This document shows, piece by piece, positions 1-64,000 of a stretch of 64,000 nucleotides of DNA. Position 1 is the stretch's first letter. Each line of letters begins with the position of its first letter. Position numbers and translations under genes: made by a program. The stretch covers positions 812 through 64,811 of IMG/VR virus record IMGVR_UViG_3300045454_000117, one strand, 5' to 3'. Source of the DNA: a virus. Lineage: Duplodnaviria > Caudoviricetes. Under the pieces are notes generated by a model. The model had not been told where the DNA came from. It ran no database searches and saw nothing but the letters and a program-made list of their open reading frames with translations.

Positions 1-365
1 GCGACGGGCCATGTCGTGCGACCGTCAAAGAAGCCTCTATCCAAGACCGACTTGACCTTGATCTGCGTCTGCTCTGTCGGCCCCAGGCGCTCGGGCACCG
101 AGTAATAGCGGTGCTGCAGATCGCCGGCGCTTCCGGGGACGATCCGCGCCTGGACGGCCTCGCGCGCAGCTTTCGACGGTGCGGCGGGATCATTGAACCG
201 GGCATACTCCTCGCGGAAAGCCTCGGTGCCGAGCGGTGCTGTGAAATGCCCACCGGGGAATCCGGCGCGGCGGAAGCGATACCGCCACTTTCCGTGCCGG
301 TCGCGATAGCGCGTGACGTACTCGGGCAGGAAACGGTTCGATTTCAACTGGCGCTTGTTCGTCAT
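1..365 (-). CDS. Tyrosine integrase, N-terminal part (runs off the left edge; absent from ORF track)
   Basis: Manual translation MTNKRQLKSNRFLPEYVTRYRDRHGKWRYRFRRAGFPGGHFTAPLGTEAFREEY resembles the N-terminal arm-binding region of alphaproteobacterial phage integrases; ATGA overlap with the upstream xis-like gene. Confidence 0.8.
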   Translation of the reverse strand, partial: MTNKRQLKSNRFLPEYVTRYRDRHGKWRYRFRRAGFPGGHFTAPLGTEAFREEYARFNDPAAPSKAAREAVQARIVPGSAGDLQHRYYSVPERLGPTEQTQIKVKSVLDRGFFDGRTTWPV

Positions 366-553
366 CGGTTCAGCTCGCGGTCCCAGGGGTTGCCCGGCTC
401 AGCGGCCGACGGCGCGGCCTCCGAATCGGTGTGCACCACGATCCGCCCATCTGGCGTGATTTCAACCCGCCCTACACGCAGCCCAGCACCCAGGGCGCCG
501 GCGACAGCGCGCTTGACATCCTCTTGCTTGAACCGGGCCGGGGCAGTCATCAT
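362..553 (-). CDS. Excisionase-like small protein
   Basis: PARFKQEDVKRAV...GRVEITPDGRIVV...NPWD; directly upstream of and coupled to the integrase. Confidence 0.65.
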   Translation of the reverse strand: MMTAPARFKQEDVKRAVAGALGAGLRVGRVEITPDGRIVVHTDSEAAPSAAEPGNPWDRELNR

Positions 554-742
554 CGCGTCCTTCGAATTGGGTTGCCGTACTCTCCGAGCTGTCACCCCCG
601 TTGCAGCTGGTCAGGCCGCGTCCTTCTGAGGTTGGACATCTGCCCGGCGATCACGAAGCCGGGCGGACCCTGTTCAGCCCGCGCCAGCGGGAACCGAAAA
701 GGACAACCTCATCGGGGTGCTGGCATTGACCATTGGGCTTGG

Positions 743-756
743 CTCCTTGGTAGGGA
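743..756 (-). promoter_or_regulatory. TCCCTACCAAGGAG RBS-hairpin motif, copy A
   Basis: Exact 14-mer also at 21682 and 23519; precedes a 19-codon ORF (ATG at 733). Confidence 0.6.
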
Positions 757-779
757 TCGTCGCGTTTCCTTGACCCGTT

Positions 780-811
780 AACTCTAGTTCATCGCCGACC
801 GGGTCAAAGCA
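780..811 (-). promoter_or_regulatory. Conserved promoter-like motif TGCTTT-N19-TAGAGT, copy 1
   Basis: Gap-free alignment with 21701-21732 and 26885-26916. Confidence 0.6.
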
Positions 812-840
812 GAAAGCGCAGTTTTCTGCGGTTTTTTGCG

Positions 841-1044
841 TCACAGCACCGGCTCCACGATAGCGACGATGCCAGAGGTGCAGCGCAGTTGCTCAAGGGC
901 TGCGTCGAGCGCGGCGCCAGCGGTGGGTTCGGGCCGATGCAAGCGTGGGCCGGTCGGGCTGAGTGACCACGAAAACGCCCCGTCCCTATGGGGCCAGAGA
1001 TGGACGCGCGGGCGACCGTCGGCGCGATCGAGGGCGCGCGTCAT
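841..1044 (-). CDS. Hypothetical phage protein
   Basis: Translationally coupled ORF in the early-left operon. Confidence 0.55.
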   Translation of the reverse strand: MTRALDRADGRPRVHLWPHRDGAFSWSLSPTGPRLHRPEPTAGAALDAALEQLRCTSGIVAIVEPVL

Positions 1045-1661
1045 GCCGCGATCCGATCGATGTTGCCGTGCTGGACGCTGAAGGTCAGCACCAGCACCTC
1101 GGGGTTATCCTCCCAGCGCTGGCCCTCCTTGTCGTGTAGCGATTCCCACAGCCAGCGGTAGGCCGTCGCTCCCGACCCGATGATCGACGTGACGATCATC
1201 CGGCGCATTTCGTCGGAGCAGCTCTCCCCGAACGCCGTGCGCCCAGCATCCTCGACGGCCTGGCAGACGCCCTCGGCCCAAGCATCATCTTCGCTGATCG
1301 CCTGCAAAGGCTCCGTGCGAACACCTTCGACGACGAGAGTCAGGCGAGACGCCCAGCGCGGCATGTGGATTGAGGGCCGCCCAGGCTTGCATTGCTCCGG
1401 GCGCGCGAGGCTCCCGTCGCGGCCCGCCGGGCGAACATGGTCGTCGGCAAGATAGCGAATGCTCCAAAGCTCGGGGTCGATCTCGCGCGGCTTCTGGTTT
1501 TCCGTCGCCCAGAACGACGCCCATGCTTCCCTGACATAGAGCCGATCGCCAATCGCACACCGTGCCAGCGGTGATGTCGCCAGCCGCCGAGTCTGGGTCT
1601 TGCGCCCGGCGAGCAGCGCGCGCACCATCGGCGCGGAAAAGATGATGGGACGATCAGTCAT
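1041..1661 (-). CDS. ASCH/PUA-like phage protein
   Basis: PIIFSAPMVRALLAGRKTQTRR...GDRLYVRE...PSIHMPRWASR...NPEV motifs. Confidence 0.75.
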   Translation of the reverse strand: MTDRPIIFSAPMVRALLAGRKTQTRRLATSPLARCAIGDRLYVREAWASFWATENQKPREIDPELWSIRYLADDHVRPAGRDGSLARPEQCKPGRPSIHMPRWASRLTLVVEGVRTEPLQAISEDDAWAEGVCQAVEDAGRTAFGESCSDEMRRMIVTSIIGSGATAYRWLWESLHDKEGQRWEDNPEVLVLTFSVQHGNIDRIAA

Positions 1662-1818
1662 AGTCTAGGTCCCCGTCAGCAGCGCACTCGCCGTCGCACC
1701 CATCGAGCCCGCAGTTGAAGCAGGCGTCGTCGTGGCAAGACTCCTCAGGGCAGTGATCGCAGCCGCACTTGTCGAACGTGTCGAGCGCGCAGCAGAAGAA
1801 GCCGCAGGCGTTACACAT
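1654..1818 (-). CDS. 54-aa Cys/Asp-rich putative metal-binding protein
   Basis: MCNACGFFCC...; 12 Cys; overlaps both neighbours by 8 nt. Confidence 0.6.
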   Translation of the reverse strand: MCNACGFFCCALDTFDKCGCDHCPEESCHDDACFNCGLDGCDGECAADGDLDYD

Positions 1819-2836
1819 CGGCCGGCATCCCGTCGTGCTGGACGCCATCGAGCAGGCGACCGGCGGCTTTCTTGCCAAGCCGCTCCATGCGTTCGCCAAC
1901 CGGCGGATCTGCGGGATAGCGCGGGTCGCCATGCCCGGTTGTTTTGATCGGCCCCCACTCCCCCCACTGCTTGAAGAAGAACGAGACGCCCGCCGCGGTG
2001 CACTGGTTACGCAGCCCGCGCGCCCAGTCCGGGTGCATCGGACGCGCTCCGGGGCCGCTCTCGCCGCCCGCGATGACCCAGCTGATATCGCCGATGAGTC
2101 CGGTCCAGTCGCACGAACTGCAGCACTCATATTGGCCAGTGGACATATCCATCGACAGCCCATCCCGCGCGTTCGGGCAGATCAGCCATTCTCCCAGATC
2201 GACCGGCCCAAGCAGAGGCTCGCACGACAGGAAGCGCACCGCCGCTGGAGTCCCCAGCAGGTCGGGGATGCGCTCGTCGGCGCGCTGCTGGTCTTCGACC
2301 GACACGCCCAGCCAGACGTTCGGGAGGGGCAGCTGGACTGCGAGCCATTCGTCGACCGAGCTATCGCCGGTGCGATCGTGCCAGATCTTCTGCGCCATCC
2401 CCTCGACCAGAGCGGAACGAAACCCTTCCAGGCGTTCGCCATCTCCGTTGTCGATCGACTCCATATAGCGCCGCATCCGATCGGCGCGCTTGGTCAGAAT
2501 TTGGTGCTGGTGGTGTGGGGTCAGCGCGCACACCGCGAAAACCATATCGACCCACTCGTCCGGCACGTTCTCGTGGAACAGGTCGCCATGCGCGTTCCAG
2601 AAGATCTTGCGCGGGCGCTTCCATGCGAGCGGCTGGAGCAGCGCGCTTTCGTTGAGGCGCACCTCGCCGGTCCAGACCATGCCGCCAGCGGTCTTCCGGG
2701 TCAGCCCTTGTCGCACCGGGAACCGATGCGCCTGCTTCATGGCGTAGCAGTGCTTGCAGCCTGGCGAGATCACCGAGCAGCCGTTCACCGCGTTGACTGT
2801 GGCGTCGGTCCATTCGATCTTGGTGCCGTCAGCCAT
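1811..2836 (-). CDS. Phage Gp37/Gp68 (DUF5131) family protein
   Basis: TKIEWTDATVN..GCSVISPGCKHCYA, DLFHE, QILTKR, FLSCEPLLG, WVIAGGESG, FFFKQWG. Confidence 0.92.
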   Translation of the reverse strand: MADGTKIEWTDATVNAVNGCSVISPGCKHCYAMKQAHRFPVRQGLTRKTAGGMVWTGEVRLNESALLQPLAWKRPRKIFWNAHGDLFHENVPDEWVDMVFAVCALTPHHQHQILTKRADRMRRYMESIDNGDGERLEGFRSALVEGMAQKIWHDRTGDSSVDEWLAVQLPLPNVWLGVSVEDQQRADERIPDLLGTPAAVRFLSCEPLLGPVDLGEWLICPNARDGLSMDMSTGQYECCSSCDWTGLIGDISWVIAGGESGPGARPMHPDWARGLRNQCTAAGVSFFFKQWGEWGPIKTTGHGDPRYPADPPVGERMERLGKKAAGRLLDGVQHDGMPADV

Positions 2837-3347
2837 GCGCCCGCTCCCGCTGGAGGTGCCGCCGCGGTTCGATCTGCCATGTCGCCTGGCGGATCAGCTC
2901 GGCGGCCTCGCGAAGCATCACCTCGGCGTCGGGGTGCAACCGCTGGGTCGCCAGCGTCTCGATGACGCCGGAAATCTCGGCGGAGCTATTGTAGAGGCGA
3001 TCCGCCGAGCGCGCGGCGGCTGCGCTCTGCTCCGGTGTGGTGCCCGGCTCCGGGTCGCTATACGTCGCGCGTTGCGCTTCCTCGGGCTGCTCGTTGCGCT
3101 GATAGGAGCGCATCGCCCAGGCGACCTCCTCGGCCGCGCTCGCCTTTTTCAGATGCTTCGCGGCGATCTCAGGGTTCGTCTCCGCGCGGCCGGCGGCCCG
3201 TGCCTGCTCCGCCCAGAACAAAACTGTGCTGGGTCCGAACGGGTCGCCGCCCTGAACCGTGAACAGCGGCTCGCCCGGCTTGGCGGACTGCAGCCCATCA
3301 TAGATGCCGGCGCGCTCGCGCGTGCTGACCAATGCGTCGTCCGTCAT
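2829..3347 (-). CDS. Hypothetical phage protein
   Basis: Coupled ORF with a PGEPLFTVQGGD motif. Confidence 0.65.
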   Translation of the reverse strand: MTDDALVSTRERAGIYDGLQSAKPGEPLFTVQGGDPFGPSTVLFWAEQARAAGRAETNPEIAAKHLKKASAAEEVAWAMRSYQRNEQPEEAQRATYSDPEPGTTPEQSAAAARSADRLYNSSAEISGVIETLATQRLHPDAEVMLREAAELIRQATWQIEPRRHLQRERAHG

Positions 3348-5050
3348 GCGTTCTCTCCCGGGAACAGCCAGTCCGCCGCGCGCAGCATCCCGGCGCTCGG
3401 ATATTCGATGATTTCGAGGGTTTTCAGGGTGCCGCGGTAGCGCTTGAAGGTGCCGCCGCTCGCTTCGTGCCCTGCCCAGCGTCCGACCTCATCTGCAGCG
3501 ATCGCGCGCGGATAGGCGGTCAGGATCGGGTCGAGCAGCTTCACGAGCGGCGCGTCCAAGTTCTCGCGCACCGCAGCATGAAGCGCGGCGATCGTCGGCG
3601 GCGCATCCGGCCCCTGGGCGATTTTGCGACCCTCGTCAGTCAGCGCCAGGCGTCCGTCACCCGGATAAGAAATCAGGCCTCGCGTGCGCGCGTCGCCCCG
3701 GTACCGCTTGAACGTCCCGCCCGTGGGCGCATAGTCGGCGATGAACCCGACTTGGTTGGAGGTCGGAGCTTCCAGACCGAAGGCGTTCCACCACGCCACC
3801 GCGTTGAGCAGCTTCATGATCGGGGCAGAGACTGGCCCCACTGAGATGTGCCCGCCGCGCGTGGCTTGGGAGGGGGCGCGCGCGGCGGGCTGCGGCCGAG
3901 CATCAACAGGGGGGGATTGCTCGGCCGGTTCGGATGGGATGGAAATCTGCGGAGGTGCGTCGTCGAGCGCGGGACGGATCCGCGCCATGTCTGCGGCGGC
4001 TTCGACGATGCGCGCGGCGCAATCGCGCAGGGCGCGGCCTTCCGCGATCAGAGCGTCGAGTTGGCGCTGCCCTTTGGCGCGCTCGATCGTCCAGTGATCG
4101 CGCTCGCGCCGGAGGTCGACCAGCTCGGCGCGCTCCGCGTCAGTGATCGGCGCGATCGCCGCAGATCCGCCAGAAGGGATCGCCGCGCCCTCAGCGGCGT
4201 CGGTCGGTGCAGCGGTGAGCCCGGCGAGGATCTCGCGCAGCGCCTCCGGTGCGGGTGGCGTCGGCACCTTCGCCTGGCCAGCGTGGACCGGGGTGGTCTC
4301 GACGTCGGCGACCCGGAACAGCGTCGGCTCTCGCGTCAGCGCCTCGCCCATCGCATAGAATTGGCGCTTCTCGATTCCGCGCAGTCGATCGCGGCCCTCC
4401 TTCGCGGTGAACCCGAGCTGCTCCGCCATCGTGTTGCGATCGACGGCTTGGCCGACGCGGCCCAGCATCCAGTTGTTGACCATGCCGCGAACGCCGGGGT
4501 CGATCTCGGTGAACTTGGTCCCGGCGATGACGGCGGTGAAGCCGCGCTTGCGGCCCTGGAATAGCAGCGCGCGGATGCCCTCGGTGGCCTCGGTCGTGCC
4601 GACGCGCGGGGCAAACCGCTGCACCTCGTCGACCACCACTAGCACGGGGTGCCACAGATCGCGCGGAGCATTGACCAGCGCCGTCAGGAAACGGCCGACG
4701 AACTCCGGCGCACCGTCCGGGCCGAGGTCGTTGAGCTGGGCGATCAGCGAGAAGCCGTGTGTCAGCGCGCCGAGCGCGAGCGATTCCGCGCTGGCCAGCG
4801 GAGCCGGGATATCACCGCCCTCCCCGCCCGCGATCACGAATTCGTGGCGCTCGCGCAGGGTGTAGAACTCGTCCTCACCGTCGAGGATGATCTGCTGGAC
4901 CCGGCCAGCCGTCGTTTCGAGCAGCCGCCGCAACAGCCCGCTCTTGCCGCCGCCGCTATTGGCAACGACGCCGAGGTGCGAGCCGATCAGCTCGTCGAGG
5001 TTGAGGTCGACGGACGCACCGTCTGCGGTCTGGCCGAGCGAAGTCGTCAT
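3344..5050 (-). CDS. HerA/FtsK-like P-loop ATPase with two C-terminal wHTH-like repeats
   Basis: Walker A ANSGGGKS, ILDGEDEF, Walker B VVVDEVQRFAP, GRKRG; repeated GGTFKRYRG. Confidence 0.85.
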   Translation of the reverse strand: MTTSLGQTADGASVDLNLDELIGSHLGVVANSGGGKSGLLRRLLETTAGRVQQIILDGEDEFYTLRERHEFVIAGGEGGDIPAPLASAESLALGALTHGFSLIAQLNDLGPDGAPEFVGRFLTALVNAPRDLWHPVLVVVDEVQRFAPRVGTTEATEGIRALLFQGRKRGFTAVIAGTKFTEIDPGVRGMVNNWMLGRVGQAVDRNTMAEQLGFTAKEGRDRLRGIEKRQFYAMGEALTREPTLFRVADVETTPVHAGQAKVPTPPAPEALREILAGLTAAPTDAAEGAAIPSGGSAAIAPITDAERAELVDLRRERDHWTIERAKGQRQLDALIAEGRALRDCAARIVEAAADMARIRPALDDAPPQISIPSEPAEQSPPVDARPQPAARAPSQATRGGHISVGPVSAPIMKLLNAVAWWNAFGLEAPTSNQVGFIADYAPTGGTFKRYRGDARTRGLISYPGDGRLALTDEGRKIAQGPDAPPTIAALHAAVRENLDAPLVKLLDPILTAYPRAIAADEVGRWAGHEASGGTFKRYRGTLKTLEIIEYPSAGMLRAADWLFPGENA

Positions 5051-5214
5051 CGGGTAATCCAATCGAGGAGGCGGCGGAGGTGGCTGCGCTGCCCGCGCGT
5101 GCGCAGCCACTGCTCCCGACGCGCCTCGTCCCGGGCCAGCATCACGGTCTTGCGATCCGCGAGGGACTGGCTCGAGACGCACGGCGGGGCGTTGAGGAGC
5201 GTCGGGTCGGACAT
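5047..5214 (-). CDS. Small hypothetical protein (55 aa, not in track)
   Basis: Fills the gap exactly with start/stop overlaps on both sides. Confidence 0.4.
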   Translation of the reverse strand: MSDPTLLNAPPCVSSQSLADRKTVMLARDEARREQWLRTRGQRSHLRRLLDWITR

Positions 5215-5399
5215 CACGCGGCCATCAGCCGATGGACGTCACCGTTCTTGTCGGTGGCATAGATGCCGGGGACGCCGTTGAACGTGCGCGGCTCGATAAC
5301 GTCGATGCCGACGATCTTGGCATCCTTGCCCTGCTCGTCCTTGCCGTTGATCGTTATCCGTCCGCCGGCGCGGCGGGCTTTCCAGCTGGTCAGGTGCAT
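5214..5399 (-). CDS. Hypothetical protein
   Basis: GAGGAG RBS before MHLTSWKARRAGG. Confidence 0.6.
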   Translation of the reverse strand: MHLTSWKARRAGGRITINGKDEQGKDAKIVGIDVIEPRTFNGVPGIYATDKNGDVHRLMAA

Positions 5400-5475
5400 C
5401 GAGATTACTCCTCTGATCCGGGCAACTGCGCCCATCCTCGGGGCGGGCGCGCGCGGCACCCGCCCTCTGGGGGAC

Positions 5476-6699
5476 TCAGTTGGCAGCGGCCTTTCCGGGC
5501 GGGGTCTTGAGGCGGGCCTTGTGCTCGGCGATCGCGTCGTCGACGGTCTTGGCGAGGTCATCGCCCAGCCCTTCGCGATGGGTCTTGAGGTCGCTCTCGA
5601 CCGCGAGGACGTCGCCGACGATCTGCGCGTTGCGGCACCGTTCGATCATCTGTGCGGCGACGCTCTCGGCAAGCGAGCCGCCGCCGTCACTCTCGCTCGA
5701 TGCCTCCGGGGCAGCGGGCGATTCCTCGGCGAGCGCGCCGTTCCCGTCTGCCTGGCGGAACGCCTCCTGATCGAGGGTGCGCTGGACCTCTTCCGAAATC
5801 TCGCCGGTCGCCGGGTCGTGTGGCGGATCACCGGCACCGACTTCCTCGCGGGACGGCGGGACCAGGCGCGGGGCGCCGGGTTCCTCGGCGAGAGCCGCGC
5901 TGACGGACCGGGCGGCGATTTCCTCGTCGCGGGCCTCGACGTCGATCAGGTCGCCCGACATCGGGAGCGTCTTGCTGTGACGACGCATGACGGTCTTGCG
6001 CGCCATCTCGCTAAACCACTCGACCCACGGCCCCTTCGGCTCGATCAGCTTCCCCTTGTTGGCGCCAAACTCATAGACGCGGCCCTCGGCGCCGGTCTGG
6101 CTCCGCTGGCGCACCTTGTTGATTTCGGAGCGGCGCATGACTTCGAACGACCGGGTGCCGTCCTTCATGACCGCGACCGAATAGGCGGCGACGATCTCGC
6201 TGTCGGCGGTCTGTTCCTCGGTCAGCTCGAGCATCGGTCGGTGCCGCAGCACCGCTTCGGTACCGGCTTCATAAATGAAGCGACCGCTCTCCATTTCGGC
6301 GCGATAGACCACGTTCGTCTCGATCGAGCTGATCTCGCCGGACTGGAGGATCTTCTTCCGCAGCCCGTACACCATCGGCATGTACTGGACCTGCTTCACG
6401 CTGACCCAGTTATTGCCGTCCTTTACGCGGGTGGAGAAGATCACCAGCGCGGCCTCGCGCTTGTCAGGCAGAAGGCCGTCCTGCGCCGCCTTCATGCAGG
6501 CGAGCAGCAGGCTCTGGCGATCGGCCTTGAGCAACTCGACGTCGCCTTGAACGGCGGTGATGATCGTCCGCTGGAACTGCGCCGGGGTGATGTGCTGGGG
6601 CAGCACCATCTTGAACTGGTCGGCGCGGGTCGCGAGCTGGTTGTTGAAGGATTCGACGGCGCGGCGCGCTTCGTCGACATTGGCAATCTGGGTCGCCAT
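5476..6699 (-). CDS. recT: RecT family single-strand annealing recombinase
   Basis: SLLLACMKAAQDGLLPD..EAALV, QYMPMVYGL, PWVEWFSEMARKTVMRR..K.LP. Confidence 0.92.
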   Translation of the reverse strand: MATQIANVDEARRAVESFNNQLATRADQFKMVLPQHITPAQFQRTIITAVQGDVELLKADRQSLLLACMKAAQDGLLPDKREAALVIFSTRVKDGNNWVSVKQVQYMPMVYGLRKKILQSGEISSIETNVVYRAEMESGRFIYEAGTEAVLRHRPMLELTEEQTADSEIVAAYSVAVMKDGTRSFEVMRRSEINKVRQRSQTGAEGRVYEFGANKGKLIEPKGPWVEWFSEMARKTVMRRHSKTLPMSGDLIDVEARDEEIAARSVSAALAEEPGAPRLVPPSREEVGAGDPPHDPATGEISEEVQRTLDQEAFRQADGNGALAEESPAAPEASSESDGGGSLAESVAAQMIERCRNAQIVGDVLAVESDLKTHREGLGDDLAKTVDDAIAEHKARLKTPPGKAAAN

Positions 6700-6702
6700 T
6701 TC

Positions 6703-6963
6703 TTAGTTCTCCAGTTGGAAGGGCTCGGCCGCGCCATCGGCGACGGCCTCATCATCGACCCGGCCGAGGATCGGCTTGGTCTGGAAGGGCGGCACCTCGT
6801 CGGTCACGCTGACACATTCGACGCGCTTCCAGCCGTCGCCGCGGCGGGCGTCATCGACCTTGAGCATGTCGCCAGCGGCCACCGGCTCGCCGTCGTTGTG
6901 ATAGGTGTAGGTGCGGGTGTCCTCCGGTCGGAACCGGACGACGACAAACTGTCGCTTCGTCAT
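6703..6963 (-). CDS. Hypothetical phage protein
   Basis: GAGGAG RBS; RTYTYH..GD motif. Confidence 0.6.
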   Translation of the reverse strand: MTKRQFVVVRFRPEDTRTYTYHNDGEPVAAGDMLKVDDARRGDGWKRVECVSVTDEVPPFQTKPILGRVDDEAVADGAAEPFQLEN

Positions 6964-6974
6964 GGGCAAGCTCC

Positions 6975-7370
6975 TCAAAATGGTAGGCATTCCACGCACT
7001 CCCAAATGTCGTGCGCAGGGTCGTTACGATGCGGGCACGGGTTACCGGCCGCAGCACTGCTGTGGACGAAAGCGGGGAGAGGCGTTTCCGGGCCAGCCAA
7101 AGCAATCGGCGGCAGGACCGCGCGTACCGAAGCTGGGAGCTGCCACTCCTCTTTGGGCGACCTTTCCGCCGCCACGTCTGCGGAGCACGGCGTGAACTGG
7201 TAGATCGAGCTTCCGCCAATCAGGACTGCCTTGAGCAGCTCGCCGTTGAACAGCGGCTCGATGCTCATCAGCTTGGTGCCGAAGCGCTCGACCTCCTCGA
7301 CGCGACCTATGATTGTGCGGTGGCCCAGGATTTCGACGATGGCGTAATCGCCCTCGGGCAGCGCACTCAT
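6975..7370 (-). CDS. Hypothetical phage protein
   Basis: YAIVEILGHR..GRVEEVERFG motif; coupled ORF. Confidence 0.65.
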   Translation of the reverse strand: MSALPEGDYAIVEILGHRTIIGRVEEVERFGTKLMSIEPLFNGELLKAVLIGGSSIYQFTPCSADVAAERSPKEEWQLPASVRAVLPPIALAGPETPLPAFVHSSAAAGNPCPHRNDPAHDIWECVECLPF

Positions 7371-7714
7371 CAGTCGATCCTCGCCACGCGGTAGGACTCG
7401 TCCGGCTGAACAACAGCGATCCAGGCACCGTCGAAAAACAGGATGCGCTCGTCGCGGAGCTTCGCCTGCGCGATCAGCTGGCGGGCTGGATCGCCCGGAT
7501 AGGTCAGGGTGCCGGCCTCGACGTCGAGCCGAAAACCGTTGGTGTCGCGCCAGCCGCCGCCGATATCGCGATAGGCGGCGTCGATCTGCTCGACCGCACC
7601 GACAGGGATTGAGGGACAGAGCATGTCCGGGATGGTGCCCAGCATTTCGCGGGCACCATATCCGCGCCGCTCCATGTGGGCCCGGGCGATCGGGGTGAAG
7701 GTGAACTCGACCAT
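7370..7714 (-). CDS. Hypothetical phage protein
   Basis: Coupled ORF; LTYPGDP motif. Confidence 0.6.
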   Translation of the reverse strand: MVEFTFTPIARAHMERRGYGAREMLGTIPDMLCPSIPVGAVEQIDAAYRDIGGGWRDTNGFRLDVEAGTLTYPGDPARQLIAQAKLRDERILFFDGAWIAVVQPDESYRVARID

Positions 7715-8526
7715 CAGCGCACCGCGCTTCCGGTCCGCGAGAAGATGCGGCACCCCTTGAGTTCCCGGATGCCGTTCTTGCCCCGCACCTGCGAGCGGAT
7801 GACCTTCTCCAGCGCTTCGATCACACTGGGGTGCTTGAGATAAGCGTCGGGGACCTGGCGCACGTTCAGCACCTCGACGTCCCACGTTTCGGTCAGCGAA
7901 ACAGAGCTGCCATAGTCGCCGCGCGCAACGGGACCGCGATCCAGCTTCGGGGCCGCGAACACCGGTTCCGGTTCGACCTCGACGGTTTCGGCCTCGCGGC
8001 CCTCAGCTGCGGCGCGGGCGTCCTCTTCGGCCTGGAGCCGGGCGCGCTCGCGCGCCGCCGCTTCCTCGGCCTCGCGGGCCTCGCGCGCGATCCGCGCCGC
8101 CTCTTCGCGCTGCCTCCGGGCTTCCTCGGCAAGGAAGTCGTCCATGTGCTTGCGAGCGTTGGTGACCGCCGCCGACAGGTCGGCAACCACATTATCGGCC
8201 TTGCCCTTGAGCGCGCGCTGGCTTGTGAGGAGCGGACGGTTGTGCTTCTCCCGGTGCTCCTCGACTGCCTTGGTCGCGGCCCCTGCCATCTTCACGAAGT
8301 CGGCGATCCGACCGGCTGCGTCGCGATTGGCGCAACCTTTGACGCCGTTCCCGGCTTCGGTCAGGTCCTTGATCCGCTTCAACAGACCGTCTTTGGAAAG
8401 CCCCTCGACGAAGGCGTCGACAACCTTGACCTCCATCGGCACCTCGCCGCTGTTGTCACCGACCCCGGCAACCGGAACGGGTTCCGCCTCCGGCCAGGGC
8501 TTCACGTCGGAAAACACGTTGTCCAT
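7714..8526 (-). CDS. Coiled-coil phage early protein
   Basis: GAAGGAG RBS; long charged coiled-coil. Confidence 0.7.
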   Translation of the reverse strand: MDNVFSDVKPWPEAEPVPVAGVGDNSGEVPMEVKVVDAFVEGLSKDGLLKRIKDLTEAGNGVKGCANRDAAGRIADFVKMAGAATKAVEEHREKHNRPLLTSQRALKGKADNVVADLSAAVTNARKHMDDFLAEEARRQREEAARIAREAREAEEAAARERARLQAEEDARAAAEGREAETVEVEPEPVFAAPKLDRGPVARGDYGSSVSLTETWDVEVLNVRQVPDAYLKHPSVIEALEKVIRSQVRGKNGIRELKGCRIFSRTGSAVR

Positions 8527-8537
8527 GTCGGGCTCCT

Positions 8538-8942
8538 TCAAATCGTGATTGGGGCGGTCAGCAGATCGACGCGCCGGGTGGGGTTGGCCTGGGGACTGTC
8601 GGGGGCGTGTTCTTCGCCCCACGCCTGGAGCGAGGTCAGGTATCGGTACTCGCCCTCGTTGCTCGGCTCCTTGGCGCAGCTCGGCCACGCTCGTAGGATG
8701 TCGAAGGGCCGACCGTTGACCTCGGCTTGCCAGCGGTGCGACCGGTCCAGCTCGGTGCCGTCGATCGGATCGAGCGGAGGGCCGAACCAGATCTTGACGC
8801 CGACATGCATCGCACCGCTGCGCAGCTTCATCTTGTAGAAGCCGGCGACCGGGGTGTCGGGGTCGATGCCCTCGTAATGGGCAAGCGGTTCCTGCCTCTC
8901 GCCATAGATCAGGGCGTTGGCTATGGAGCGCGTGCGGGTCAT
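8538..8942 (-). CDS. Hypothetical phage protein
   Basis: PVAGFYKMKL...PPLDPIDGTELDRS.RWQA motif. Confidence 0.7.
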   Translation of the reverse strand: MTRTRSIANALIYGERQEPLAHYEGIDPDTPVAGFYKMKLRSGAMHVGVKIWFGPPLDPIDGTELDRSHRWQAEVNGRPFDILRAWPSCAKEPSNEGEYRYLTSLQAWGEEHAPDSPQANPTRRVDLLTAPITI

Positions 8943-9193
8943 GGCTGTGCGCCCCCGAACAGGTTGCGCTCGGCCATCTCGCGGCGCTCTTCCTCGGTCC
9001 AAGAGGAGGGGTATGCGTGCATCTGCACCGCGACCATCCGCTCGACGGTATCGCCCAGCTCGTGGCAGCGCTCCGCCAAAGTCATGTCGGACAGGGCCGG
9101 ACCCGGGAGGGTGAGCGGCGTATAGCTGGACTGGCGGCCGCTGGCGGTGCGGAAGGCGCGGGATGCGCCGACCATGACGGGATCGAGCATCAT
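8939..9193 (-). CDS. Hypothetical protein
   Basis: ATGA-coupled ORF. Confidence 0.5.
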   Translation of the reverse strand: MMLDPVMVGASRAFRTASGRQSSYTPLTLPGPALSDMTLAERCHELGDTVERMVAVQMHAYPSSWTEEERREMAERNLFGGAQP

Positions 9194-9573
9194 GCGCCCT
9201 CTCCCGCTGCGATGTTGATCTCGACGATCGCCTCGGCGGTGATGATGCGGACCGGGTGACCGTTGCGCACCGCCTTGTCGAACAGGGCAATCATGGGATG
9301 CGGCTGCGGCACATAGCGAGGTCCGCCGCGCCAAGTCCGGACGTAGCGGCGAGCCTTCATGTCGTAGATGCCGCCGTGGGCGTCGCGATCGTCCTTGAAC
9401 GGCTGGACGAAGCAGACGTCGAACGCCACTTCCGCCGCCTCAAGATCGTCGGTGTAAGTGATGACCTCTTTGAGGCCGACGCAGGCGCTGATCTGATAGC
9501 GTCCGGTCTCGGACAGGGGCGTCAGAAAAACGCCGCCTGCTGGACTCGCCTGGATAACTGCGGTGCTGTGCAT
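9190..9573 (-). CDS. First gene of the early-left operon, hypothetical
   Basis: GGAG RBS immediately downstream of the left operators. Confidence 0.6.
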   Translation of the reverse strand: MHSTAVIQASPAGGVFLTPLSETGRYQISACVGLKEVITYTDDLEAAEVAFDVCFVQPFKDDRDAHGGIYDMKARRYVRTWRGGPRYVPQPHPMIALFDKAVRNGHPVRIITAEAIVEINIAAGEGA

Positions 9574-9620
9574 CGTGATCTCCACAGCCCCTGACCAAAG
9601 GGGCTATGGCGATGACAATA

Positions 9621-9662
9621 GCGATAATTGCGATAGTCGCAATACTAAATCGCGATTATCGC
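9621..9662 (-). promoter_or_regulatory. Left operator cluster (OL/PL-like)
   Basis: GCGATAATTGC 9621, GCGATAGTCGC 9630, GCGATTATCGC 9652; same palindrome as the cI-cro gap. Confidence 0.8.
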
Positions 9663-9680
9663 AATTTTTCCGCGATCCGG

Positions 9681-10076
9681 TCAGTCGTCAGGGTATATCG
9701 GGTCAGGATAAAAGTCTGGTTCATCGGTGTGATTTTCGCGATTTTCTCGCTCGGGGAGGACGGGATCAGCGCCGTCGAACGCGATGCGAATCGCGGCTCC
9801 GTAATCCATCCGCTCTTGGAAGACGGCCTTGATGACCCGCCCCTTGTCGAGCATCGGCGCGATCCAGGCCGCGCGCTCGGCGGACAAATAGCCCATCTGG
9901 ATGCCACCGGAATTGAAAACGGCGACTGCGCGCTCGTCCTTCGGGTTCTTCGGCTCCCGCCTCAGTTCGATCGGGTCGCCAGGCCTACAAAGCGCGATGG
10001 CGAAATGCCGCGTCGGTCCCCGCTTGTTCGGATAGTCGACACCGACCACCGCCAGTGAGAGCGGCCCCCGCGCCAT
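9681..10076 (-). CDS. HIRAN domain protein
   Basis: VVGVDY..., LRREPKNPKDERAVAV....QMGYL. Confidence 0.88.
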   Translation of the reverse strand: MARGPLSLAVVGVDYPNKRGPTRHFAIALCRPGDPIELRREPKNPKDERAVAVFNSGGIQMGYLSAERAAWIAPMLDKGRVIKAVFQERMDYGAAIRIAFDGADPVLPERENRENHTDEPDFYPDPIYPDD

Positions 10077-10079
10077 CGG

Positions 10080-10742
10080 TCAAAGCTCGCGCGCGAGCCT
10101 GAACACGCGCCCGAAGATGCGCAGGTCTTCGGCGTCAATTTCCTGATCGGGAACCGCGGGATTGTCTGAGATCACGAGCACGCGCTGGGGGCCGATCGCC
10201 CGCAACCGCTTGATCGCCCCTGCCCCGTACATGGAAATTGCCCAGACTCGGTCATTGAGATTGAGCATGGTGGAGGTCGTATCGATCATGACCTCGTCGC
10301 TGCTCTGCAGCGTCGGAAACATGCTGTCCCCGATCCCGCGCGCCAACCTGATACGATGCGGCGGCGTCCGGGTGATCGCACGAAGATAGCCGAGGTCGAA
10401 CTTGACCGGCTCCTCCTCGATATAGTCGTCGATGTTGGTGCCATCGCCCATCGCGAGTGACAGGTCGAGCCGGATCAGCTCGACCACATCATCCGCGCCA
10501 GACCCGCCTATCGCGGGGAGCACCTCAGCCGGCCGCACATCGCTGCGGCGGTGCGTCCGCTCCGCTTGTTCCACCCAAGCCAGCGCGAGGCCGCGTTCTT
10601 CACCACGCCACTGTCTGATGCCTCTGCGGATTTTCGAAAGCTTGTCGGCGCTGAGATCGATGCCGACCGCCAGTTCCTTCTGGTCGATCTTCAACCGATC
10701 CAGGCGCAGGAATATCTCGTCGAGGCGGTCGGAGTTGGCCAT
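10080..10742 (-). CDS. CI-like repressor (HTH plus S24 autopeptidase)
   Basis: N-terminal HTH; GDSMFPTL catalytic Ser, IKRL Lys, LVISDN; divergent from cro. Confidence 0.93.
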   Translation of the reverse strand: MANSDRLDEIFLRLDRLKIDQKELAVGIDLSADKLSKIRRGIRQWRGEERGLALAWVEQAERTHRRSDVRPAEVLPAIGGSGADDVVELIRLDLSLAMGDGTNIDDYIEEEPVKFDLGYLRAITRTPPHRIRLARGIGDSMFPTLQSSDEVMIDTTSTMLNLNDRVWAISMYGAGAIKRLRAIGPQRVLVISDNPAVPDQEIDAEDLRIFGRVFRLAREL

Positions 10743-10763
10743 CCGCCCATAGGACCGAACGTG

Positions 10764-10823
10764 ACGATAATCGCAATCGCGATTATCGCTATTTGTCGCT
10801 TGCGATTCCATCGCGATTATCGC
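10764..10823. promoter_or_regulatory. Right operator cluster (OR-like)
   Basis: ACGATAATCGC 10764, GCGATTATCGC 10779 and 10813, between divergent cI and cro. Confidence 0.85.
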
Positions 10824-10835
10824 ATTTAACATCGC

Positions 10836-11078
10836 ATGCCGACCGCAATCGACACGCTATTCGACGCCCTCGGGGGCACAAGCGAGGTGTCTCGCATCAC
10901 CAAGACCGCCTACTCGACGGTCCGGAGCATGAGGTCGAACGGGATCACCGAATCCCGTCTCGACCACATCGTTCTGGCCGCGCGGGCGCGCAAGCCCGAG
11001 GTCGCGCATATCGACCAGCTGGCGGCGGCGGTCGTTCCAATTGACCGCAAGGCCGCGGCCGAGGTCGCCGAACAGTGA
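10836..11078 (+). CDS. Cro-like HTH regulator
   Basis: IDTLFDALGGTSEVSRIT...STVRSM; position opposite cI. Confidence 0.8.
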   Translation: MPTAIDTLFDALGGTSEVSRITKTAYSTVRSMRSNGITESRLDHIVLAARARKPEVAHIDQLAAAVVPIDRKAAAEVAEQ

Positions 11079-11332
11079 TCGCTCGCGCCGTCCCTTGTCG
11101 GTGTGCGAGCTGCAACGCCCCGAAGTGCGACTGCGATTTCAGCGCGTGGTTGCTGCCGCGCCGTGCGCCAGCCGCGCGCAGGGACCGCGTGGTTCGCCCG
11201 TTGGGTTCGCCCTGCTCGCCGATCGCCCTCCCGCCGCGTGAGCGCCGCGACGACCGCGCCCATGGGCACGGCCTTCAAACGGTCAGCTCTGTCGGCTCGA
11301 GGCTTCGTCATGATGGAGACCATGCGCGATGA
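11075..11332 (+). CDS. Hypothetical protein with Cys-rich N-terminus
   Basis: Coupled between cro and the CII-position gene. Confidence 0.35.
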   Translation: MIARAVPCRCASCNAPKCDCDFSAWLLPRRAPAARRDRVVRPLGSPCSPIALPPRERRDDRAHGHGLQTVSSVGSRLRHDGDHAR

Positions 11333-11811
11333 GCGCACCGCACATCCACGGCCCGCGCCGAACTTTTTCCGCGTCATCCGCGGTTGAGACCCAGGCGGAC
11401 TCGCTCCGCCGGATCAAGACCGACGACGGCCTGACCTACAAGGATCTGGGGCGCTACCTCGGCGGCAAGTCCGAAGATCGCGCCGCCGCCTATGCTCCGC
11501 CGAAGGACAGCGAGCGCGCGATCGCCGCGATGGACATGCTAACCTTCCTCGCCGCGTGCGAGACTTGGGGAGGTCGCTTCGCCGACCCCCTGCTGGCGCT
11601 CGTCGGCGGTCGCTGGGCCGATGCCGGTTCGGTTTGCACCGGCGACCCCGGCGCGCTGACCCTCGCAACGCTGCTGCCCGCGATCATCGAGATCGAGAAG
11701 GACGGCATCACCTCCGCAGACGAGCTGGCTCCACACGAGGCTCTGATCCGGCGCGTCCACGCACTCACCACCGTCTGGCTCGAGATGATCGCCCAGGAGA
11801 GCGCTCGATGA
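11329..11811 (+). CDS. CII-position HTH protein
   Basis: LTYKDLGRYLGGKSEDRAAAY; position after cro. Confidence 0.55.
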   Translation: MSAPHIHGPRRTFSASSAVETQADSLRRIKTDDGLTYKDLGRYLGGKSEDRAAAYAPPKDSERAIAAMDMLTFLAACETWGGRFADPLLALVGGRWADAGSVCTGDPGALTLATLLPAIIEIEKDGITSADELAPHEALIRRVHALTTVWLEMIAQESAR

Positions 11812-12551
11812 AGCAGCACACCAGCTTGAACCGCTCGCGCATGTTGGACTGGCTCCGCGATCTCGAAGAGCGGGACGAGCCAGCCCCGACCGACAGCGAA
11901 ATCGCGGAGCGCTTCGGATTCGATAGCCCAGAGGCGGCGCGGACGCTGCTGGCCGACCTCGCCGATCGAGCCGAAATCGTGATCAAAGGCACCGGGGCGG
12001 AGCGCACGATCAAGATCGGTCGCACCCGCACGAGCTATGCCCATACGACCGTGGTGCCAGCCCCCGCGGTGCGGCGACCGACGACTTCTACCGACGATGG
12101 CGTCCAGCGCATCCTGGAAATCGTGCAGCGCGGCAAAGAGGAAAAGCTCGAGCCGGTCGCGAAGCCACCCGCCGAACGCCCGACGCAGACACCGCGAACG
12201 GAAGCGCCTACCGCTACGGTCCCGCCCCCAGCGCCGCTCCAGCCCGCTCCCTGTGGGCCCACCCGCCAAGCTGCATTCCGCATTACCGCCGCCGAGCACG
12301 CCCAGCTGTCGGCCCGCGCCGAAGCTGAGGATTCGTCGGTATCGGCGGTCTGCCAGCAGATCGTGCGGTCGGTTCTGGCCGGGCAGGATCCGACGCCAGA
12401 GGTGCGCCTCGAACGCAAGCCCGTGATCCGCGCGGCAATGGTCACCGCCGCGCAGGAAGCCGGCATCCCGCTCGACGCTTTCGTCCGCCTCCTGATCGAG
12501 CGCGGATTCGAGAGCTTCATGGCCTCGCGACCGGAGGCGGAAGCGGCATGA
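11808..12551 (+). CDS. Putative DNA-binding protein (wHTH, Pro-rich linker, RHH-like)
   Basis: PTDSEIAERFGFDS; AAFRITAAEHAQLSARA. Confidence 0.6.
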   Translation: MKQHTSLNRSRMLDWLRDLEERDEPAPTDSEIAERFGFDSPEAARTLLADLADRAEIVIKGTGAERTIKIGRTRTSYAHTTVVPAPAVRRPTTSTDDGVQRILEIVQRGKEEKLEPVAKPPAERPTQTPRTEAPTATVPPPAPLQPAPCGPTRQAAFRITAAEHAQLSARAEAEDSSVSAVCQQIVRSVLAGQDPTPEVRLERKPVIRAAMVTAAQEAGIPLDAFVRLLIERGFESFMASRPEAEAA

Positions 12552-12976
12552 GCTTGGTCGACGAGGTCGGGTACTTCCTCGCCCGCACCCGGATGGATGA
12601 ACGGGAATTCGGTCGTCGCGCCGTTGACGACGCCGAGCAGGTCGAGAATATGCGCTGCGGCGTCCCGGTCACCGCCGGGCGCGCGCTGCGGCTCCGCCAG
12701 TTCATCGCCTCGTATCAGCCCACGGATGAAGCTGAGCACGACGCGCCGGCACCTGCCCCAGTTGCCGCCCCCTCGTCGCCGACCGAGGACCGCGAGGAGC
12801 GCTTGGCGCCTAACGCCGCCCTGTCGGCGGCGGAACAGGGCTGCCAGCTGCTCCAATTCAAGATCCTGAAGCTCTACGAAGCGGTCGCTCGCCGCGACGG
12901 CCTGACCGTGGTCGAGGCCTGTATCCTGCTCAACTACGGGCCGGAGCGCTTCCAGACCTGGAGGGCGCGCCAGTGA
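12548..12976 (+). CDS. Hypothetical protein
   Basis: Coupled ORF; EFGRRAVDD motif. Confidence 0.55.
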   Translation: MSLVDEVGYFLARTRMDEREFGRRAVDDAEQVENMRCGVPVTAGRALRLRQFIASYQPTDEAEHDAPAPAPVAAPSSPTEDREERLAPNAALSAAEQGCQLLQFKILKLYEAVARRDGLTVVEACILLNYGPERFQTWRARQ

Positions 12977-13127
12977 GCGCCGCCCTCGCATCCGATCCCC
13001 GTCCGTCGCCGCGGACGAAACCCCGAGACTGGCGCTGCCGTGTTGCTGGCGTCGGTGGGATGGCGTGTCCCCTACGCGCATGCCGGCAAGTCTCGGGACG
13101 GCGGAACCACCTGACCAGGAGAATGTG

Positions 13128-13457
13128 ATGGGACAAGGAACCCCTCCCCCGGATCATAACGATCCGGAACAGATCAGCTTGATCCGGGAATGCACCGACA
13201 AGATCATTTCGCTCGAAAAGCAACGGGCGTCGATCAACGCGGACATCTCGGCCGAGCGCAAGCGCATCAAGGCGTCGAACATCGACATGGATGCGTGGCG
13301 GGCGGCGAAACGCCGTCGCGAGATGGACCCGGACGTTCGCGCCGAGTTCGATCGCAGCCAGACGCTGTGCAACAAGGCGCTCGGTGTGCCTGTCCAGGCG
13401 GACCTGTTCGCCAACGACAGCGAAGCCGCGCCCGGCGAAATTCCGGACGCAGCGTAA
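13128..13457 (+). CDS. GapR/DUF2312-like DNA-binding protein
   Basis: IISLEKQRASINADI...K...D.....R.MD...R.E pattern of GapR. Confidence 0.7.
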   Translation: MGQGTPPPDHNDPEQISLIRECTDKIISLEKQRASINADISAERKRIKASNIDMDAWRAAKRRREMDPDVRAEFDRSQTLCNKALGVPVQADLFANDSEAAPGEIPDAA

Positions 13458-13696
13458 TGAGCGCCCCTGAACAGCAGGTCGCCTCAGAAGGCGATAGCCG
13501 CACGGTCAACAATGCCGTGCGGCATCAGTACCGCGTCCTCAGCGATGAGGAGAAGGCGCAGATGGTCCGCATCAAGGACCTCGGCGCCGAGTTCCTCGCG
13601 GCGATCGACGGTCTCGGCGCGAGCCGGGAATATTCGCTCGCGAAAACCAAGGTCGAGGAAGCGGTGATGTGGGCGGTCAAGGGGCTGACCGCCTGA
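13457..13696 (+). CDS. Acb2/Tad1-like putative signalling-nucleotide sponge
   Basis: 79 aa helical hairpin ending REYSLAKTKVEEAVMWAVK. Confidence 0.7.
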   Translation: MSAPEQQVASEGDSRTVNNAVRHQYRVLSDEEKAQMVRIKDLGAEFLAAIDGLGASREYSLAKTKVEEAVMWAVKGLTA

Positions 13697-14235
13697 TGCG
13701 CTACGCTGCCTTCGACCTCAGCTCGAAGACCGGCTGGGGGGTGTGGGATGGCCACGCCCCCCAACCACAGCTGGGCACGAAACATATTGTCGGCTGGGAT
13801 TACGATGCCGGTTCGATGCTCGAGCTGTATCGGAAATGGCTCGGCGACTTCCTGCGCGCGCATCGGCCGCAGCGCATCGGCATCGAGGCGATGTTCATTG
13901 CGCCGCACCTCGACGCGCCCACCATCTTCAAGCAAGTCGCGCTGGTCAGCTTCACCCAGTGGGCCGCGAAAGCCGCAGCGATCCCCTGCACGCTGATCTA
14001 CTCGGCCAGCTGGAGGAAGACCTGGTATGGGTCCGCCACCGGACGCTCCGAAGATTTCAAGATCATGGCCGAGAACCGGTGCCGCGACTTGGGCTGGCCG
14101 GCTCCCGACCACAATGCCGCTGAGGCCGCGGGCATCCTCGACCACCTCGTGACGCAGATCGGGAAGGAGACGCCGCCTTGGCGCTCCAATCACCTGTTCA
14201 TGCCGGAGCCTGACCGAGTGAGGCGGCGCGGATGA
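13696..14235 (+). CDS. RuvC-like Holliday junction resolvase
   Basis: AAFDLSSKTGW, IGIEA, SWRK, DHNAAEA. Confidence 0.78.
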   Translation: MRYAAFDLSSKTGWGVWDGHAPQPQLGTKHIVGWDYDAGSMLELYRKWLGDFLRAHRPQRIGIEAMFIAPHLDAPTIFKQVALVSFTQWAAKAAAIPCTLIYSASWRKTWYGSATGRSEDFKIMAENRCRDLGWPAPDHNAAEAAGILDHLVTQIGKETPPWRSNHLFMPEPDRVRRRG

Positions 14236-14876
14236 TCGGCTATGCCTCCCGCACCGGTACCAAGCGCAACCTCAATGCGCTTCGCGAAAATGGCTGGCGT
14301 CTCATGGTGTCAGCGCGCGGCGTCCTGCGCACCGAGGGGTTTCGCTATGCGCTCGACAATGGGGCGTGGACGTCATCTCAGCGCAATGAGCCATTCGACA
14401 CGATGGCCTTCGAGCGCGCGGTCGACCAGCTCGGTGCAGGTGCCGACTTCATCGTCATTCCGGACATCGTCAACGGTGGCATTGCAAGCCTGACCCGCTC
14501 GCGCCGTTGGTGGGAGAAGTTGCGCTTCACCTATGACCACATCGCGCACGTTCCGCTGTTGATCGCAGTCCAGAACGGATTCGAGCCGCGCGATGTCGCG
14601 CCTCTTCTCTCACCCAGGACCGGGATATTCATCGGAGGCACCTCCGGCTGGAAGGAACACTCACTGCGCCGGTGGGCCACGCTCGCGCGAACGCGCGGGG
14701 CCATCTGCCATGTCGGCCGCGTCAACACCGCGCGCCGGATCCGCCTGTGCGAGGCGGCCGGGGTCACTAGCTTCGACGGCTCCAGCGCCTCCCGCTTCGC
14801 GGTAACCGCCCGCCCACTCGAGCTGGCCCGCCAGCAAACCGACATCGAAGGGTACATTGCGAGGTTGGCAGCATGA
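14232..14876 (+). CDS. TGT-fold / DpdA-like base-exchange protein
   Basis: ALDNGAW, IPDIV, IAVQNG, GIFIGG, CHVGRV, SFDGS in the order of TGT motifs. Confidence 0.65.
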   Translation: MIGYASRTGTKRNLNALRENGWRLMVSARGVLRTEGFRYALDNGAWTSSQRNEPFDTMAFERAVDQLGAGADFIVIPDIVNGGIASLTRSRRWWEKLRFTYDHIAHVPLLIAVQNGFEPRDVAPLLSPRTGIFIGGTSGWKEHSLRRWATLARTRGAICHVGRVNTARRIRLCEAAGVTSFDGSSASRFAVTARPLELARQQTDIEGYIARLAA

Positions 14877-15067
14877 GCGCGGCGATCGCGATCCTCCCGA
14901 CCGAGCTGACTGTCGACGCCGCATGGTCACGGCACCGCGAGCTGTGCCTGCGCCTCGCCGAATCCCCGGAGCTCGAGCACGACGCAACCTTCGTCGCTGA
15001 GCTTGAAGCTGCAGCGAGCGATTGGCAGCGCGCGTACGCCGCGTGGGTGGGGGCGTCATGCCGGTGA
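14873..15067 (+). CDS. Hypothetical protein
   Basis: Coupled ORF. Confidence 0.45.
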   Translation: MSAAIAILPTELTVDAAWSRHRELCLRLAESPELEHDATFVAELEAAASDWQRAYAAWVGASCR

Positions 15068-16512
15068 CCGCCATCCAGATGCCCGCGGGCAACGCATATC
15101 CAGATTGCCTCTACAATGTTGAGGCAGAGGCGGCGCTCCTGGGCGCTCTCATGATCTCGAACGACTGGATCGATCGTGTTGCCGATCAGGTCCGACCGGA
15201 GGACTTCATGGAGCCGCTGCATGGGCGGATCTATGCGGCGATCCTCAACACCGCCGCAACCGAGCAGCGCGCCAACCCGGTGCTGCTTCGTCCCATGTTC
15301 GTCGACGATCCGGCCATGATCCAATTGGGCGGCCCGGCATATCTCGCCCAACTGACCGGCTCGGGCGCGGCGCTCATCGGTGTGCGCCAGTTCGCGGCCC
15401 AGATCGCAGATATGGCGAAGCGGCGGCGGGTCTATGACGCGCTGCAAGAAACCATCGTGTCGATGCAGAAAGCCGACAACCTCGATGTCGCAGTCGAGGC
15501 GCTGGCGGAAACCGTCGACTCGGCGCTGACCGCCGCGATGGCGAAGCACGGCGTCACCCAAGGCCGGTCCATTGCAGCCGCGATGGATGCCACCTTGGGC
15601 CGGATCGACGACGAAGCCTCCGGGATCTCGGTCCCTGGGGTGAAGCTCGATGGCTTCGCCGACTGGAACTATCTCACCGGCAACATGCGGTACGGCGAGG
15701 TCATCATCCTCGGCGGCCGCCCGGGCATGGGCAAGACCGCCACTGCACTCTCGGCTTGGCTGGCCACCGGCCGCGCTGGCAAGGGCGGTCTCTATATCAG
15801 CCTGGAGATGTCCGAGGACGAGTTGATGCGGCGCGCGATCGCCGACCTCGTCTTCGAATACGGGCAGAACCCGACCTACGACCAGATCCGCTCCGCGCGT
15901 CTGTCCCCACATGACCGCCAGCGCATCCAGTCCGCGCGCGAGATGATCGAGAGCTGGCCCCTGCAGCTGACCGATCCGGCGACGCTCAAGATCGGTCGTC
16001 TCGCGTCCCTGATCCGGCGGTACCAGCGCAGCTTCGCAGCGAAGGGCCAGACCCTTGACGTCGTGTTCATCGACTATCTGGGTCTCATCAAGCCCGATCG
16101 CGAGACCGGGAGCAGGTACAACGACGTCGGCGCGATCAGCCGCGCGATCAAAGAGGTCGCGAAAGCCTGTGGCGTCTGCATCGTCGTCCTCGCCCAGCTG
16201 AGCCGCAAATGCGAGGAGCGCGAGGACAAGCGCCCGCTGCTGTCTGATCTCCGCGACGCCGGCGATATCGAGCAGGACGCCGACATCGTCATGTTCGTCT
16301 ACCGCGACGAATACTATCTGCAGGCTGCGGAGCCGAAGGTCGACGACAAGCGGCGCGCCGACTGGGAACTCGCGCTCCAGGCCGCGCGCGATCACGTCGA
16401 GCTCTACACTGCGAAGCGCCGCGGCGGTGCCCTTGGTCGTCGCAACTGCTTCTTCTTCGGCGCCCATCAGGCGGTCCGCGACCACACCTTTTTTCAGGAC
16501 ACCCGGCTGTGA
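15058..16512 (+). CDS. dnaB: Replicative DnaB-like helicase
   Basis: EAEAALLGAL, GGRPGMGKT, ISLEMS, FIDYLGL, LAQLSR..E.R.DKRP.LSDLR..G.IEQDAD. Confidence 0.95.
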   Translation: MPVTAIQMPAGNAYPDCLYNVEAEAALLGALMISNDWIDRVADQVRPEDFMEPLHGRIYAAILNTAATEQRANPVLLRPMFVDDPAMIQLGGPAYLAQLTGSGAALIGVRQFAAQIADMAKRRRVYDALQETIVSMQKADNLDVAVEALAETVDSALTAAMAKHGVTQGRSIAAAMDATLGRIDDEASGISVPGVKLDGFADWNYLTGNMRYGEVIILGGRPGMGKTATALSAWLATGRAGKGGLYISLEMSEDELMRRAIADLVFEYGQNPTYDQIRSARLSPHDRQRIQSAREMIESWPLQLTDPATLKIGRLASLIRRYQRSFAAKGQTLDVVFIDYLGLIKPDRETGSRYNDVGAISRAIKEVAKACGVCIVVLAQLSRKCEEREDKRPLLSDLRDAGDIEQDADIVMFVYRDEYYLQAAEPKVDDKRRADWELALQAARDHVELYTAKRRGGALGRRNCFFFGAHQAVRDHTFFQDTRL

Positions 16513-16712
16513 GCGGGCGCGGGGGCAATCCTTTCCCGACTGGCCTGAACTTCGGCGGGGCCGCTGCTGCCCGGCTGGAACGCGCGCTGGCTCAGGTCGC
16601 GCGCGAGAATGCGCGCCGCGTCCCCTGCCCTGTCGCGGGCTGTGCGCTGACCATCCTGCCCGAGAACCTCCGGCACCACCTCGACACCGTTCACGGGGAA
16701 GACGATGACTGA
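16509..16712 (+). CDS. Small C2H2-type zinc-finger protein
   Basis: CPVAGC...LRHHLDTVH. Confidence 0.5.
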   Translation: MSGRGGNPFPTGLNFGGAAAARLERALAQVARENARRVPCPVAGCALTILPENLRHHLDTVHGEDDD

Positions 16713-17805
16713 CCTGCTACCCGCCCCGCTGACCCCGGCGAACTGCGACCTCAGCGACTTCCCTCGCATGATGATCGATATCCCGCGTCTCAGGCAGTCC
16801 GGGTTCGATGCCATCATTGACGACAGCGCCTGGCGCGCCGGGCTCAACCTCTGGATGTCGGCGTGGCATTCGGTCCCGGCCGGATCGCTCGACGCCGACG
16901 ACGCCGCCTTGACGAAGGCGGCCGGGCTGGGCCGCGACCTCCGTACATGGGCGGCCGTCCGGGACAATGCGCTGCGCGGGTTCGTGCTGTGCTCGGATGG
17001 GCGCTTCTATCACGAGACCGTCTGCGAGGTCGCATTGGAGGCATGGATCGAGAAGCTGATCCAGCGCCTCGCCAGTGGAGCCGGCAACGCCAAGCGGTGG
17101 AAGGCCGAGTTCGATCCCGCACCGCTCGAAGCTGACCTGTTCCGTGCCGGCGAACTGCTGGCCGCGCTCAATCCGGACTCTAAGGTTCTGGTGAAGGCGC
17201 GTCGCCGATCATCCCAGTCGGATGAAAATTCTATCCCACCGGGACGCGGCACCGATCCGACCGGATCAAATGCGCGATCCGACCGCGATCCGACCGGACA
17301 GGAAAGACGATCCGACCGGACAGCGCCTCCCCGGGGAGAATCGTCCCAAGAGAAGGGAAGGGAAGGGAATAGTAATAACCCCCCTACCCCCCAGGCTGAT
17401 GCCGATCCCCGCCTCGCACGATTAATGAAGGCCGGAGGGTTCATCACCGTGCCCAGCGATTGGCGACCGGTCCTCGAAAGCTGGCTCGCCCGCGGTGCCG
17501 ACTTCGAGACCGACATCATCCCAGTCTTGGAGCAGGCCGGTCCGCGTCTCCGCGAGCGCACCAACCGGGCACCGTACAAGCTGAAGGTTTTCGAGCCCGA
17601 TCTGGCCCAGCACATCGCCACGGTCCGGGGCGACATCGAGCGCCTCCGTGAAATCCCCGGACGCCAGGCCGAGCTCGAGCGGGCGCAGCGGGAGGCCGAC
17701 GCGGCCCGCGAGAGCGAGGAGCAGGAGGCCGAACGCCAGCGCCAGATGCGGGCGTACCTCGCCGCTGCGAAAGCCCCCGACGCCGCCGCAGAGGGAGAGG
17801 GCTGA
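16705..17805 (+). CDS. DUF1376/YdaU-like replication initiator
   Basis: PAPLTPANCDL.DFP.M, SAWH.VPAGSL..DD, DGRFYH; internal iterons. Confidence 0.8.
   Translation: MTDLLPAPLTPANCDLSDFPRMMIDIPRLRQSGFDAIIDDSAWRAGLNLWMSAWHSVPAGSLDADDAALTKAAGLGRDLRTWAAVRDNALRGFVLCSDGRFYHETVCEVALEAWIEKLIQRLASGAGNAKRWKAEFDPAPLEADLFRAGELLAALNPDSKVLVKARRRSSQSDENSIPPGRGTDPTGSNARSDRDPTGQERRSDRTAPPRGESSQEKGREGNSNNPPTPQADADPRLARLMKAGGFITVPSDWRPVLESWLARGADFETDIIPVLEQAGPRLRERTNRAPYKLKVFEPDLAQHIATVRGDIERLREIPGRQAELERAQREADAARESEEQEAERQRQMRAYLAAAKAPDAAAEGEG
17210..17319 (+). repeat. Iterons (GATCCGACCGG) of a putative phage origin
   Basis: Copies at 17210 and 17232 (degenerate), 17254, 17276, 17287, 17309. Confidence 0.75.
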
Positions 17806-18020
17806 TGGCCGCGATCCGCACCTCGCTGTCCCGCATCGCGGCTCAGGCCCGTGACCCCGATCCCGAGGCGGCATGGGAGGCTGCCCGCGCAGCATGGCAG
17901 CTCCACGGCCTCGCCCTGCTCAATCCCGACGAGGTCGAACGCAAGCTCGGCTGGGTCGCCGGGCAGGAAGCCAAGCTCATCGCCGAGAAGTGCTTCGGCA
18001 AAAGGAAGACCGAGAAATGA
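17805..18020 (+). CDS. Hypothetical protein
   Basis: Coupled ORF. Confidence 0.55.
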   Translation: MAAIRTSLSRIAAQARDPDPEAAWEAARAAWQLHGLALLNPDEVERKLGWVAGQEAKLIAEKCFGKRKTEK

Positions 18021-18673
18021 CCGGGGGCGACGACATCCGCGCGCTGAAGAAACGATTCGGTCCCGCCATGCGTGCCGCCGAAGCCGAGGCTCGCGCCGCG
18101 CTTGAGGCGAAATGGAGCCACAAGCAGGGTGCGCCGGAGACGCTCGAACGGATCGATCGAGTTCCGGAGCATCGGCGCCAGTCCCCTCTCTCGCGCATGG
18201 CGAAGCTGGGGAAGATCGATGCCGAGGATCTCGCGGCCGCCGAGGAGATCGCCAGCGTCGTCGAGATGATCGAGCGGTCCGTTTCGGTCCGCAGCGGGTC
18301 GCTGGAGGCTCGCGTCGATTGTTCGGGGTCGGCGCGGGACCAGCTCGTCGAATCGCTGGGTCGTATCAGGCTCGAGGTCGCCTATCGCGCCTGGCGCAAC
18401 AGCATCCCCAACCCGAAGCGCCTGATCATCGACATGGTGCTGACCAACACCCCGTATGTCCGCCTCGCCAAGGAGCATGGGCTGCACTGGCGCACCGCCC
18501 GCAAGCGCCTGATCTCGGCCCTGCGGATGTGGCCCAGCTTCAAGCTGTTGGCCCGGCACACCGTCAAGCGCGACGACGTCGAGGACGCCTATGCGCGGCT
18601 CGGTGAGGGGACATTGCTGGCCCCGCGCCCGAAGGCACCCCCGCCCTCCCTCGCCGAGGAGGGTTCGGAGTGA
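18017..18673 (+). CDS. Putative late-gene regulator (C-terminal HTH)
   Basis: YVRLAKEHGLHWRTARKRLISAL HTH; Q-like position. Confidence 0.5.
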   Translation: MTGGDDIRALKKRFGPAMRAAEAEARAALEAKWSHKQGAPETLERIDRVPEHRRQSPLSRMAKLGKIDAEDLAAAEEIASVVEMIERSVSVRSGSLEARVDCSGSARDQLVESLGRIRLEVAYRAWRNSIPNPKRLIIDMVLTNTPYVRLAKEHGLHWRTARKRLISALRMWPSFKLLARHTVKRDDVEDAYARLGEGTLLAPRPKAPPPSLAEEGSE

Positions 18674-18758
18674 TGCCGGCCCCGATGTCCCCCGCCGTCG
18701 CCTGCGCGTCGGCTCAATGTCGTCCCGGGGCAATCGCCCCGGTCATTGGAGAGGAAGC

Positions 18759-19382
18759 ATGACGCAGCCACTGGATTTCGCGGCGATCGCCGCGCGCGCC
18801 AACGCGAATGGGATCATGGTCACCGCCTGCGGAGTGAAGGAGATCGCGGGGATGCTCGCGCCGCAGAGCATGCCGCAGGCCCATGATGCGCTGCGGGAAG
18901 CGGTTCAGTATATCGAGCGCTATGGGCTGATGCCCGCCGAAAAGCGCCGCGCGGCCCGCGCCGAACTCGATGCGCTCGCCACCGACGTCCCCGCCGCTCC
19001 ACAGCCCTCCAAATGGCGGGACAAGATCGCATCGATCGTCGCTCGCGCCTATGGCGGCTCGCTCTACCCAGGATTTGGCGTTCCCGGCGACTATCCGGTT
19101 GAGGACGTCGATTACCGGGCGGCGGATGCCATCGGCGAATATCTCGCGATAGTTCGGCAAGCGGTACCCCCGCACTCTATCGCTGCGATCGCGGCCGCCT
19201 GGCAGCGCGTGGTCAATGCTCTGAACGATGTGCCCGGTGGGATGCACGCCGAACTGGAAGACGCAGCATCATCCTTCGACGAATTGGCCGAATCCTTGCT
19301 CGCTCCAGCCCCGCCCGAGGCGGCGATGAGCACCGGGTATCGCTGCCTCGACAGCCGCTCGCTGAACGGAGATGCCCAATGA
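18759..19382 (+). CDS. Hypothetical protein
   Basis: GAGGA RBS, open frame. Confidence 0.55.
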   Translation: MTQPLDFAAIAARANANGIMVTACGVKEIAGMLAPQSMPQAHDALREAVQYIERYGLMPAEKRRAARAELDALATDVPAAPQPSKWRDKIASIVARAYGGSLYPGFGVPGDYPVEDVDYRAADAIGEYLAIVRQAVPPHSIAAIAAAWQRVVNALNDVPGGMHAELEDAASSFDELAESLLAPAPPEAAMSTGYRCLDSRSLNGDAQ

Positions 19383-19636
19383 CCCGCCAGATCACCGCCA
19401 TTTACGGCGTCGAGCCCGGCCGCGAGGCCGAATATCCGATCGCGCACGCCGTCGGTTCGGAAAGCCACATTGCCGGGCGCGGCAAGGTCAAGGTCGAGTG
19501 GATCGAGCGTCGCCACGAGAATTATGGCGACCACGGTCTCGACTGGTTCGACGTTCTGTCCGCCGGCATCGTGGTCGCGTCGGTCCAGGCGCGCGCGGTC
19601 GCCGAGATCCACTATGGGCCAGAGGTGCCAGCGTGA
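19379..19636 (+). CDS. Hypothetical protein
   Basis: Coupled ORF. Confidence 0.6.
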   Translation: MTRQITAIYGVEPGREAEYPIAHAVGSESHIAGRGKVKVEWIERRHENYGDHGLDWFDVLSAGIVVASVQARAVAEIHYGPEVPA

Positions 19637-19863
19637 CCGCGCCCCGCTCCAGCGAGCAGCTGCTCGACCAGTACCGACGCCACCGCTCCAACCTGCACTC
19701 GTGGCAGACCCTCTACCCCTATGCGATGGGACGGGTCGAAAGTGCCCTCACCGCTCCCGGTCTTAGCGCGCAGGGCAGGATCAAAGAGGCGCTGTTGCAG
19801 ATCGCCGCGCTCGATATCGTCAGCGCGGAGCCGCTGCCCGAGCCTGAAAGCGAACCGGCATGA
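19633..19863 (+). CDS. Hypothetical protein
   Basis: Coupled ORF. Confidence 0.5.
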   Translation: MTAPRSSEQLLDQYRRHRSNLHSWQTLYPYAMGRVESALTAPGLSAQGRIKEALLQIAALDIVSAEPLPEPESEPA

Positions 19864-20201
19864 ACCGCGGCGGCCTCTGCGACGTCTGCATCGATCCCGG
19901 CCACTGTTGCCGTTCGGTGTTTCTCACTGGTGGCGACATCGGTGACCCGACAGCTGACATAGCCGCACCCATGTCATTCGAGCGCGCAGAGCATCTCGCT
20001 TTGCGATACCACCTGCCCTTCCGTCCAAACGAGCAGCGGTCCGATGGCCGGTGGAATTGGTGGTGCACAGCCCTTGGAGAAAACGGCCGCTGCACGATCT
20101 ACGAAGCTCGTCCACAGCTGTGCAGGTCTTATGCGGCGGGTTCTGATCCGCTATGCGTCCACCATCTCCCGAGGGAGGAAGATCATGCCCCGCCTGCTTA
20201 A
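19860..20201 (+). CDS. YkgJ-family Zn/Fe-chelating protein
   Basis: CDVC..PGHCC...CTAL...GRCTIYEARPQLCRSY. Confidence 0.85.
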   Translation: MNRGGLCDVCIDPGHCCRSVFLTGGDIGDPTADIAAPMSFERAEHLALRYHLPFRPNEQRSDGRWNWWCTALGENGRCTIYEARPQLCRSYAAGSDPLCVHHLPREEDHAPPA

Positions 20202-20435
20202 CCGCGACCAGGACCGCGCGCGCCGCGCCGCAAGGCTGGAATGGGCCGGGATACGCTCCGGCGATCGCCGAAAGATGAAACGCGCGAAGCGGTTGCGGCG
20301 TCAGGTCTTCTGCTCGCAGATGGCGAGCCTCCACGAATCGCTGCGCCGCTTTGCCGTCGATATCGGGCCATCCGTCCGTGCCTTTAGCGATGCGATGTCG
20401 AAATTGCAGCGCGGTTTCCAACAGATGGCCGTTGC

Positions 20436-20630
20436 TCAGAGCAAGGGTGCGCAGCGCAGCCCCAACTCCAGCCTGCGCTCGACGATCTCGTAAAACCGTC
20501 TGTTCGGTAGCTGGACGGGCCAAGCCTCGGAGACCACGCCCAACCGGGTCATGTCTTCGAGCTTGGCGTCCTCTTCCGGCGTCCATGGGAGCGGGGTCGG
20601 CCGCTGCTTCCATGCCTTCGGTTCTCTCAC
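20436..20630 (-). CDS. Small Myb/HTH-like protein
   Basis: PWTPEEDAKL...LPNR....I..R...LGL. Confidence 0.55.
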   Translation of the reverse strand: MREPKAWKQRPTPLPWTPEEDAKLEDMTRLGVVSEAWPVQLPNRRFYEIVERRLELGLRCAPLL

Positions 20631-21508
20631 GCCGCCAGCTCCGCCTGCACCGCCGCGACCCTGAATGCGGTCTCCATCCGATGCAGGTCCTTCTGCATCA
20701 CCGCAAGGATTTCGGCGATCGTTTCAGCGCGGCCGGGATCGACCTTCCGCACCGCGGTCACCACGTTGTCATCGATGCCGGCGCGGAGGAACGCCGCGAT
20801 GTTGTCGAGCCGCGCCTCGAATCCGCGCGCCGCGCTGATCTCTGCGACCGTTGGCGGCGGCGGTGTCTCGGCATCCCCGAACATTGAGGTCTGCGCCTCG
20901 GCCTCGGCGATCGCCTGGGCGATATCGCGAAGGGCCGTGACGGTCCGGCACCGCCCCGCATTGATCTGGCGCAGCAGCTTCCCCTGCCCCGCCTCGGACA
21001 GCCCGGCGAGGTAATAGGCCTGGGTCTGATAGAGCTGACCGCGCTCGAGCAGGTGCTGGCATTCCTCGGTGAGATTGAGCAACCGGAGCCGCTCCGTGAT
21101 CCGTACCAGCGGCTTGCCCAGCTTCACCGCCAGCGTCTCCGGCGTGTACTCGAACTCCGCGATCATGCGCTGATAGGACCGCGCCTGCTCCATCAGCGTG
21201 ACGTCGACTCGCTGGTCGTTCTCGATGATGGCGTCGATCGCGAGCTGTGCGTCATCCACCTTCGCGAGGTTGCATGCGATCTCCGTCGCCCCGCCCTGCT
21301 CGGCGAGCAGCTGACAGGCGCGGAACCGTCGCTCGCCGGCGACGATCATGTAGCGCCCATCCTTTTCTTTTCGGACCGTGATGGGCTGCAGCAGCCCGTT
21401 CTCGCGGATCGACGCCGCGAGGTGCCGCAGCTCCTCCTCGTCGAAGATCTTGCGGGGCTGATCGGGGTTACCGAAGATGCGATCGAGGGCGATGCGCTTC
21501 GTCATCAC
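20627..21508 (-). CDS. ParB/RepB/Spo0J family protein
   Basis: NPDQPRKIFD..L..LAASIRENGLLQPITVR, IVAGERRFRA, IIENDQR, HTH. Confidence 0.92.
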   Translation of the reverse strand: MMTKRIALDRIFGNPDQPRKIFDEEELRHLAASIRENGLLQPITVRKEKDGRYMIVAGERRFRACQLLAEQGGATEIACNLAKVDDAQLAIDAIIENDQRVDVTLMEQARSYQRMIAEFEYTPETLAVKLGKPLVRITERLRLLNLTEECQHLLERGQLYQTQAYYLAGLSEAGQGKLLRQINAGRCRTVTALRDIAQAIAEAEAQTSMFGDAETPPPPTVAEISAARGFEARLDNIAAFLRAGIDDNVVTAVRKVDPGRAETIAEILAVMQKDLHRMETAFRVAAVQAELAA

Positions 21509-21672
21509 AACACCTCCGCGCCGACGCGCTCAACGATCGCATCGGCGATCTCGGGGCCGAAGTTCTCAACGATCCATGCGCTTAGGCTATCATCGCGGTC
21601 GCGCGCGCAGCACTCGCTGGGAAGATCGTCCACCTGGTCAAAGAACTGGTGGATGCCATGGTCAATCATCAT
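21505..21672 (-). CDS. Small acidic hypothetical protein
   Basis: AAGGAG RBS inside hairpin motif; coupled to parB. Confidence 0.5.
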   Translation of the reverse strand: MMIDHGIHQFFDQVDDLPSECCARDRDDSLSAWIVENFGPEIADAIVERVGAEVL

Positions 21673-21674
21673 GG

Positions 21675-21732
21675 GTTCGGACTCCTTGGTAGGGAGCCCG
21701 AACTCTATGACACCGGCGACCGGCGTAAAGCA
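21675..21732 (-). promoter_or_regulatory. Promoter-like motif copy 2 abutting RBS hairpin copy B (11-bp stem)
   Basis: TGCTTTACGCCGGTCG...TAGAGTT followed by GTTCGGGCTCC-CTACCAA-GGAGTCCGAAC. Confidence 0.65.
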
Positions 21733-21748
21733 CAATCGCCACTCTAAG

Positions 21749-21934
21749 TTACTGCTTCTGCACCTTTTTCTTGCGCGGTGCGCGCTTCTTTTTCGGGGGT
21801 GGTGACGGCTTCGGTTCGTTCCAGCCGAACCGCTCGAAATCGCGATCAGCGAGCCTTCCGACATCGGCGATCTGCTCATCGACCTTGTCCTGGGGCAGCG
21901 GGAAATCAGATGTGGGCGGGGGTTCCTTGGACAT
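21749..21934 (-). CDS. Small protein with basic C-terminus
   Basis: Preceded by hairpin copy C (21943-21957); FGW..PKP..KKKRAPRKKK. Confidence 0.55.
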   Translation of the reverse strand: MSKEPPPTSDFPLPQDKVDEQIADVGRLADRDFERFGWNEPKPSPPPKKKRAPRKKKVQKQ

Positions 21935-21970
21935 CAGGGTGGCTCCGTTGGTAGGGAATGGTCGCGGGCA

Positions 21971-23512
21971 TCACCGGTAGTTCCTGACGTCCAGGATCAC
22001 GGTGTTGACGTTCGTGCCTGCGAGGGCGAACGACTTCTCGGGCAGGTCAATCCATCGGGCATTGCCGCGGCCCAGCCGAGTGAGTTCATCATGCAGCGCC
22101 TTGTGGCGAGCATCGGTTGCGTGTTCAGCCCTGGCGGACATCACCGCGACGAGCCGGCCTCCGGGCTTGAGGAATTTGAGCGCGTGGCGGACATGGTCGC
22201 AGTCGCGGCCACGATCGAAGGGCGGGTTCATGATGACGAAATCGAACAGCCCGCCGAGGTCGCTGGGCTGCATCGCGAGGAAGTCGCCCTCGCGCGTATG
22301 GTAGCCGCTGGTCCGCAGCAGCGCGGCCAGGTGCGGCTGGATCTCGACGCAGGTGACATCGTGGCCCTTGGCCCGCGCGGCCGCCGCGAGCGCGCCGGTT
22401 CCCGCGCTTGGTTCGAGGACACGGCTCGGGCGCCACTCGTCCCATGCGCGCCCGGCACAATCGGCCCGGCCCTGTAGCTCCGCTCGCGCGATCACCTGCG
22501 CGACCACCGGCTCCGGCGACGGGAAGAAGCCGTAATGCTTCGCTGGGGTCGAATGGTAGAGCGGTCCGGCATCGTACCCCGGGGCGCTCTCATCGACATC
22601 ACCCTCGACGGGCCGGTAGTATTCGAGCAGCAGCTCGTTGACCTCAGCGAGCAGGTCCTTGCGCGTGAACCAGAGGTGGATGTTGCCGTTCTTGAAGACG
22701 TCGATCTTGAAATAGTCCTCCTCGAAGCGGTGCGGCCGCGCGCCGGGCGAGATCGCGATGCGCTCCGAGATCTGCTGCGCGCGGGGCAGCGTCCCCTTCC
22801 CGTCCAGCTCGCGGAAGATGCGCTCGACGTCCGCGAGGGCATCGCGTTTGCCTCGGTCGTGATACGACCAACTCGCATAGTCGATTGCCAGCGCGTTCGA
22901 GAAAATCAGGCGGTTTCCGATCGCGAAGGCGTCGTGGGAACGGAAGCGCCGGTCCATCTGCATGAACACGTTGGCGATTCCGCGCAGATACATCTCGCGG
23001 CGGTTCGCCCAGACAGTGGAGAATGTCGCGTTCGCGTTCTCCACAGTGAACGCCGGCGGTGTGTCGCGGATGCTCTCGTGGAACTCGGCCCGCGCCTGGC
23101 TGTCGAGCAAGGTGTCGAACCCGAGATGATCCATCAGGTGGGACCAGCACCGGCGATCGATCGAGGCGGTCAGGAGCTTCTCGAATTCGTCGCGGGCGTC
23201 ATAGGTGACTTGGCGACGCTGCCCCTGATCCCATCGCTGCCCCTGCCCTGTAGTCAGGAATGCCCGGGTGAATGAGTTATCGGAGTAGCGATCGTCCTGC
23301 GGGATCGATAGCGAGAGGTTGCCCGCGATGCAGGTCGCGCCAGCCGCCGCCGTCGTGGCGTGGAAGCTGTCATAGGCTTTGAGCCACATCGCGATCGCGC
23401 GGTCGCGTCCGTCGGTGAAGTCCTTGATATTCGCCAGCGTGGCGAGCGCCTGGTCAGGAGGGCGCGTGGAATCGGGGTCGGGAGGCGTGATGCCCCCTGT
23501 CACGTAGTTCAT
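21971..23512 (-). CDS. DUF4942 domain plus N6-adenine-type DNA methyltransferase
   Basis: FKIDVFKNGNIHLWF (DUF4942), FFPSP, VLEPSAGTG, CVEI, IMNPPF. Confidence 0.88.
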   Translation of the reverse strand: MNYVTGGITPPDPDSTRPPDQALATLANIKDFTDGRDRAIAMWLKAYDSFHATTAAAGATCIAGNLSLSIPQDDRYSDNSFTRAFLTTGQGQRWDQGQRRQVTYDARDEFEKLLTASIDRRCWSHLMDHLGFDTLLDSQARAEFHESIRDTPPAFTVENANATFSTVWANRREMYLRGIANVFMQMDRRFRSHDAFAIGNRLIFSNALAIDYASWSYHDRGKRDALADVERIFRELDGKGTLPRAQQISERIAISPGARPHRFEEDYFKIDVFKNGNIHLWFTRKDLLAEVNELLLEYYRPVEGDVDESAPGYDAGPLYHSTPAKHYGFFPSPEPVVAQVIARAELQGRADCAGRAWDEWRPSRVLEPSAGTGALAAAARAKGHDVTCVEIQPHLAALLRTSGYHTREGDFLAMQPSDLGGLFDFVIMNPPFDRGRDCDHVRHALKFLKPGGRLVAVMSARAEHATDARHKALHDELTRLGRGNARWIDLPEKSFALAGTNVNTVILDVRNYR

Positions 23513-23518
23513 CGATAG

Positions 23519-23609
23519 CTCCTTGGTAGGGAAAGAAATTTGTGATCGGGCAGTCTTGCGCGGTGCGAACCGTGCGGGCATCAGGCGCAGGTTCCTTGGT
23601 AGGGAACCT
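23519..23609 (-). promoter_or_regulatory. RBS hairpin copies D (23519-23532) and E (23589-23609)
   Basis: TCCCTACCAAGGAG and AGGTTCC-CTACCAA-GGAACCT, each before an in-frame ATG of the methyltransferase. Confidence 0.65.
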
Positions 23610-23648
23610 TCCGGCCGGGGAGTGACCGCTCCTCGGCCGGTCGTATTT

Positions 23649-24245
23649 CTAAGCGGCCTCCATCGTCGGGATCTGGTCGATCACCTCCTTCATCTCCGAT
23701 CTCAGCAACGAGATGTCATACAGGAACTGGCGCTCCAGCCAGTATTCGCCGCCGGTGCCGAACAGCTTCCCCAGGCGTAGCGCCATCGGAGGAGTGATCT
23801 TCTGCTCGCCGAGCAGGACGAGGTAGAGACTCTGTCGGCTCACCTGCAGCAGCTTGGCCGCTTTTCCGACCTTCAGGTCATGCCGGGCCAAGGTTTCGGA
23901 TAGCAGCGATCCGGGGTGACCTTCAGGGGCAGTCCTCCGAGCAGCAACGATTCGAGTTGCGACGGCTTCGATCTCAGCTTGGGCCTCTATGATCGCTTGA
24001 TCGACCGCAGCTGTGGCTTGGTCGACCGTACACGCGAACCATTCGCCGCGCTGACGATATCGGGCCAGTATCCGATGCGCGATCCTTTCGGCGATCAGTG
24101 CGCTCAACTCACTGCAATCGGCCTCGTGGCTTAGTTCGAGCGCGTATGGGCATCCTGTTGAAAGCTGCGCCAGGCGCACCGCTGGGTGCTTGCTGATGCC
24201 AACCTTTTGCAGCTTGGCCGTGGCTCGGATCACATAGAGCTTCAT
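23649..24245 (-). CDS. T5orf172/GIY-YIG-like domain fused to a HigA-type HTH
   Basis: LYVI....KVGIS..P..RL..L.TG.P...E...H......GEWF; HPG.LL.E...VSRQ...ITP.MALRL..FGT..EYWL..Q..YD. Confidence 0.8.
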   Translation of the reverse strand: MKLYVIRATAKLQKVGISKHPAVRLAQLSTGCPYALELSHEADCSELSALIAERIAHRILARYRQRGEWFACTVDQATAAVDQAIIEAQAEIEAVATRIVAARRTAPEGHPGSLLSETLARHDLKVGKAAKLLQVSRQSLYLVLLGEQKITPPMALRLGKLFGTGGEYWLERQFLYDISLLRSEMKEVIDQIPTMEAA

Positions 24246-24362
24246 CGCCCCGATGTGTGCCCTTCCCATAAATTGTCAATAGTGTCTCAACAATAAATGC
24301 GTAGGCAAAAGCGGCTAATGTAATGCGTCACCTAACACTATTTCAAATCGCAATTTTCGCGA

Positions 24363-24392
24363 TTGACAGTGCCACGAACTTCGATGGATATA
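24363..24392 (+). promoter_or_regulatory. Putative sigma70-type promoter of the late/packaging operon
   Basis: TTGACA followed 18 bp later by GATATA in an AT-rich gap. Confidence 0.5.
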
Positions 24393-24496
24393 GCCATCAC
24401 GGAAAGTTCCCAAACGCGGAACGGTTCACCCCCAAATTTGCCCCACTCGCCCCGTGTTTCGCGCGGGCTGGTGCCGTGCGTCGCGAGGAAACCCCT

Positions 24497-25123
24497 GTGT
24501 CGAGTAAATTGGATACGGCTCTGTGGCCGGCCACCGCCGTGGAACTGCGCGACGTCACAGCGCTGCTGCCCTATGCGCGGAACGCCCGCATCCACAGCGA
24601 GGCTCAGATCGCCCAGCTCGCCGCAGCGATCCGCGAATGGGGATGGACTGTGCCGGTCCTGATCGACGAGGACGGGATGCTCCTCGCCGGGCATGGGCGC
24701 GTCATGGCCGCCCGCCTCCTCGAACTGGCTCAGGTGCCTGTCATGGTCGCGCGCGGCTGGGACGAGGCCAAGAAGCGGGCGTACATCATCGCCGACAACA
24801 AGCTGGCCGAGAACGCATCGTGGGACGAGGGCCTGCTCCGCGTCGAGCTCGAATCGCTCTTGGGCGATGACTTCGCGGTGGCGCTGACGGGCTTCGGCGT
24901 CGACGAGATGGTCGGGCTTGAACAGGCCGGCGAGATGCCCGACGCGCTGGAACCGCTCCAGCAGCCGAATGGCGGCGACAGCAAGACGCTGCAGCTGACC
25001 TTCGGGAACAAAAAGGTTCCGCTCACCGACGACGAGGCGGCATGGCTCGAAGCCCGGCTTCAGGCCCATGTGGACGAGTTCGGTATCAGCAACGGCTTCG
25101 TCGAGCGATCGCTCCGTGTTTGA
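24497..25123 (+). CDS. ParB/Srx N-terminal domain protein
   Basis: LLPYARNAR.HS..QI..LA..I.EWGW..PVLIDE....AGHGR..AA, YIIADNKL. Confidence 0.9.
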   Translation: MSSKLDTALWPATAVELRDVTALLPYARNARIHSEAQIAQLAAAIREWGWTVPVLIDEDGMLLAGHGRVMAARLLELAQVPVMVARGWDEAKKRAYIIADNKLAENASWDEGLLRVELESLLGDDFAVALTGFGVDEMVGLEQAGEMPDALEPLQQPNGGDSKTLQLTFGNKKVPLTDDEAAWLEARLQAHVDEFGISNGFVERSLRV

Positions 25124-26474
25124 CCCCAGCTTCCCAATCGACCAGCTGCGCCCGGCCGATTACAACCCGCGCGCAATCAGCGACGCCTCGCTGGAAGCGC
25201 TGGCCGACAGCCTCCGCACCCTCGGCATCGTCAAACCCGTGGTCGCACTGCGCGACGGCCTGATCGTCGCCGGCCACCAACGCACCCGCGCCGCGAAAAT
25301 GGCGGGCTTCACTCACACCCCGGTCTGCTTCCTGTCGAAGAAGCCGAACCCGCAGGACGAAATTCGCTTCAACCAGCTGCACAACGGCACTGATCTCGAC
25401 AGCGGCGAAGAAGCCGCCTGGGTGCCGCCGGCGACCGAACCCGGCTTCGCGATGGTCGATCTGGTGTCGGGCAACCATCGCTCGATCGGCGCATCGACCC
25501 GCTCCGAGGTCGCCCGGATGCTGACCGCTTATGGGAATTGGGGCGGCTGTGTCGCCTCCATGCAGGGAGAGGTTCTGTCGAGCGCGAGCTATGCTCTCGC
25601 TGCGCATGTCATCTCCCAGAAGGTCCGCTGCTTCTACGTTCCCGACGATCAGGTCGACCGGGTGCGCGCGATCTTCGCCGAACAGTACGGACGGTACAGC
25701 TACGACCGGATCGAGCGGCGGACCTTCAACCAGACATTCGCTCAGCTCTACCGGTTGCGCGGCGGGCAAAAGGACAACTACAGCCCGACCTACGACTGGC
25801 TGCTGCGCGAGGTGCCGAAGACCGCGCGGATCTTCGATTTCGGGTGCGGTCAGGGCGATTACGTCCGGACGCTCAAGGCCCAGGGTTACGACATCCACGG
25901 GCTCGAATTCTTCCGTCGCCGCGGCGGCGCGCTGGACCTGACCGCGATCAATCGCATGATCGACACCATGCTGCTGTCGATCCGGATGCACGGCCTCTGG
26001 GATGTCGTGATCTGCGACTATGTGCTGAACAGCGTCGACACCCAGCAGGCCGAGGACGATGTCCTGGCCTGCGTCAACGCCTTCCTGAAACCCGGCGGCC
26101 GGGCGTTTTTCAGCGGCCGACCGATGAAGCGGGTTCTGGGCAGCGCGCGCATGAGCCGGCGCATCACCCAGCACCGCGAGGTCGAGTTCCTCGACCAGCA
26201 TAACATCTCGGGCCTGTTCCGGGGCGGCGAGTGGTTCTTCCAGAAATTCCACTCGCCCGAGGATGTCCAAGCGATCGTGCGCAAGCACTTCCGCGACGAC
26301 GGCGAGCACCAGTACCACGAGGGCACATCGGCCTGGCAGGCGTCAGTGGTGAAGGCGAAGCAGGCTCCGGACCAGCGCGGCGCCATCGAGCGCGAGTTCA
26401 ATCTCCCCCTCCCGGGGGAAAAGCGGATCGGCCGTCACGAGGACGTGCTGGCGGTGATGGCCTCGCTCATTTGA
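25116..26474 (+). CDS. ParB-N fused to a class I SAM methyltransferase
   Basis: ADYNPR.IS, IVAGHQRT, FN..H; IFDFGCGQG, DVVICDYVLNSV. Confidence 0.85.
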   Translation: MFDPSFPIDQLRPADYNPRAISDASLEALADSLRTLGIVKPVVALRDGLIVAGHQRTRAAKMAGFTHTPVCFLSKKPNPQDEIRFNQLHNGTDLDSGEEAAWVPPATEPGFAMVDLVSGNHRSIGASTRSEVARMLTAYGNWGGCVASMQGEVLSSASYALAAHVISQKVRCFYVPDDQVDRVRAIFAEQYGRYSYDRIERRTFNQTFAQLYRLRGGQKDNYSPTYDWLLREVPKTARIFDFGCGQGDYVRTLKAQGYDIHGLEFFRRRGGALDLTAINRMIDTMLLSIRMHGLWDVVICDYVLNSVDTQQAEDDVLACVNAFLKPGGRAFFSGRPMKRVLGSARMSRRITQHREVEFLDQHNISGLFRGGEWFFQKFHSPEDVQAIVRKHFRDDGEHQYHEGTSAWQASVVKAKQAPDQRGAIEREFNLPLPGEKRIGRHEDVLAVMASLI

Positions 26475-26878
26475 ACGGCGAACTGCCAGTTCCGACAGGT
26501 GGTGAAGGTCTTGTCCATCCCGCGATAGCCGTCGGGCAGCGGCTCGATCGGGATCTGGCGACCGTTCTCGAATCGGACGGTCAGGCCGTTGTAGGTCGGG
26601 ACATCGAACGTTTCCCCAGGGACGCGCTCAGCGGCGGCGTGGAAGTTGGTCGACCAGCGCGGCGACACGCCGCAGAGGTAGACAAGATCGCCCCGCAGCT
26701 CGACCGGCTGGTTGAGCAGCATCGCGCGGCCAATCCGCCGGTCATACGGCCCGCGCAGGCAGCGGGCACAATGGACCGACAGGTCATAGTCCTGCACCGA
26801 TTTCAGCCACCAGTAACGGAACCCGCTGAGCGTTTCGCCCGGGCCTAACACTGTGACCTTCAAAGGAAATTTCGTCAT
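26435..26878 (-). CDS. Hypothetical Cys/His protein, probably leaderless
   Basis: ATG 7 nt after TAGAGT of promoter copy 3; HCARC, YLCG, NFH, TTC. Confidence 0.65.
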   Translation of the reverse strand: MTKFPLKVTVLGPGETLSGFRYWWLKSVQDYDLSVHCARCLRGPYDRRIGRAMLLNQPVELRGDLVYLCGVSPRWSTNFHAAAERVPGETFDVPTYNGLTVRFENGRQIPIEPLPDGYRGMDKTFTTCRNWQFAVQMSEAITASTSS

Positions 26879-26884
26879 GCCCGA

Positions 26885-26916
26885 TACTCTAGTAACGGGT
26901 CGAAGGAAGTAAAGCA
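26885..26916 (-). promoter_or_regulatory. Conserved promoter-like motif copy 3, overlapping the terS RBS
   Basis: TGCTTTACTTCCTTCGACCCGTTACTAGAGTA. Confidence 0.6.
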
Positions 26917-26917
26917 C

Positions 26918-27418
26918 ATGGCGCGCGGACCGATCGCCGACTGGGCGAAGCTCAAGCTCGAATATGTCCAGACCCGCATCACGATTGCCGAACTCGCGGA
27001 AAAGCATGGGCTGAAACCGGAGACCGTCAAGAAGCAGGCGGAGCGCCATCGCTGGGGCATGGAGCGGCTCAAGTTCGAGCAGATCGCGCTCGCCGAGGCT
27101 GCCGAGGCGGCGAGCAAGGAGCGCATCACCGAGCTGCTCCAGTTCAATCGCGATGATCTCCGCGTCGCGAAGGCGATCCGCGCGCGCTGCGCCCGGCGTC
27201 TTGCCGTGGTCGGCGAGGACATCCCGGCGAGCGAGCTGCGGTTGATCGCGTCTGCAGCTGAGGCTGCTCAACGCATCGGGCGGCTCGCGCTGGGTGCCAC
27301 GACTGAGAACGTCGGCCATCCCGGTTTCCCGACGCCCGATCAGGGTGTGGGCGATGGTGCCGAGGTCTCGACGGCGGACTATCTTAAAGCGCGGGCGCGG
27401 GCCATCGAAGATTTCTGA
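26918..27418 (+). CDS. Terminase small subunit
   Basis: DWAKLKLEYV....AELAEKHG....TV......W HTH; directly upstream of terL. Confidence 0.8.
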   Translation: MARGPIADWAKLKLEYVQTRITIAELAEKHGLKPETVKKQAERHRWGMERLKFEQIALAEAAEAASKERITELLQFNRDDLRVAKAIRARCARRLAVVGEDIPASELRLIASAAEAAQRIGRLALGATTENVGHPGFPTPDQGVGDGAEVSTADYLKARARAIEDF

Positions 27419-28857
27419 TGTCAGAGAGCGCCGAGGCCTATGCGCTGGCGGTGAAGCTCGAAGCGCGTGCGGACCTGTATTTCTTCTCGCGCTACATGTT
27501 CAAGTCGATGCGCGGCTATCGGTGGCTGCACAACTGGCACCACCGGACCATCTGCGATGCGCTGATGCGGGTCTATCGGGGCGAATGTAAACGCCTCATC
27601 ATCAACATCCCGCCGCGGTATTCGAAGACCGAGCTGGCGGTGGTCAACTTCATCGCCTGGGCGCTCGGGCTCAACCCCGACGCTGAGTTCATCCACACCA
27701 GCTATTCCGACAAGCTCTCCGTCAACAACGCCGCCAACGCGAAGCGGATCGTCGAGCACGAGGCATACCGGGGCATCTTCCCGGAGGTGCAGCTGCGCCG
27801 GGACAGCAACGCGAAGGGCGAGTGGCGCACGACCGCCGGCGGCGTCGTCTATGCCCAAGGCGAAGGCGGCACTATTACTGGCTTCGGTGCAGGCAAGCTG
27901 CGCCCCGGCTTCGGTGGTGCCATCATCATCGACGACATCCACAAGGCGGCCGAGGCGAAGTCGGACGTGATCCGCGAGGGCGTGATCGAGTGGTTCAAGA
28001 ACACGCTCGAATCGCGCGTCAACTCGCCTGACACCCCGATCATCGTCATCGGGCAGCGGTTGCACGAGCGGGATTTGCCGGGCTGGCTGCTCAATGGCGG
28101 CAACGGCGAAGAGTGGGAACTGCTCAAGATTCCCGCGATCCAGCCTGACGGCACCGCCCTGTGGCCCGCGAAACACGACATCGCGACGCTCCGCCGCATG
28201 GAGGAGAAGAAGCCCTACGAGTTCGCGGGCCAGTACGCACAGGAGCCAGCCCCGAAGGAGGGCGGGCTGTTCAAGAAGCACTGGTTCAAGGTGGTCGACG
28301 CCGCCCCCGCAGGTGGCACCTGGGTCCGCAAGTGGGACCTCGCCGGCACCGAGGAGGGCGCGACAGGCGACCCGGACTGGACCGTGGGGTGCTTGATGTC
28401 GAAGTGCCCAGACGGGTTCTTCTGGGTCCGCGATATAATCCGATTCCGCGGCTCGCCGCACGAGGTCGAGCAAGCGGTCCAGAACACAGCCACGCTCGAC
28501 GGCAAGAACGTCGCGATCCACCTCAATCAGGATCCGGCGCAGGCGGGCAAGGCACAGGCGAAGGCGTTCACCCGCATGCTCGCGGGCTGGATCGTCAAGG
28601 CCGAAGTCGAGAGCGGGTCGAAGGAGACCCGGGCGGCGCCATTCTCGGCCCAATGCGAGGCCGGCAACGTCCGTCTGGTGAAAGCGCCCTGGAACGAGGG
28701 CTTCATCACCGAACTCTGCACGTTCCCGAACGCGGCGAAAGACGATCAGGTCGACGCCGCCTCGGGTGCCTTCAACTATCTCGCACCCGGTAGCGGCCTC
28801 GAAGGCTGGCTGTCCTGGGCGGCGGAGACCACCACTTCCGCCGAGCAATCGGCATAG
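27418..28857 (+). CDS. Terminase large subunit
   Basis: NIPPRYSKT, IIIDD, QRLHE.DL.G, WDLA, DDQVDA. Confidence 0.96.
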   Translation: MSESAEAYALAVKLEARADLYFFSRYMFKSMRGYRWLHNWHHRTICDALMRVYRGECKRLIINIPPRYSKTELAVVNFIAWALGLNPDAEFIHTSYSDKLSVNNAANAKRIVEHEAYRGIFPEVQLRRDSNAKGEWRTTAGGVVYAQGEGGTITGFGAGKLRPGFGGAIIIDDIHKAAEAKSDVIREGVIEWFKNTLESRVNSPDTPIIVIGQRLHERDLPGWLLNGGNGEEWELLKIPAIQPDGTALWPAKHDIATLRRMEEKKPYEFAGQYAQEPAPKEGGLFKKHWFKVVDAAPAGGTWVRKWDLAGTEEGATGDPDWTVGCLMSKCPDGFFWVRDIIRFRGSPHEVEQAVQNTATLDGKNVAIHLNQDPAQAGKAQAKAFTRMLAGWIVKAEVESGSKETRAAPFSAQCEAGNVRLVKAPWNEGFITELCTFPNAAKDDQVDAASGAFNYLAPGSGLEGWLSWAAETTTSAEQSA

Positions 28858-28880
28858 CTCAATCAGGAGGCGTTGCAGGG

Positions 28881-31091
28881 ATGTCGGATCAGTCGATCAT
28901 CCAGCGCGCGATCGTTGCTGTCCGCTATCTCTATAATGGCTCGATGCCGCAGGGGTGGTTTGGGCCGAACAACCCGCTCCCGCCGCAGGCACCGCCGGAG
29001 GTGGCAGGCCGCGCGTTCGATTATCGGATCGGCGCTAATCTGGACAGCAAGCCCAGAACCGCCGAGCTGGTCGGGTTCGACAAGCTGAAGGCGCTCGCCC
29101 GCCACGACACCGTGCGAATCGTCATGGAGGGGCAGAAAGACAAGATCGAAGCGCTGGACTGGTCGATCAAGGTCCGCGAGCGCGACGGGAAGAAGGGCAA
29201 GGCCGACGCCTCGGTGATCGAAATCCAGCGTCAGCTCGAATATCCTGATCGCGTCCACGACTGGGGGCAGTGGGTCCGCGCGCTGCTCGAGCAGAACTTC
29301 GTGCTCGACGCGCTCTCCATCTATCGCCGGCGCGATCGGGGCGGCCGCCCCTACGCCTTCGAAATCATCGACGGATCGACGATCAAGCCGCTGCTCGACC
29401 AGAGCGGCCGCCAGCCCGTGATGCCCGACGCCTCGTACCAGCAGGTGCTGAAGGGACTGCCCGCGGTCAACTATACCACGGCCGAGCTGCTGTACTTTCC
29501 GCAGAATTACCGGGTCGATCATGTCTATGGCTACAGCCGGGTCGAGCAGATCGTCGACACCGTCGAAACTGCGATCCAGCGCCTGAAGAGCCAGAAGGCC
29601 TTCTTCACCCACGGCAATCTCAGCGACGGCTTCTTCACCGCCCCTCCTGACACGACCCCCGACCAGATCGGCCAGGTCGAGAAGATGTGGAACAACCTGC
29701 TCACCGCCAGCATCGAGAACCGGCGCAAGAATCAGTTTCTCCCCTCCGGCTTTGTTTGGAACGCGATCGGCCAGCCCCCCCTGCAGGAGGCGTTCGACGA
29801 GTGGCTGGCGCGGATCATCTGCTTCTGCTTCTCGACCGCCCCCACACCGTTCCTCAAACAGCAGGGTCTGGGTCAGGGATCGGCCACGACCGAACACGAA
29901 GCCGCCGAGGCCGCAGGGCTGGGCAACATGATGGGCTATATCCGTCGTGTGATGAACCGGATCCTCGCCGAGGATTTCGCCCGCCCCGATCTCGAATTCG
30001 CCTGGACGGAAGACCGCGAATTCGATCCTGAAGTGAAAGCCCGGATCGAGGATATGCGGGTCAAGAACGGCACGCTGACCCGCGATGAGGTCCGCGACCG
30101 CAACGGCGACGATCCTCTGCCCGATGGTATCGGGGCGGTCCCGACGGTCGATGGCTCTCCGACCCGTCTTGAAGACGCGGTTGCGGAACCGGAGGAAGTA
30201 CCGCCGGAGCTGCTGCCCGGCGCGGTGCCTGGGGCTCCGCAGCCCGGCGATGACGCTAAGCCAAAGGGCAAAGGCGAAGACGCCGAGGCGGACGACGCTG
30301 CAAAGGGCGATCTTGCAAAGGCGGCACCGCGCACGGCGGAACGTCGGCTCGCCGCGGCGCTGAACCGGTACTTCGCCGGCAAAGCGCGCGAGATCGCAAG
30401 CCTCATCGAAGAGCGCTTCCCGCTCGAAAAGGCTGTCGATGACGGGTTCGAGCGCGCGCTGGAAGGCGTCTTCGAAGAAATCGACTGGTCGTGGTCCGAC
30501 TTGCCCAAGCTGATCGAGCCCTTGCTCGTGAAGCTCGCGACGGGCGCCGGGAAGCTGGCGCTCCAGGATCTCGGCCTGTTCAGCGCGGAAACCCGGAGCC
30601 GGCTGGTGCGCAATGCCGCCGAGTTCGCGGAGAACCGCGCCGCGCAGCTGATCGGGCGCAAGCTCGTCGATGGCGAACTGGTCGATAACGGGTCGTGGTC
30701 GATCTCGGCCACAACCCGCGACATGGTCCGCAAGGCGGTGACCAACGCTGTCGAGGAAGGTGCCAGCAACCAGGACCTCGCCCGCGTGGTGCGCGAGAGC
30801 GGAGCCTTTTCTAAGGCCCGCGCAATCACCATCGCGCGCAGCGAGACCGCGATCGCCGACACCCAGGGAGCCTATGCGGGCTGGCGGGCGTCGGGAGTGG
30901 TGGCTGGCAAAGAGTGGCTCGCCTCCGCCGATTGCTGCGAGGACTGCGCTCTCCTCGACGGCGAGATCGTGGGCCTCGACGACGACTTCACCGGCGGGGC
31001 CGATGTCCCGCTCCACCCCAACTGCGAATGCGCCGTTTCCCCGGTCCTCCCTGAGGACATGCCGGGCGGCGAACCTGCTGACGACGCCTGA
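28881..31091 (+). CDS. Portal protein fused to a minor head (SPP1 gp7/Mu gpF-like) domain
   Basis: Portal motifs (IIDGSTIK, YG.S.VE, T..E.R...G..P); C-terminal RAITIARSE...KEW...C..C..G..HPNC.C. Confidence 0.88.
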   Translation: MSDQSIIQRAIVAVRYLYNGSMPQGWFGPNNPLPPQAPPEVAGRAFDYRIGANLDSKPRTAELVGFDKLKALARHDTVRIVMEGQKDKIEALDWSIKVRERDGKKGKADASVIEIQRQLEYPDRVHDWGQWVRALLEQNFVLDALSIYRRRDRGGRPYAFEIIDGSTIKPLLDQSGRQPVMPDASYQQVLKGLPAVNYTTAELLYFPQNYRVDHVYGYSRVEQIVDTVETAIQRLKSQKAFFTHGNLSDGFFTAPPDTTPDQIGQVEKMWNNLLTASIENRRKNQFLPSGFVWNAIGQPPLQEAFDEWLARIICFCFSTAPTPFLKQQGLGQGSATTEHEAAEAAGLGNMMGYIRRVMNRILAEDFARPDLEFAWTEDREFDPEVKARIEDMRVKNGTLTRDEVRDRNGDDPLPDGIGAVPTVDGSPTRLEDAVAEPEEVPPELLPGAVPGAPQPGDDAKPKGKGEDAEADDAAKGDLAKAAPRTAERRLAAALNRYFAGKAREIASLIEERFPLEKAVDDGFERALEGVFEEIDWSWSDLPKLIEPLLVKLATGAGKLALQDLGLFSAETRSRLVRNAAEFAENRAAQLIGRKLVDGELVDNGSWSISATTRDMVRKAVTNAVEEGASNQDLARVVRESGAFSKARAITIARSETAIADTQGAYAGWRASGVVAGKEWLASADCCEDCALLDGEIVGLDDDFTGGADVPLHPNCECAVSPVLPEDMPGGEPADDA

Positions 31092-31102
31092 CGGAGACGA
31101 CC

Positions 31103-32674
31103 ATGGACCCCCTGCATATCTTCATCCCGCTCGCCAAGGCGGACGCGACTGAGCGCCTCGTCTTCGGCTCCTTCGACGAAACGCCTGATCGTGCCGGCGA
31201 GATCTGCGATTACGCGACCGCCAAGCCCGCATTCGAGGCATGGTCGGCCGAGCTGCAGAAGGCCAGCGACGGCAAGTCGCTGGGCAACATCCGCGGCCAG
31301 CACTCGAACATCGCGGCGGGCCGCCTGGTCGAGCTGACGTTCGACGACGATCTGAAGAAGATCGGATTCGTCGCGCACATCGTCGACGACAACGAGTGGC
31401 GAAAGGTCGAGGCCGGGGTCTATACCGGCTTCTCCCCCGGCGGCCGCTACGCCAAGCGGTGGCAGGATGGCCGCTACAAGCGGTACACCCCGGATGTGCG
31501 CGAACTGTCGATCGTGGACGTCCCCTGCAATCCGACCGCGACCTTCACGATGGTCAAGGCCGATGGAAGTGAGGAGCAGCGGGACTTCGCGGTCGACAAG
31601 GCCTATGAGCCGGGCAACGAAGCGACGCTGGCGCGCGCCGATGAACTGGCCAAGGCCGCGGGCAAGCCCGGCAAGGGCAAGGATTTCGTGGTCAAGGCCC
31701 GCGCCGAGCTGATCGCCGAGAACGCCGACGAAGCCCTGCTCAAGATGGCGGGCGACATCGAGCCGGAAACCCCGCCCGCCGACGAGCCGAAGGCGGCGGA
31801 CCCCGTTGCGGCACTCGATGCTGCCATGGCCAAGGCTGACGGTGTGCTCGCCGGTCCGGACGCCGCAGGCGAAAATCTGTTCGCTGACCTCAACAAGGTC
31901 GCGGACGCGCTGAACTGCTTCGCGGTCCCGATGCTGACCAAGTCGCTGTGGTCGACCGAGTGGCTCAACCGCCTGCTGCGCGACTTCGCGAGCCTCCAGT
32001 CGGAGGTCACCTGGGACGCGAAGTATGGCGACCCCGGCAACGAAGCGGACATGTCGATCCCCGCGCAGGCGGCGAAGATCGTTGCCGCAATCGGGGACCT
32101 GCTCATCACCATGACGCAGGAAGGGGTCGCAGACCTTCTCACCGGCATCGAGGCGAGCGGCGTCGAGATCGACGCGATCGTCACGGACGGCGACGGGGAG
32201 GCGATGGAACTCGCCAATCGCATCATCGATCTGGTGAAGGCGGATTCGGACCTGATGGAGAAGGCCGGCGCGCGCAACTCCAAGGCAGACGCCAAGATGA
32301 TCCAGACCATCCACGATCACGCGATCAGCCTCGGTGCTGCGTGCGGGGACGAAGTCGCCAAGGATGCGATGGCCGCGCTGAGCCAGGACCGCGATCGCCT
32401 CGCTAAGGCGGTCGAGACGGCGGCCCCCAAGATCGAGGAACTGGCAGCCACCGTCGAGACCCAGCGTGCTGAACTCGCCGCGCGTGATGACGAACTGCAG
32501 AAGGCGCATGCCCGCGTGGCTGAACTGGAAGCGCTCCCCGCTCCGGCGAAGGGGCATGTTCGGGCAATCGACAAGGCCGCCGACAGCGACCTCACGAAGT
32601 CGGACGCCACCACCACTGACCATCAGGACGAGGACATCCTCACACGCGCTCAGCGCGCCCGCTTCAAGTCCTGA
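31103..32674 (+). CDS. Prohead protease/scaffold
   Basis: NIRGQH, YTGFS.GG, ELSIVD.PCNP.A.F; coiled-coil tail. Confidence 0.85.
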   Translation: MDPLHIFIPLAKADATERLVFGSFDETPDRAGEICDYATAKPAFEAWSAELQKASDGKSLGNIRGQHSNIAAGRLVELTFDDDLKKIGFVAHIVDDNEWRKVEAGVYTGFSPGGRYAKRWQDGRYKRYTPDVRELSIVDVPCNPTATFTMVKADGSEEQRDFAVDKAYEPGNEATLARADELAKAAGKPGKGKDFVVKARAELIAENADEALLKMAGDIEPETPPADEPKAADPVAALDAAMAKADGVLAGPDAAGENLFADLNKVADALNCFAVPMLTKSLWSTEWLNRLLRDFASLQSEVTWDAKYGDPGNEADMSIPAQAAKIVAAIGDLLITMTQEGVADLLTGIEASGVEIDAIVTDGDGEAMELANRIIDLVKADSDLMEKAGARNSKADAKMIQTIHDHAISLGAACGDEVAKDAMAALSQDRDRLAKAVETAAPKIEELAATVETQRAELAARDDELQKAHARVAELEALPAPAKGHVRAIDKAADSDLTKSDATTTDHQDEDILTRAQRARFKS

Positions 32675-32742
32675 CCCTACACCGGCGCCAGCCGGCCCCG
32701 CCCTCGCCGCCGCCTGGGCAACGGCAATGCAGAAGCTCGAAG

Positions 32743-32768
32743 GCCGCTCCATCCCGGGGCGGCTTTTT
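32743..32768 (+). terminator. Intrinsic terminator-like hairpin upstream of the capsid gene
   Basis: GCCGCTCC-ATCCC-GGGGCGGC followed by TTTTT. Confidence 0.6.
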
Positions 32769-32785
32769 CATTTCACGAGGTACCC

Positions 32786-34405
32786 ATGACGAAGCTCATC
32801 TCGGGCGCCGCGGTCGCCCTCGCCACGCTGGCGAACGGTGGCAGCGAATATGTGCTCAACACCACCCCCGACGGCGGCTATGTCCGCTCGGGCCTGTCGC
32901 TGGAAAAGGCACAGGACATCCTCGACTTCACCAAGGAGGCGATGTCGAAGGAAATCGAACCGGACCAGCTCGCCAAGAGCGTCACCCTTTCGACCGGTGC
33001 GACCGCCTATGACCTCCGCGCCCCGTCGCTGCTGTTCAACCCGGTCATCACCCCGATCCGCAACTCGCTGAAGCGCACCAAGCGCCCGTCGCCGGGCGAC
33101 GCCGCGCATTGGAAGACCATCACCGGCCTGACCAACTCGCCGAATTTCAGCGCCTTCGTGCCCGAGGGGCGGCGTGCGGCATCGATCACCTACACGATGG
33201 CAAACGCCTCGCAGGCCTATGCCACGATGGGCACCGAAGACGATCTGACCGATGAGGCGAAGCTCGCGGCGGAGGGCTTCGAGGACGAGGAAGCCCTCGT
33301 CCAGATGCGGTCGCTCTACAAGCTGATGGAGATCGAAGAGGTCTCGCTGCTGATGGCGAACGCGAGCGTCGCCCTGGGCACCCCGACGACTCCGACGCTG
33401 AGCGCGTCCGGCTCCGGCGCCACGCTTCCTGCGGCGACCTATTCGGTCATCGTGGTTGCGCTGACCCCGCTGGGCCTGCTTCAGTCGTCGCTCACCAGCG
33501 GCGTCGCTACCTCGGTGAGCGTCGCATCGAACGATGGCAACGGCAACTTCTCGATCAACTGCGGTTCTTCGAACAAGTCGGCTGCGGCGACTCAGGCGGT
33601 GACGCTGGGTCAGGGACTCTATGCCTCGACGCCGTGGGTTAACGGTGCCGCTGGGTATGCGTGGTTCGTCGGAACGGCGGGTAACGAAACGCTGCAGGCG
33701 ATCACTACCTGCAACGTTGTCGGCTTCACCACGCCGCTCGCTGGCAGCCGCCAGGCTGCAACGGCGATCACCGGCGACTGCTCGACCGAGTCGAAGGGCT
33801 ATGACGGCCTGCTGACCCAGGCGTTCAAGAACAGCTCGGTCGCGTACATCAAGACCCTCGCGACCGGCGCCGCCGGCGTCGGTACCCAGCTGACCCCGGT
33901 CGGGAATGGCGAGGTTGCCGAGATCCGCGATATGCTCCGCACGATGTGGGATACGTGGCGCGTCGGCGTCACCAAGATCTACGTTTCGGCGCAGGAGCTG
34001 ACCTCGCTCACCAAGCTGGTGCTGACCGCGGGCAACGCTCCGCTGCTTCGCGTCAACACCGACACGACGGCGGGCGAACCCGCGCCGGTCAAGGTCACCG
34101 CTGGCTCGGTCGTGGGCTGGTACTTCAACCCCTACACCGCCGATGGCGGTCGGTTCATCCCGATCGTGATCCATCCCAACATGCCGAAGGGCATGATCTT
34201 CGGTTACGCCGAGGTCCTGCCCGCGACCTATATGTCCAACGAGTGCCCGAGCGTCACCGAGCTGCTCGTTCGCCAGGACTATTATGTCGAGAAGTGGCCG
34301 CGCACCTCGCGCAAGCAGTTCTACGGCACCTACTGCCAGACTGCGCCCGCCGTGTACGCGCCGTTCTGTTTCGGTGTGATCCAGAACATCGCGCCGACCA
34401 CTTAA
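32786..34405 (+). CDS. Major capsid protein with an internal beta-rich insertion
   Basis: Position after the protease; YDL.AP...P..TP.RN; strongly biased codon usage; GAGG RBS. Confidence 0.82.
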   Translation: MTKLISGAAVALATLANGGSEYVLNTTPDGGYVRSGLSLEKAQDILDFTKEAMSKEIEPDQLAKSVTLSTGATAYDLRAPSLLFNPVITPIRNSLKRTKRPSPGDAAHWKTITGLTNSPNFSAFVPEGRRAASITYTMANASQAYATMGTEDDLTDEAKLAAEGFEDEEALVQMRSLYKLMEIEEVSLLMANASVALGTPTTPTLSASGSGATLPAATYSVIVVALTPLGLLQSSLTSGVATSVSVASNDGNGNFSINCGSSNKSAAATQAVTLGQGLYASTPWVNGAAGYAWFVGTAGNETLQAITTCNVVGFTTPLAGSRQAATAITGDCSTESKGYDGLLTQAFKNSSVAYIKTLATGAAGVGTQLTPVGNGEVAEIRDMLRTMWDTWRVGVTKIYVSAQELTSLTKLVLTAGNAPLLRVNTDTTAGEPAPVKVTAGSVVGWYFNPYTADGGRFIPIVIHPNMPKGMIFGYAEVLPATYMSNECPSVTELLVRQDYYVEKWPRTSRKQFYGTYCQTAPAVYAPFCFGVIQNIAPTT

Positions 34406-34435
34406 CGCCCCTGCCTCCTCTCCTGGGGGTGCCCT

Positions 34436-34466
34436 GCCCCGCCGGTTCGCGCCGGCGGGGTCTTTC
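34436..34466 (+). terminator. Intrinsic terminator after the capsid gene
   Basis: CCCCGCCGG-TTCGCG-CCGGCGGGG then TCTTT. Confidence 0.6.
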
Positions 34467-34489
34467 CGTTCCACAGCGGAGTGAAATTC

Positions 34490-35020
34490 GTGACCCGAAA
34501 GACCCAGAAGCCCGCCGACCCGGCCCCCGCGCCCGCGGCGGAAGCCGAGGTGGCGCCCGCTGCCGAGGCATCGACCGAGGCTGGCACGGCCGAGGAAGAG
34601 CCAACCCAGACCGATCCGATCGCTGAGCCGGTGGTTGAACCGATCGCTGAGGTCCCCGCAGACGCGGCGGCCAGCGATGCCGCCACCACCGAACCGGTTG
34701 CCGAGGCTGGTGCTGATCCGATCGCTGAGCCGGAGACCGCTCCGCCCGCCGACCCGGCCCCCGCGCCGGTCGTGGAAGCGGCCGAGGAAGTGGCTTCGAC
34801 CGACATCGCAGCGGAAGCCGCGGCCATCGTCGAAGAGCTCGACGCTCAGGCGGTAGCCGATCCCGCCTTCATCACCCACCTGCTGATGGATCATCCCGAC
34901 GGCGGGACCACCGACAGCTATGAGATCGACGAAGCGACCGGCCACTACCTGGTCCCGGTCGATGATATCGCTCTGCTGCAGAGCCACGGCTTCCAGGTCG
35001 TCGGCCAGCCCGAGGGCTGA
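34490..35020 (+). CDS. Ala/Pro/Glu-rich low-complexity virion-region protein
   Basis: Repeated PADPAPAP and DPIAEP. Confidence 0.6.
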   Translation: MTRKTQKPADPAPAPAAEAEVAPAAEASTEAGTAEEEPTQTDPIAEPVVEPIAEVPADAAASDAATTEPVAEAGADPIAEPETAPPADPAPAPVVEAAEEVASTDIAAEAAAIVEELDAQAVADPAFITHLLMDHPDGGTTDSYEIDEATGHYLVPVDDIALLQSHGFQVVGQPEG

Positions 35021-35024
35021 ACCG

Positions 35025-35207
35025 ATGCGCTGGATGGCCCCCGCCCACACCTCGTCCGTGACCATCTCGACCGGAACATTCTCGGTCGAGAACGGACACG
35101 TCACCCTCCCCGCCCCGCTTAGCGACGGCGATCGCGCTGGCTTGATCGCCAACGGCTTCAAGCCGCCCAAGGCCGCGCGAGCGAAGCGGGCAGAGCCGAA
35201 GGATTGA
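35025..35207 (+). CDS. Small virion-region protein
   Basis: ORF between head and connector genes. Confidence 0.5.
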   Translation: MRWMAPAHTSSVTISTGTFSVENGHVTLPAPLSDGDRAGLIANGFKPPKAARAKRAEPKD

Positions 35208-35210
35208 CCG

Positions 35211-35765
35211 ATGCCGCTCCCCGATCTCGCTACGCTTGACCAAGTGAAGACCTTCATGGGCGAGTCGGGGACGGCAAAGGACGCGGTCCTGAGCCTCCTC
35301 ATCACGGGGGCATCTTCATTCATTCGCGGCCAGGTCAGCCGCACGCTCACCGCAGCCGCGTTCGACATCCGGCGCAGCGGTCGCGGCACCTCCGCGATGC
35401 AGCTGCCCGAATATCCGATCCTCAGCGTCTCGCTGGTGGAGGTCGACGGTCGCGCCATCCCCGCCGCGCCGAACTGGTCGGCCCCGGGTTACAGCTTCGA
35501 CGAGGAGCAAATCGTCCTGCGCGGCTATGCCTTCACCGAGGGCGTGTCGAACGTGCGCGTCGCCTTCACGGCGGGCTACGCCGAGGTGCCCGAGTCCATC
35601 TCGCTGGCGTGCGCCGAGCTGGTCACGCTCAAGTACAAGATGCGGGACAAGCTCGACATCGCGTCGAAATCGCTCGCCAACGAGTCGATCAGCTTCAACC
35701 ACCGCGACATGCCCTCGTCGGTGAAGACGGCACTCCAGCCGTTTAAGCGAATCGCGCCTCTGTGA
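35211..35765 (+). CDS. Head-tail connector
   Basis: LATLDQVK.F, L..LI..AS..I, LPEYP, TAGY..VP. Confidence 0.85.
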   Translation: MPLPDLATLDQVKTFMGESGTAKDAVLSLLITGASSFIRGQVSRTLTAAAFDIRRSGRGTSAMQLPEYPILSVSLVEVDGRAIPAAPNWSAPGYSFDEEQIVLRGYAFTEGVSNVRVAFTAGYAEVPESISLACAELVTLKYKMRDKLDIASKSLANESISFNHRDMPSSVKTALQPFKRIAPL

Positions 35766-36244
35766 TTAAGACGGAGTTCGACGGCGCCAGCGTCGTCGCC
35801 AGGCTCGATGCGATGCCCGGTCGCGTCCGCGACGAACTCTATGTCGGCATCACCCGGCTCGCGATCCGCCTCGGGCGCAACGTCCAAAAGGATAAGCTGA
35901 GCGGGCAGGTGCTGAACGTCCGCTCCGGACGCCTCCGCCGCTCGATCGGTCACGTCGTCGAGGTCAACACGAACATCGTTGCCGGCATCGTCTCGACGCC
36001 GGTCGTTTACGCGCCCCCGCACGAATACGGGTTTCAGGGGACGGTGAACATCAAGGCCCACCTGCGGGAGATCAAGCAGGCCTTCGGGCGGCCGATCACC
36101 GCGCGGGCGGTCCAGGTCAACGCGCATAGTCGCGAGGTCAAGCTTCCGGAGCGCTCGTTTCTGCGCACCGCGTTGCGCGAGATGGAAGCCGCCGGCCTCC
36201 CGCGCGACGAGATCGATGCGGCGTTGAAGAGGGCCATCGCATGA
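35762..36244 (+). CDS. Tail completion/neck protein (HK97 gp10-like)
   Basis: RSGRLRRSI, YA..HEYG, P.R.FL. Confidence 0.8.
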   Translation: MIKTEFDGASVVARLDAMPGRVRDELYVGITRLAIRLGRNVQKDKLSGQVLNVRSGRLRRSIGHVVEVNTNIVAGIVSTPVVYAPPHEYGFQGTVNIKAHLREIKQAFGRPITARAVQVNAHSREVKLPERSFLRTALREMEAAGLPRDEIDAALKRAIA

Positions 36245-36678
36245 TTGAACGCGAGCCAATCTACGCCGCCCTATTCGATCTCGTCTGGGAAGACGCGATC
36301 TTCAAGAACCCGCGCGATTCAGCGCGCATCCTTCGCCACTGGGCGGATGTGCCCAAGGAGGAGCGCCCCGCGCTGTTCCTCACGCAGGGTCGCGAGACGG
36401 TCGTGAAGACCGCGGCCAACGGCTTTCCAACGGTCTGGATGCTCGAGGCCACGATCTACGTCTACGTCACGCGCGGGGATCACCTCACCCCGGGCGCAGT
36501 CATCAACCCGATCCTCGACGCAATCAGCGCGAAGCTGGAAGCCAATGCCCGCGGCCTGCCCCAGATGCTGGGCGGACTCGTCCAGTGGGCCCGCATCGAA
36601 GGCACCATAGAAACCTCGGAAGGGACGCTCGGCGAAGACGAGGTCGCGCTGATCCCTGTCCGCATGCTCACCGCCTAA
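36241..36678 (+). CDS. Tail terminator-like protein
   Basis: Position before the tail tube; RE.IY.ALF. Confidence 0.7.
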   Translation: MIEREPIYAALFDLVWEDAIFKNPRDSARILRHWADVPKEERPALFLTQGRETVVKTAANGFPTVWMLEATIYVYVTRGDHLTPGAVINPILDAISAKLEANARGLPQMLGGLVQWARIEGTIETSEGTLGEDEVALIPVRMLTA

Positions 36679-36717
36679 CCAACCCCGGCCCAGCCGGATC
36701 ACCAGGAGTACGAAACA

Positions 36718-37476
36718 ATGCACGCTTTCGGTTCCGGCGTCGTCTGGGGCACTGCCCTCACCGATGCCAACGGCGCGGCCGTCGCCAACCCGACCCCCGT
36801 CATGTGCGGTGTCCTTCAAGACATCAGCGTCGATATCAGCTTCGACACCAAGCAGCTCTACGGTCAGCTGCAGTTCCCCGTCGCGATCGCGCGCGGCAAG
36901 GGCAAGATCGACATCAAGGCGAAGATGGGCAAGCTCAACGGCGCCACGCTGAACAACCTGTTCTTCGGCCAGACCGTGTCGGCCGGGGCGGTGCTGAACC
37001 ATTACGATGTGGTCGGCTCGGCAATCCCCGCAGTCAGCACGTTCACGATCACCCCGACGCCGCCCTCATCGGGCACCTGGCAGCAGGATCTCGGCGTTAT
37101 GGACGCCAACGGCAACCTGTTCACGCGCGTGGCCAGCTCTCCCACCGCCGGCCAGTACAGCGTCTCCGCAGGCGTCTATACCTTCGCCGCGGCCGATGCT
37201 TCGAAGACGGTGTTCATCTCGTACAACTACACCGCGACTTCGACGGTCGCGCAGAAGTCGACGATCATGAACCTTCCGATGGGGGCGGTTCCGACGATTC
37301 GTCTCGACCTGTCGAACGGCCACGGCGGCAAGGGGATGTCGCTGTCGTTCTACAACTGCGTCTCCTCGAAGCTCCAGCTCGGATCGAAGCTCGACGACTT
37401 CATGATCCCCGAGATGGACTTCTCGGCTTTTGCGGACCCGCTTGGCCGGGTCGGCATGTGGTCGACGGCGGACTGA
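36718..37476 (+). CDS. Major tail tube protein
   Basis: FGSG, LQD.S.D.....K.LYG..QFP; position; biased codons. Confidence 0.82.
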   Translation: MHAFGSGVVWGTALTDANGAAVANPTPVMCGVLQDISVDISFDTKQLYGQLQFPVAIARGKGKIDIKAKMGKLNGATLNNLFFGQTVSAGAVLNHYDVVGSAIPAVSTFTITPTPPSSGTWQQDLGVMDANGNLFTRVASSPTAGQYSVSAGVYTFAAADASKTVFISYNYTATSTVAQKSTIMNLPMGAVPTIRLDLSNGHGGKGMSLSFYNCVSSKLQLGSKLDDFMIPEMDFSAFADPLGRVGMWSTAD

Positions 37477-37480
37477 TCCG

Positions 37481-37945
37481 ATGGCGGAGAGGAAAAACGC
37501 CGTCGTCACGCTGCTGGGGCGCGATTGGGAGATCGCGCCCTACAAGCTCGGCTCGATGATCAAGGCCGCCGAATTCGTCGACTCGGCAAAGGCCCGCAAC
37601 GAGAAGGTCGCCGAGCGGCTTGGCATCTACATCACCCCCGACGATACCGAGCCCGAGATTCGCTCGAAGGCGCTGCAGATCGCCGCGGGCACCACCCTCG
37701 CGGAAATGATGGCGACGATGCAGGACGCGGTTGCGATCCTCCATATCGGGATTTCCAAGATCGACCCGTCGGTGACCGTCGAAGCGATGCTCGACGACAT
37801 CGACAATACCCCGCAGGCCTTTGCCAACATCATGGTCGGCATGAACGCGGTGCTGGGCCAGAGCGGCATGAAATTGGGGGAAGCAACGGCCCCGGCGCCG
37901 CAGGCGGAAGTGCCCGGGGCCTCCGGGGAATCCTCCGCGGAATAA
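37481..37945 (+). CDS. Tail assembly chaperone (gpG-like)
   Basis: Between tube and tape measure; slippery G GGG GAA at 37876-37882. Confidence 0.8.
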   Translation: MAERKNAVVTLLGRDWEIAPYKLGSMIKAAEFVDSAKARNEKVAERLGIYITPDDTEPEIRSKALQIAAGTTLAEMMATMQDAVAILHIGISKIDPSVTVEAMLDDIDNTPQAFANIMVGMNAVLGQSGMKLGEATAPAPQAEVPGASGESSAE

Positions 37946-38262
37946 TCTTCGAACTGGTCGCCGCTGGGGTCGAGGGCGGCTCCAAGCGCGCGATCGAGGA
38001 AGAATGGGGCCTCGACGATGTGTCCGAGCTTCGCCGCCACTGGCGCGAGGCGGGACCGCCGACCCACATCGCTGTGGCGCACTTTGCCGCGGCGTGGGGC
38101 GTCAAACTGACCGGCGACCCTGAGCCGGACGCGATCACCTACCTGGAGCCACCCAAAGGCTCGCCCACCATCGCGGAGCTGTCGGAGGGCATCTCCGTGG
38201 TGCCGGGCGGCGACACCCTCGCCGCGTCGCAAGCAGTCCTGAAACGGCTGCACCAGTCCTGA
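37876..38262 (+). CDS. gpT-like extension reached by -1 frameshift
   Basis: Overlapping -1 frame with no good start; W...PP motif. Confidence 0.7.
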   Translation, partial: GGSNGPGAAGGSARGLRGILRGIIFELVAAGVEGGSKRAIEEEWGLDDVSELRRHWREAGPPTHIAVAHFAAAWGVKLTGDPEPDAITYLEPPKGSPTIAELSEGISVVPGGDTLAASQAVLKRLHQS

Positions 38263-38284
38263 ACCGTCGCCGGAGGCGCACCAC

Positions 38285-41209
38285 ATGAACGACAACGAAG
38301 CCCGGGTTCGGATCGTTGCCGACGCAACCGGTGTGCGTCCGGGGACGGAAAAGGCAAAGAGCGAGATCGGCGAACTTGGGCCCGCGCTCGCGCAGCTCAA
38401 CAGCCGGTTCGCCGAAATGAGCGCGATGATGCGCCAGACGATGGCGCAGGGTGCGACATCCGCCGAGCAGATGACGCGCGAAATGCGCCAGCTTGAGGTC
38501 CAGACCGAGCGCGAAAGCCGGGCGCTGTCCGAGATGAACGCCCGCATCGAGCAGGGGTTGATGTCGCTCGGCGGCTGGAAGTCCCGCATCGGCAACGTCT
38601 TCGCCGGGTTCATCGCCGGATTCTCAGTCCAGCAGGTCGTCGACTTCTCGAAGCGCATGGGCGAGGCAGCGGAGAAGACCGCATTGCTGAGCCAGCGCCT
38701 CGGCATGACGACCAGCGATGTCCAGATGCTGGGGGCGTTGGCGGAGATTACCGCGAGCGACGTCGACAAGCTGGCCGGCGCGATGGCGAAGCTGGACCGG
38801 ACGTTCGCCTCCGCGAAGGAAGGCGGGAAATCGCAGGCCGCCGCCTTCAAGCAGATCGGCGTCGACGTCCAGGGCAACTACACCCAGATGCAGCTGCTGC
38901 AGGCCGTCATGGGGCGGTTCAGCGAAATGGCCGATGGCCCGGCGAAGGTCGCGCTTGCGATGCAGCTGCTCGGCCGCAGCGGCGCCGAACTGATCCCTGT
39001 TCTTTCGATGTCCAAGGAAGAGCAGGAGCAGTTCAACCAGAAGCTGGCCTATTACGGGGTCATCAGCGAAGAGGCGATCGCCAAGGGCAATCAGCTCGCG
39101 GACGCTTGGGATGACAACGCGCTCGCTATGAAGGGCGTCGAGAACGTCCTGACCGCGGCGATGGCACCTGCGATGGCGACGCTGGTCGAGGGCTTGAACG
39201 GCTTCATCGCGCAGTGCGTCCGCAGCTACAACGCCGGCGGGGTCGTGGCGCAGGTCATGGAGATCATGGGCGTCGCCATCAAATCGGTGGTGTCGATCCT
39301 TGTCGCGTTCGGCGCGGCCGCAGACTTCACCTTCAAGACGATCAGCGGTGCGGCCTATGGATTGGCCGGGATCTTGATGTCCGTGTTCGACGGAATCGTC
39401 GCCGGGGTGAAAATCACCGGCTCGGCTTTCGTCACCTTTGGTGCCGTCATCTACGAAGCGCTCAACCTTAACTGGGCCGGCATCAAGGCGCAGTTCGCGG
39501 CCGGGTTGAACGACATCACGCGCATGACGCGCGAGGCCGGTCAGCAGATCAGCGCCAATCTGAGCGCGGGCTTCGCCGCCGGTTCCGCACAGTGGGCCGC
39601 CGCGGACAAGAACTGGATGGCTGCCGATGCCTGGGTGAAGAAGCTCTGGAACCCCGGCCCGGCTCCGAAGATCACCCCATCGCCCAGCGGCACGACCGGC
39701 GATATCGTCGCCAGTGGCGGCGGGAAGGACAAGGACAAAGACAGCAACGCCCGCATGACGAAGTGGGAGGCGGAGCTGGAGCGCCAGAAGATGGCGATCG
39801 CTGCCCTGGCCGATGCCGAGCAGACCTTCCGCGAGATGTCGAAGTCCGACGAGGCCGCCTATTGGGGCGCGCTGCTCGAGCGCGCGGACCTGACCCAGCA
39901 GGAACGCCTCGACATCGAGAAGAAGTATTATGCGCTTCGCCGCGAGGTGCGGCGCGAAGAGTACGACGTCCAGATCGCCGCCTTCGGACGCGAGCTTGAG
40001 GCGGCGCGCGGCAATGCCGCCGAACGGACCCGGATCGCAACGGCGATGGCCGAGTTCGTGAAATCGAAGCACGGCGAGGACAGCCGCGAGTATCAGCAGG
40101 CCCAGGACCGCATCGTCCAGATCGCACGGGAATCGGCCGAGCAACGCCGTCGAATCGAACTCGACCTGATCCGGGCGAAGCAGCAGATGGAGCTCGACGC
40201 CATCGATGACGCCCGCGACGCCGCGCGCTTCCGGGTCGAGATGGGGGTCCAGACCAACCTCGAGCTGTTGCGCCAGGAGCGGGATTTCGAGCGCCAGCGC
40301 TTCGCAGTCCAGATGCAGGCACTGCGCGCTCAGCAGTCGCTGGTCGATCCCTCCAAGGATCCGGAGCGCTATGGCCAGATCAATAATCAGATCGTCGCCT
40401 TGGAGCGCCAGCACCAGATCCGCCTGACACAGATCGAGCGGGCTGCGACGCTGGAGCGCACGCTTATCCAGCGTAATGCGATCAATTCGACGGCGCAGTT
40501 GTGGGGCCAGAACATCTCCCGGCTGCTAACGCTGCAGCAGAGCTTCGGCGAGACGATCCGCAACCTCTACATCGGCATGGTCGGGGTCGTCGCCGATGCG
40601 CTGGCCCAGATCATCGCCAACTGGATCGCAAAGAAGCTCGCCGCCCTGATCCTGGGCAACGCGGCGGAAAAGGCATCGGGTGCTGCGACGATCGCCACGG
40701 AGGCGGCGAAAGCGGGCGCAGGCGGCACCGCATCGATGGCGGCGGCACCGTTCCCGCTCAACCTCGGCGCTCCCGCGTTTGGTGCGGCGATGGCCGGGAT
40801 CGCGATGGGATATCAGAGCTTGCTCGCCGTCCCCGGCTTCGCGGTAGGTGCCAAGAACCTGTCGCGCGATCAGCTCGCAATGGTCCACGCCGGCGAGACG
40901 ATCATTCCGGCTGCGGAAGCGGGCGGCTGGCGCACGCTCATGGAGATGGTCGCGGGGATGCCGCGGCTCAATCTTCCCGCTATGCTCCAGGCACCGCTGG
41001 CGGCCGGGCTTGCACCTGCGAATTCGAACACCCCGTTCGCGGATAACGATCGCGGTGGCGATGGCGGCACCCACTATCACTTCCACGGCGACATCAAGGC
41101 GTGGGATGGAAAGTCGGTAAAGCAGATGCTGAAGACGCATGCGACTGATGTCGCCGCGGCTGCGGATGCCGGCGCCCGCCAGGGTTACCGGCCTTCGTCG
41201 ACCAGCTAG
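38285..41209 (+). CDS. Tape measure protein
   Basis: 974 aa, Ala-rich helical; AMVH.GE.IIP near the C-terminus. Confidence 0.92.
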   Translation: MNDNEARVRIVADATGVRPGTEKAKSEIGELGPALAQLNSRFAEMSAMMRQTMAQGATSAEQMTREMRQLEVQTERESRALSEMNARIEQGLMSLGGWKSRIGNVFAGFIAGFSVQQVVDFSKRMGEAAEKTALLSQRLGMTTSDVQMLGALAEITASDVDKLAGAMAKLDRTFASAKEGGKSQAAAFKQIGVDVQGNYTQMQLLQAVMGRFSEMADGPAKVALAMQLLGRSGAELIPVLSMSKEEQEQFNQKLAYYGVISEEAIAKGNQLADAWDDNALAMKGVENVLTAAMAPAMATLVEGLNGFIAQCVRSYNAGGVVAQVMEIMGVAIKSVVSILVAFGAAADFTFKTISGAAYGLAGILMSVFDGIVAGVKITGSAFVTFGAVIYEALNLNWAGIKAQFAAGLNDITRMTREAGQQISANLSAGFAAGSAQWAAADKNWMAADAWVKKLWNPGPAPKITPSPSGTTGDIVASGGGKDKDKDSNARMTKWEAELERQKMAIAALADAEQTFREMSKSDEAAYWGALLERADLTQQERLDIEKKYYALRREVRREEYDVQIAAFGRELEAARGNAAERTRIATAMAEFVKSKHGEDSREYQQAQDRIVQIARESAEQRRRIELDLIRAKQQMELDAIDDARDAARFRVEMGVQTNLELLRQERDFERQRFAVQMQALRAQQSLVDPSKDPERYGQINNQIVALERQHQIRLTQIERAATLERTLIQRNAINSTAQLWGQNISRLLTLQQSFGETIRNLYIGMVGVVADALAQIIANWIAKKLAALILGNAAEKASGAATIATEAAKAGAGGTASMAAAPFPLNLGAPAFGAAMAGIAMGYQSLLAVPGFAVGAKNLSRDQLAMVHAGETIIPAAEAGGWRTLMEMVAGMPRLNLPAMLQAPLAAGLAPANSNTPFADNDRGGDGGTHYHFHGDIKAWDGKSVKQMLKTHATDVAAAADAGARQGYRPSSTS

Positions 41210-41607
41210 ACCCGGGTCAGGTTGTTAAGGGGCTGCCTGCAGTTCGCGTTCCAGAATCGGGCGTCGCGATGCGATGCGCCAGCCTGGAACGCGACCTGTT
41301 CGCGGTTCATGCCGCCGAAGCCGTTCTCGGCACGATACTCGATGCAGACCAACGACGCATCGTCCGTGACCCCGATCAGGTCGAATTTGACGGAATCCGG
41401 ATTGCGGGCCGCGGCAATGATCGAGCGCTTCGCGACCATCGCGGCCGCCACGCGCTTGTCGCCTTCGGCTTTCGACTGGGCATCCTTGGCTCGTTCCTCC
41501 GGCGACGGGTCCGGCCCGGCGAGCCTGACCAGCGCTACGAGCACCAGGAGGGCGAACAGCACGATCACCGCTTTCCGCAATCCGCCGCTCCTTTTCTCAA
41601 CTGCCAT
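41206..41607 (-). CDS. Moron: single-TM membrane protein
   Basis: N-terminal TM, NPDS.KF, YRAENGFGG; antisense to the tail operon. Confidence 0.75.
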   Translation of the reverse strand: MAVEKRSGGLRKAVIVLFALLVLVALVRLAGPDPSPEERAKDAQSKAEGDKRVAAAMVAKRSIIAAARNPDSVKFDLIGVTDDASLVCIEYRAENGFGGMNREQVAFQAGASHRDARFWNANCRQPLNNLTRV

Positions 41608-41634
41608 ACCGACTCGCCCCCGGCCAGAAGCGGG

Positions 41635-41663
41635 ACGCTAGTCGGCACGGGCGCGCAATTCAA
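41635..41663 (-). promoter_or_regulatory. Putative promoter of the moron
   Basis: TTGAAT-N17-TAGCGT. Confidence 0.5.
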
Positions 41664-41716
41664 CGCATCGGTCCCGGCCATCGGGTCGACCGAGAGGCCG
41701 GAGCAATGCCCTGACC

Positions 41717-42370
41717 ATGATCTCGCCGTTCCTTCCGACGCGCTGGCTCATCTCGAGCGCGGACACCGTCGATGACCCGACGATCTTTCCGCTCCTGATC
41801 GGGCAAACCCTGCTGACCGCGAAGGCTCCGCAGTGGCGGACGTCGATCGCGACCGCCAGCTCCGGCCGGGAGCGGAGGCAACAGCGATGGTCCTATCCTC
41901 GCTGGACGTTCCAGCTCGCTTACGAGGTTCTGCGCCAGCAGCCCGGGGCCGATGACCTCGGCAAGCTGTGGGCGTTCTTCAACATGCACGCCGGGCCTGC
42001 GGGCGAGTTCGGCTACCTCGACCCGACCGACTGCACCGTCGACAATCAGGTGTTTGGCATGGGCGATGGGACGACCGATGCTTTCCGGCTGACGCGGACG
42101 ATGGCGTTCGGCGGCATCCGCTTCACCGAGCCGGTGCGCCAGGTGATCGGTATCCCAGCCGTGACCGTCGATGGGGTCGAGGCGGCCGTCACGATCGGCG
42201 ACGATGCGACCGTCGAGTTCGATACCCCTCCGGGATCCGGCGCGGTCCTGCGTTGGACGGGGCGTTTCGCCTTCCGGGTCCGGTTCCTCAACGAACAACT
42301 CGAAGCCGAGCAGATGATGAAGACGCTGTGGTCGAGCGCTGGCCTGCAGCTGATTTCCTTGAAAGGTTGA
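41717..42370 (+). CDS. DUF2460 distal tail protein (GTA-like)
   Basis: W.TSI..ASSG.E.R..W..P, FF....G, GDG...F.L, F..RVRF. Confidence 0.88.
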   Translation: MISPFLPTRWLISSADTVDDPTIFPLLIGQTLLTAKAPQWRTSIATASSGRERRQQRWSYPRWTFQLAYEVLRQQPGADDLGKLWAFFNMHAGPAGEFGYLDPTDCTVDNQVFGMGDGTTDAFRLTRTMAFGGIRFTEPVRQVIGIPAVTVDGVEAAVTIGDDATVEFDTPPGSGAVLRWTGRFAFRVRFLNEQLEAEQMMKTLWSSAGLQLISLKG

Positions 42371-42372
42371 TC

Positions 42373-43245
42373 GTGAAGGCATCTACGCCTGAGTTGCGCG
42401 CGCTGCTGGCGACGCGGAAGTTCGTGTCGGCTGACATCTGGACCTTGCGACTGAACGGGGGTGCGGTGGTTCGCTGGTCGGGCGCCGATATCCCGATCAT
42501 GGCGAACGGCAACACCTTCGCCCTCGGCCCCGCCATCGATCGCGGGTCGATCGTCGAGAAGGTCGGCCTGGAGGTCGCAACCCTCCTGGTGAACCTCGAT
42601 GCTGGGCCGGATGACACGATCAATTCGATTCCGCTGATCGCCTTCATCGCGCGGCGCGGTCTCGATGGTGCGAGCGTCAAGCTGGAGCGGGCATTCGCCC
42701 CAGATTGGACCGCGATGCGCCCCGAGAACGGCGGCGCGACCGGCACAGTGCTGCGCTTCGCCGGGAAGGTAACATCGGTGGGCGAGATCAAAGGCACCCA
42801 TGCGGAGATCACCGTCTCAGCATGGACCATCCTGCTCAACGTCAGCATGCCCGCCAACCTCTATCAAGTTCCCTGCCTTCACACTGTCTATGACGTCGGC
42901 TGCGGCCTCGATCCGGAGGACTTCAAGGAGACCGGGACCGTGACGGGGACGCCGAGCGGTCTGGCCTTTACCTCGACGGTGAGCGGCGCGGCCGGGGTGT
43001 TCGCGCAGGGTCGTGTCGTCTTCACCTCAGGGGCCAACACCGGGATCTCGCGCACGGTGAAGGATAACGATGGATCGGGCGGCTTCTCGTTGATCCAGTC
43101 GCTTCCCGCAGTCCCCGCCGCCGGCGATGCCTTCAAGGTCTATCAGGGCTGCGATCTCGCCAAAGGCACCTGCGAGACGAAATTCGCCAACCTCGGGCGC
43201 TTCAAGGCGACGCCCTACGTCCCTCTCCCCGAGACCGCGATATGA
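42373..43245 (+). CDS. DUF2163 baseplate hub (GTA-like)
   Basis: C...YD.GC and GCD....C..KF.N...F...P.P. Confidence 0.88.
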   Translation: MKASTPELRALLATRKFVSADIWTLRLNGGAVVRWSGADIPIMANGNTFALGPAIDRGSIVEKVGLEVATLLVNLDAGPDDTINSIPLIAFIARRGLDGASVKLERAFAPDWTAMRPENGGATGTVLRFAGKVTSVGEIKGTHAEITVSAWTILLNVSMPANLYQVPCLHTVYDVGCGLDPEDFKETGTVTGTPSGLAFTSTVSGAAGVFAQGRVVFTSGANTGISRTVKDNDGSGGFSLIQSLPAVPAAGDAFKVYQGCDLAKGTCETKFANLGRFKATPYVPLPETAI

Positions 43246-43661
43246 CGCGCGACCAGGTGGTTGCCGAGGCATTACGCTGGGAGGGGACGCCGTATCATCA
43301 CCGCGCCCGCGTTCTTGGGGTCGGCGTCGATTGCGCCCAACTCCCCCTTGCCGTCTATCACGCCTGCGGGCTGATCCCTGATCTCGATCCGAAGTACACG
43401 ACCGACTGGATGCTACACCGGGACGAGGAGCGCTATCTCGGCGTTGTCCGCGACCACGCCCGCGAGATCGATCGAGGCCAAGTCGGCCGCGGCGACTTCG
43501 CGATCTGGAAGTACGGCCGGACCTACAGCCACGGTGCCATCCTGCTCGACCCGCCCACGGTGCTGCATGCGGTGCAGTTCGCGGGCGCGGTTATCCGCGG
43601 CGACATCGATCGAGACGAAGAGCTGCGCGCCCGCGCGGTCAAATTTTTCACCCTGTTCTGA
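43242..43661 (+). CDS. NlpC/P60 tail peptidase
   Basis: W.GTPYHH, G.GVDC, SHGAI, LHA. Confidence 0.9.
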   Translation: MTRDQVVAEALRWEGTPYHHRARVLGVGVDCAQLPLAVYHACGLIPDLDPKYTTDWMLHRDEERYLGVVRDHAREIDRGQVGRGDFAIWKYGRTYSHGAILLDPPTVLHAVQFAGAVIRGDIDRDEELRARAVKFFTLF

Positions 43662-43675
43662 GGGAGCCGGCGGGC

Positions 43676-46267
43676 ATGCTGGGTAAAAAGACCTCCACCA
43701 CTGCGACGAAGCTCAACGCGATCAACGTCCAGTCCTCGACGCTCGGCCGCGCGCTGTCGCTGGGCTGGGGCCGCGGGCGCATGTCCTGCAATCTCGGCTG
43801 GTACGGCGGATTTCGAGCGATTCCCCAGACGACGAAGACCGGCGGCAAGGGTTTAGGCGGGTCCAAGAACACCACCTACACCTACAAGGCATCGGTCATC
43901 ATGATGCTGGGCGAGGGGCCGATCGCCGGGGTCCGCACCGTCTACAAAGATAAGTCGGTGTTCACCAACGGAGCGACCAGCGCACTAGCGCAGGCCGGGC
44001 TGAGCCTGGCGACGGGCGAGGTCGATCAGGCACCGTGGGGGTATCTTGTCAGCCAGTTTCCTTCCGAGGCGCTCGCCTATTCCGGCATCGCCTATGTCTA
44101 CGCGGCGAACTACGACCTGTCGGACTCGGCCACCCTGTCCAACCACAGCTTCGAGGTCGATTTCGCGATCCAGCTCGGCGGTGGCGTCTGTGACGCCGAC
44201 CCGCGCGACATCGCGGTCGACTATCTCACCAGCCCGTCACATGGCTTGCCGGGCTGGTCCGCTGGCCTAATCGGGGACCTCGACAATTGGTCGTATTATG
44301 CCCGCGCGACGGGACTGCTGCTGTCCCCGGTGGAGGAATCGCAGCGCCGGGCGAGCGAGTTCCTCCTCGAGATCGCGCAGGCTTCGAATACGGACCTGTT
44401 CTGGTCCGAGGGGCTGCTTAAGGCCACGCCGCTGGGCGACGCCCCCGCGACCGGCAATGGGGTCACCTGGACCCCCGACCTGACGCACTGCTATCATCTC
44501 TCCGAGGATGACTTCCTTGCCGACGACGGCGAGCCTCCGGTCGTGCTGGAGATCGTCGACCAGACCGACGCCTACAACATCGTCCAGGTCGAGTTCCGCG
44601 ATCGCGCGAACCAGTACAACGCGGCGATCGCCACCGCGCAGGATCTCGCGAACATCGTCGAGTTCGGCCGCCGCAAGCAGGATCCGACGAACTGGCAGTC
44701 GATCGCGGATGCTGCGGTCGCGCAGAAGGCAACGCAGCTGCTGCTCCAGCGCACCCTGTACACGCGCGAGCGCTTCAAGTTTCGCCTGCCCTGGGACTTC
44801 GTGCTGCTCGAGCCCACCGATATCGTGACCATCACCACGGTCAGCGATGGCCTTCTGCTCGATCACCTGCCCGTCCGCATCGCTGAGATCGAGGAGGACG
44901 AGGACGGTCAGCTCGTCGTGCTCGCTAACGCCCTTCCGATGGGTGCCGCCTCTGCTCTGTCATCCAGCGGGCAGAGCGGCGCCGGCTATCAGCCCAATGC
45001 TGACATCGCGCCCGGGTCAGTATCGGACCCGGTCCTGTTCAACGCACCGTCCTCCCTGACCTCCGGTCGCCGCGAGATCTGGTGCGCGGCCAGTTCGACG
45101 TCGCCGAACTGGGGCGGCTGCGAGGTCTGGATCAGCGTCGATGGAATCACCTTCAGCAGAGTCGGCGTCATCGAAGCCCCGGCGCGCTATGGCGAGCTGA
45201 CCGCTGCCCTCGCGCTGACCGCAGACCCCGACAATACCAACACGCTCTCCATCGACTTGGCGGAGAGCCTCGGGACGATCGCAGGCGGTACAGCCGCCGA
45301 GATGAATGCCGGGGCGACGCTCAGCCTCGTCGGGAGCGAGCTGATCTCCTATCAGGATGCAACCCTGACCGGTCCGCATCAGTACGACCTCAGCCCGCTC
45401 CGCCGCGGCCTCTACGGCACGGTGCCGGCATCGCATAGCAGCGGTGCGCGCTTCGTCCGTCTCGACGATGCGATCTTCAAGATCGACTATGGCGCGCTCA
45501 GCGTCGGGGCGACGGTGCAGGTCAAGCTGCCCAGCTTCAACATCTTCGGACGCGCGCTGGAATCGCTGGCGGATGTGCCCGAATTCACCGTGGAGCTGGA
45601 ACCAGCGACAGCGCGGCCGGACAAAGCGGGGAATGTGCGGCTGGCCCAGCCCTGGACTGGCACGACGCTCAATGTGGTCTGCGATGCCGCCGAACGGGCC
45701 ACCGCGTACAAGTTCCGCTTTTTCCTGCCAGACGAAGCCACGCTGGTGCGCGAGATCAACAGTTCGTCGCCGACAGCCATCTACACCGCATCGCTCGCGG
45801 CACAGGATGGTGTCCAGCGCGCCTATGCGATCGAATGCGTCGCCACCAACTCGGCCGGGGATGCGGCACCGTCGGAGTGGCTGCACGTCACCAACGTTGC
45901 GCCCGCGGCGGTGACGACCCCGGCGATCGCGGGCGGCGCGACCACTGCGGTGGGAACCTGTGATGTCTCCGGCGATGCGGATGTGGCCGGGTATGTCGTC
46001 TTTTATTCCGACACCACCGGCTTCGATCCTTCGACCTCCGGTGGCGTGGTCTCGTCCGGCATCCCATCGGTCCAGATCTTCGGCCTCCCCGCTGGCACCT
46101 ACTACGGCCGGATCGCGGCCTATGATGGCTGGACCTCCAATCCAGCCCACCTGAATCTTTCGTCTGAAATCACCTTCACCATCACCACCGGCGGCGGCTC
46201 CACGCCGTCCGGCGGTGGCTCCAGCGGCGGCGGTTACGGAGGTCAGTATCAGCGCACGTTGGAGTAA
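43676..46267 (+). CDS. Central tail fibre/host-specificity protein (Phage-tail_3, J-like)
   Basis: LGEGPI, LAYSG.AY, LLEP.D.V, L.RG.YGT..H..G; FN3-like C-terminus. Confidence 0.85.
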   Translation: MLGKKTSTTATKLNAINVQSSTLGRALSLGWGRGRMSCNLGWYGGFRAIPQTTKTGGKGLGGSKNTTYTYKASVIMMLGEGPIAGVRTVYKDKSVFTNGATSALAQAGLSLATGEVDQAPWGYLVSQFPSEALAYSGIAYVYAANYDLSDSATLSNHSFEVDFAIQLGGGVCDADPRDIAVDYLTSPSHGLPGWSAGLIGDLDNWSYYARATGLLLSPVEESQRRASEFLLEIAQASNTDLFWSEGLLKATPLGDAPATGNGVTWTPDLTHCYHLSEDDFLADDGEPPVVLEIVDQTDAYNIVQVEFRDRANQYNAAIATAQDLANIVEFGRRKQDPTNWQSIADAAVAQKATQLLLQRTLYTRERFKFRLPWDFVLLEPTDIVTITTVSDGLLLDHLPVRIAEIEEDEDGQLVVLANALPMGAASALSSSGQSGAGYQPNADIAPGSVSDPVLFNAPSSLTSGRREIWCAASSTSPNWGGCEVWISVDGITFSRVGVIEAPARYGELTAALALTADPDNTNTLSIDLAESLGTIAGGTAAEMNAGATLSLVGSELISYQDATLTGPHQYDLSPLRRGLYGTVPASHSSGARFVRLDDAIFKIDYGALSVGATVQVKLPSFNIFGRALESLADVPEFTVELEPATARPDKAGNVRLAQPWTGTTLNVVCDAAERATAYKFRFFLPDEATLVREINSSSPTAIYTASLAAQDGVQRAYAIECVATNSAGDAAPSEWLHVTNVAPAAVTTPAIAGGATTAVGTCDVSGDADVAGYVVFYSDTTGFDPSTSGGVVSSGIPSVQIFGLPAGTYYGRIAAYDGWTSNPAHLNLSSEITFTITTGGGSTPSGGGSSGGGYGGQYQRTLE

Positions 46268-46296
46268 ACCTTTCTCTCCTCTTCCTCGGAGGTTCC

Positions 46297-48129
46297 ATGC
46301 AGTACGTTCAGTTCTACGCCGCCCGGGCCGACACCGGGGTTCTCCTTCCCTATGCCCGCGCAACGGTCTTCCTCACAGGCACCGCAACGCCGGCGGTTCT
46401 GTTCGACGCCGAGGGGCAGGCTATCGACAATCCGCTGACCGCCGATGCCGTGGGCTTGCTGGGATTTGCAGCCGTCGATGGCATCTATGATGTCGAAATC
46501 GAATCCGCGAACGGTGACTATTCGGCACCGCCGATCCGCAAGCTCCAGGTCGTGGACCTGTCTGGCGTCGTCGGAACGATTACGTCCGGTCGCAAGGGCG
46601 CACCGACTTGGGCGGCGACCGCAGCAATGTCGTTCACAGCGGGCGAGCTGGTCGAGGTTCCCGCAACCGACACCGGCACCCATGTCGACCCGATCTCCGG
46701 CCTGACGGTGCCGAACACGGGAGTCTTTCGTTACAAGACCGGCTCGCCGAGTGGGCTTGAGCGCATCTACGCGGTGGATCTCGGCGTGCGTGATGCAGCG
46801 CTGCGAGCACAGGCTTGGGCGGAAGGGATCGAGCCTGGCGGCCCGGGCTCGCGCTCGGCGAAAGGATGGGCGGAAGACGAGAATGTGGTCGCGGTCGCCG
46901 GCGCGATCGACCACATCGTCGCGCTCGCACCGGAAGTTACCGCGATCGGCGCCGTTGCTGACGAGCTTCCTGCAATCCTCGGCGTCTCAGCGGAAGCCGA
47001 CAGAGCGGAGGCCGCTTCCTTCGCATTGGTCGCCCGCCAGGAAGGCCTCGGCGGTGCCGATCGTCTGACCGACGTGATGCAGACCGCGGATCAACTCACG
47101 CTGCGCAGCGGCACGCGGCTAGACCTGGTTCGAAACCGGATCGTCGGCCCGGAGTATAGCAGCCATCTCTCGCATCGAATGCTTAAGGTCGCTGTCATGT
47201 GGGCACACAGCGGGGGCGAAGGTTCTGGTGCGACCTTTGGGCCGATCGAGACGAACTTGTCCATCAAGTCGCGCTTGGATCCGAGTGGGGCGGGCTACAA
47301 CTCCCTCCCGGGCAGAATCCAGCAATACCTCGGATCAGACTGGGAGGTGTATAACAAGAGCATTTCGATTCAGCAGGCCGAGGCCATTGGAGCCCGGGCA
47401 GGCGCGATCCCAGTCCGCATCACCGTCACCGGCAATGAAGTGCCCGCTGGTGGCCTAACCGCAACGTTGACGGGCATTCTGCCTTGGCCCGGGCCGCTCG
47501 AGGCCTGCGGCGGTCGCGGCGTATCCATCGCGGGAACAATCAACGGCGCGCCTGTGCGACTTACAATCAATGCGGCGGGCACCGTTTACTCGATCCAGCA
47601 GCCCAGCACTGCCGCCGCTGCCTTGCCTGTCCCCGCTGGAAGCGTCTTCGTGCCCGCCGGTACCGAGGCATTTCGACATGCCGTTAACATCTTCTGGCTC
47701 GACCGGAACGGGGGCAATGTTCCCTCATCGCGTTACGTGACGGGCCAGATGGCTGCGCGGGTGAAGGATGGCCGATACCTGGTGCTCGGCGACTGGAACG
47801 CTCGAAACGAGCCTAACGGCAGTGCGCGCCGAAACATGGCCTTGGCTATCAACGCCGACCTTGAACTGGCGCACCCAGGAAACTTCTTCAACATTCTCGA
47901 CTTTGCGTGTGGACGATACCCCTACAACGGAAATGTCGAGCCGAGTGCCGCCGATATGGGAGGCATCGTCCTCGACGCGACGAACCTTGGTGACATCACC
48001 AACGGGCTGTTCCCACGCATCTTCGGTGCTGCCGGAGAGGATTTGGTGCACTTCAATACGCTCTTCTTCGACGCTGCGGCGAAATACATCGTCCAGCACC
48101 GGTTCCCTCGCATGGGATGGGTCTACTGA
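46297..48129 (+). CDS. Tail spike/fibre with a possible SGNH-like C-terminal domain
   Basis: NPLTAD..G anchor; C-terminal ED.VH.N; lower-GC 3' part. Confidence 0.65.
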   Translation: MQYVQFYAARADTGVLLPYARATVFLTGTATPAVLFDAEGQAIDNPLTADAVGLLGFAAVDGIYDVEIESANGDYSAPPIRKLQVVDLSGVVGTITSGRKGAPTWAATAAMSFTAGELVEVPATDTGTHVDPISGLTVPNTGVFRYKTGSPSGLERIYAVDLGVRDAALRAQAWAEGIEPGGPGSRSAKGWAEDENVVAVAGAIDHIVALAPEVTAIGAVADELPAILGVSAEADRAEAASFALVARQEGLGGADRLTDVMQTADQLTLRSGTRLDLVRNRIVGPEYSSHLSHRMLKVAVMWAHSGGEGSGATFGPIETNLSIKSRLDPSGAGYNSLPGRIQQYLGSDWEVYNKSISIQQAEAIGARAGAIPVRITVTGNEVPAGGLTATLTGILPWPGPLEACGGRGVSIAGTINGAPVRLTINAAGTVYSIQQPSTAAAALPVPAGSVFVPAGTEAFRHAVNIFWLDRNGGNVPSSRYVTGQMAARVKDGRYLVLGDWNARNEPNGSARRNMALAINADLELAHPGNFFNILDFACGRYPYNGNVEPSAADMGGIVLDATNLGDITNGLFPRIFGAAGEDLVHFNTLFFDAAAKYIVQHRFPRMGWVY

Positions 48130-48130
48130 T

Positions 48131-49075
48131 ATGCTGATCGTACCTCCTAATGTCGGCGTTCCCGCGTTCGATTCGGACGGCTTCCTGCCCGGAACGCTAG
48201 CGTCCATTCAACCGAGCCATCTAACCAGCGGCTTCTCGGACGTTCCGGCGAACGGCGCATCTATCGAGAATGCAGCGTGGCGATCGTTCTGCAAAACGAC
48301 CGGCCGGCCTGCCTCGGCCAAGGCCGACGGCAACATCACCTTCGTCAGCTCCGGGGTTGGGACGAACAAGATGTCTGTGTCGCGGACCAGCAAAGGCGGG
48401 GTGGCCTTTCTCCCTTCGCAGGTAAACGGCGACCTCACCGCCGGAGCCTATTTCAAGCTTTCCGACGCGATCAAACAGCATGTTCTCGATACCACCACTC
48501 AGTTTGGTGCGGGAGGCGGGCACACCTTTGCTTGGGTGGTATGGATGATCCCGTTGCGTAACGCGGTGTCCGGTTGGACCCTCAACACTCCAATCGCAGC
48601 TGTCACTGCTCGTCAGCAAAATCCCTTTCTGCGCATGGCAGCGGAGGGCGACAATGTCGGAGCGAATGACCAGCAGTTGAGGGATTACAACTACCCTTCC
48701 GGCTTCTTTCCGATCGACACCCCAACGGTGCGGATCTGTGGAAGCAATGGCTGGGCGAACTCCGGAAAGCCCCCGAATATCGGCGCTTTCGAGATTTTTG
48801 TCGGCGCGGGGATGACGCCTGAGATTGTGAACGCTTCCGGCTACGTCAACAAATCTGGCGGATTTGCATTGTTTCGCGCTGATTTCGTCAATCTGACGCT
48901 GAGCGGTCTCGACAACACGTTCACCGGGATGCGCACCGAGTTTCTACCAGCCGTCACCGCATTGGACGTGGAGCAACTGCGCATCGCCGCCCGGCGGATC
49001 AAGGATCATGAGTTTGGTCCGAACGGTCGTTGGTTTAACGATGCTCGCACCGTTGCGCCGGGCGGGTTCCCCTGA
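48131..49075 (+). CDS. Tail-associated hypothetical protein
   Basis: Follows the spike; atypical codon usage. Confidence 0.55.
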   Translation: MLIVPPNVGVPAFDSDGFLPGTLASIQPSHLTSGFSDVPANGASIENAAWRSFCKTTGRPASAKADGNITFVSSGVGTNKMSVSRTSKGGVAFLPSQVNGDLTAGAYFKLSDAIKQHVLDTTTQFGAGGGHTFAWVVWMIPLRNAVSGWTLNTPIAAVTARQQNPFLRMAAEGDNVGANDQQLRDYNYPSGFFPIDTPTVRICGSNGWANSGKPPNIGAFEIFVGAGMTPEIVNASGYVNKSGGFALFRADFVNLTLSGLDNTFTGMRTEFLPAVTALDVEQLRIAARRIKDHEFGPNGRWFNDARTVAPGGFP

Positions 49076-49440
49076 TGGCCGATATGAACGGCCCCTCGGG
49101 GTGGGACATCGGCGGGATTGTAGGCGGCGCGGTCGCCGTTCTGGGCGCGATAGGCGCGGCTTTCTCGTTCATAATCAATCGTGCCGACCGGAAGGAAAAG
49201 GAATTGAACGCTCGGCTTGAGAACCGTGTGGCCGAGCTGGAAGCCAAGGACGACAAGCGAGAGCGGGAGGTGATCGCCCTCCGCCTCGCATTCGAGATCG
49301 TCGCCGGGGTGGTTCGCCGTACGGACCCCGCTAACCCCGAACTGGCTCGGGCCGAGCGCATCCTCGAAGCGGCGTTCCCGACGGACCTCAGCACCCCGAC
49401 CGACATGCTCGCAATGCTGACCAAGCTCAGCGGCACCTAA
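49075..49440 (+). CDS. TM plus coiled-coil protein (lysis region)
   Basis: N-terminal hydrophobic helix. Confidence 0.6.
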   Translation: MADMNGPSGWDIGGIVGGAVAVLGAIGAAFSFIINRADRKEKELNARLENRVAELEAKDDKREREVIALRLAFEIVAGVVRRTDPANPELARAERILEAAFPTDLSTPTDMLAMLTKLSGT

Positions 49441-49480
49441 GCGGGCACCGCGCCCACATCACCTTCAAAGGAAATGACCG

Positions 49481-49744
49481 ATGGAGAAACCTCAGACTTT
49501 CTGGGGCCGCGTCCGCGCGCGCCTCGTCGATGACTGGCATACCGCTTGGCGCTGGTGGTCGATCCGCCTCGCCGCGCTGTTCGGCCTGATCGCCACCTAT
49601 CTGCTCGCCGCCCCGGAGACGCTGGTCCAGGTCATCAACATCCTTCCGCCGGAGCTGCGCCGCTGGGTGCCGCCCGCGCTCGGCCCGCTGATCACCGGGC
49701 TGATCGTCGGGATCCGGCTTTATAAGCAGGGAGAGAAGAAGTGA
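49481..49744 (+). CDS. Holin-like protein
   Basis: Two TM segments, LVDDW..AWRWWSIR; precedes the endolysin. Confidence 0.7.
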   Translation: MEKPQTFWGRVRARLVDDWHTAWRWWSIRLAALFGLIATYLLAAPETLVQVINILPPELRRWVPPALGPLITGLIVGIRLYKQGEKK

Positions 49745-50385
49745 GCGGCAAGATGACCGGGTTCAACGCGAACCCTGCGCCGCCTGCGCCATCCCGGCCG
49801 GGCAAGAAAACCGGGCTGGCCGCGATTGTTGCCGCCATGCTCGCCGGGGTCATCGCCGTTGAGGGCGGCTATGTGAACCACCCCAGCGATCCAGGCGGCG
49901 AGACCAACATGGGCATCACCAAAAAGGTGGCGGTCCAGAACGGGTACCGGGGGCCGATGCGGACACTCCCGCGCGAGGTTGCCGAGAACATCTATTACCG
50001 GCGCTACCTGGTCGACCCCGGCTATGAGCCGCTGATCGCCTTGGATGCCGCAGTGACCGAGGAGCTGTTCGACACCACCGTCAACATGGGCCCGGCGCGA
50101 CCGTCGCGCTGGTTCCAGCAGGGCACCAACGCCCTGTGCGGCACCCGCCTTGTTGCCGACGGCAAGGTCGGCCCGTCGACGATCGCCGCCTACAAGAGCT
50201 GTCAGGACCGGCGTGGCGCCGCGCAGCTCTGCGTCGCCATGCTCGCCCACCTCGATGGTGCGCAGCGCGGCGAATACGACCGGCTCGTCCGGATCAACCC
50301 CAAGCTCCGCGCCTTCCACCGGGGCTGGATCGCGCACCGCATCGGCAACGTCGATCGAGCCAAATGCGGGAGGGCGGTCCGATGA
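49741..50385 (+). CDS. Endolysin, glycoside hydrolase family 108
   Basis: EGGYVNHPSDPGGETNMGIT, FD..VN.G, DG..GP.T, GW..R. Confidence 0.95.
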   Translation: MSGKMTGFNANPAPPAPSRPGKKTGLAAIVAAMLAGVIAVEGGYVNHPSDPGGETNMGITKKVAVQNGYRGPMRTLPREVAENIYYRRYLVDPGYEPLIALDAAVTEELFDTTVNMGPARPSRWFQQGTNALCGTRLVADGKVGPSTIAAYKSCQDRRGAAQLCVAMLAHLDGAQRGEYDRLVRINPKLRAFHRGWIAHRIGNVDRAKCGRAVR

Positions 50386-50801
50386 CCTTTCTGGTCAAGA
50401 ACTGGAAGCTGGTCGGCTGGGGCGTCTCCGTCGCGATCATGAGCGTCCAGCTCGTGATCGCCTGGGGTGACAGCGCCCACTGGGAGAAGCTCGCGGTCAA
50501 CCGCCAGCTCCTCATCGAGAAAGCCAAGCGCGAGGCCGCCGAGCAGCGCGCCAAGATCGCGGAACGCTATGCCACCGCCTTAGACGGGCACACCGAGCGG
50601 GTGACCGCGATGGAGCCCGTCATTGTCCACAGCCGAGATACCGTGAGGGAATATGCGCAAACCCCTGCTGGCCGCACTACTTGCCTTCCCGCTGAGCGCG
50701 TTCAGCTGCTCGAGAGAGACGACCGCGCCCTTGAAGCTGCCTCCCGCGCCGGAAGCGGCGAAAGTGCCGTGCCTGATCCCGCCGATCCCCCGGCAAAGTG
50801 A
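50382..50801 (+). CDS. Inner-membrane spanin (Rz-like)
   Basis: N-terminal TM plus coiled-coil after the endolysin. Confidence 0.75.
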   Translation: MTFLVKNWKLVGWGVSVAIMSVQLVIAWGDSAHWEKLAVNRQLLIEKAKREAAEQRAKIAERYATALDGHTERVTAMEPVIVHSRDTVREYAQTPAGRTTCLPAERVQLLERDDRALEAASRAGSGESAVPDPADPPAK

Positions 50802-50910
50802 CGGCTCTGCCACCTCCGCCGATATGGAACTCGCCGCACGGGAACGCGCTATCGCGATCGCGCAGTGCGAGACCCGGCGCCGGCTGCTGATCGACAGCTG
50901 GCCGAAGTAG
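50653..50910 (+). CDS. Outer-membrane lipoprotein spanin (Rz1-like), overlapped
   Basis: Signal MRKPLLAALLAFPLSAFSC, Pro-rich, later Cys residues. Confidence 0.75.
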   Translation: MRKPLLAALLAFPLSAFSCSRETTAPLKLPPAPEAAKVPCLIPPIPRQSDGSATSADMELAARERAIAIAQCETRRRLLIDSWPK

Positions 50911-50915
50911 CGGCG

Positions 50916-51104
50916 CTACTGCTTGGACGCTGGCGCGCGGAGCTGATCGAGCCGAGCGGCGATCGCGCGCCAGTTCTCCACCCCCTCGACGTCGCCAGCG
51001 AGCGCGAGCGCCCCGATGCGGGTCGCGACGAAGAGCGGTGCGTCATCACCGTGCTGGCGCTGCACCATCGCCGCAGCGCTCCAAAGCACCCAGTCTTCAA
51101 GCAT
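50916..51104 (-). CDS. Small helical protein (DUF6961-like)
   Basis: LW..A..V...HG..A......RI..LA..GD..GV..W..IA..L. Confidence 0.65.
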   Translation of the reverse strand: MLEDWVLWSAAAMVQRQHGDDAPLFVATRIGALALAGDVEGVENWRAIAARLDQLRAPASKQ

Positions 51105-51336
51105 CGGGGGCCGGGTCCGGCCAGCCGATCTCCGCCTCGCCCAGCCCGAGATAGCGCTCCAGCCGCTTCCGGTCCGTCGACTCGAGCCATTCCGGCCGAC
51201 CATCGCGAATCCAGGTATCGAGGTAGCGCGGCGGCTTGCCGATGAGCCGCGACAGCGCGGCCAAGCTTTCCCCGCGTTCCGCCGCCTGCTCGCGCAGTCT
51301 CGCGCGTGCCTGATCGGGAGTGGGCCAAGGCTTCAT
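51097..51336 (-). CDS. Small HTH protein
   Basis: SLAALSRLIGK..YL......G.P..L...DR..L..YLG. Confidence 0.65.
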   Translation of the reverse strand: MKPWPTPDQARARLREQAAERGESLAALSRLIGKPPRYLDTWIRDGRPEWLESTDRKRLERYLGLGEAEIGWPDPAPDA

Positions 51337-51374
51337 GCCCGCAATATGCCGTCACTGTCGCCGGAGTCGAGCCG

Positions 51375-51677
51375 CTACCGATTCCTCAGCCTTTTGACCA
51401 AGAAGCGCCAGCCCTCTTCGTTTTTCGGGAAGGGGTCGCTCGTTGGCAGGTTCGCGGTGATCCCCACTCTCATCCGCCCCCGGCCCTTCTTTCGGCATTC
51501 CGAGCAATAGAGATGCTCCGCGATCCGGCTCTTTCTCGTGCTCCAGCCGTGGCACATGAACCAGCGTGCGAGCCGCGCGGCATCGATCGCGCCGGCGTGG
51601 CCGCAAACACAATGCACGGCGAGCTGCCACTTGCCCGCCAAGTCGTGCAGGCATTCCCATTTAAAGTTCGCGCCCAT
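51375..51677 (-). CDS. Zn-finger protein, possibly SOS-regulated
   Basis: C.CGH...CSEC; GGAG RBS; LexA-like box upstream. Confidence 0.65.
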   Translation of the reverse strand: MGANFKWECLHDLAGKWQLAVHCVCGHAGAIDAARLARWFMCHGWSTRKSRIAEHLYCSECRKKGRGRMRVGITANLPTSDPFPKNEEGWRFLVKRLRNR

Positions 51678-51699
51678 GTTCTCCGCCGAATCGCGGATT

Positions 51700-51714
51700 G
51701 AACGAAAACGGAAC
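51700..51714 (-). promoter_or_regulatory. Alphaproteobacterial LexA box (GTTC-N7-GTTC)
   Basis: GAACGAAAACGGAAC on the + strand, about 22 nt upstream of the 51677 start. Confidence 0.6.
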
Positions 51715-52296
51715 GTGGCGAGCTGCGCAAGGGTGCCTGGTGTCGAACCGGTGGACAGATCGCTCCGACCGGGCGGATCAAAAGGGTCTGGCAGGGTGGA
51801 GCGGCCTGCCGCAGATCATCGCCGTTCGTCGCGCGGTGATCGATTGGCCGTTGCAGCACAACGCTTATTGTGAAAAAGTCATGTCAGCGTCGGTCGACCA
51901 CGGTTGCCGAAGGAGTGGTGGACTGCTCCTTCGTTCCTAGCGAACAGGAGGTCGACCGGCGCTGACAGCCAGACATTGCTTGGACAAGGCCTGGGCCACC
52001 AGTGCTTGGGCTTGTCCCCGTCTGATGACCTGTAGAGATTGTGCCAGATCGACCTCCTGAGCAATACCGTAAATGAGAGTTAAGGGACTCGGCTCGTCGC
52101 TGATATGACTCGGTTTATGGCAGGTCGGAACGCGTCAGCGGCGCGGGAATCCTAGCTTTTCTGCCGTTTTTCGCCTGTGCATGAGAACGACGCCCGAACG
52201 CGCGATTTTTTCCGTTGGGCCTTTCGTCCACAGGATAAACAGGCGATCGGCGCGGCTTGGACGCGATTTCGAACGTATACCGCTTAGCCATGCGCG

Positions 52297-52503
52297 CTAA
52301 ATCCGGTCCGTTCGCTGCATGTCGATCTCCCATGCGCCACTCTCGGTCGAGCGAGTCGACCAGCACCACCCCGCCCCGCAATGGGCGTGGGCCTGCATCT
52401 CAAGATGGTCGACAAAGGGCATGTCCCGGTCTTCTCGATAGCTGGCTTTTGCCGCCTCGATGACGATGTGCCGAAGCTCGGCCGCCGCGCGATCGTCAGA
52501 CAT
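52297..52503 (-). CDS. Small hypothetical protein, possibly truncated
   Basis: Overlaps the end of the methyltransferase gene. Confidence 0.3.
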   Translation of the reverse strand: MSDDRAAAELRHIVIEAAKASYREDRDMPFVDHLEMQAHAHCGAGWCWSTRSTESGAWEIDMQRTDRI

Positions 52504-53161
52504 CGCCCCCGGCCCATTCGCGGACACGCTTCTTCGCGGCGGCGTAGCGCCCCCGCACGGCGGCGAAGCTTCCCTCCCGATACAGCTTGCGGCTGATCGT
52601 CGGCCCGGTCCTATCGCTGTTCCAAACCACGCACGCGAAGTCGATCGTCCCACCCGAGAACGCGGCATCGCCCAGGTCCTCGATCTTGCTGCCCGGCGGC
52701 ATGCTCGGCCGATCGGAGAACACGGCCTCGAACGCCGGCGGGAACTCATCGTAGAGGTGCGCGCGGGTCAGCCCTGCCAAGAAGCGCAGCTGCACGATCA
52801 GCGCGACAGGGCCAAGATCGAGCTGCAGCGCGCGGATCGCCCATTCCAAGGCAACGTTGAAGGGCGGGTTGCTGGCGATGATGAGCCGCCCAGGCCCAGG
52901 CCGCCGAGGCGCGTCGCGGAAGAAGTCGAGCGTCCCTACCGCCCCTCCCCTCTGCACCAAGTCGGTCCCATAGGCATGGTGCCCAGCCCGCTGCGCCGCG
53001 CGCACGATCGCGCCGCGACCGGCGGCCGGATCCCAGACCGGCAAGCTCTCCTGGAGCATCCCGCTCCGAAAGAGCAGGTCCGCCGCCCAGTCGGGCTCGC
53101 AATACCATTCGTCCTCGGCACGATCATAGGCGACCCGGCGGTTGTTGTTCGGTGCGTTCAT
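52496..53161 (-). CDS. Small amino (N6-adenine-type) DNA methyltransferase
   Basis: WY.EP.W, VWDPAAGRG, GTDL, ASNPPF. Confidence 0.8.
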   Translation of the reverse strand: MNAPNNNRRVAYDRAEDEWYCEPDWAADLLFRSGMLQESLPVWDPAAGRGAIVRAAQRAGHHAYGTDLVQRGGAVGTLDFFRDAPRRPGPGRLIIASNPPFNVALEWAIRALQLDLGPVALIVQLRFLAGLTRAHLYDEFPPAFEAVFSDRPSMPPGSKIEDLGDAAFSGGTIDFACVVWNSDRTGPTISRKLYREGSFAAVRGRYAAAKKRVREWAGGDV

Positions 53162-53334
53162 CTGAATGTGAATCCTTCGATATCGGCGGCGGTGACGCCG
53201 CTCCGGGCGCTGTGCCGGCTTAGCCAGGCGTGCATGGTGGCTTTGCAGTCCCGGCACTTCGGCACCGGCTCCAGCGCCTCGGAGTCGGTCTGGAACCCGC
53301 AGAGGCAGGCCCAGGCGTAGATGCGCTGCTTCAT
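53158..53334 (-). CDS. Zn-ribbon miniprotein (58 aa, not in track)
   Basis: WACLCG...PKCRDC; ATGA overlaps at both ends. Confidence 0.55.
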   Translation of the reverse strand: MKQRIYAWACLCGFQTDSEALEPVPKCRDCKATMHAWLSRHSARSGVTAADIEGFTFR

Positions 53335-54098
53335 GCCGCGGGCGCGTCGCCCTTTGGCAGTGCGATCGGCACGACTTGCCCGCTCGCCAGATTGATGAAG
53401 CCGCCTGCGCTCCCGATCGATCCTCGCCCGAGCAGCTCGTAGAGCAGGGCAAGCGCGTGGCTGGAAACGACGCGGTTCACGAAGAGGGATTGCCGCTCCA
53501 GCGCCTCCGCCACCGAACAGGACGGCGCGTCATCCTCAGCGATGGTCTCGTCTGCGAGCTCGGGAAATGCTTCCAGCACCGTGGGCAGGCGAATTGCGTC
53601 CCGCGCGATCTGCTTCGGCGTCCCGATGATAAACTGTCCATCGGTCGCGCGATTGCCGAGGTCCAGCCAGTAGGAGGGAGGCCGGTTGCTCTCGGCGATC
53701 GCCGCCCCGAGCGCGCGCCGCGCCGCCGCAGTGTCGACGCAGGTTATCACGATGTCTGCTCCATCGACGCCAGCCGCGTCCGGCGCCCGCCCGTGCACGG
53801 CCTTCCAGTCGAGACCATGCGCGATGTTGATGCGTTCCACCAGCGTGCGCGCCTTGGAGTTGCCGACATCGCAGCGATAGAAGGGCTGGCGACCAAGATT
53901 GGCGACCGTGACGATATCGTCGTCGACCACCGTGACCCTGAGCGATCGTGAAGAGATTTCGCGCAGCGCCGCATCGAGGCTGGCGAGGCCCATCAGCATC
54001 TGCGCGCCGTTCCCGCCGCACCCGACCAGCAACACCTTGATCGGCCGGTTCTCGAAGATCGGGGGCAGGTAGTGGCGCGGTCGCGCGTCATGCGTCAT
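53331..54098 (-). CDS. PRTRC system ThiF (E1-like) protein
   Basis: LVGCGGNG, DDD.V..ANLGRQ, TCVD, WLDLGN, PSCS.AEAL. Confidence 0.93.
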   Translation of the reverse strand: MTHDARPRHYLPPIFENRPIKVLLVGCGGNGAQMLMGLASLDAALREISSRSLRVTVVDDDIVTVANLGRQPFYRCDVGNSKARTLVERINIAHGLDWKAVHGRAPDAAGVDGADIVITCVDTAAARRALGAAIAESNRPPSYWLDLGNRATDGQFIIGTPKQIARDAIRLPTVLEAFPELADETIAEDDAPSCSVAEALERQSLFVNRVVSSHALALLYELLGRGSIGSAGGFINLASGQVVPIALPKGDAPAA

Positions 54099-54747
54099 GA
54101 TCTTCTCCAGCAAAAGGGCTGCGGGGCATCGGAAGGAACATCCCCCCGGCACAGAGGCGGGAGGCGATCTCGGCGCCCTCGGGATCATCGAGTCGCCCGA
54201 CGACCAGCGCGATCTTCGTGGAATGCGCGTCGTCAACATCGTCGGTGGAGCTGAAGAATGCGCGCCCTCGACCGTGGCTATGGATGTCGCAGACGACGTA
54301 CCAGCCCGGGCCGACCGCTGGGGGGCGATAGACCAACCGTGATGGCGTGGCCTCGACCGTGTCAGGGAAGTGGACGTCGAATTCTCCAGACACCGCATTC
54401 CAAAGGACGAATGCCGCCGCCTCATTCGGTAGCGCCGTTATGAAGTGGGCGAGGATGCGATCGAGCAGGTCGCCGGGAATTAAACCGCACCGAAGCATCG
54501 CCCTGGGTCGCCCGACGCTGCCATACGGGACATAGCCCGGCAGGGGCGGAGCCATCAGCGCATCGACCTCGAGCCACGGTCGCCGGACGACCAGCATGAC
54601 ACCGTCGCGCCCGACAATTACCCCCTCGCCCGCCGGCGCGCTGCGCAATTCCTCAATGGCCGGCGACCGACCGACTTGTGGAATCGGATAGCAGGGCACC
54701 GCGGTCAGGATCGCTGCGGCGGTTGGATCATCGGCGAGAATTTTCAT
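54088..54747 (-). CDS. PRTRC system protein A (JAB/MPN peptidase)
   Basis: PNEAAA and DIHSHG...AFFS.TD. Confidence 0.9.
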   Translation of the reverse strand: MKILADDPTAAAILTAVPCYPIPQVGRSPAIEELRSAPAGEGVIVGRDGVMLVVRRPWLEVDALMAPPLPGYVPYGSVGRPRAMLRCGLIPGDLLDRILAHFITALPNEAAAFVLWNAVSGEFDVHFPDTVEATPSRLVYRPPAVGPGWYVVCDIHSHGRGRAFFSSTDDVDDAHSTKIALVVGRLDDPEGAEIASRLCAGGMFLPMPRSPFAGEDHDA

Positions 54748-55553
54748 GCTCGGGAACTCCTTGCGATCAGGTCGCGCAGCGTCAGTGGCTCAGCCTTCTT
54801 GTCAGCTGGCCGCTGGCGATCGTTGGATGGAATGAATGGCCTCAGCCGGGACACCGGAAAGCGGCGGGCGCCGCGCGCTGCGAGATCGTCCCACAGCCTG
54901 ACCAACCCGCCCTTCCCCTTGATGGTCCGCTCCTGACCGGGGTTTGGATGCGTCGACCAGGAGTCGAACACCGCATCCTCGAACTCCTGCATGGACCCGA
55001 CGTCGAGCGTCTTCGGGCGCGCGATGTTTCCCCAACAGAGCTGCCCCGTGACAAAGACGTTCAGCACCGGAGAGCACAGGATCGGGGTGTCGGCCCTCGG
55101 CCGTTCACTCGCGGGCAGCGCATAGACGCCGAGCCCAGATCGCGTGGCGACGAAGAGATGCGCGGGGTATGGGACGGGAACCGCCGTGCGCTCGGTGAGA
55201 CGCTTCAAATCCTTCGGGGGATTCGACAGTGCGAAGTAGGCCGTGCGGACCTGCGCCGGAATCCACCACACCAGCATGTCGGGGTGCGCGACCAGCACAT
55301 TGTCCGGGAGGATTTCCGGCACCGCGTTGCGTTCCAGCGCCTCTGCCCATTTTTGCAGGTGCGCGCGCGTCAGCGGGGCTCCCGCTGCAATTACGGGTCC
55401 ACCATCCACCTCCGCGACGCCGTGGATGCTCGCGAACGCCGTCGCCCCGGCGCGCGGTGCGGCCCCTGACGTGGCACCGCTCGTGTAGAGCAGAATGGCA
55501 CCACTGAGCACCAGCCCGCCGGGTGTCGCTTCGAATTCGCACGAGTGTTTCAT
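54744..55553 (-). CDS. PRTRC system protein B (E2-like)
   Basis: VWW.P, P.P...F, NV...G.LCWG, THPN. Confidence 0.88.
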   Translation of the reverse strand: MKHSCEFEATPGGLVLSGAILLYTSGATSGAAPRAGATAFASIHGVAEVDGGPVIAAGAPLTRAHLQKWAEALERNAVPEILPDNVLVAHPDMLVWWIPAQVRTAYFALSNPPKDLKRLTERTAVPVPYPAHLFVATRSGLGVYALPASERPRADTPILCSPVLNVFVTGQLCWGNIARPKTLDVGSMQEFEDAVFDSWSTHPNPGQERTIKGKGGLVRLWDDLAARGARRFPVSRLRPFIPSNDRQRPADKKAEPLTLRDLIARSSRA

Positions 55554-56656
55554 GCCCGCGCCTCCGGCTTGGTGGGGTCGAAGTCGATCAGCTCCTGCGC
55601 CGCCAGCAGCACGTCGAGCCCCAGCCGGAAGGATTCGAACCAAGTGTCCAGAACGGCCGCCTCGGGCAGTTCGCACAGGCCTGCGACGTCCATGAAGCCC
55701 ATCTCCATGCCGTGTCGGCCGACCTCGTCCAGCTCGCGCTGGAAGTGATCGAACGGCACGAGGGTCAGCGAGGGCAGGTGCGAGGCTTCATCGAGATGAG
55801 GAAAATAGTCGACTGCCCGGCCAAAGTTCTCGACGAGCCAGCCGGTGCGCGCGGCGCGGTGCGCCTCGAACGCGGTCTTCAGCCGCCGCAACAGCGATCG
55901 GAGCGCCTTGGGCATTGCCTTCAGCGGATCGGGCCGTGCGATCATGAAGTCCGGCCGCTTCGCGTTCATGGTCGACGGAAGCATCTCCTCCGCTTCATCG
56001 ACCTCAACGCCGTAGCTTTCGATCAGATGTGCACGGGCTTCCTCATCGGTAGTGGCACCGTCCCAGTGGTAGGCCGAGAACTCCTCGAACATGTCCTCAT
56101 AGTTGAAGAGCGTCAGCACGCTGCCCAACGTTCCCGTTAGCGCCTTATACGCCGCGGCCCGCCAACCGACCGGAGCGACCGATCCGAACAGCGTGTCCGA
56201 CAGGACATTGGTCTTTTCGATCCAGCCGAGCTCGAGCTGTCCGATATCGTCGCAGATCACTGCGATCGCCGGCGGGATCTCGCCGTCACCGACCAGCACC
56301 ACCACCCGCAGGTTTGTCAGCTTCACTGGGGCGAGCAGCTCCATGACTGCTGCGCGGAACCCATCCTCGATGTGCCTGCGTGCCTCCGCGCGCGTGAACA
56401 GGCGCTCCGGCTCGCGCGAGGCAAGCCACTGGCCGATAATCCGGTGGTGATGTGCCAGCGGTGCGTCGAAGGCGCGCGGGACATCCGGCGAGATCTTCGC
56501 CGCCCGCCCAGCAAGGTCACCCGAGAGGCGCAAGCCTGAGGCCGGGGGGCGGCTGGAGCGGCTCGCCGCGCGGGGGCGCGAGGCAAACGCTCGCATGGAG
56601 GGCTTGCTCGGCCTCGCTGCAGACGGGGTCAGATGCAATTGCTGTGTCGCCATCAT
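55550..56656 (-). CDS. PRTRC system protein F
   Basis: Size and position between proteins C and B. Confidence 0.75.
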   Translation of the reverse strand: MMATQQLHLTPSAARPSKPSMRAFASRPRAASRSSRPPASGLRLSGDLAGRAAKISPDVPRAFDAPLAHHHRIIGQWLASREPERLFTRAEARRHIEDGFRAAVMELLAPVKLTNLRVVVLVGDGEIPPAIAVICDDIGQLELGWIEKTNVLSDTLFGSVAPVGWRAAAYKALTGTLGSVLTLFNYEDMFEEFSAYHWDGATTDEEARAHLIESYGVEVDEAEEMLPSTMNAKRPDFMIARPDPLKAMPKALRSLLRRLKTAFEAHRAARTGWLVENFGRAVDYFPHLDEASHLPSLTLVPFDHFQRELDEVGRHGMEMGFMDVAGLCELPEAAVLDTWFESFRLGLDVLLAAQELIDFDPTKPEARA

Positions 56657-56728
56657 CGTTTTCGATCCATTCGAGGAGCGTTTTGCGCGGGGGTGGCGCG
56701 ATCGCCGGGCGTGTCGATCGCGCCACGG

Positions 56729-56935
56729 TCAGCCCTTGGTGCCGACCGCGCGACGGTATTCGGTGACCAGCACGCCATTGCTGACACCGGCATCGACCGT
56801 CTCGGCGTTGAGAATCGCGGGGTAGAGCTGCGCGTGATAAGCGCGCAGCGCCTGGGGATCGTTGGCGATGTGCGCCGGGACCGGGAGGTCGATCCCGTCA
56901 TAGCGATACACGCGCTCCAGTTGATTGATCTGCAT
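56729..56935 (-). CDS. PRTRC system protein C (ubiquitin-like)
   Basis: L.R.Y.Y.G..LP, YP.I.NA, C-terminal RAVGTKG. Confidence 0.9.
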   Translation of the reverse strand: MQINQLERVYRYDGIDLPVPAHIANDPQALRAYHAQLYPAILNAETVDAGVSNGVLVTEYRRAVGTKG

Positions 56936-56975
56936 GGGAAGCTCCTGAATTGGGTTAAGGTCGGCGGGCTAGGGA

Positions 56976-57392
56976 TCACCAAAGGCTGGCCGGTTCCCCC
57001 GGCTTCGCATCAGCGGGCGGAGTGCTTGCGGGCGGCGGGGCCGCAGCCGCGGCGCTCTTGGCCGGTGAGGGTGCGGGCTTCGCCTTCGCGGCCGCGCTCG
57101 TCTTTGCCGCTTCGGCGGAGGCGCGCTGTTCCGCGAGCTGATCCGCGAGAGCCTTGCGGGTCGCGATCAGCTGGCCCAGCGCGCCCTCCTCGCCGCGCGC
57201 GAGCTCGGCATCAATCTCGGCGGCGCTCGCGGTGATCGAGATGGGACGGGCTTCGTCGGTCCCAAGGGCGTGCTTGGCCCCTTCGGCCTTCCTCGGGATG
57301 ATGGTCAGCGTGACAGTCTCGTCAGGTCCGGCCGCGAGGTCGAACCCGAGGGAATAGCGGGAGAGCAGCGGTAGCAGGCTGGTAATCAGCAT
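56976..57392 (-). CDS. PRTRC system protein E
   Basis: P....TA..AEID; Ala/Lys/Pro tail ending SLW. Confidence 0.85.
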   Translation of the reverse strand: MLITSLLPLLSRYSLGFDLAAGPDETVTLTIIPRKAEGAKHALGTDEARPISITASAAEIDAELARGEEGALGQLIATRKALADQLAEQRASAEAAKTSAAAKAKPAPSPAKSAAAAAPPPASTPPADAKPGEPASLW

Positions 57393-57454
57393 GGTGGCAG
57401 TCCTTCGTCTTGGTGGAGTTGGGTGCGCATCAGGCGCTCGGCGCGGCGTCCGGC

Positions 57455-59050
57455 TTAGGCAGAGGGCTCGCTAGTCGGCGGAGGGCCGTACTTGCCATCG
57501 AGCGCCATCGCGCTGGGAACGCGGCCCGCCCAGGCGAAGCCCGTGGCATTCAGCATCCCTGCGATGATCGCGTCGCGCTTTGCCTTGAGCAGGTTCGCAA
57601 AGGGCTTCGTGCCCATGTGGGCGACCAGGCCGCATTCCTGTGCGACGAATTTCAGCTCGTCGTTGGTGCAGCGCTCCAGGAACTCTTGGTCGACCTGCCA
57701 GCTGGCCCGGAGATCGACGTCGAACTCGAACGCGAGAACCGTGACGATATCGAAGCTGGGTACGTCCTTCGCGTAGGCGGCACCGATCGCCGCGAGCACA
57801 TCGCTAGCCCGCTTGCTCGGCAATTCGCGAAGCTCGGCCAGCTTTGCATTGTAGTCGCGTTTCTCGAAGCCTTCGCCGACGAGAAGCGCCGCGCGCGCCG
57901 TCAGCGTCTCGGGTCTGATCTGCGAGAGAGTCCCCGACATCGCGGCGGTGAGAACCGTCACCAGTCCGTGTTCCGGGTTGGCCACAAGGGCCCGAGCGAC
58001 CGCGCTACGCCATGCCGCTTCCCGAACGTCCGCGAAGCGCGCGGCGATGGACTTCGCTGTGACGGCCACCTTCGGGGCTGCTGCGGCCGGAGCGGGCTTG
58101 GTCGGCGCAGCGGGTGCCGGAGTGGGTGCCGAGGCCGGTTGCCCACTCGGCACAATCGCATCGGCGGTAGCCAGCGTTTCCGCCTCGGGGGCAGAATTCG
58201 GCTCGATTGGTGCCGCCTCCTCCGCTGGTACCGGCGCTTCCGCCGCCTTCGCCGCGGCGGCGCGCTCCTCTTCCTCGCGTCGGGCAGCATCCGCCGCCTC
58301 CAGCTTCAGCTGGAAACAGCCGCCATTGGTGCAATGCCCGTCATCGACATGGGTACCGAACAGTGCGCCCTGGACGGCGGAGTTGAACGGGCAGGCCGCG
58401 CATTCCGCCTTATCGAAGGTCGCGTTCGCGAGATCTTGCATCACGCGCATCAGCAGCTCGCGCGTCTTCCCGACATCGAGGTTCGCCGACAGGATCGTAT
58501 CGAGCGCCTTGTCCTGCTTGTCCCCAGGGACTGCTGCCAGCAGTTCGGCATGGCCGACCTTGATCCGGCGCTCGTCGAGAGCGGTCTTCACCGTCGCCGA
58601 CAGGTTGGCGAGAGCAAGCCGTCGTTCGAGCTTGGCGGCTGACCAGCCGAGGCGCGCGGCGGCCTCCGCCTTGTCCCCCTGACACGCTGCGAGAACGCGC
58701 ACCGCGGCATCGGCCTGTTCGGTCTCCGATGCATCATCGCGGACATCGTTTTCGTCGATCGCCGCCTCCAATGCCTCCTGATCGGTGAGGTCGCGCACGA
58801 TGACCGGGATTTCGCCGTCCGCCCCGAAAGCTTCCAGCGCCGCGCGATATCGCCGCCCGCCGGCGACGATCTTAAACTCGGCCGAGTCAACGATGGGACG
58901 CACCAGCACGGGCTGGAGCAATCCCCTCAGCTTCAGCGAAGCGACCAGCTCGGCGTGCTTTGCCGGATCGAAGTACCGACGCGGGTTGTCGGCTTCGCGC
59001 AGCTGGGCGAGGGGCAGCGTGGTCGGGCGGATTGGCTCTGGCGCAATCAT
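57455..59050 (-). CDS. PRTRC system ParB family protein
   Basis: NPRRYFD, G.LQPV.VRP, VAGGRRYRA, EN..R, C..CP.NS...C....CF. Confidence 0.92.
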   Translation of the reverse strand: MIAPEPIRPTTLPLAQLREADNPRRYFDPAKHAELVASLKLRGLLQPVLVRPIVDSAEFKIVAGGRRYRAALEAFGADGEIPVIVRDLTDQEALEAAIDENDVRDDASETEQADAAVRVLAACQGDKAEAAARLGWSAAKLERRLALANLSATVKTALDERRIKVGHAELLAAVPGDKQDKALDTILSANLDVGKTRELLMRVMQDLANATFDKAECAACPFNSAVQGALFGTHVDDGHCTNGGCFQLKLEAADAARREEEERAAAAKAAEAPVPAEEAAPIEPNSAPEAETLATADAIVPSGQPASAPTPAPAAPTKPAPAAAAPKVAVTAKSIAARFADVREAAWRSAVARALVANPEHGLVTVLTAAMSGTLSQIRPETLTARAALLVGEGFEKRDYNAKLAELRELPSKRASDVLAAIGAAYAKDVPSFDIVTVLAFEFDVDLRASWQVDQEFLERCTNDELKFVAQECGLVAHMGTKPFANLLKAKRDAIIAGMLNATGFAWAGRVPSAMALDGKYGPPPTSEPSA

Positions 59051-59481
59051 GCGGCCACCGCCCGCGCGGACGCGCCAAAGTGGTTAGACGTTGAGGCCCG
59101 GACGCCGCGGGTTTCCGTGGGGCCTTTTCGGTCGGTTAGACATTTCAGACCCGCAGAAAACGGTAGATTTGGAAGCCCGGCTCGGGCCTCCAGCCTTTTG
59201 ACGATGAGCAGCAATACCTACGCGGCGTGAGCAAATGAGTAGTTCGCGTTTAGATCGAGTGAACTGCTCCTGCGCCTCAGCAAGACGATTTGACTGCAGT
59301 GGGGCTCAACTAAAAATATAGATTGGCAGTGGAGCTGCGCACTTGGCGATCGAATGGACATCCGCAGCGACTCGCTGAGTAGCGGCGGATTGAGTGGCTC
59401 TTCGTTTGCCACTCCTGGAGCCCTGCCCTTTGCGACTTCCGCACTTGGGCGTTGATCATGTCGCGGCCGCAGCTTTGTGGG

Positions 59482-60192
59482 TCAGCTATCGGAGCCAAGC
59501 TCCGGCCAAGGCATCGCACACTCACTCAAGCCCGTGCGAAAAGAAAGGACCGTCGGACCCCAATCGGCGTCAACGTCGAACGCCTCGCCGATTCGATAGC
59601 CGCGGGCCGCAAACAGGTGGCTGTCCACCAGTTCATCGATGGGCCGATTGATACAGCCCGCCTTAAGCGTTTCGGGCAGTCGCCGATCTAGGATCAGCCA
59701 AGCAAGGCCGCCTTGGGTCGACATGTGACAGTTCCCGACCGTTGCGATCACCTCGACCGCCCGATCGACAACCCGGATGCCGGCGTATGCGAAGCCGGAC
59801 GAACGTGGCCGTATGACGGCGATGGCCTGCGCCGGCGCGAGCCAATCCGCATGATAGTCATAGATCGGGTCTATGTCGCTAGCTGACCGGCCGAACGGTC
59901 CGCTCTCCTTCCGGACCGCGAGCAGCGCCTTCCCCGAATGGCGCCGCAACCATGCGGGGCCTGGACGCAACCCGTTCAGGGCATCGTGGAATGCGATCCC
60001 GGCTGTGGTCACGAAGTCGTAAGCGACAGGCGAGACATACCTGACGCAAGCCTGCAGATGCGTCCGAAAACAGCGGGTGAACGCAACGTCGGCCAGCCCG
60101 CTGAGGGCTCGGACCTGTTCACGCGCACGGCGGTCAGCGTTTTGCAAGTCGCGACTTATGCGGGCCCGGTGATGGCGGTTGCGATGTAGCAC
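59482..60192 (-). CDS. Hypothetical protein
   Basis: Long ORF co-oriented with neighbours; start uncertain. Confidence 0.5.
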   Translation of the reverse strand: MLHRNRHHRARISRDLQNADRRAREQVRALSGLADVAFTRCFRTHLQACVRYVSPVAYDFVTTAGIAFHDALNGLRPGPAWLRRHSGKALLAVRKESGPFGRSASDIDPIYDYHADWLAPAQAIAVIRPRSSGFAYAGIRVVDRAVEVIATVGNCHMSTQGGLAWLILDRRLPETLKAGCINRPIDELVDSHLFAARGYRIGEAFDVDADWGPTVLSFRTGLSECAMPWPELGSDS

Positions 60193-60198
60193 ACCCGT

Positions 60199-61014
60199 TC
60201 ACAGCAGACGGCGCGCGCGGCCGGGTTTCACGCCGCCATCGGGATCGTCGGGCGCGGCCATGACCATCGCGAGCAGGTGCTGGGTCAGCATCAGACCGCC
60301 GCGCCTGTATGCCATGTCGCCCCACGTCTCCCACCGATCGAGGCGATGCGCCAGCCAGACATGAAAGCGGTCGCGCGCGGAATTGTCCGAGAAGGACTGC
60401 ATCCACAGGGTGCGGCGAAGCGGCACGGCCTGACCGAGACCATCGCCGATCAGCGCGATCGCAGGCTTCCGCCACAAGTCGCGCCTCTCAAAACGGAAGG
60501 GCATCTTCGCGGCGAGCGCCTCCACCCGGTCGAGCCAAGCGGCCGTTTCGGCATCCGAGGCTTTGGACGGCGCGAGCGTCTGGATCGATTCGCTTCCGAC
60601 CGGCATGCCGCGCACCTGGGACGGACGTGTCGCGGCAATCATCACGAGCGCCGCGTGTCCCTCTGCACTGATCCCGGTCCCGAACGGCGGGTCGCCGCCG
60701 GTCAGCCCCTGCGAATACACCCAGGTCCGATAGAAGCGCTCGAAGTCGTGCTCGCCCATGAACAGGTCATGCGCCTGCTCAGCGACGTGAACCACGCGGC
60801 GGCTGATCGCCGCGAGGTGGGCCATCATGCGCTCCAGTCCCTCTTCCATGGCAGACGATTTGGGCATGCCCAACCGGCCGATCCAGAACGCCTCGCGAAC
60901 CGACGTCCAGCGGCGCCCGTCCTCGTCGAGCAGGGTTGCGCCATGCGGCGAGCCATCGGTGTGCAGCCAATAACCCCACGGCAGCGCCGGATTGCGGATG
61001 TCCTCATACCTCAT
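60199..61014 (-). CDS. Hypothetical protein
   Basis: 271-aa coupled ORF. Confidence 0.65.
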   Translation of the reverse strand: MRYEDIRNPALPWGYWLHTDGSPHGATLLDEDGRRWTSVREAFWIGRLGMPKSSAMEEGLERMMAHLAAISRRVVHVAEQAHDLFMGEHDFERFYRTWVYSQGLTGGDPPFGTGISAEGHAALVMIAATRPSQVRGMPVGSESIQTLAPSKASDAETAAWLDRVEALAAKMPFRFERRDLWRKPAIALIGDGLGQAVPLRRTLWMQSFSDNSARDRFHVWLAHRLDRWETWGDMAYRRGGLMLTQHLLAMVMAAPDDPDGGVKPGRARRLL

Positions 61015-61727
61015 CGGCGCTGCACGGGCTGATATTCGGCAAGGCCGACCGGCGGACGATCGCCCTTGAGCTCGGGCATCGGCAGCCCTTCGGCGATGGC
61101 ATGGAGCTGAGCGGCCAGGTTGGTCGTCTCGCGAACGACATAGCGCTCATCTCGATAGACGCGACCGTTCTCGAGACCGAGCGGCGCAACGTGCTGGGGG
61201 GTCGAGGGAATGAGGTCATAGGGCTTGTCGCACGAGAAGCCGAACCACCAGAGTTGCTCCGGCAGCGTCGCCACCGCGACCATCGTCCTTGCATCGAACG
61301 GCGGATCAATGGGCGTCGACGAACGGCCGGCCGCGCGCCGCGGCACGCGGACGTGGCACACCGAGATCTCCTGCGGTTCGTATTCCTCGCACGGCGACGC
61401 ATAGTCGACACCGCCGTGCACGACGATGGGCGGGTCGTGGGGCAGCGCCTCCTCGCCTACGCCCGCAAGCGGGTGGTCGGGACCCACACCGACAAACCCG
61501 CACAGGGCACCATTGGTATCGCGGCGCATGATGCAAGGCAGCCCGGTGTCGCGGTCGATCCACGACACCTTGTCGGGCTCGGCGCTCCACGGGCCATCGC
61601 CGGACGGGTGCCTGCCGCGGACATGGTACACCTCCACCGGCATGACGTCCGTGCCGGCCAGCGGCCGGTGCTGCACGGCCGTCGCGACGGGGACCAGCGC
61701 CTTGCTGGGCTTCGGCTTCTTCGTCAT
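61011..61727 (-). CDS. Conserved mobile-element hypothetical protein
   Basis: G.LCG.VGV...HP, VHGG..Y, WWFGF.C....D. Confidence 0.7.
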   Translation of the reverse strand: MTKKPKPSKALVPVATAVQHRPLAGTDVMPVEVYHVRGRHPSGDGPWSAEPDKVSWIDRDTGLPCIMRRDTNGALCGFVGVGPDHPLAGVGEEALPHDPPIVVHGGVDYASPCEEYEPQEISVCHVRVPRRAAGRSSTPIDPPFDARTMVAVATLPEQLWWFGFSCDKPYDLIPSTPQHVAPLGLENGRVYRDERYVVRETTNLAAQLHAIAEGLPMPELKGDRPPVGLAEYQPVQRR

Positions 61728-61749
61728 CACCTTCTCCTTCGAGTCTGCT

Positions 61750-62658
61750 TCACGATTGCGGATTGCGCGGCATTGGCGCGTAGCGCTCACGCCAGGTCAC
61801 GCGCTCGATACGCGGACCCAGCGCCTTCGGGTTGGCATCGACCGCGTAGACCTGGGCGGCGAGCCACCATTCCTCCTCGGCGCGCCCGCTGTCCGACACC
61901 TCGCGCCACCAGGTCTTGCTCATGCCGTCCCATCGGTAACCTCGGGCGCGAAGGCGATCCTTCAGCTCGAAGGCCGCCCCGACCGCCCAGATGCGCCAGC
62001 TCGGCGCGCAGGCCCGCTCGAGCATCTCGCCAAGCGCGGTCTCACCCGGCCCGAAGTCGTGGCCGAGCAACGCGATCACGGCATCGACGTCGTCGGTTGC
62101 GCGGTGCGCGCCGTGATAGAAGCCGACCTGCGCCAGCAGCCAGCCAAGCGACCGGCCATCGAAGCCCCTCCCCCGCCAGTCGATGTCGTTGCACGAGCAG
62201 GCCCACGCCAGGTTCTCGATTCCGGCGATCCGACGCTCGAACTTCCGGCGGTCGAACACAGCGTTGTGCGCGCAGACGAAGTCAGCTGACATCAGCAACC
62301 GACGCACCGCGTCCTCGTCGATCGACTGGCCCTTCAGCGCCTCATCGGTGAGGCCGGTCAGGCGGACGATGTCGTCGGGCAGTGGCGACCCGGGATCCTC
62401 CAGCCAGGAATACGCCCGGTCGATCTTGACGATGACGCCATCGGGGTCGTGCCGGAAGCGTCGCAACGCGAGTTCGACGATCACGTCGTCGTCCCCGATC
62501 CCCGTGGTCTCGCAGTCCACCACGACCCCGATGCCGGTATCGACCTTTCCGCCAATGCCGGTGAGCCCTTCGCGGATGTCGAGTCGGCGCAGGATGCGCA
62601 CGTCGTCAGCCGAATCGATGGCGCACAGCACCTCGGGGCCGAGCGTCTCGTCCCGCAT
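61750..62658 (-). CDS. DEDDh 3'-5' exonuclease (DnaQ-like)
   Basis: VDCETTG, AHNA.FDR, HRA.DD. Confidence 0.9.
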   Translation of the reverse strand: MRDETLGPEVLCAIDSADDVRILRRLDIREGLTGIGGKVDTGIGVVVDCETTGIGDDDVIVELALRRFRHDPDGVIVKIDRAYSWLEDPGSPLPDDIVRLTGLTDEALKGQSIDEDAVRRLLMSADFVCAHNAVFDRRKFERRIAGIENLAWACSCNDIDWRGRGFDGRSLGWLLAQVGFYHGAHRATDDVDAVIALLGHDFGPGETALGEMLERACAPSWRIWAVGAAFELKDRLRARGYRWDGMSKTWWREVSDSGRAEEEWWLAAQVYAVDANPKALGPRIERVTWRERYAPMPRNPQS

Positions 62659-62727
62659 ATCGCCTCCATCATGTGTGATTGAGGCCCCGCCAGTCACCGG
62701 CGGAGCCGCGCGTCCCTGTGCGGCTTC

Positions 62728-63447
62728 CTAGCCGAAGAAGCGCTGCTCGATGTTCACGTCGAGGCCGGCCGCCAGCGGCGAGGCCGGATCCTCGGCAATG
62801 AGCGCGAGCGTGTCGCGCATAGCGCGTGAAACCAGGGCGTCGACCAGCGGGTCGTCCGGATCGAAGCCGGCGACGATACGCGCGTCCGCGGACGCCGCCC
62901 CGATCCGGCAATATAGCCGGCCTGCAACCTCGGCCTCCGCAGTCGCGAGCGAGGCATGGAAGGCCTGGATGTTCTCGCCGCCATCGTGCGATACGACGGT
63001 GGCCGTGAACAGGCGCGGCCTCGGCGACCGCACGCGGTCGAAATGCAGGATCTCGGCGCCCTGCCCGTCCGCTTGAGCTTCAACGGACTCCTCGTCATCG
63101 CTCGCGAGCGCGTCGATCATGCCGGGGTCGGCATCCAGACCAAGCGACAGGCCGTGGACGAGAATGCCGCGGATGCACGCCTGCCGCGTGAGGCAAGCAT
63201 CGATCGCGCTGGCACCCCCGAACAGCGCGCGCGGGGCGAGCAACCAGCTCATCGGGTCATGGCCCACGCCCTCGCGCTGGAAGCGTGCGCCCGTCTCGGC
63301 GGCGACCAGCGCCAGACGGACAAGCCCGCGGCGCGTCGTCGAGACGGCGACGTCGGACGGCGCGTCGTAGTCCAGGGGGTCGTCATATCGCGGCAAGGGC
63401 ATGGCAGCCGTCGCGTTCTGCACATCGAACATCGTCATCATGTTCAT
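62728..63447 (-). CDS. Hypothetical protein with an Xre/MbcA/ParS-antitoxin-like segment
   Basis: SWLLAPRALFGG.SAID. Confidence 0.5.
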   Translation of the reverse strand: MNMMTMFDVQNATAAMPLPRYDDPLDYDAPSDVAVSTTRRGLVRLALVAAETGARFQREGVGHDPMSWLLAPRALFGGASAIDACLTRQACIRGILVHGLSLGLDADPGMIDALASDDEESVEAQADGQGAEILHFDRVRSPRPRLFTATVVSHDGGENIQAFHASLATAEAEVAGRLYCRIGAASADARIVAGFDPDDPLVDALVSRAMRDTLALIAEDPASPLAAGLDVNIEQRFFG

Positions 63448-63542
63448 GCGTCGTCTCCTTCCGCCGTCCCTTTGTCGATGCGCGCCCACTCGGCGGTCTG
63501 ACGGGCGCAACCCTGAAGTAGCTACAGGGTTCAGGTAATTCA

Positions 63543-63566
63543 ATACTTCCGGATATATCGAAGTAT
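63543..63566. promoter_or_regulatory. Inverted repeat, candidate ArsR operator
   Basis: ATACTTC-N10-GAAGTAT in the divergent gap upstream of arsR. Confidence 0.4.
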
Positions 63567-63652
63567 GGAAAGTGCGTCCCGTTCTGAATCACCTCTTCTT
63601 CACGATGCCTTGTGCGTGGCTTCGCTTCGATTATTCTGGAGGAGTGGAAAAG

Positions 63653-64000
63653 ATGACCGCTATCACAATCATGAGCGCGCTGGCGCAGCCGACCAGGCTT
63701 GCCGTGTTCTCGCTGCTCGCGCGCGCGGGCGACGGTGGCATGACCGCCGGCCAGATCGCGGAGAAGACCGGCACCCCCGCGAACACGATGAGCGGCCATC
63801 TGACCATCCTGTCACAGGCGAGGCTGGTCAGTTCGCGCCGTGCCGGGCGCAACATCTTCTACAGCGCCCTGCCGGAGACGATCCGACAACTCACCGAGTT
63901 CCTCATCAAGGACTGCTGCGACGGGTGCGTGGAGTTCTGCGGCTTACTGGAGGGCAAGTCGGAACGGCCCGCGCGACGCGGAGAGATCGGGGCCGATTGA
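63653..64000 (+). CDS. arsR: ArsR/SmtB repressor with C-terminal Cys-Cys (arsenic-sensing type)
   Basis: ALAQPTRL.VF.LL, TMSGHL..L..A.LV..RR.GR...Y, DCC.G. Confidence 0.85.
   Translation: MTAITIMSALAQPTRLAVFSLLARAGDGGMTAGQIAEKTGTPANTMSGHLTILSQARLVSSRRAGRNIFYSALPETIRQLTEFLIKDCCDGCVEFCGLLEGKSERPARRGEIGAD

Follow-up and report, generated by a model that had tools for sequence, protein, structure and literature searches.

We propose that phage mRNAs carry a start-associated tag, with the core CCCUACCA and, in the 64-kb stretch of phage DNA analyzed here (the window), the form UCCCUACCAA, which is fused to the Shine-Dalgarno (SD) sequence GGAG and would act as RNA. The most likely reader is a small antisense RNA that the phage itself encodes and that bears the tag's reverse complement; we assign this reading a probability of roughly 0.55. 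The candidate RNA would be antisense to the leader of a methyltransferase gene and end at an intrinsic terminator, and its anti-tag is predicted to pair with 16-20 nt of each tagged leader, from one or two nucleotides before the tag, through GGAG, to two nucleotides beyond. Such pairing would block ribosome binding, with the result that the methyltransferase, two mini-genes, ParB and the excision/integration operon would be co-repressed. Repression, rather than activation or cleavage, is the outcome we expect, and the RNA could act in the lysogen or as an early shut-off. This proposal draws on computed evidence, namely the tags with their placement and conservation, the terminator and fold of the candidate, its complementarity to the leaders and the repeated occurrence, among other tagged phages, of loci that combine an anti-tag with a terminator.

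Within the window, TCCCTACCAA occurs five times and on the minus strand every time, at 747-756, 21686-21695, 21948-21957, 23523-23532, and 23596-23605, where shuffles predict 0.02 copies and none of 100 reaches five. The 7-mer CTACCAA is absent elsewhere in the window on both strands. Along the minus strand, (C)GGAG or GGAA comes directly after each copy, an ATG stands 6-10 nt farther on, and all five copies are in gene sense. The motif, its five positions and its placement before a ribosome-binding site and ATG are thus as a first-pass annotation had described them, and its view of the copies as a single functional class, bound to translation starts and joining a methyltransferase/ParB cassette to the excision operon, is supported. 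Four of the five lie within a leftward cassette (20.4-24.3 kb) and the remaining copy stands before a 19-codon ORF, with a 77-aa ORF and then the integrase behind it; the integrase lies mostly in the 811 record bases preceding the window (Table 1). Two of the tag-linked ATGs, 23581 and 733, have no conserved gene behind them: ATG 733 opens 19 codons only, and ATG 23581 leads to an ORF of just 3-4 codons in both close relatives, therefore the methyltransferase most likely starts at ATG 23512. For annotation, the tag corrects this start and marks the 55-aa and 61-aa small genes as real. The 77-aa ORF had no match in a Pfam search and is possibly an excisionase. A search for the promoter-like block returned the two matches in Table 1 (0.02 expected), and a third copy at ~26880-26916 is followed by an ATG after 7 nt.

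Table 1. Tag copies, neighboring genes and parts of the candidate anti-tag RNA in the window (G1 and G006 belong to the same lineage as the window).
Feature	Position	Strand	Remarks
77-aa ORF	362..595	-	between tag 1 and integrase
19-codon ORF directly after tag 1	674..733	-	identical in G006; unrelated ParB-like gene at its place in G1
Tag copy 1 (TCCCTACCAA + GGAG)	743..756	-	heads 19-codon ORF, 77-aa ORF, integrase operon; predicted anti-tag duplex -32.8 kcal/mol
Promoter-like block (TTGACC ... TAGAGT)	780..812	-	25 nt upstream of tag 1; paralogous to block 21701-21733
Tag copy 3 in 11-bp hairpin covering GGAG	21675..21703	-	heads 55-aa ORF 21505-21672, then ParB 20627-21508
Promoter-like block (TTTACG-16-TAGAGT)	21701..21733	-	ends 7 nt before tag 3
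Tag copy 2, extra C before GGAG	21943..21957	-	intercistronic, 17 nt past methyltransferase stop; heads 61-aa ORF 21749-21934
Tag copy 5	23519..23532	-	before ATG 23512 of DUF4942-methyltransferase gene (21971-23512)
Candidate anti-tag small RNA, ~100 nt	23552..23650	+	hairpin A, hairpin B, intrinsic terminator
Hairpin A of candidate RNA	23553-23579	+	fold
Hairpin B of candidate RNA, carrying UUGGUAGGG	23589-23609	+	fifth hairpin of the first-pass annotation, read on the opposite strand
Intrinsic terminator of candidate RNA, tail TCGTATTTCT	23611-23640	+	T tract on plus strand only

In the window, a tag common to many prophages (…CCACGGAG) takes a local form (…CCAAGGAG), and the idea of an element peculiar to this phage has to be given up. 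In unrelated alphaproteobacterial prophages the core CCCTACCA stands 11-12 nt before an ATG, in gene sense, at 4-21 sites per genome. Single-strand counts are 6 in G2 and 10 in a prophage of Alsobacter, and further genomes hold 21 (G713), 13 (G714), 11 (G715), 15 (G716), and 4 (G717) copies, with 1-4 for the reversed control. An SD and a start codon lie within reach of 67 of the 91 distinct copies, and among these start-linked copies 46 have C as the linker, 49 have GGAG as the SD and 61 lead to an ATG start. Counted back from the start codon, the tag ends at 11-12 nt in 36/67 and the SD at 6-8 nt in 48/67, the distance from tag to SD being nearly fixed; T precedes the core in 41/67, and the C linker is followed by GG. 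The tagged genes are early or accessory and encode, for example, the DUF4942 methyltransferase, ParB, ArdC-N and DUF2786 proteins, a sliding clamp and a pyrophosphohydrolase, and no copy in G713 lies beyond the portal gene. The tag is not a host ribosome-binding context. The check on this point that had been proposed, a count of the motif in host genomes, found clusters of tag, GGA, and ATG in a single genome among 301 Sphingomonadaceae (five matches, in the Sphingomonas genome with a near-identical prophage) and in the Alsobacter genome alone among 401 genomes of its order (seven clustered matches). In that Sphingomonas chromosome, the prophage holds 5 of the genome's 13 copies of CCCTACCAA. 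Our literature searches found no published description of the element.

A concrete candidate for the reader lies on the plus strand opposite the methyltransferase leader, where transcription would yield an RNA of ~100 nt that may include an extra first anti-tag at 23523-23532. Of the two readers suggested earlier, an RNA-binding protein or an sRNA, it is the sRNA that has thereby gained a candidate locus (23552-23650), and the hairpin at 23589-23609, described as covering an SD site, is more plausibly part of this opposite-strand RNA. The plus strand of 23552-23650 folds at -54.8 kcal/mol (z -4.82), and its terminator is the sole terminator-like site within 23300-24400. Three sites were called across 18500-25500, where shuffles average 4.3, and only this one is long (13 pairs). 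The block 23505-23654 is nearly invariant in three relatives, with variation in the flanking coding DNA. Seed duplexes with the four tagged leaders are predicted at -29.7 to -32.9 kcal/mol (16-20 bp, from -28 to -4 relative to the start) and in all four take in two pyrimidines after GGAG, while the best of 67 other leaders reaches -20.2 kcal/mol (median -14.1). This complementarity is partly circular because the candidate was recognized by containing the tag. Several further points weigh against the antisense RNA: no convincing sigma-70-type promoter for it was found in the window, by computation or by eye; on the plus strand, hairpin B forms 9 bp around a 3-nt loop, so the anti-tag is largely sequestered in this phage; and tags and seed are without substitutions in the three close relatives, with no within-lineage covariation. 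Rfam gave no window match at the gathering threshold, the only sub-threshold one being tfoR (17 bits against a threshold of 70), and for five related loci no match at the small-RNA-like sites, with three unrelated matches elsewhere.

The recurrence of this arrangement in other phages argues further for an antisense RNA. On the anti-tag strand, tag copies without an SD or ATG have a strong hairpin within ~12 nt downstream (-19 to -28 kcal/mol), followed by a T-rich tail at 9 of 10 loci. The pattern was seen in all seven lineages with enough sequence, namely the window with G1 and G006, G2, Alsobacter, G713, the G714/G716/L184 group, a second G714/G716 locus and L239. In multi-copy phages, a scan for hairpins of -19 kcal/mol or lower ending within 60 nt lists no SD-linked copy; the number of SD-linked copies, 58, is taken from a separate scan under a looser rule, as the stricter scan printed no tally. 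Under the looser terminator rule, 6/58 SD-linked and 6/17 stand-alone copies score, although several of the 17 are coding or SD-less start sites and the stricter per-locus folds are hand-curated. The anti-tag strand folds better at 10/10 loci, yet this does not discriminate because the antisense strand is also the more stable at 52/58 ordinary tags. In the G714/L210/L184 group, a promoter-like TTGCCT-17-TA(G/C)GTA lies 7 nt before the 5' hairpin. The consensus bases just outside the core (T at -1, the C linker, and GG) are those expected to pair with the shared seed UCUGUGGUAGGGA.

The stand-alone copies could equally be decoys or protein-binding sites, as they would be if the tag were read by a phage or host protein that, much like T4 RegA/RegB, represses or activates translation or cuts the mRNA as an endoribonuclease, with no antisense RNA involved. 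We consider this rather unlikely. An exact core of 8-9 nt with free flanks across lineages would suit a sequence-specific binder, and the failure to find a promoter for the antisense RNA in the window also favors this reading. The tagged lineages also share the portal, a ParB-like protein and the DUF4942 methyltransferase, leaving room for a conserved protein reader; the latter two genes are both present even in G713 and G714, which were found through the motif alone, and the methyltransferase catalytic domain also matches models of small RNA/protein methyltransferases. However, neither an RNA-binding nor a ribonuclease domain came up in the shared or tagged genes that were scanned, and methyltransferase homologs are common without the tag: ~25/31 genome loci and 9/13 viral loci lack any relaxed-core copy, and tag clusters occur only at L126, L127, L144, and L160. 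Nor would a protein explain the opposite-strand terminator and T tract that follow the stand-alone copies.

A tag working at the DNA level, either as an oriented operator (a stoperator, or global repression of the KorB/ParB type) or as a short homology for cassette exchange, appears improbable. The window and G1 are identical through tag 1 plus GGAGC and unrelated beyond, so the tag marks a point of cassette swapping, and the presence of several ParB-like genes, together with tags 6-25 nt downstream of -10-like elements in several phages, would suit such a role. That promoter distance is nonetheless variable and many copies are intercistronic, right after stop codons, in contrast to the nearly fixed spacing to the SD, and eight bases alone are too short for homologous recombination. 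Additionally, this phage probably uses other sequences as its immunity operators, namely palindromic repeats at 9626-9670, 10775-10831, and 24346-24368 that adjoin the S24-peptidase repressor gene and are unlike the tag.

The first-pass annotation had taken each copy as a cis hairpin, its stem of TCC and GGA and its CUACCAA loop masking the SD until opened, which we now regard as very doubtful. The stem lengths it gave are correct (best flanking stems of 3, 4, 11, 4, and 7 bp), and copy 3 is a strong case, with 11 bp over GGAG at -23.6 kcal/mol (z -5.65 against shuffles). The 7-bp stem of the copy at 23604 appears in the minimum-energy fold of a 99-nt minus-strand stretch, and its values (-40.5 kcal/mol, z -2.6) are those of the stretch, not of the copy folded alone. 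The three other window copies show no structure beyond that of shuffles (z +0.5 to +0.75), and of 22 copies folded from the window, G2, and Alsobacter, 20 have stems of 2-5 bp only, with long stems at 2/5 window copies and at 0/17 in the two distant prophages. The claim that the loop is constant while the stem varies and its flanks compensate is therefore not supported: over the 67 start-linked copies of several phages, pairing beyond CC/GG averages 1.09, against 1.10 in shuffled flanks, and position -2 is most often A, a base unable to pair with the G of GGAG, although the T found before most cores would permit a U-A pair. No covariation can be read because both long stems are unchanged in close relatives, and the copies do not show compensatory upkeep of the stem. 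For copy 3 a local role is conceivable, since the expected start site of the 21701-21733 block would fall at the tag, within the 5' arm, and a transcript from this promoter would then miss the arm that read-through RNA retains. T4 late genes follow such promoter-dependent hairpin logic. Least credible is a self-sufficient translational enhancer contacting the ribosome by rRNA pairing or mimicry without a dedicated trans factor, for although the tag sits where enhancers sit, is complementary to the host 16S rRNA segment UUGGUGGGG with one G-U pair and resembles that segment's natural partner CCCACCAAGG at 9/10 positions, the segment is already paired within the 16S sequence in what we take to be an internal helix of the ribosome, a 6-9 nt match within 1.5 kb carries little weight as evidence, host genes do not use the tag in the 301 and 401 genomes scanned, and the stand-alone copies with terminators are left unexplained.

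If the pairing of tag and anti-tag is real, one ~100-nt RNA would co-ordinate the translation of early genes (methyltransferase, ParB, ArdC-like, and integration/excision) and could act between phages. The tag's position at cassette swap points also links regulation to mosaic evolution. A wider possibility, which we put forward as speculative and on balance unlikely, is that unrelated alphaproteobacterial temperate phages share the tag on early anti-defense and establishment genes and each carry an anti-tag RNA, with which a resident phage silences its own tagged genes and, in trans, those of incoming phages or elements. The excision operon of the window would be among the genes so addressed. 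This would amount to an RNA-based cross-immunity that explains the conservation of the tag between unrelated phages, and would offer a general answer to the purpose of start-associated sequences.

Several known systems resemble parts of this arrangement. In Cluster A mycobacteriophages, the immunity repressor binds DNA sites called stoperators, which match the repressor's own operator and are short, asymmetric, present in many copies, aligned with the direction of transcription and frequently close to gene boundaries. The tag shares these latter features but differs from the putative repressor operators, palindromes whose operator role is presumed, and is locked to the SD and not to promoters; stoperators are also mentioned in an account of the Cluster K phages (PMC3203893). 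As with the tag, where a joint shut-off is predicted, an early phage mRNA class marked at or next to the SD is shut off together in T4. Its readers RegB, a nuclease cutting GGAG, and RegA, a translational repressor, are proteins, and no homolog of either was identified among the genes scanned for protein domains. Another parallel is c4, a small antisense RNA encoded by phages P1 and P7 and described as pairing close to a ribosome-binding site, so that phage gene expression is blocked, in lysis-lysogeny control (Citron and Schuster, 1990, in PMC8198154). The candidate RNA likewise shows complementarity to its targets across the ribosome-binding site. Whereas c4 controls a single operon and is transcribed from it, the candidate sits on the opposite strand and would serve 4-20 dispersed targets, all bearing a tag that unrelated phages have in common.

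Of the elements described so far, the nearest to the tag is the start-associated sequence (SAS/ESAS) of Cluster K mycobacteriophages, a short asymmetric repeat containing the SD core, with unexplained function, that is reported within a few nucleotides upstream of start codons, with a strong preference for ATG, in one orientation, at non-structural genes only and of different families, and rarely in the host genome (Pope et al., 2011, PMC3203893). The tag is the same kind of element, being asymmetric with an SD core, followed mostly by ATG, in gene sense, at non-structural genes and rare in the host. It is not a member, since its sequence is CCCTACCA-N-GGAG and that of SAS is GGGATAGGAGCCC, its hosts are Alphaproteobacteria and not Actinobacteria, and the window holds 5 copies against 11-19 per Cluster K genome, with up to 21 in relatives of the window phage. 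In its passages on these repeats, the Cluster K study leaves an RNA or a protein reader open and names no mirror-image RNA gene. Start-associated sequences have gone unexplained since 2011, and a comparable element in a different bacterial phylum now comes with a concrete candidate partner, a mirror-image small RNA gene.

The sequence TCCCTACCAA occurs five times in the 64-kb window, always on the minus strand, against an average of 0.02 in dinucleotide shuffles, which confirms the five copies reported by the first-pass annotation. We call this short sequence, lying just before a Shine-Dalgarno (SD) site and an ATG, the tag, and its reverse complement the anti-tag. The 7-mer CTACCAA is present only inside the five copies when both window strands are checked. 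On the minus strand the copies read TCCCTACCAA(C)GGAG(C/T)(C/T), one of them with GGAACC, and GGAG/GGAA stands 6-10 nt from the ATG. All five tags of this lineage carry an A in the linker, and a U faces that position in the lineage's anti-tag. The ATG behind tag 4 is not a conserved start, since its ORF has merely 3-4 codons in the close viral relative G1 and in G006, a Sphingomonas chromosome.

The window, bases 812-64811 of an IMG/VR provirus record, has a G+C content of 62-70% (2-kb windows). Its methyltransferase is 97% identical in a near-identical prophage of G006, and the viral record G1 is a second close relative. On either side of the S24-peptidase repressor gene, and in the divergent region heading the leftward cassette, stand palindromes of the AATCGCGATTATCGCAAT type; they are probably immunity operators, in which case the cassette would be under repressor control. 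Further along, a prokaryotic E2 family D protein beside a ParB-like protein fits a PRTRC-type cassette and has no tags.

Features of the window
Feature	Position	Strand	Description
Integrase and 77-aa ORF	left end		
Tag 1	747-756	minus	sequence match; heads 19-codon ORF, 77-aa ORF and integrase
Leftward early operon			DUF5131, HerA-like protein, RecT, HIRAN
S24-peptidase repressor	10080-10832		
Palindromic repeat, AATCGCGATTATCGCAAT type	9626-9670, 10775-10831, 24346-24368		five copies
Rightward replication genes			DnaB among them
Leftward cassette	20.4-24.3 kb		T5orf172-HTH protein, DUF4942 methyltransferase, 61- and 55-aa ORFs, ParB, 64-aa ORF
Tag 2	21948-21957	minus	sequence match; 17 nt past methyltransferase stop; heads 61-aa ORF
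Tag 3	21686-21695	minus	sequence match; heads 55-aa ORF and ParB
Tag 5	23523-23532	minus	sequence match; in front of ATG 23512
Tag 4	23596-23605	minus	sequence match; 73 nt upstream of tag 5; in front of in-frame ATG 23581
Candidate anti-tag small RNA	23552-23650	plus	hairpin A, hairpin B, intrinsic terminator
Hairpin A	23553-23579	plus	5' of hairpin B
Hairpin B (fifth hairpin)	23589-23609	plus	AGGUUCC-UUGGUAG-GGAACCU
Seed	23588-23610	plus	23 nt
Structural genes	after leftward cassette		
Third promoter-like block	~26880-26916	minus	GCTTTAC ... TAGAGT
E2 family D and ParB-like proteins	54744-58921	minus	0 tags

The core of the tag, CCCTACCA, is also found in prophages that have almost nothing else in common with the window phage, with six copies in the distant prophage G2 and ten in an Alsobacter prophage, in each case on a single strand. 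IMG/VR was scanned with CCCTACCACGGAGAC and the records retrieved were then counted whole, giving 21 core copies in G713, 13 in G714, 11 in G715, 15 in G716 and 4 in G717, against 1-4 for the reversed control; TCCCTACCA is the top-ranking 9-mer by count in the entire 39.5-kb G713 record. The first IMG/VR scan, with TCCCTACCAAGGAG, had returned mainly chance matches in low-GC phages (100 of 120 loci were single-copy), the G1 record being the sole real one among the 120. A scan with TTCTGTGGTAGGGA gave 109 new loci, 10 of them with a G+C of at least 0.55, and its real matches were the known G2 and one new lineage (two loci, L239 and L290).

Altogether 91 distinct copies were gathered, of which 67 have an SD and a start in reach. 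The set of 67 is biased by loci L184-L213, whose retrieval by CCCTACCACGGAGAC makes linker C and GGAGAC look too common; about half of the 30 stretches are single matches that are probably due to chance. Within the 67, C is the linker of 46 copies and CA that of 6, and 8 have A or AC, the form of the window; 49 copies use GGAG as their SD, 61 are followed by ATG, and in 36 the tag ends 11-12 nt ahead of the start. The genes behind the tags belong to the early or accessory class, namely DUF4942 methyltransferase, ParB-like, ArdC-N, DUF2786/DUF7168, DUF6011 and Gp157 genes and those for a sliding clamp, a winged-helix protein, a pyrophosphohydrolase and an ADP-ribosylglycohydrolase. Some copies lie 6-25 nt past -10-like elements and others directly behind stop codons, which ties the tag to the SD rather than to promoters. 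The element is a start-associated tag whose type is widespread and undescribed, and the window's few copies are a slightly divergent set of it; no description of CCCTACCA/CCCUACCA was found in the literature, supplementary files aside.

A common ribosome-binding context in the host would have counted against the first-pass annotation, but the tag is not one. With a pattern of tag, 0-3 nt, GGA, 3-14 nt and ATG, a cluster was found in G006 alone (5) among 301 Sphingomonadaceae genomes, the rest having 0-3 scattered matches at about the control frequency, many within a conserved coding motif; among 401 genomes of the Alsobacter order it was found in the Alsobacter genome alone (7, one contig). 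CCCTACCAA occurs 13 times in the G006 chromosome, five of them within the prophage, and its reversed control 17 times. The sole match in named phages was to the methyltransferase of a Rhizobium phage, of which 23.6 kb (30000-53608 of 53608) holds no exact core copy and, at shuffle level, ten one-mismatch core matches. Pairing with or mimicry of rRNA was considered and the host 16S UUGGUGGGG/CCCACCAAGG judged to be chance, as was UUGGUAGGG in the tRNA-Ala leader. In both G006 rRNA operons (L181), UUGGUAGGG covers the tRNA-Ala 5' processing site.

The best-supported mechanism, to which we give a probability of roughly 0.55, is that the tag pairs with a phage-encoded anti-tag small RNA. Such an RNA would bind the tagged leader and the pairing would occlude the SD site. 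The candidate lies opposite tag 4, where a terminator-like site begins one base past hairpin B and is the sole site in the scan of 23300-24400. Over 18500-25500, three such sites were called against a shuffle mean of 4.3, and only the one by hairpin B is long. This terminator, with 10 G-C pairs among its 13 and TCGTATTTCT as its tail, is formed exclusively on the plus strand, where there is no upstream gene that it could serve. The 99-nt RNA folds to -54.8 kcal/mol on the plus strand (z -4.82) vs. -40.5 on the minus (z -2.60), and 23505-23654 is nearly invariant across the window, G1 and G006, with substitutions in the flanking coding DNA on both sides. As duplex folding of long sequences gave meaningless energies in this G+C-rich DNA, only the seed was used. 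Its predicted duplexes reach -29.7 to -32.9 kcal/mol on the four other tagged leaders and -20.2 at best (median -14.1) on 67 other leaders, a complementarity that is partly circular because the candidate was located through the tag. The former duplexes comprise 16-20 bp, from -28 to -4, over GGAG plus the next two pyrimidines.

Several features of the window candidate weigh on the other side. Hairpin B closes to 9 bp on the plus strand, leaving a loop of 3 nt, so the seed would be poorly accessible in the window phage, and the first, unpaired anti-tag at 23523-23532 would be part of the RNA only given a start further upstream. No convincing promoter for the plus-strand candidate was found in the window, and within the lineage tags and seed hold no substitutions and hence no covariation signal. 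As a separate matter, the Rfam tfoR sRNA family matches exactly the 99-nt span on the plus strand at 17 bits (E 0.14), below its gathering score of 70, and the likeness is one of shape only.

Stand-alone copies, which lack an SD and ATG, repeat the build of the window candidate in other lineages. Their anti-tag strand has first a 5' hairpin, then (U)CUG-UGGUAGGG-A and, no more than ~12 nt on, a strong hairpin of -19 to -28 kcal/mol whose tail is T-rich. This was seen in G2, the Alsobacter prophage, G713, G714 (two loci), G716 (L210 and L212), L184 and L239. No SD-linked copy of the multi-copy phages (58, a count from a separate terminator-rule tally and not from the hairpin listing) was listed as having a hairpin of this kind that ends no more than 60 nt away. 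Folds were used here as a simple terminator rule (6/17 stand-alone vs. 6/58 SD-linked) was too strict or too loose. The anti-tag strand folds better in 10/10 small-RNA-like loci, an asymmetry dropped as evidence since 52/58 ordinary tags do likewise. The pairing target of the shared seed would be U-CCCUACCA-C-GG(A), which would explain both the T conserved at -1 and the C/CA linker. In G714, L210 and L184 a TTGCCT-17-TA(G/C)GTA site lies 7 nt ahead of the 5' hairpin and adjoins palindromes resembling those upstream of tagged genes. Palindromes of the form GTAACC-N4-5-GGTTAC or GCAACC-N4-GGCAAC stand upstream of several tagged genes (L217-L218 of G714, L207, L208, L184, L189, L195) and also adjoin the small-RNA-like locus; they are probably repressor operators of the G714 phage group.

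The main rival is that the tag is read by a protein. A ParB-like protein, the DUF4942 methyltransferase and the portal are common to the tagged lineages, two of which were found by motif alone, so that a protein reader, or common descent of an early module, is possible. All-against-all comparison of six phages gave as shared the methyltransferase, ParB-like proteins, a DUF488-like protein, the portal and few others. In none of these did the scans run recognise an RNA-binding domain.

In addition, the tag marks a junction at which cassettes have recombined, since window 650-760 and G1 (L142:15176-15396) are identical through tag 1 plus GGAGC and unrelated beyond; G1 has a 534-aa ParB-like gene in place of the 19-codon ORF and integrase operon.

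Far less survives of the earlier proposal that each copy is a hairpin, with a TCC/GGA stem and a CUACCAA loop, masking the SD. Its stem lengths (3, 11, 4, 4 and 7 bp) were found as listed; the model itself is largely rejected. When the window, G2 and the Alsobacter prophage were folded, stems of at least 7 bp were present in 2/22 copies, and three of the five window copies are structured no more than shuffles (z +0.5 to +0.75). Pairing past CC/GG in the 67 start-linked copies amounts to 1.09 extra pairs vs. 1.10 ± 0.06 in 2000 shuffles, so flank covariation, sought in this set biased toward CCCTACCACGGAGAC, shows no pairing excess, and position -2 is most often taken by A, to which the final G of GGAG cannot pair. 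What is conserved is the sequence and not the hairpin.

Paralogous promoter-like blocks ending TAGAGT precede tags 1 and 3. A third is followed 7 nt on by an ATG without an SD; the gene that it opens may be leaderless and would lie antisense to the late region. This spacing suggests a start site ~8 nt past TAGAGT. At tag 3 such a start falls on the tag's first C, so that transcripts of the local promoter would lack the 11-bp stem's 5' arm and read-through RNA would retain it. A separate, very dense repeat system, distinct from the tag, was noted in sphingomonad contigs with a 51% identical methyltransferase (L145, L146, L147, L155, L164; plasmid- or ICE-like regions), where the 9-mers composing the palindrome GGTGGCAGCTGCCACC reach 7-18 copies per 21 kb around the methyltransferase homologue. 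In G713 (L215, 15.6-18.5 kb) a two-hairpin unit, a G+C-rich hairpin and then GGTGGA-N3-TCCACC, stands ahead of three tags and looks like an extended tag form.

The closest described element is the start-associated sequence (SAS) of Cluster K mycobacteriophages (PMC3203893). The SAS is an asymmetric 13-bp repeat with AGGAG, present in 11-19 copies 3-7 bp ahead of starts, with ATG next in 80/93. It has a single orientation, lies in the non-structural half of the genome and is almost absent from the host; its function is given as unknown and its reader as possibly RNA or protein (PMC3203893). In the Alsobacter prophage (L160, L176; G311:C8:59.9-79.6 kb) a conserved block, TTGCTTTTTTCTG ... TGGTAGATT-like -10, stands ahead of five tagged genes, possibly as an early promoter or operator common to them, recalling by analogy the extended SAS. 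The present tag is an element of like kind to the Cluster K SAS, from which it differs in sequence and in host phylum.
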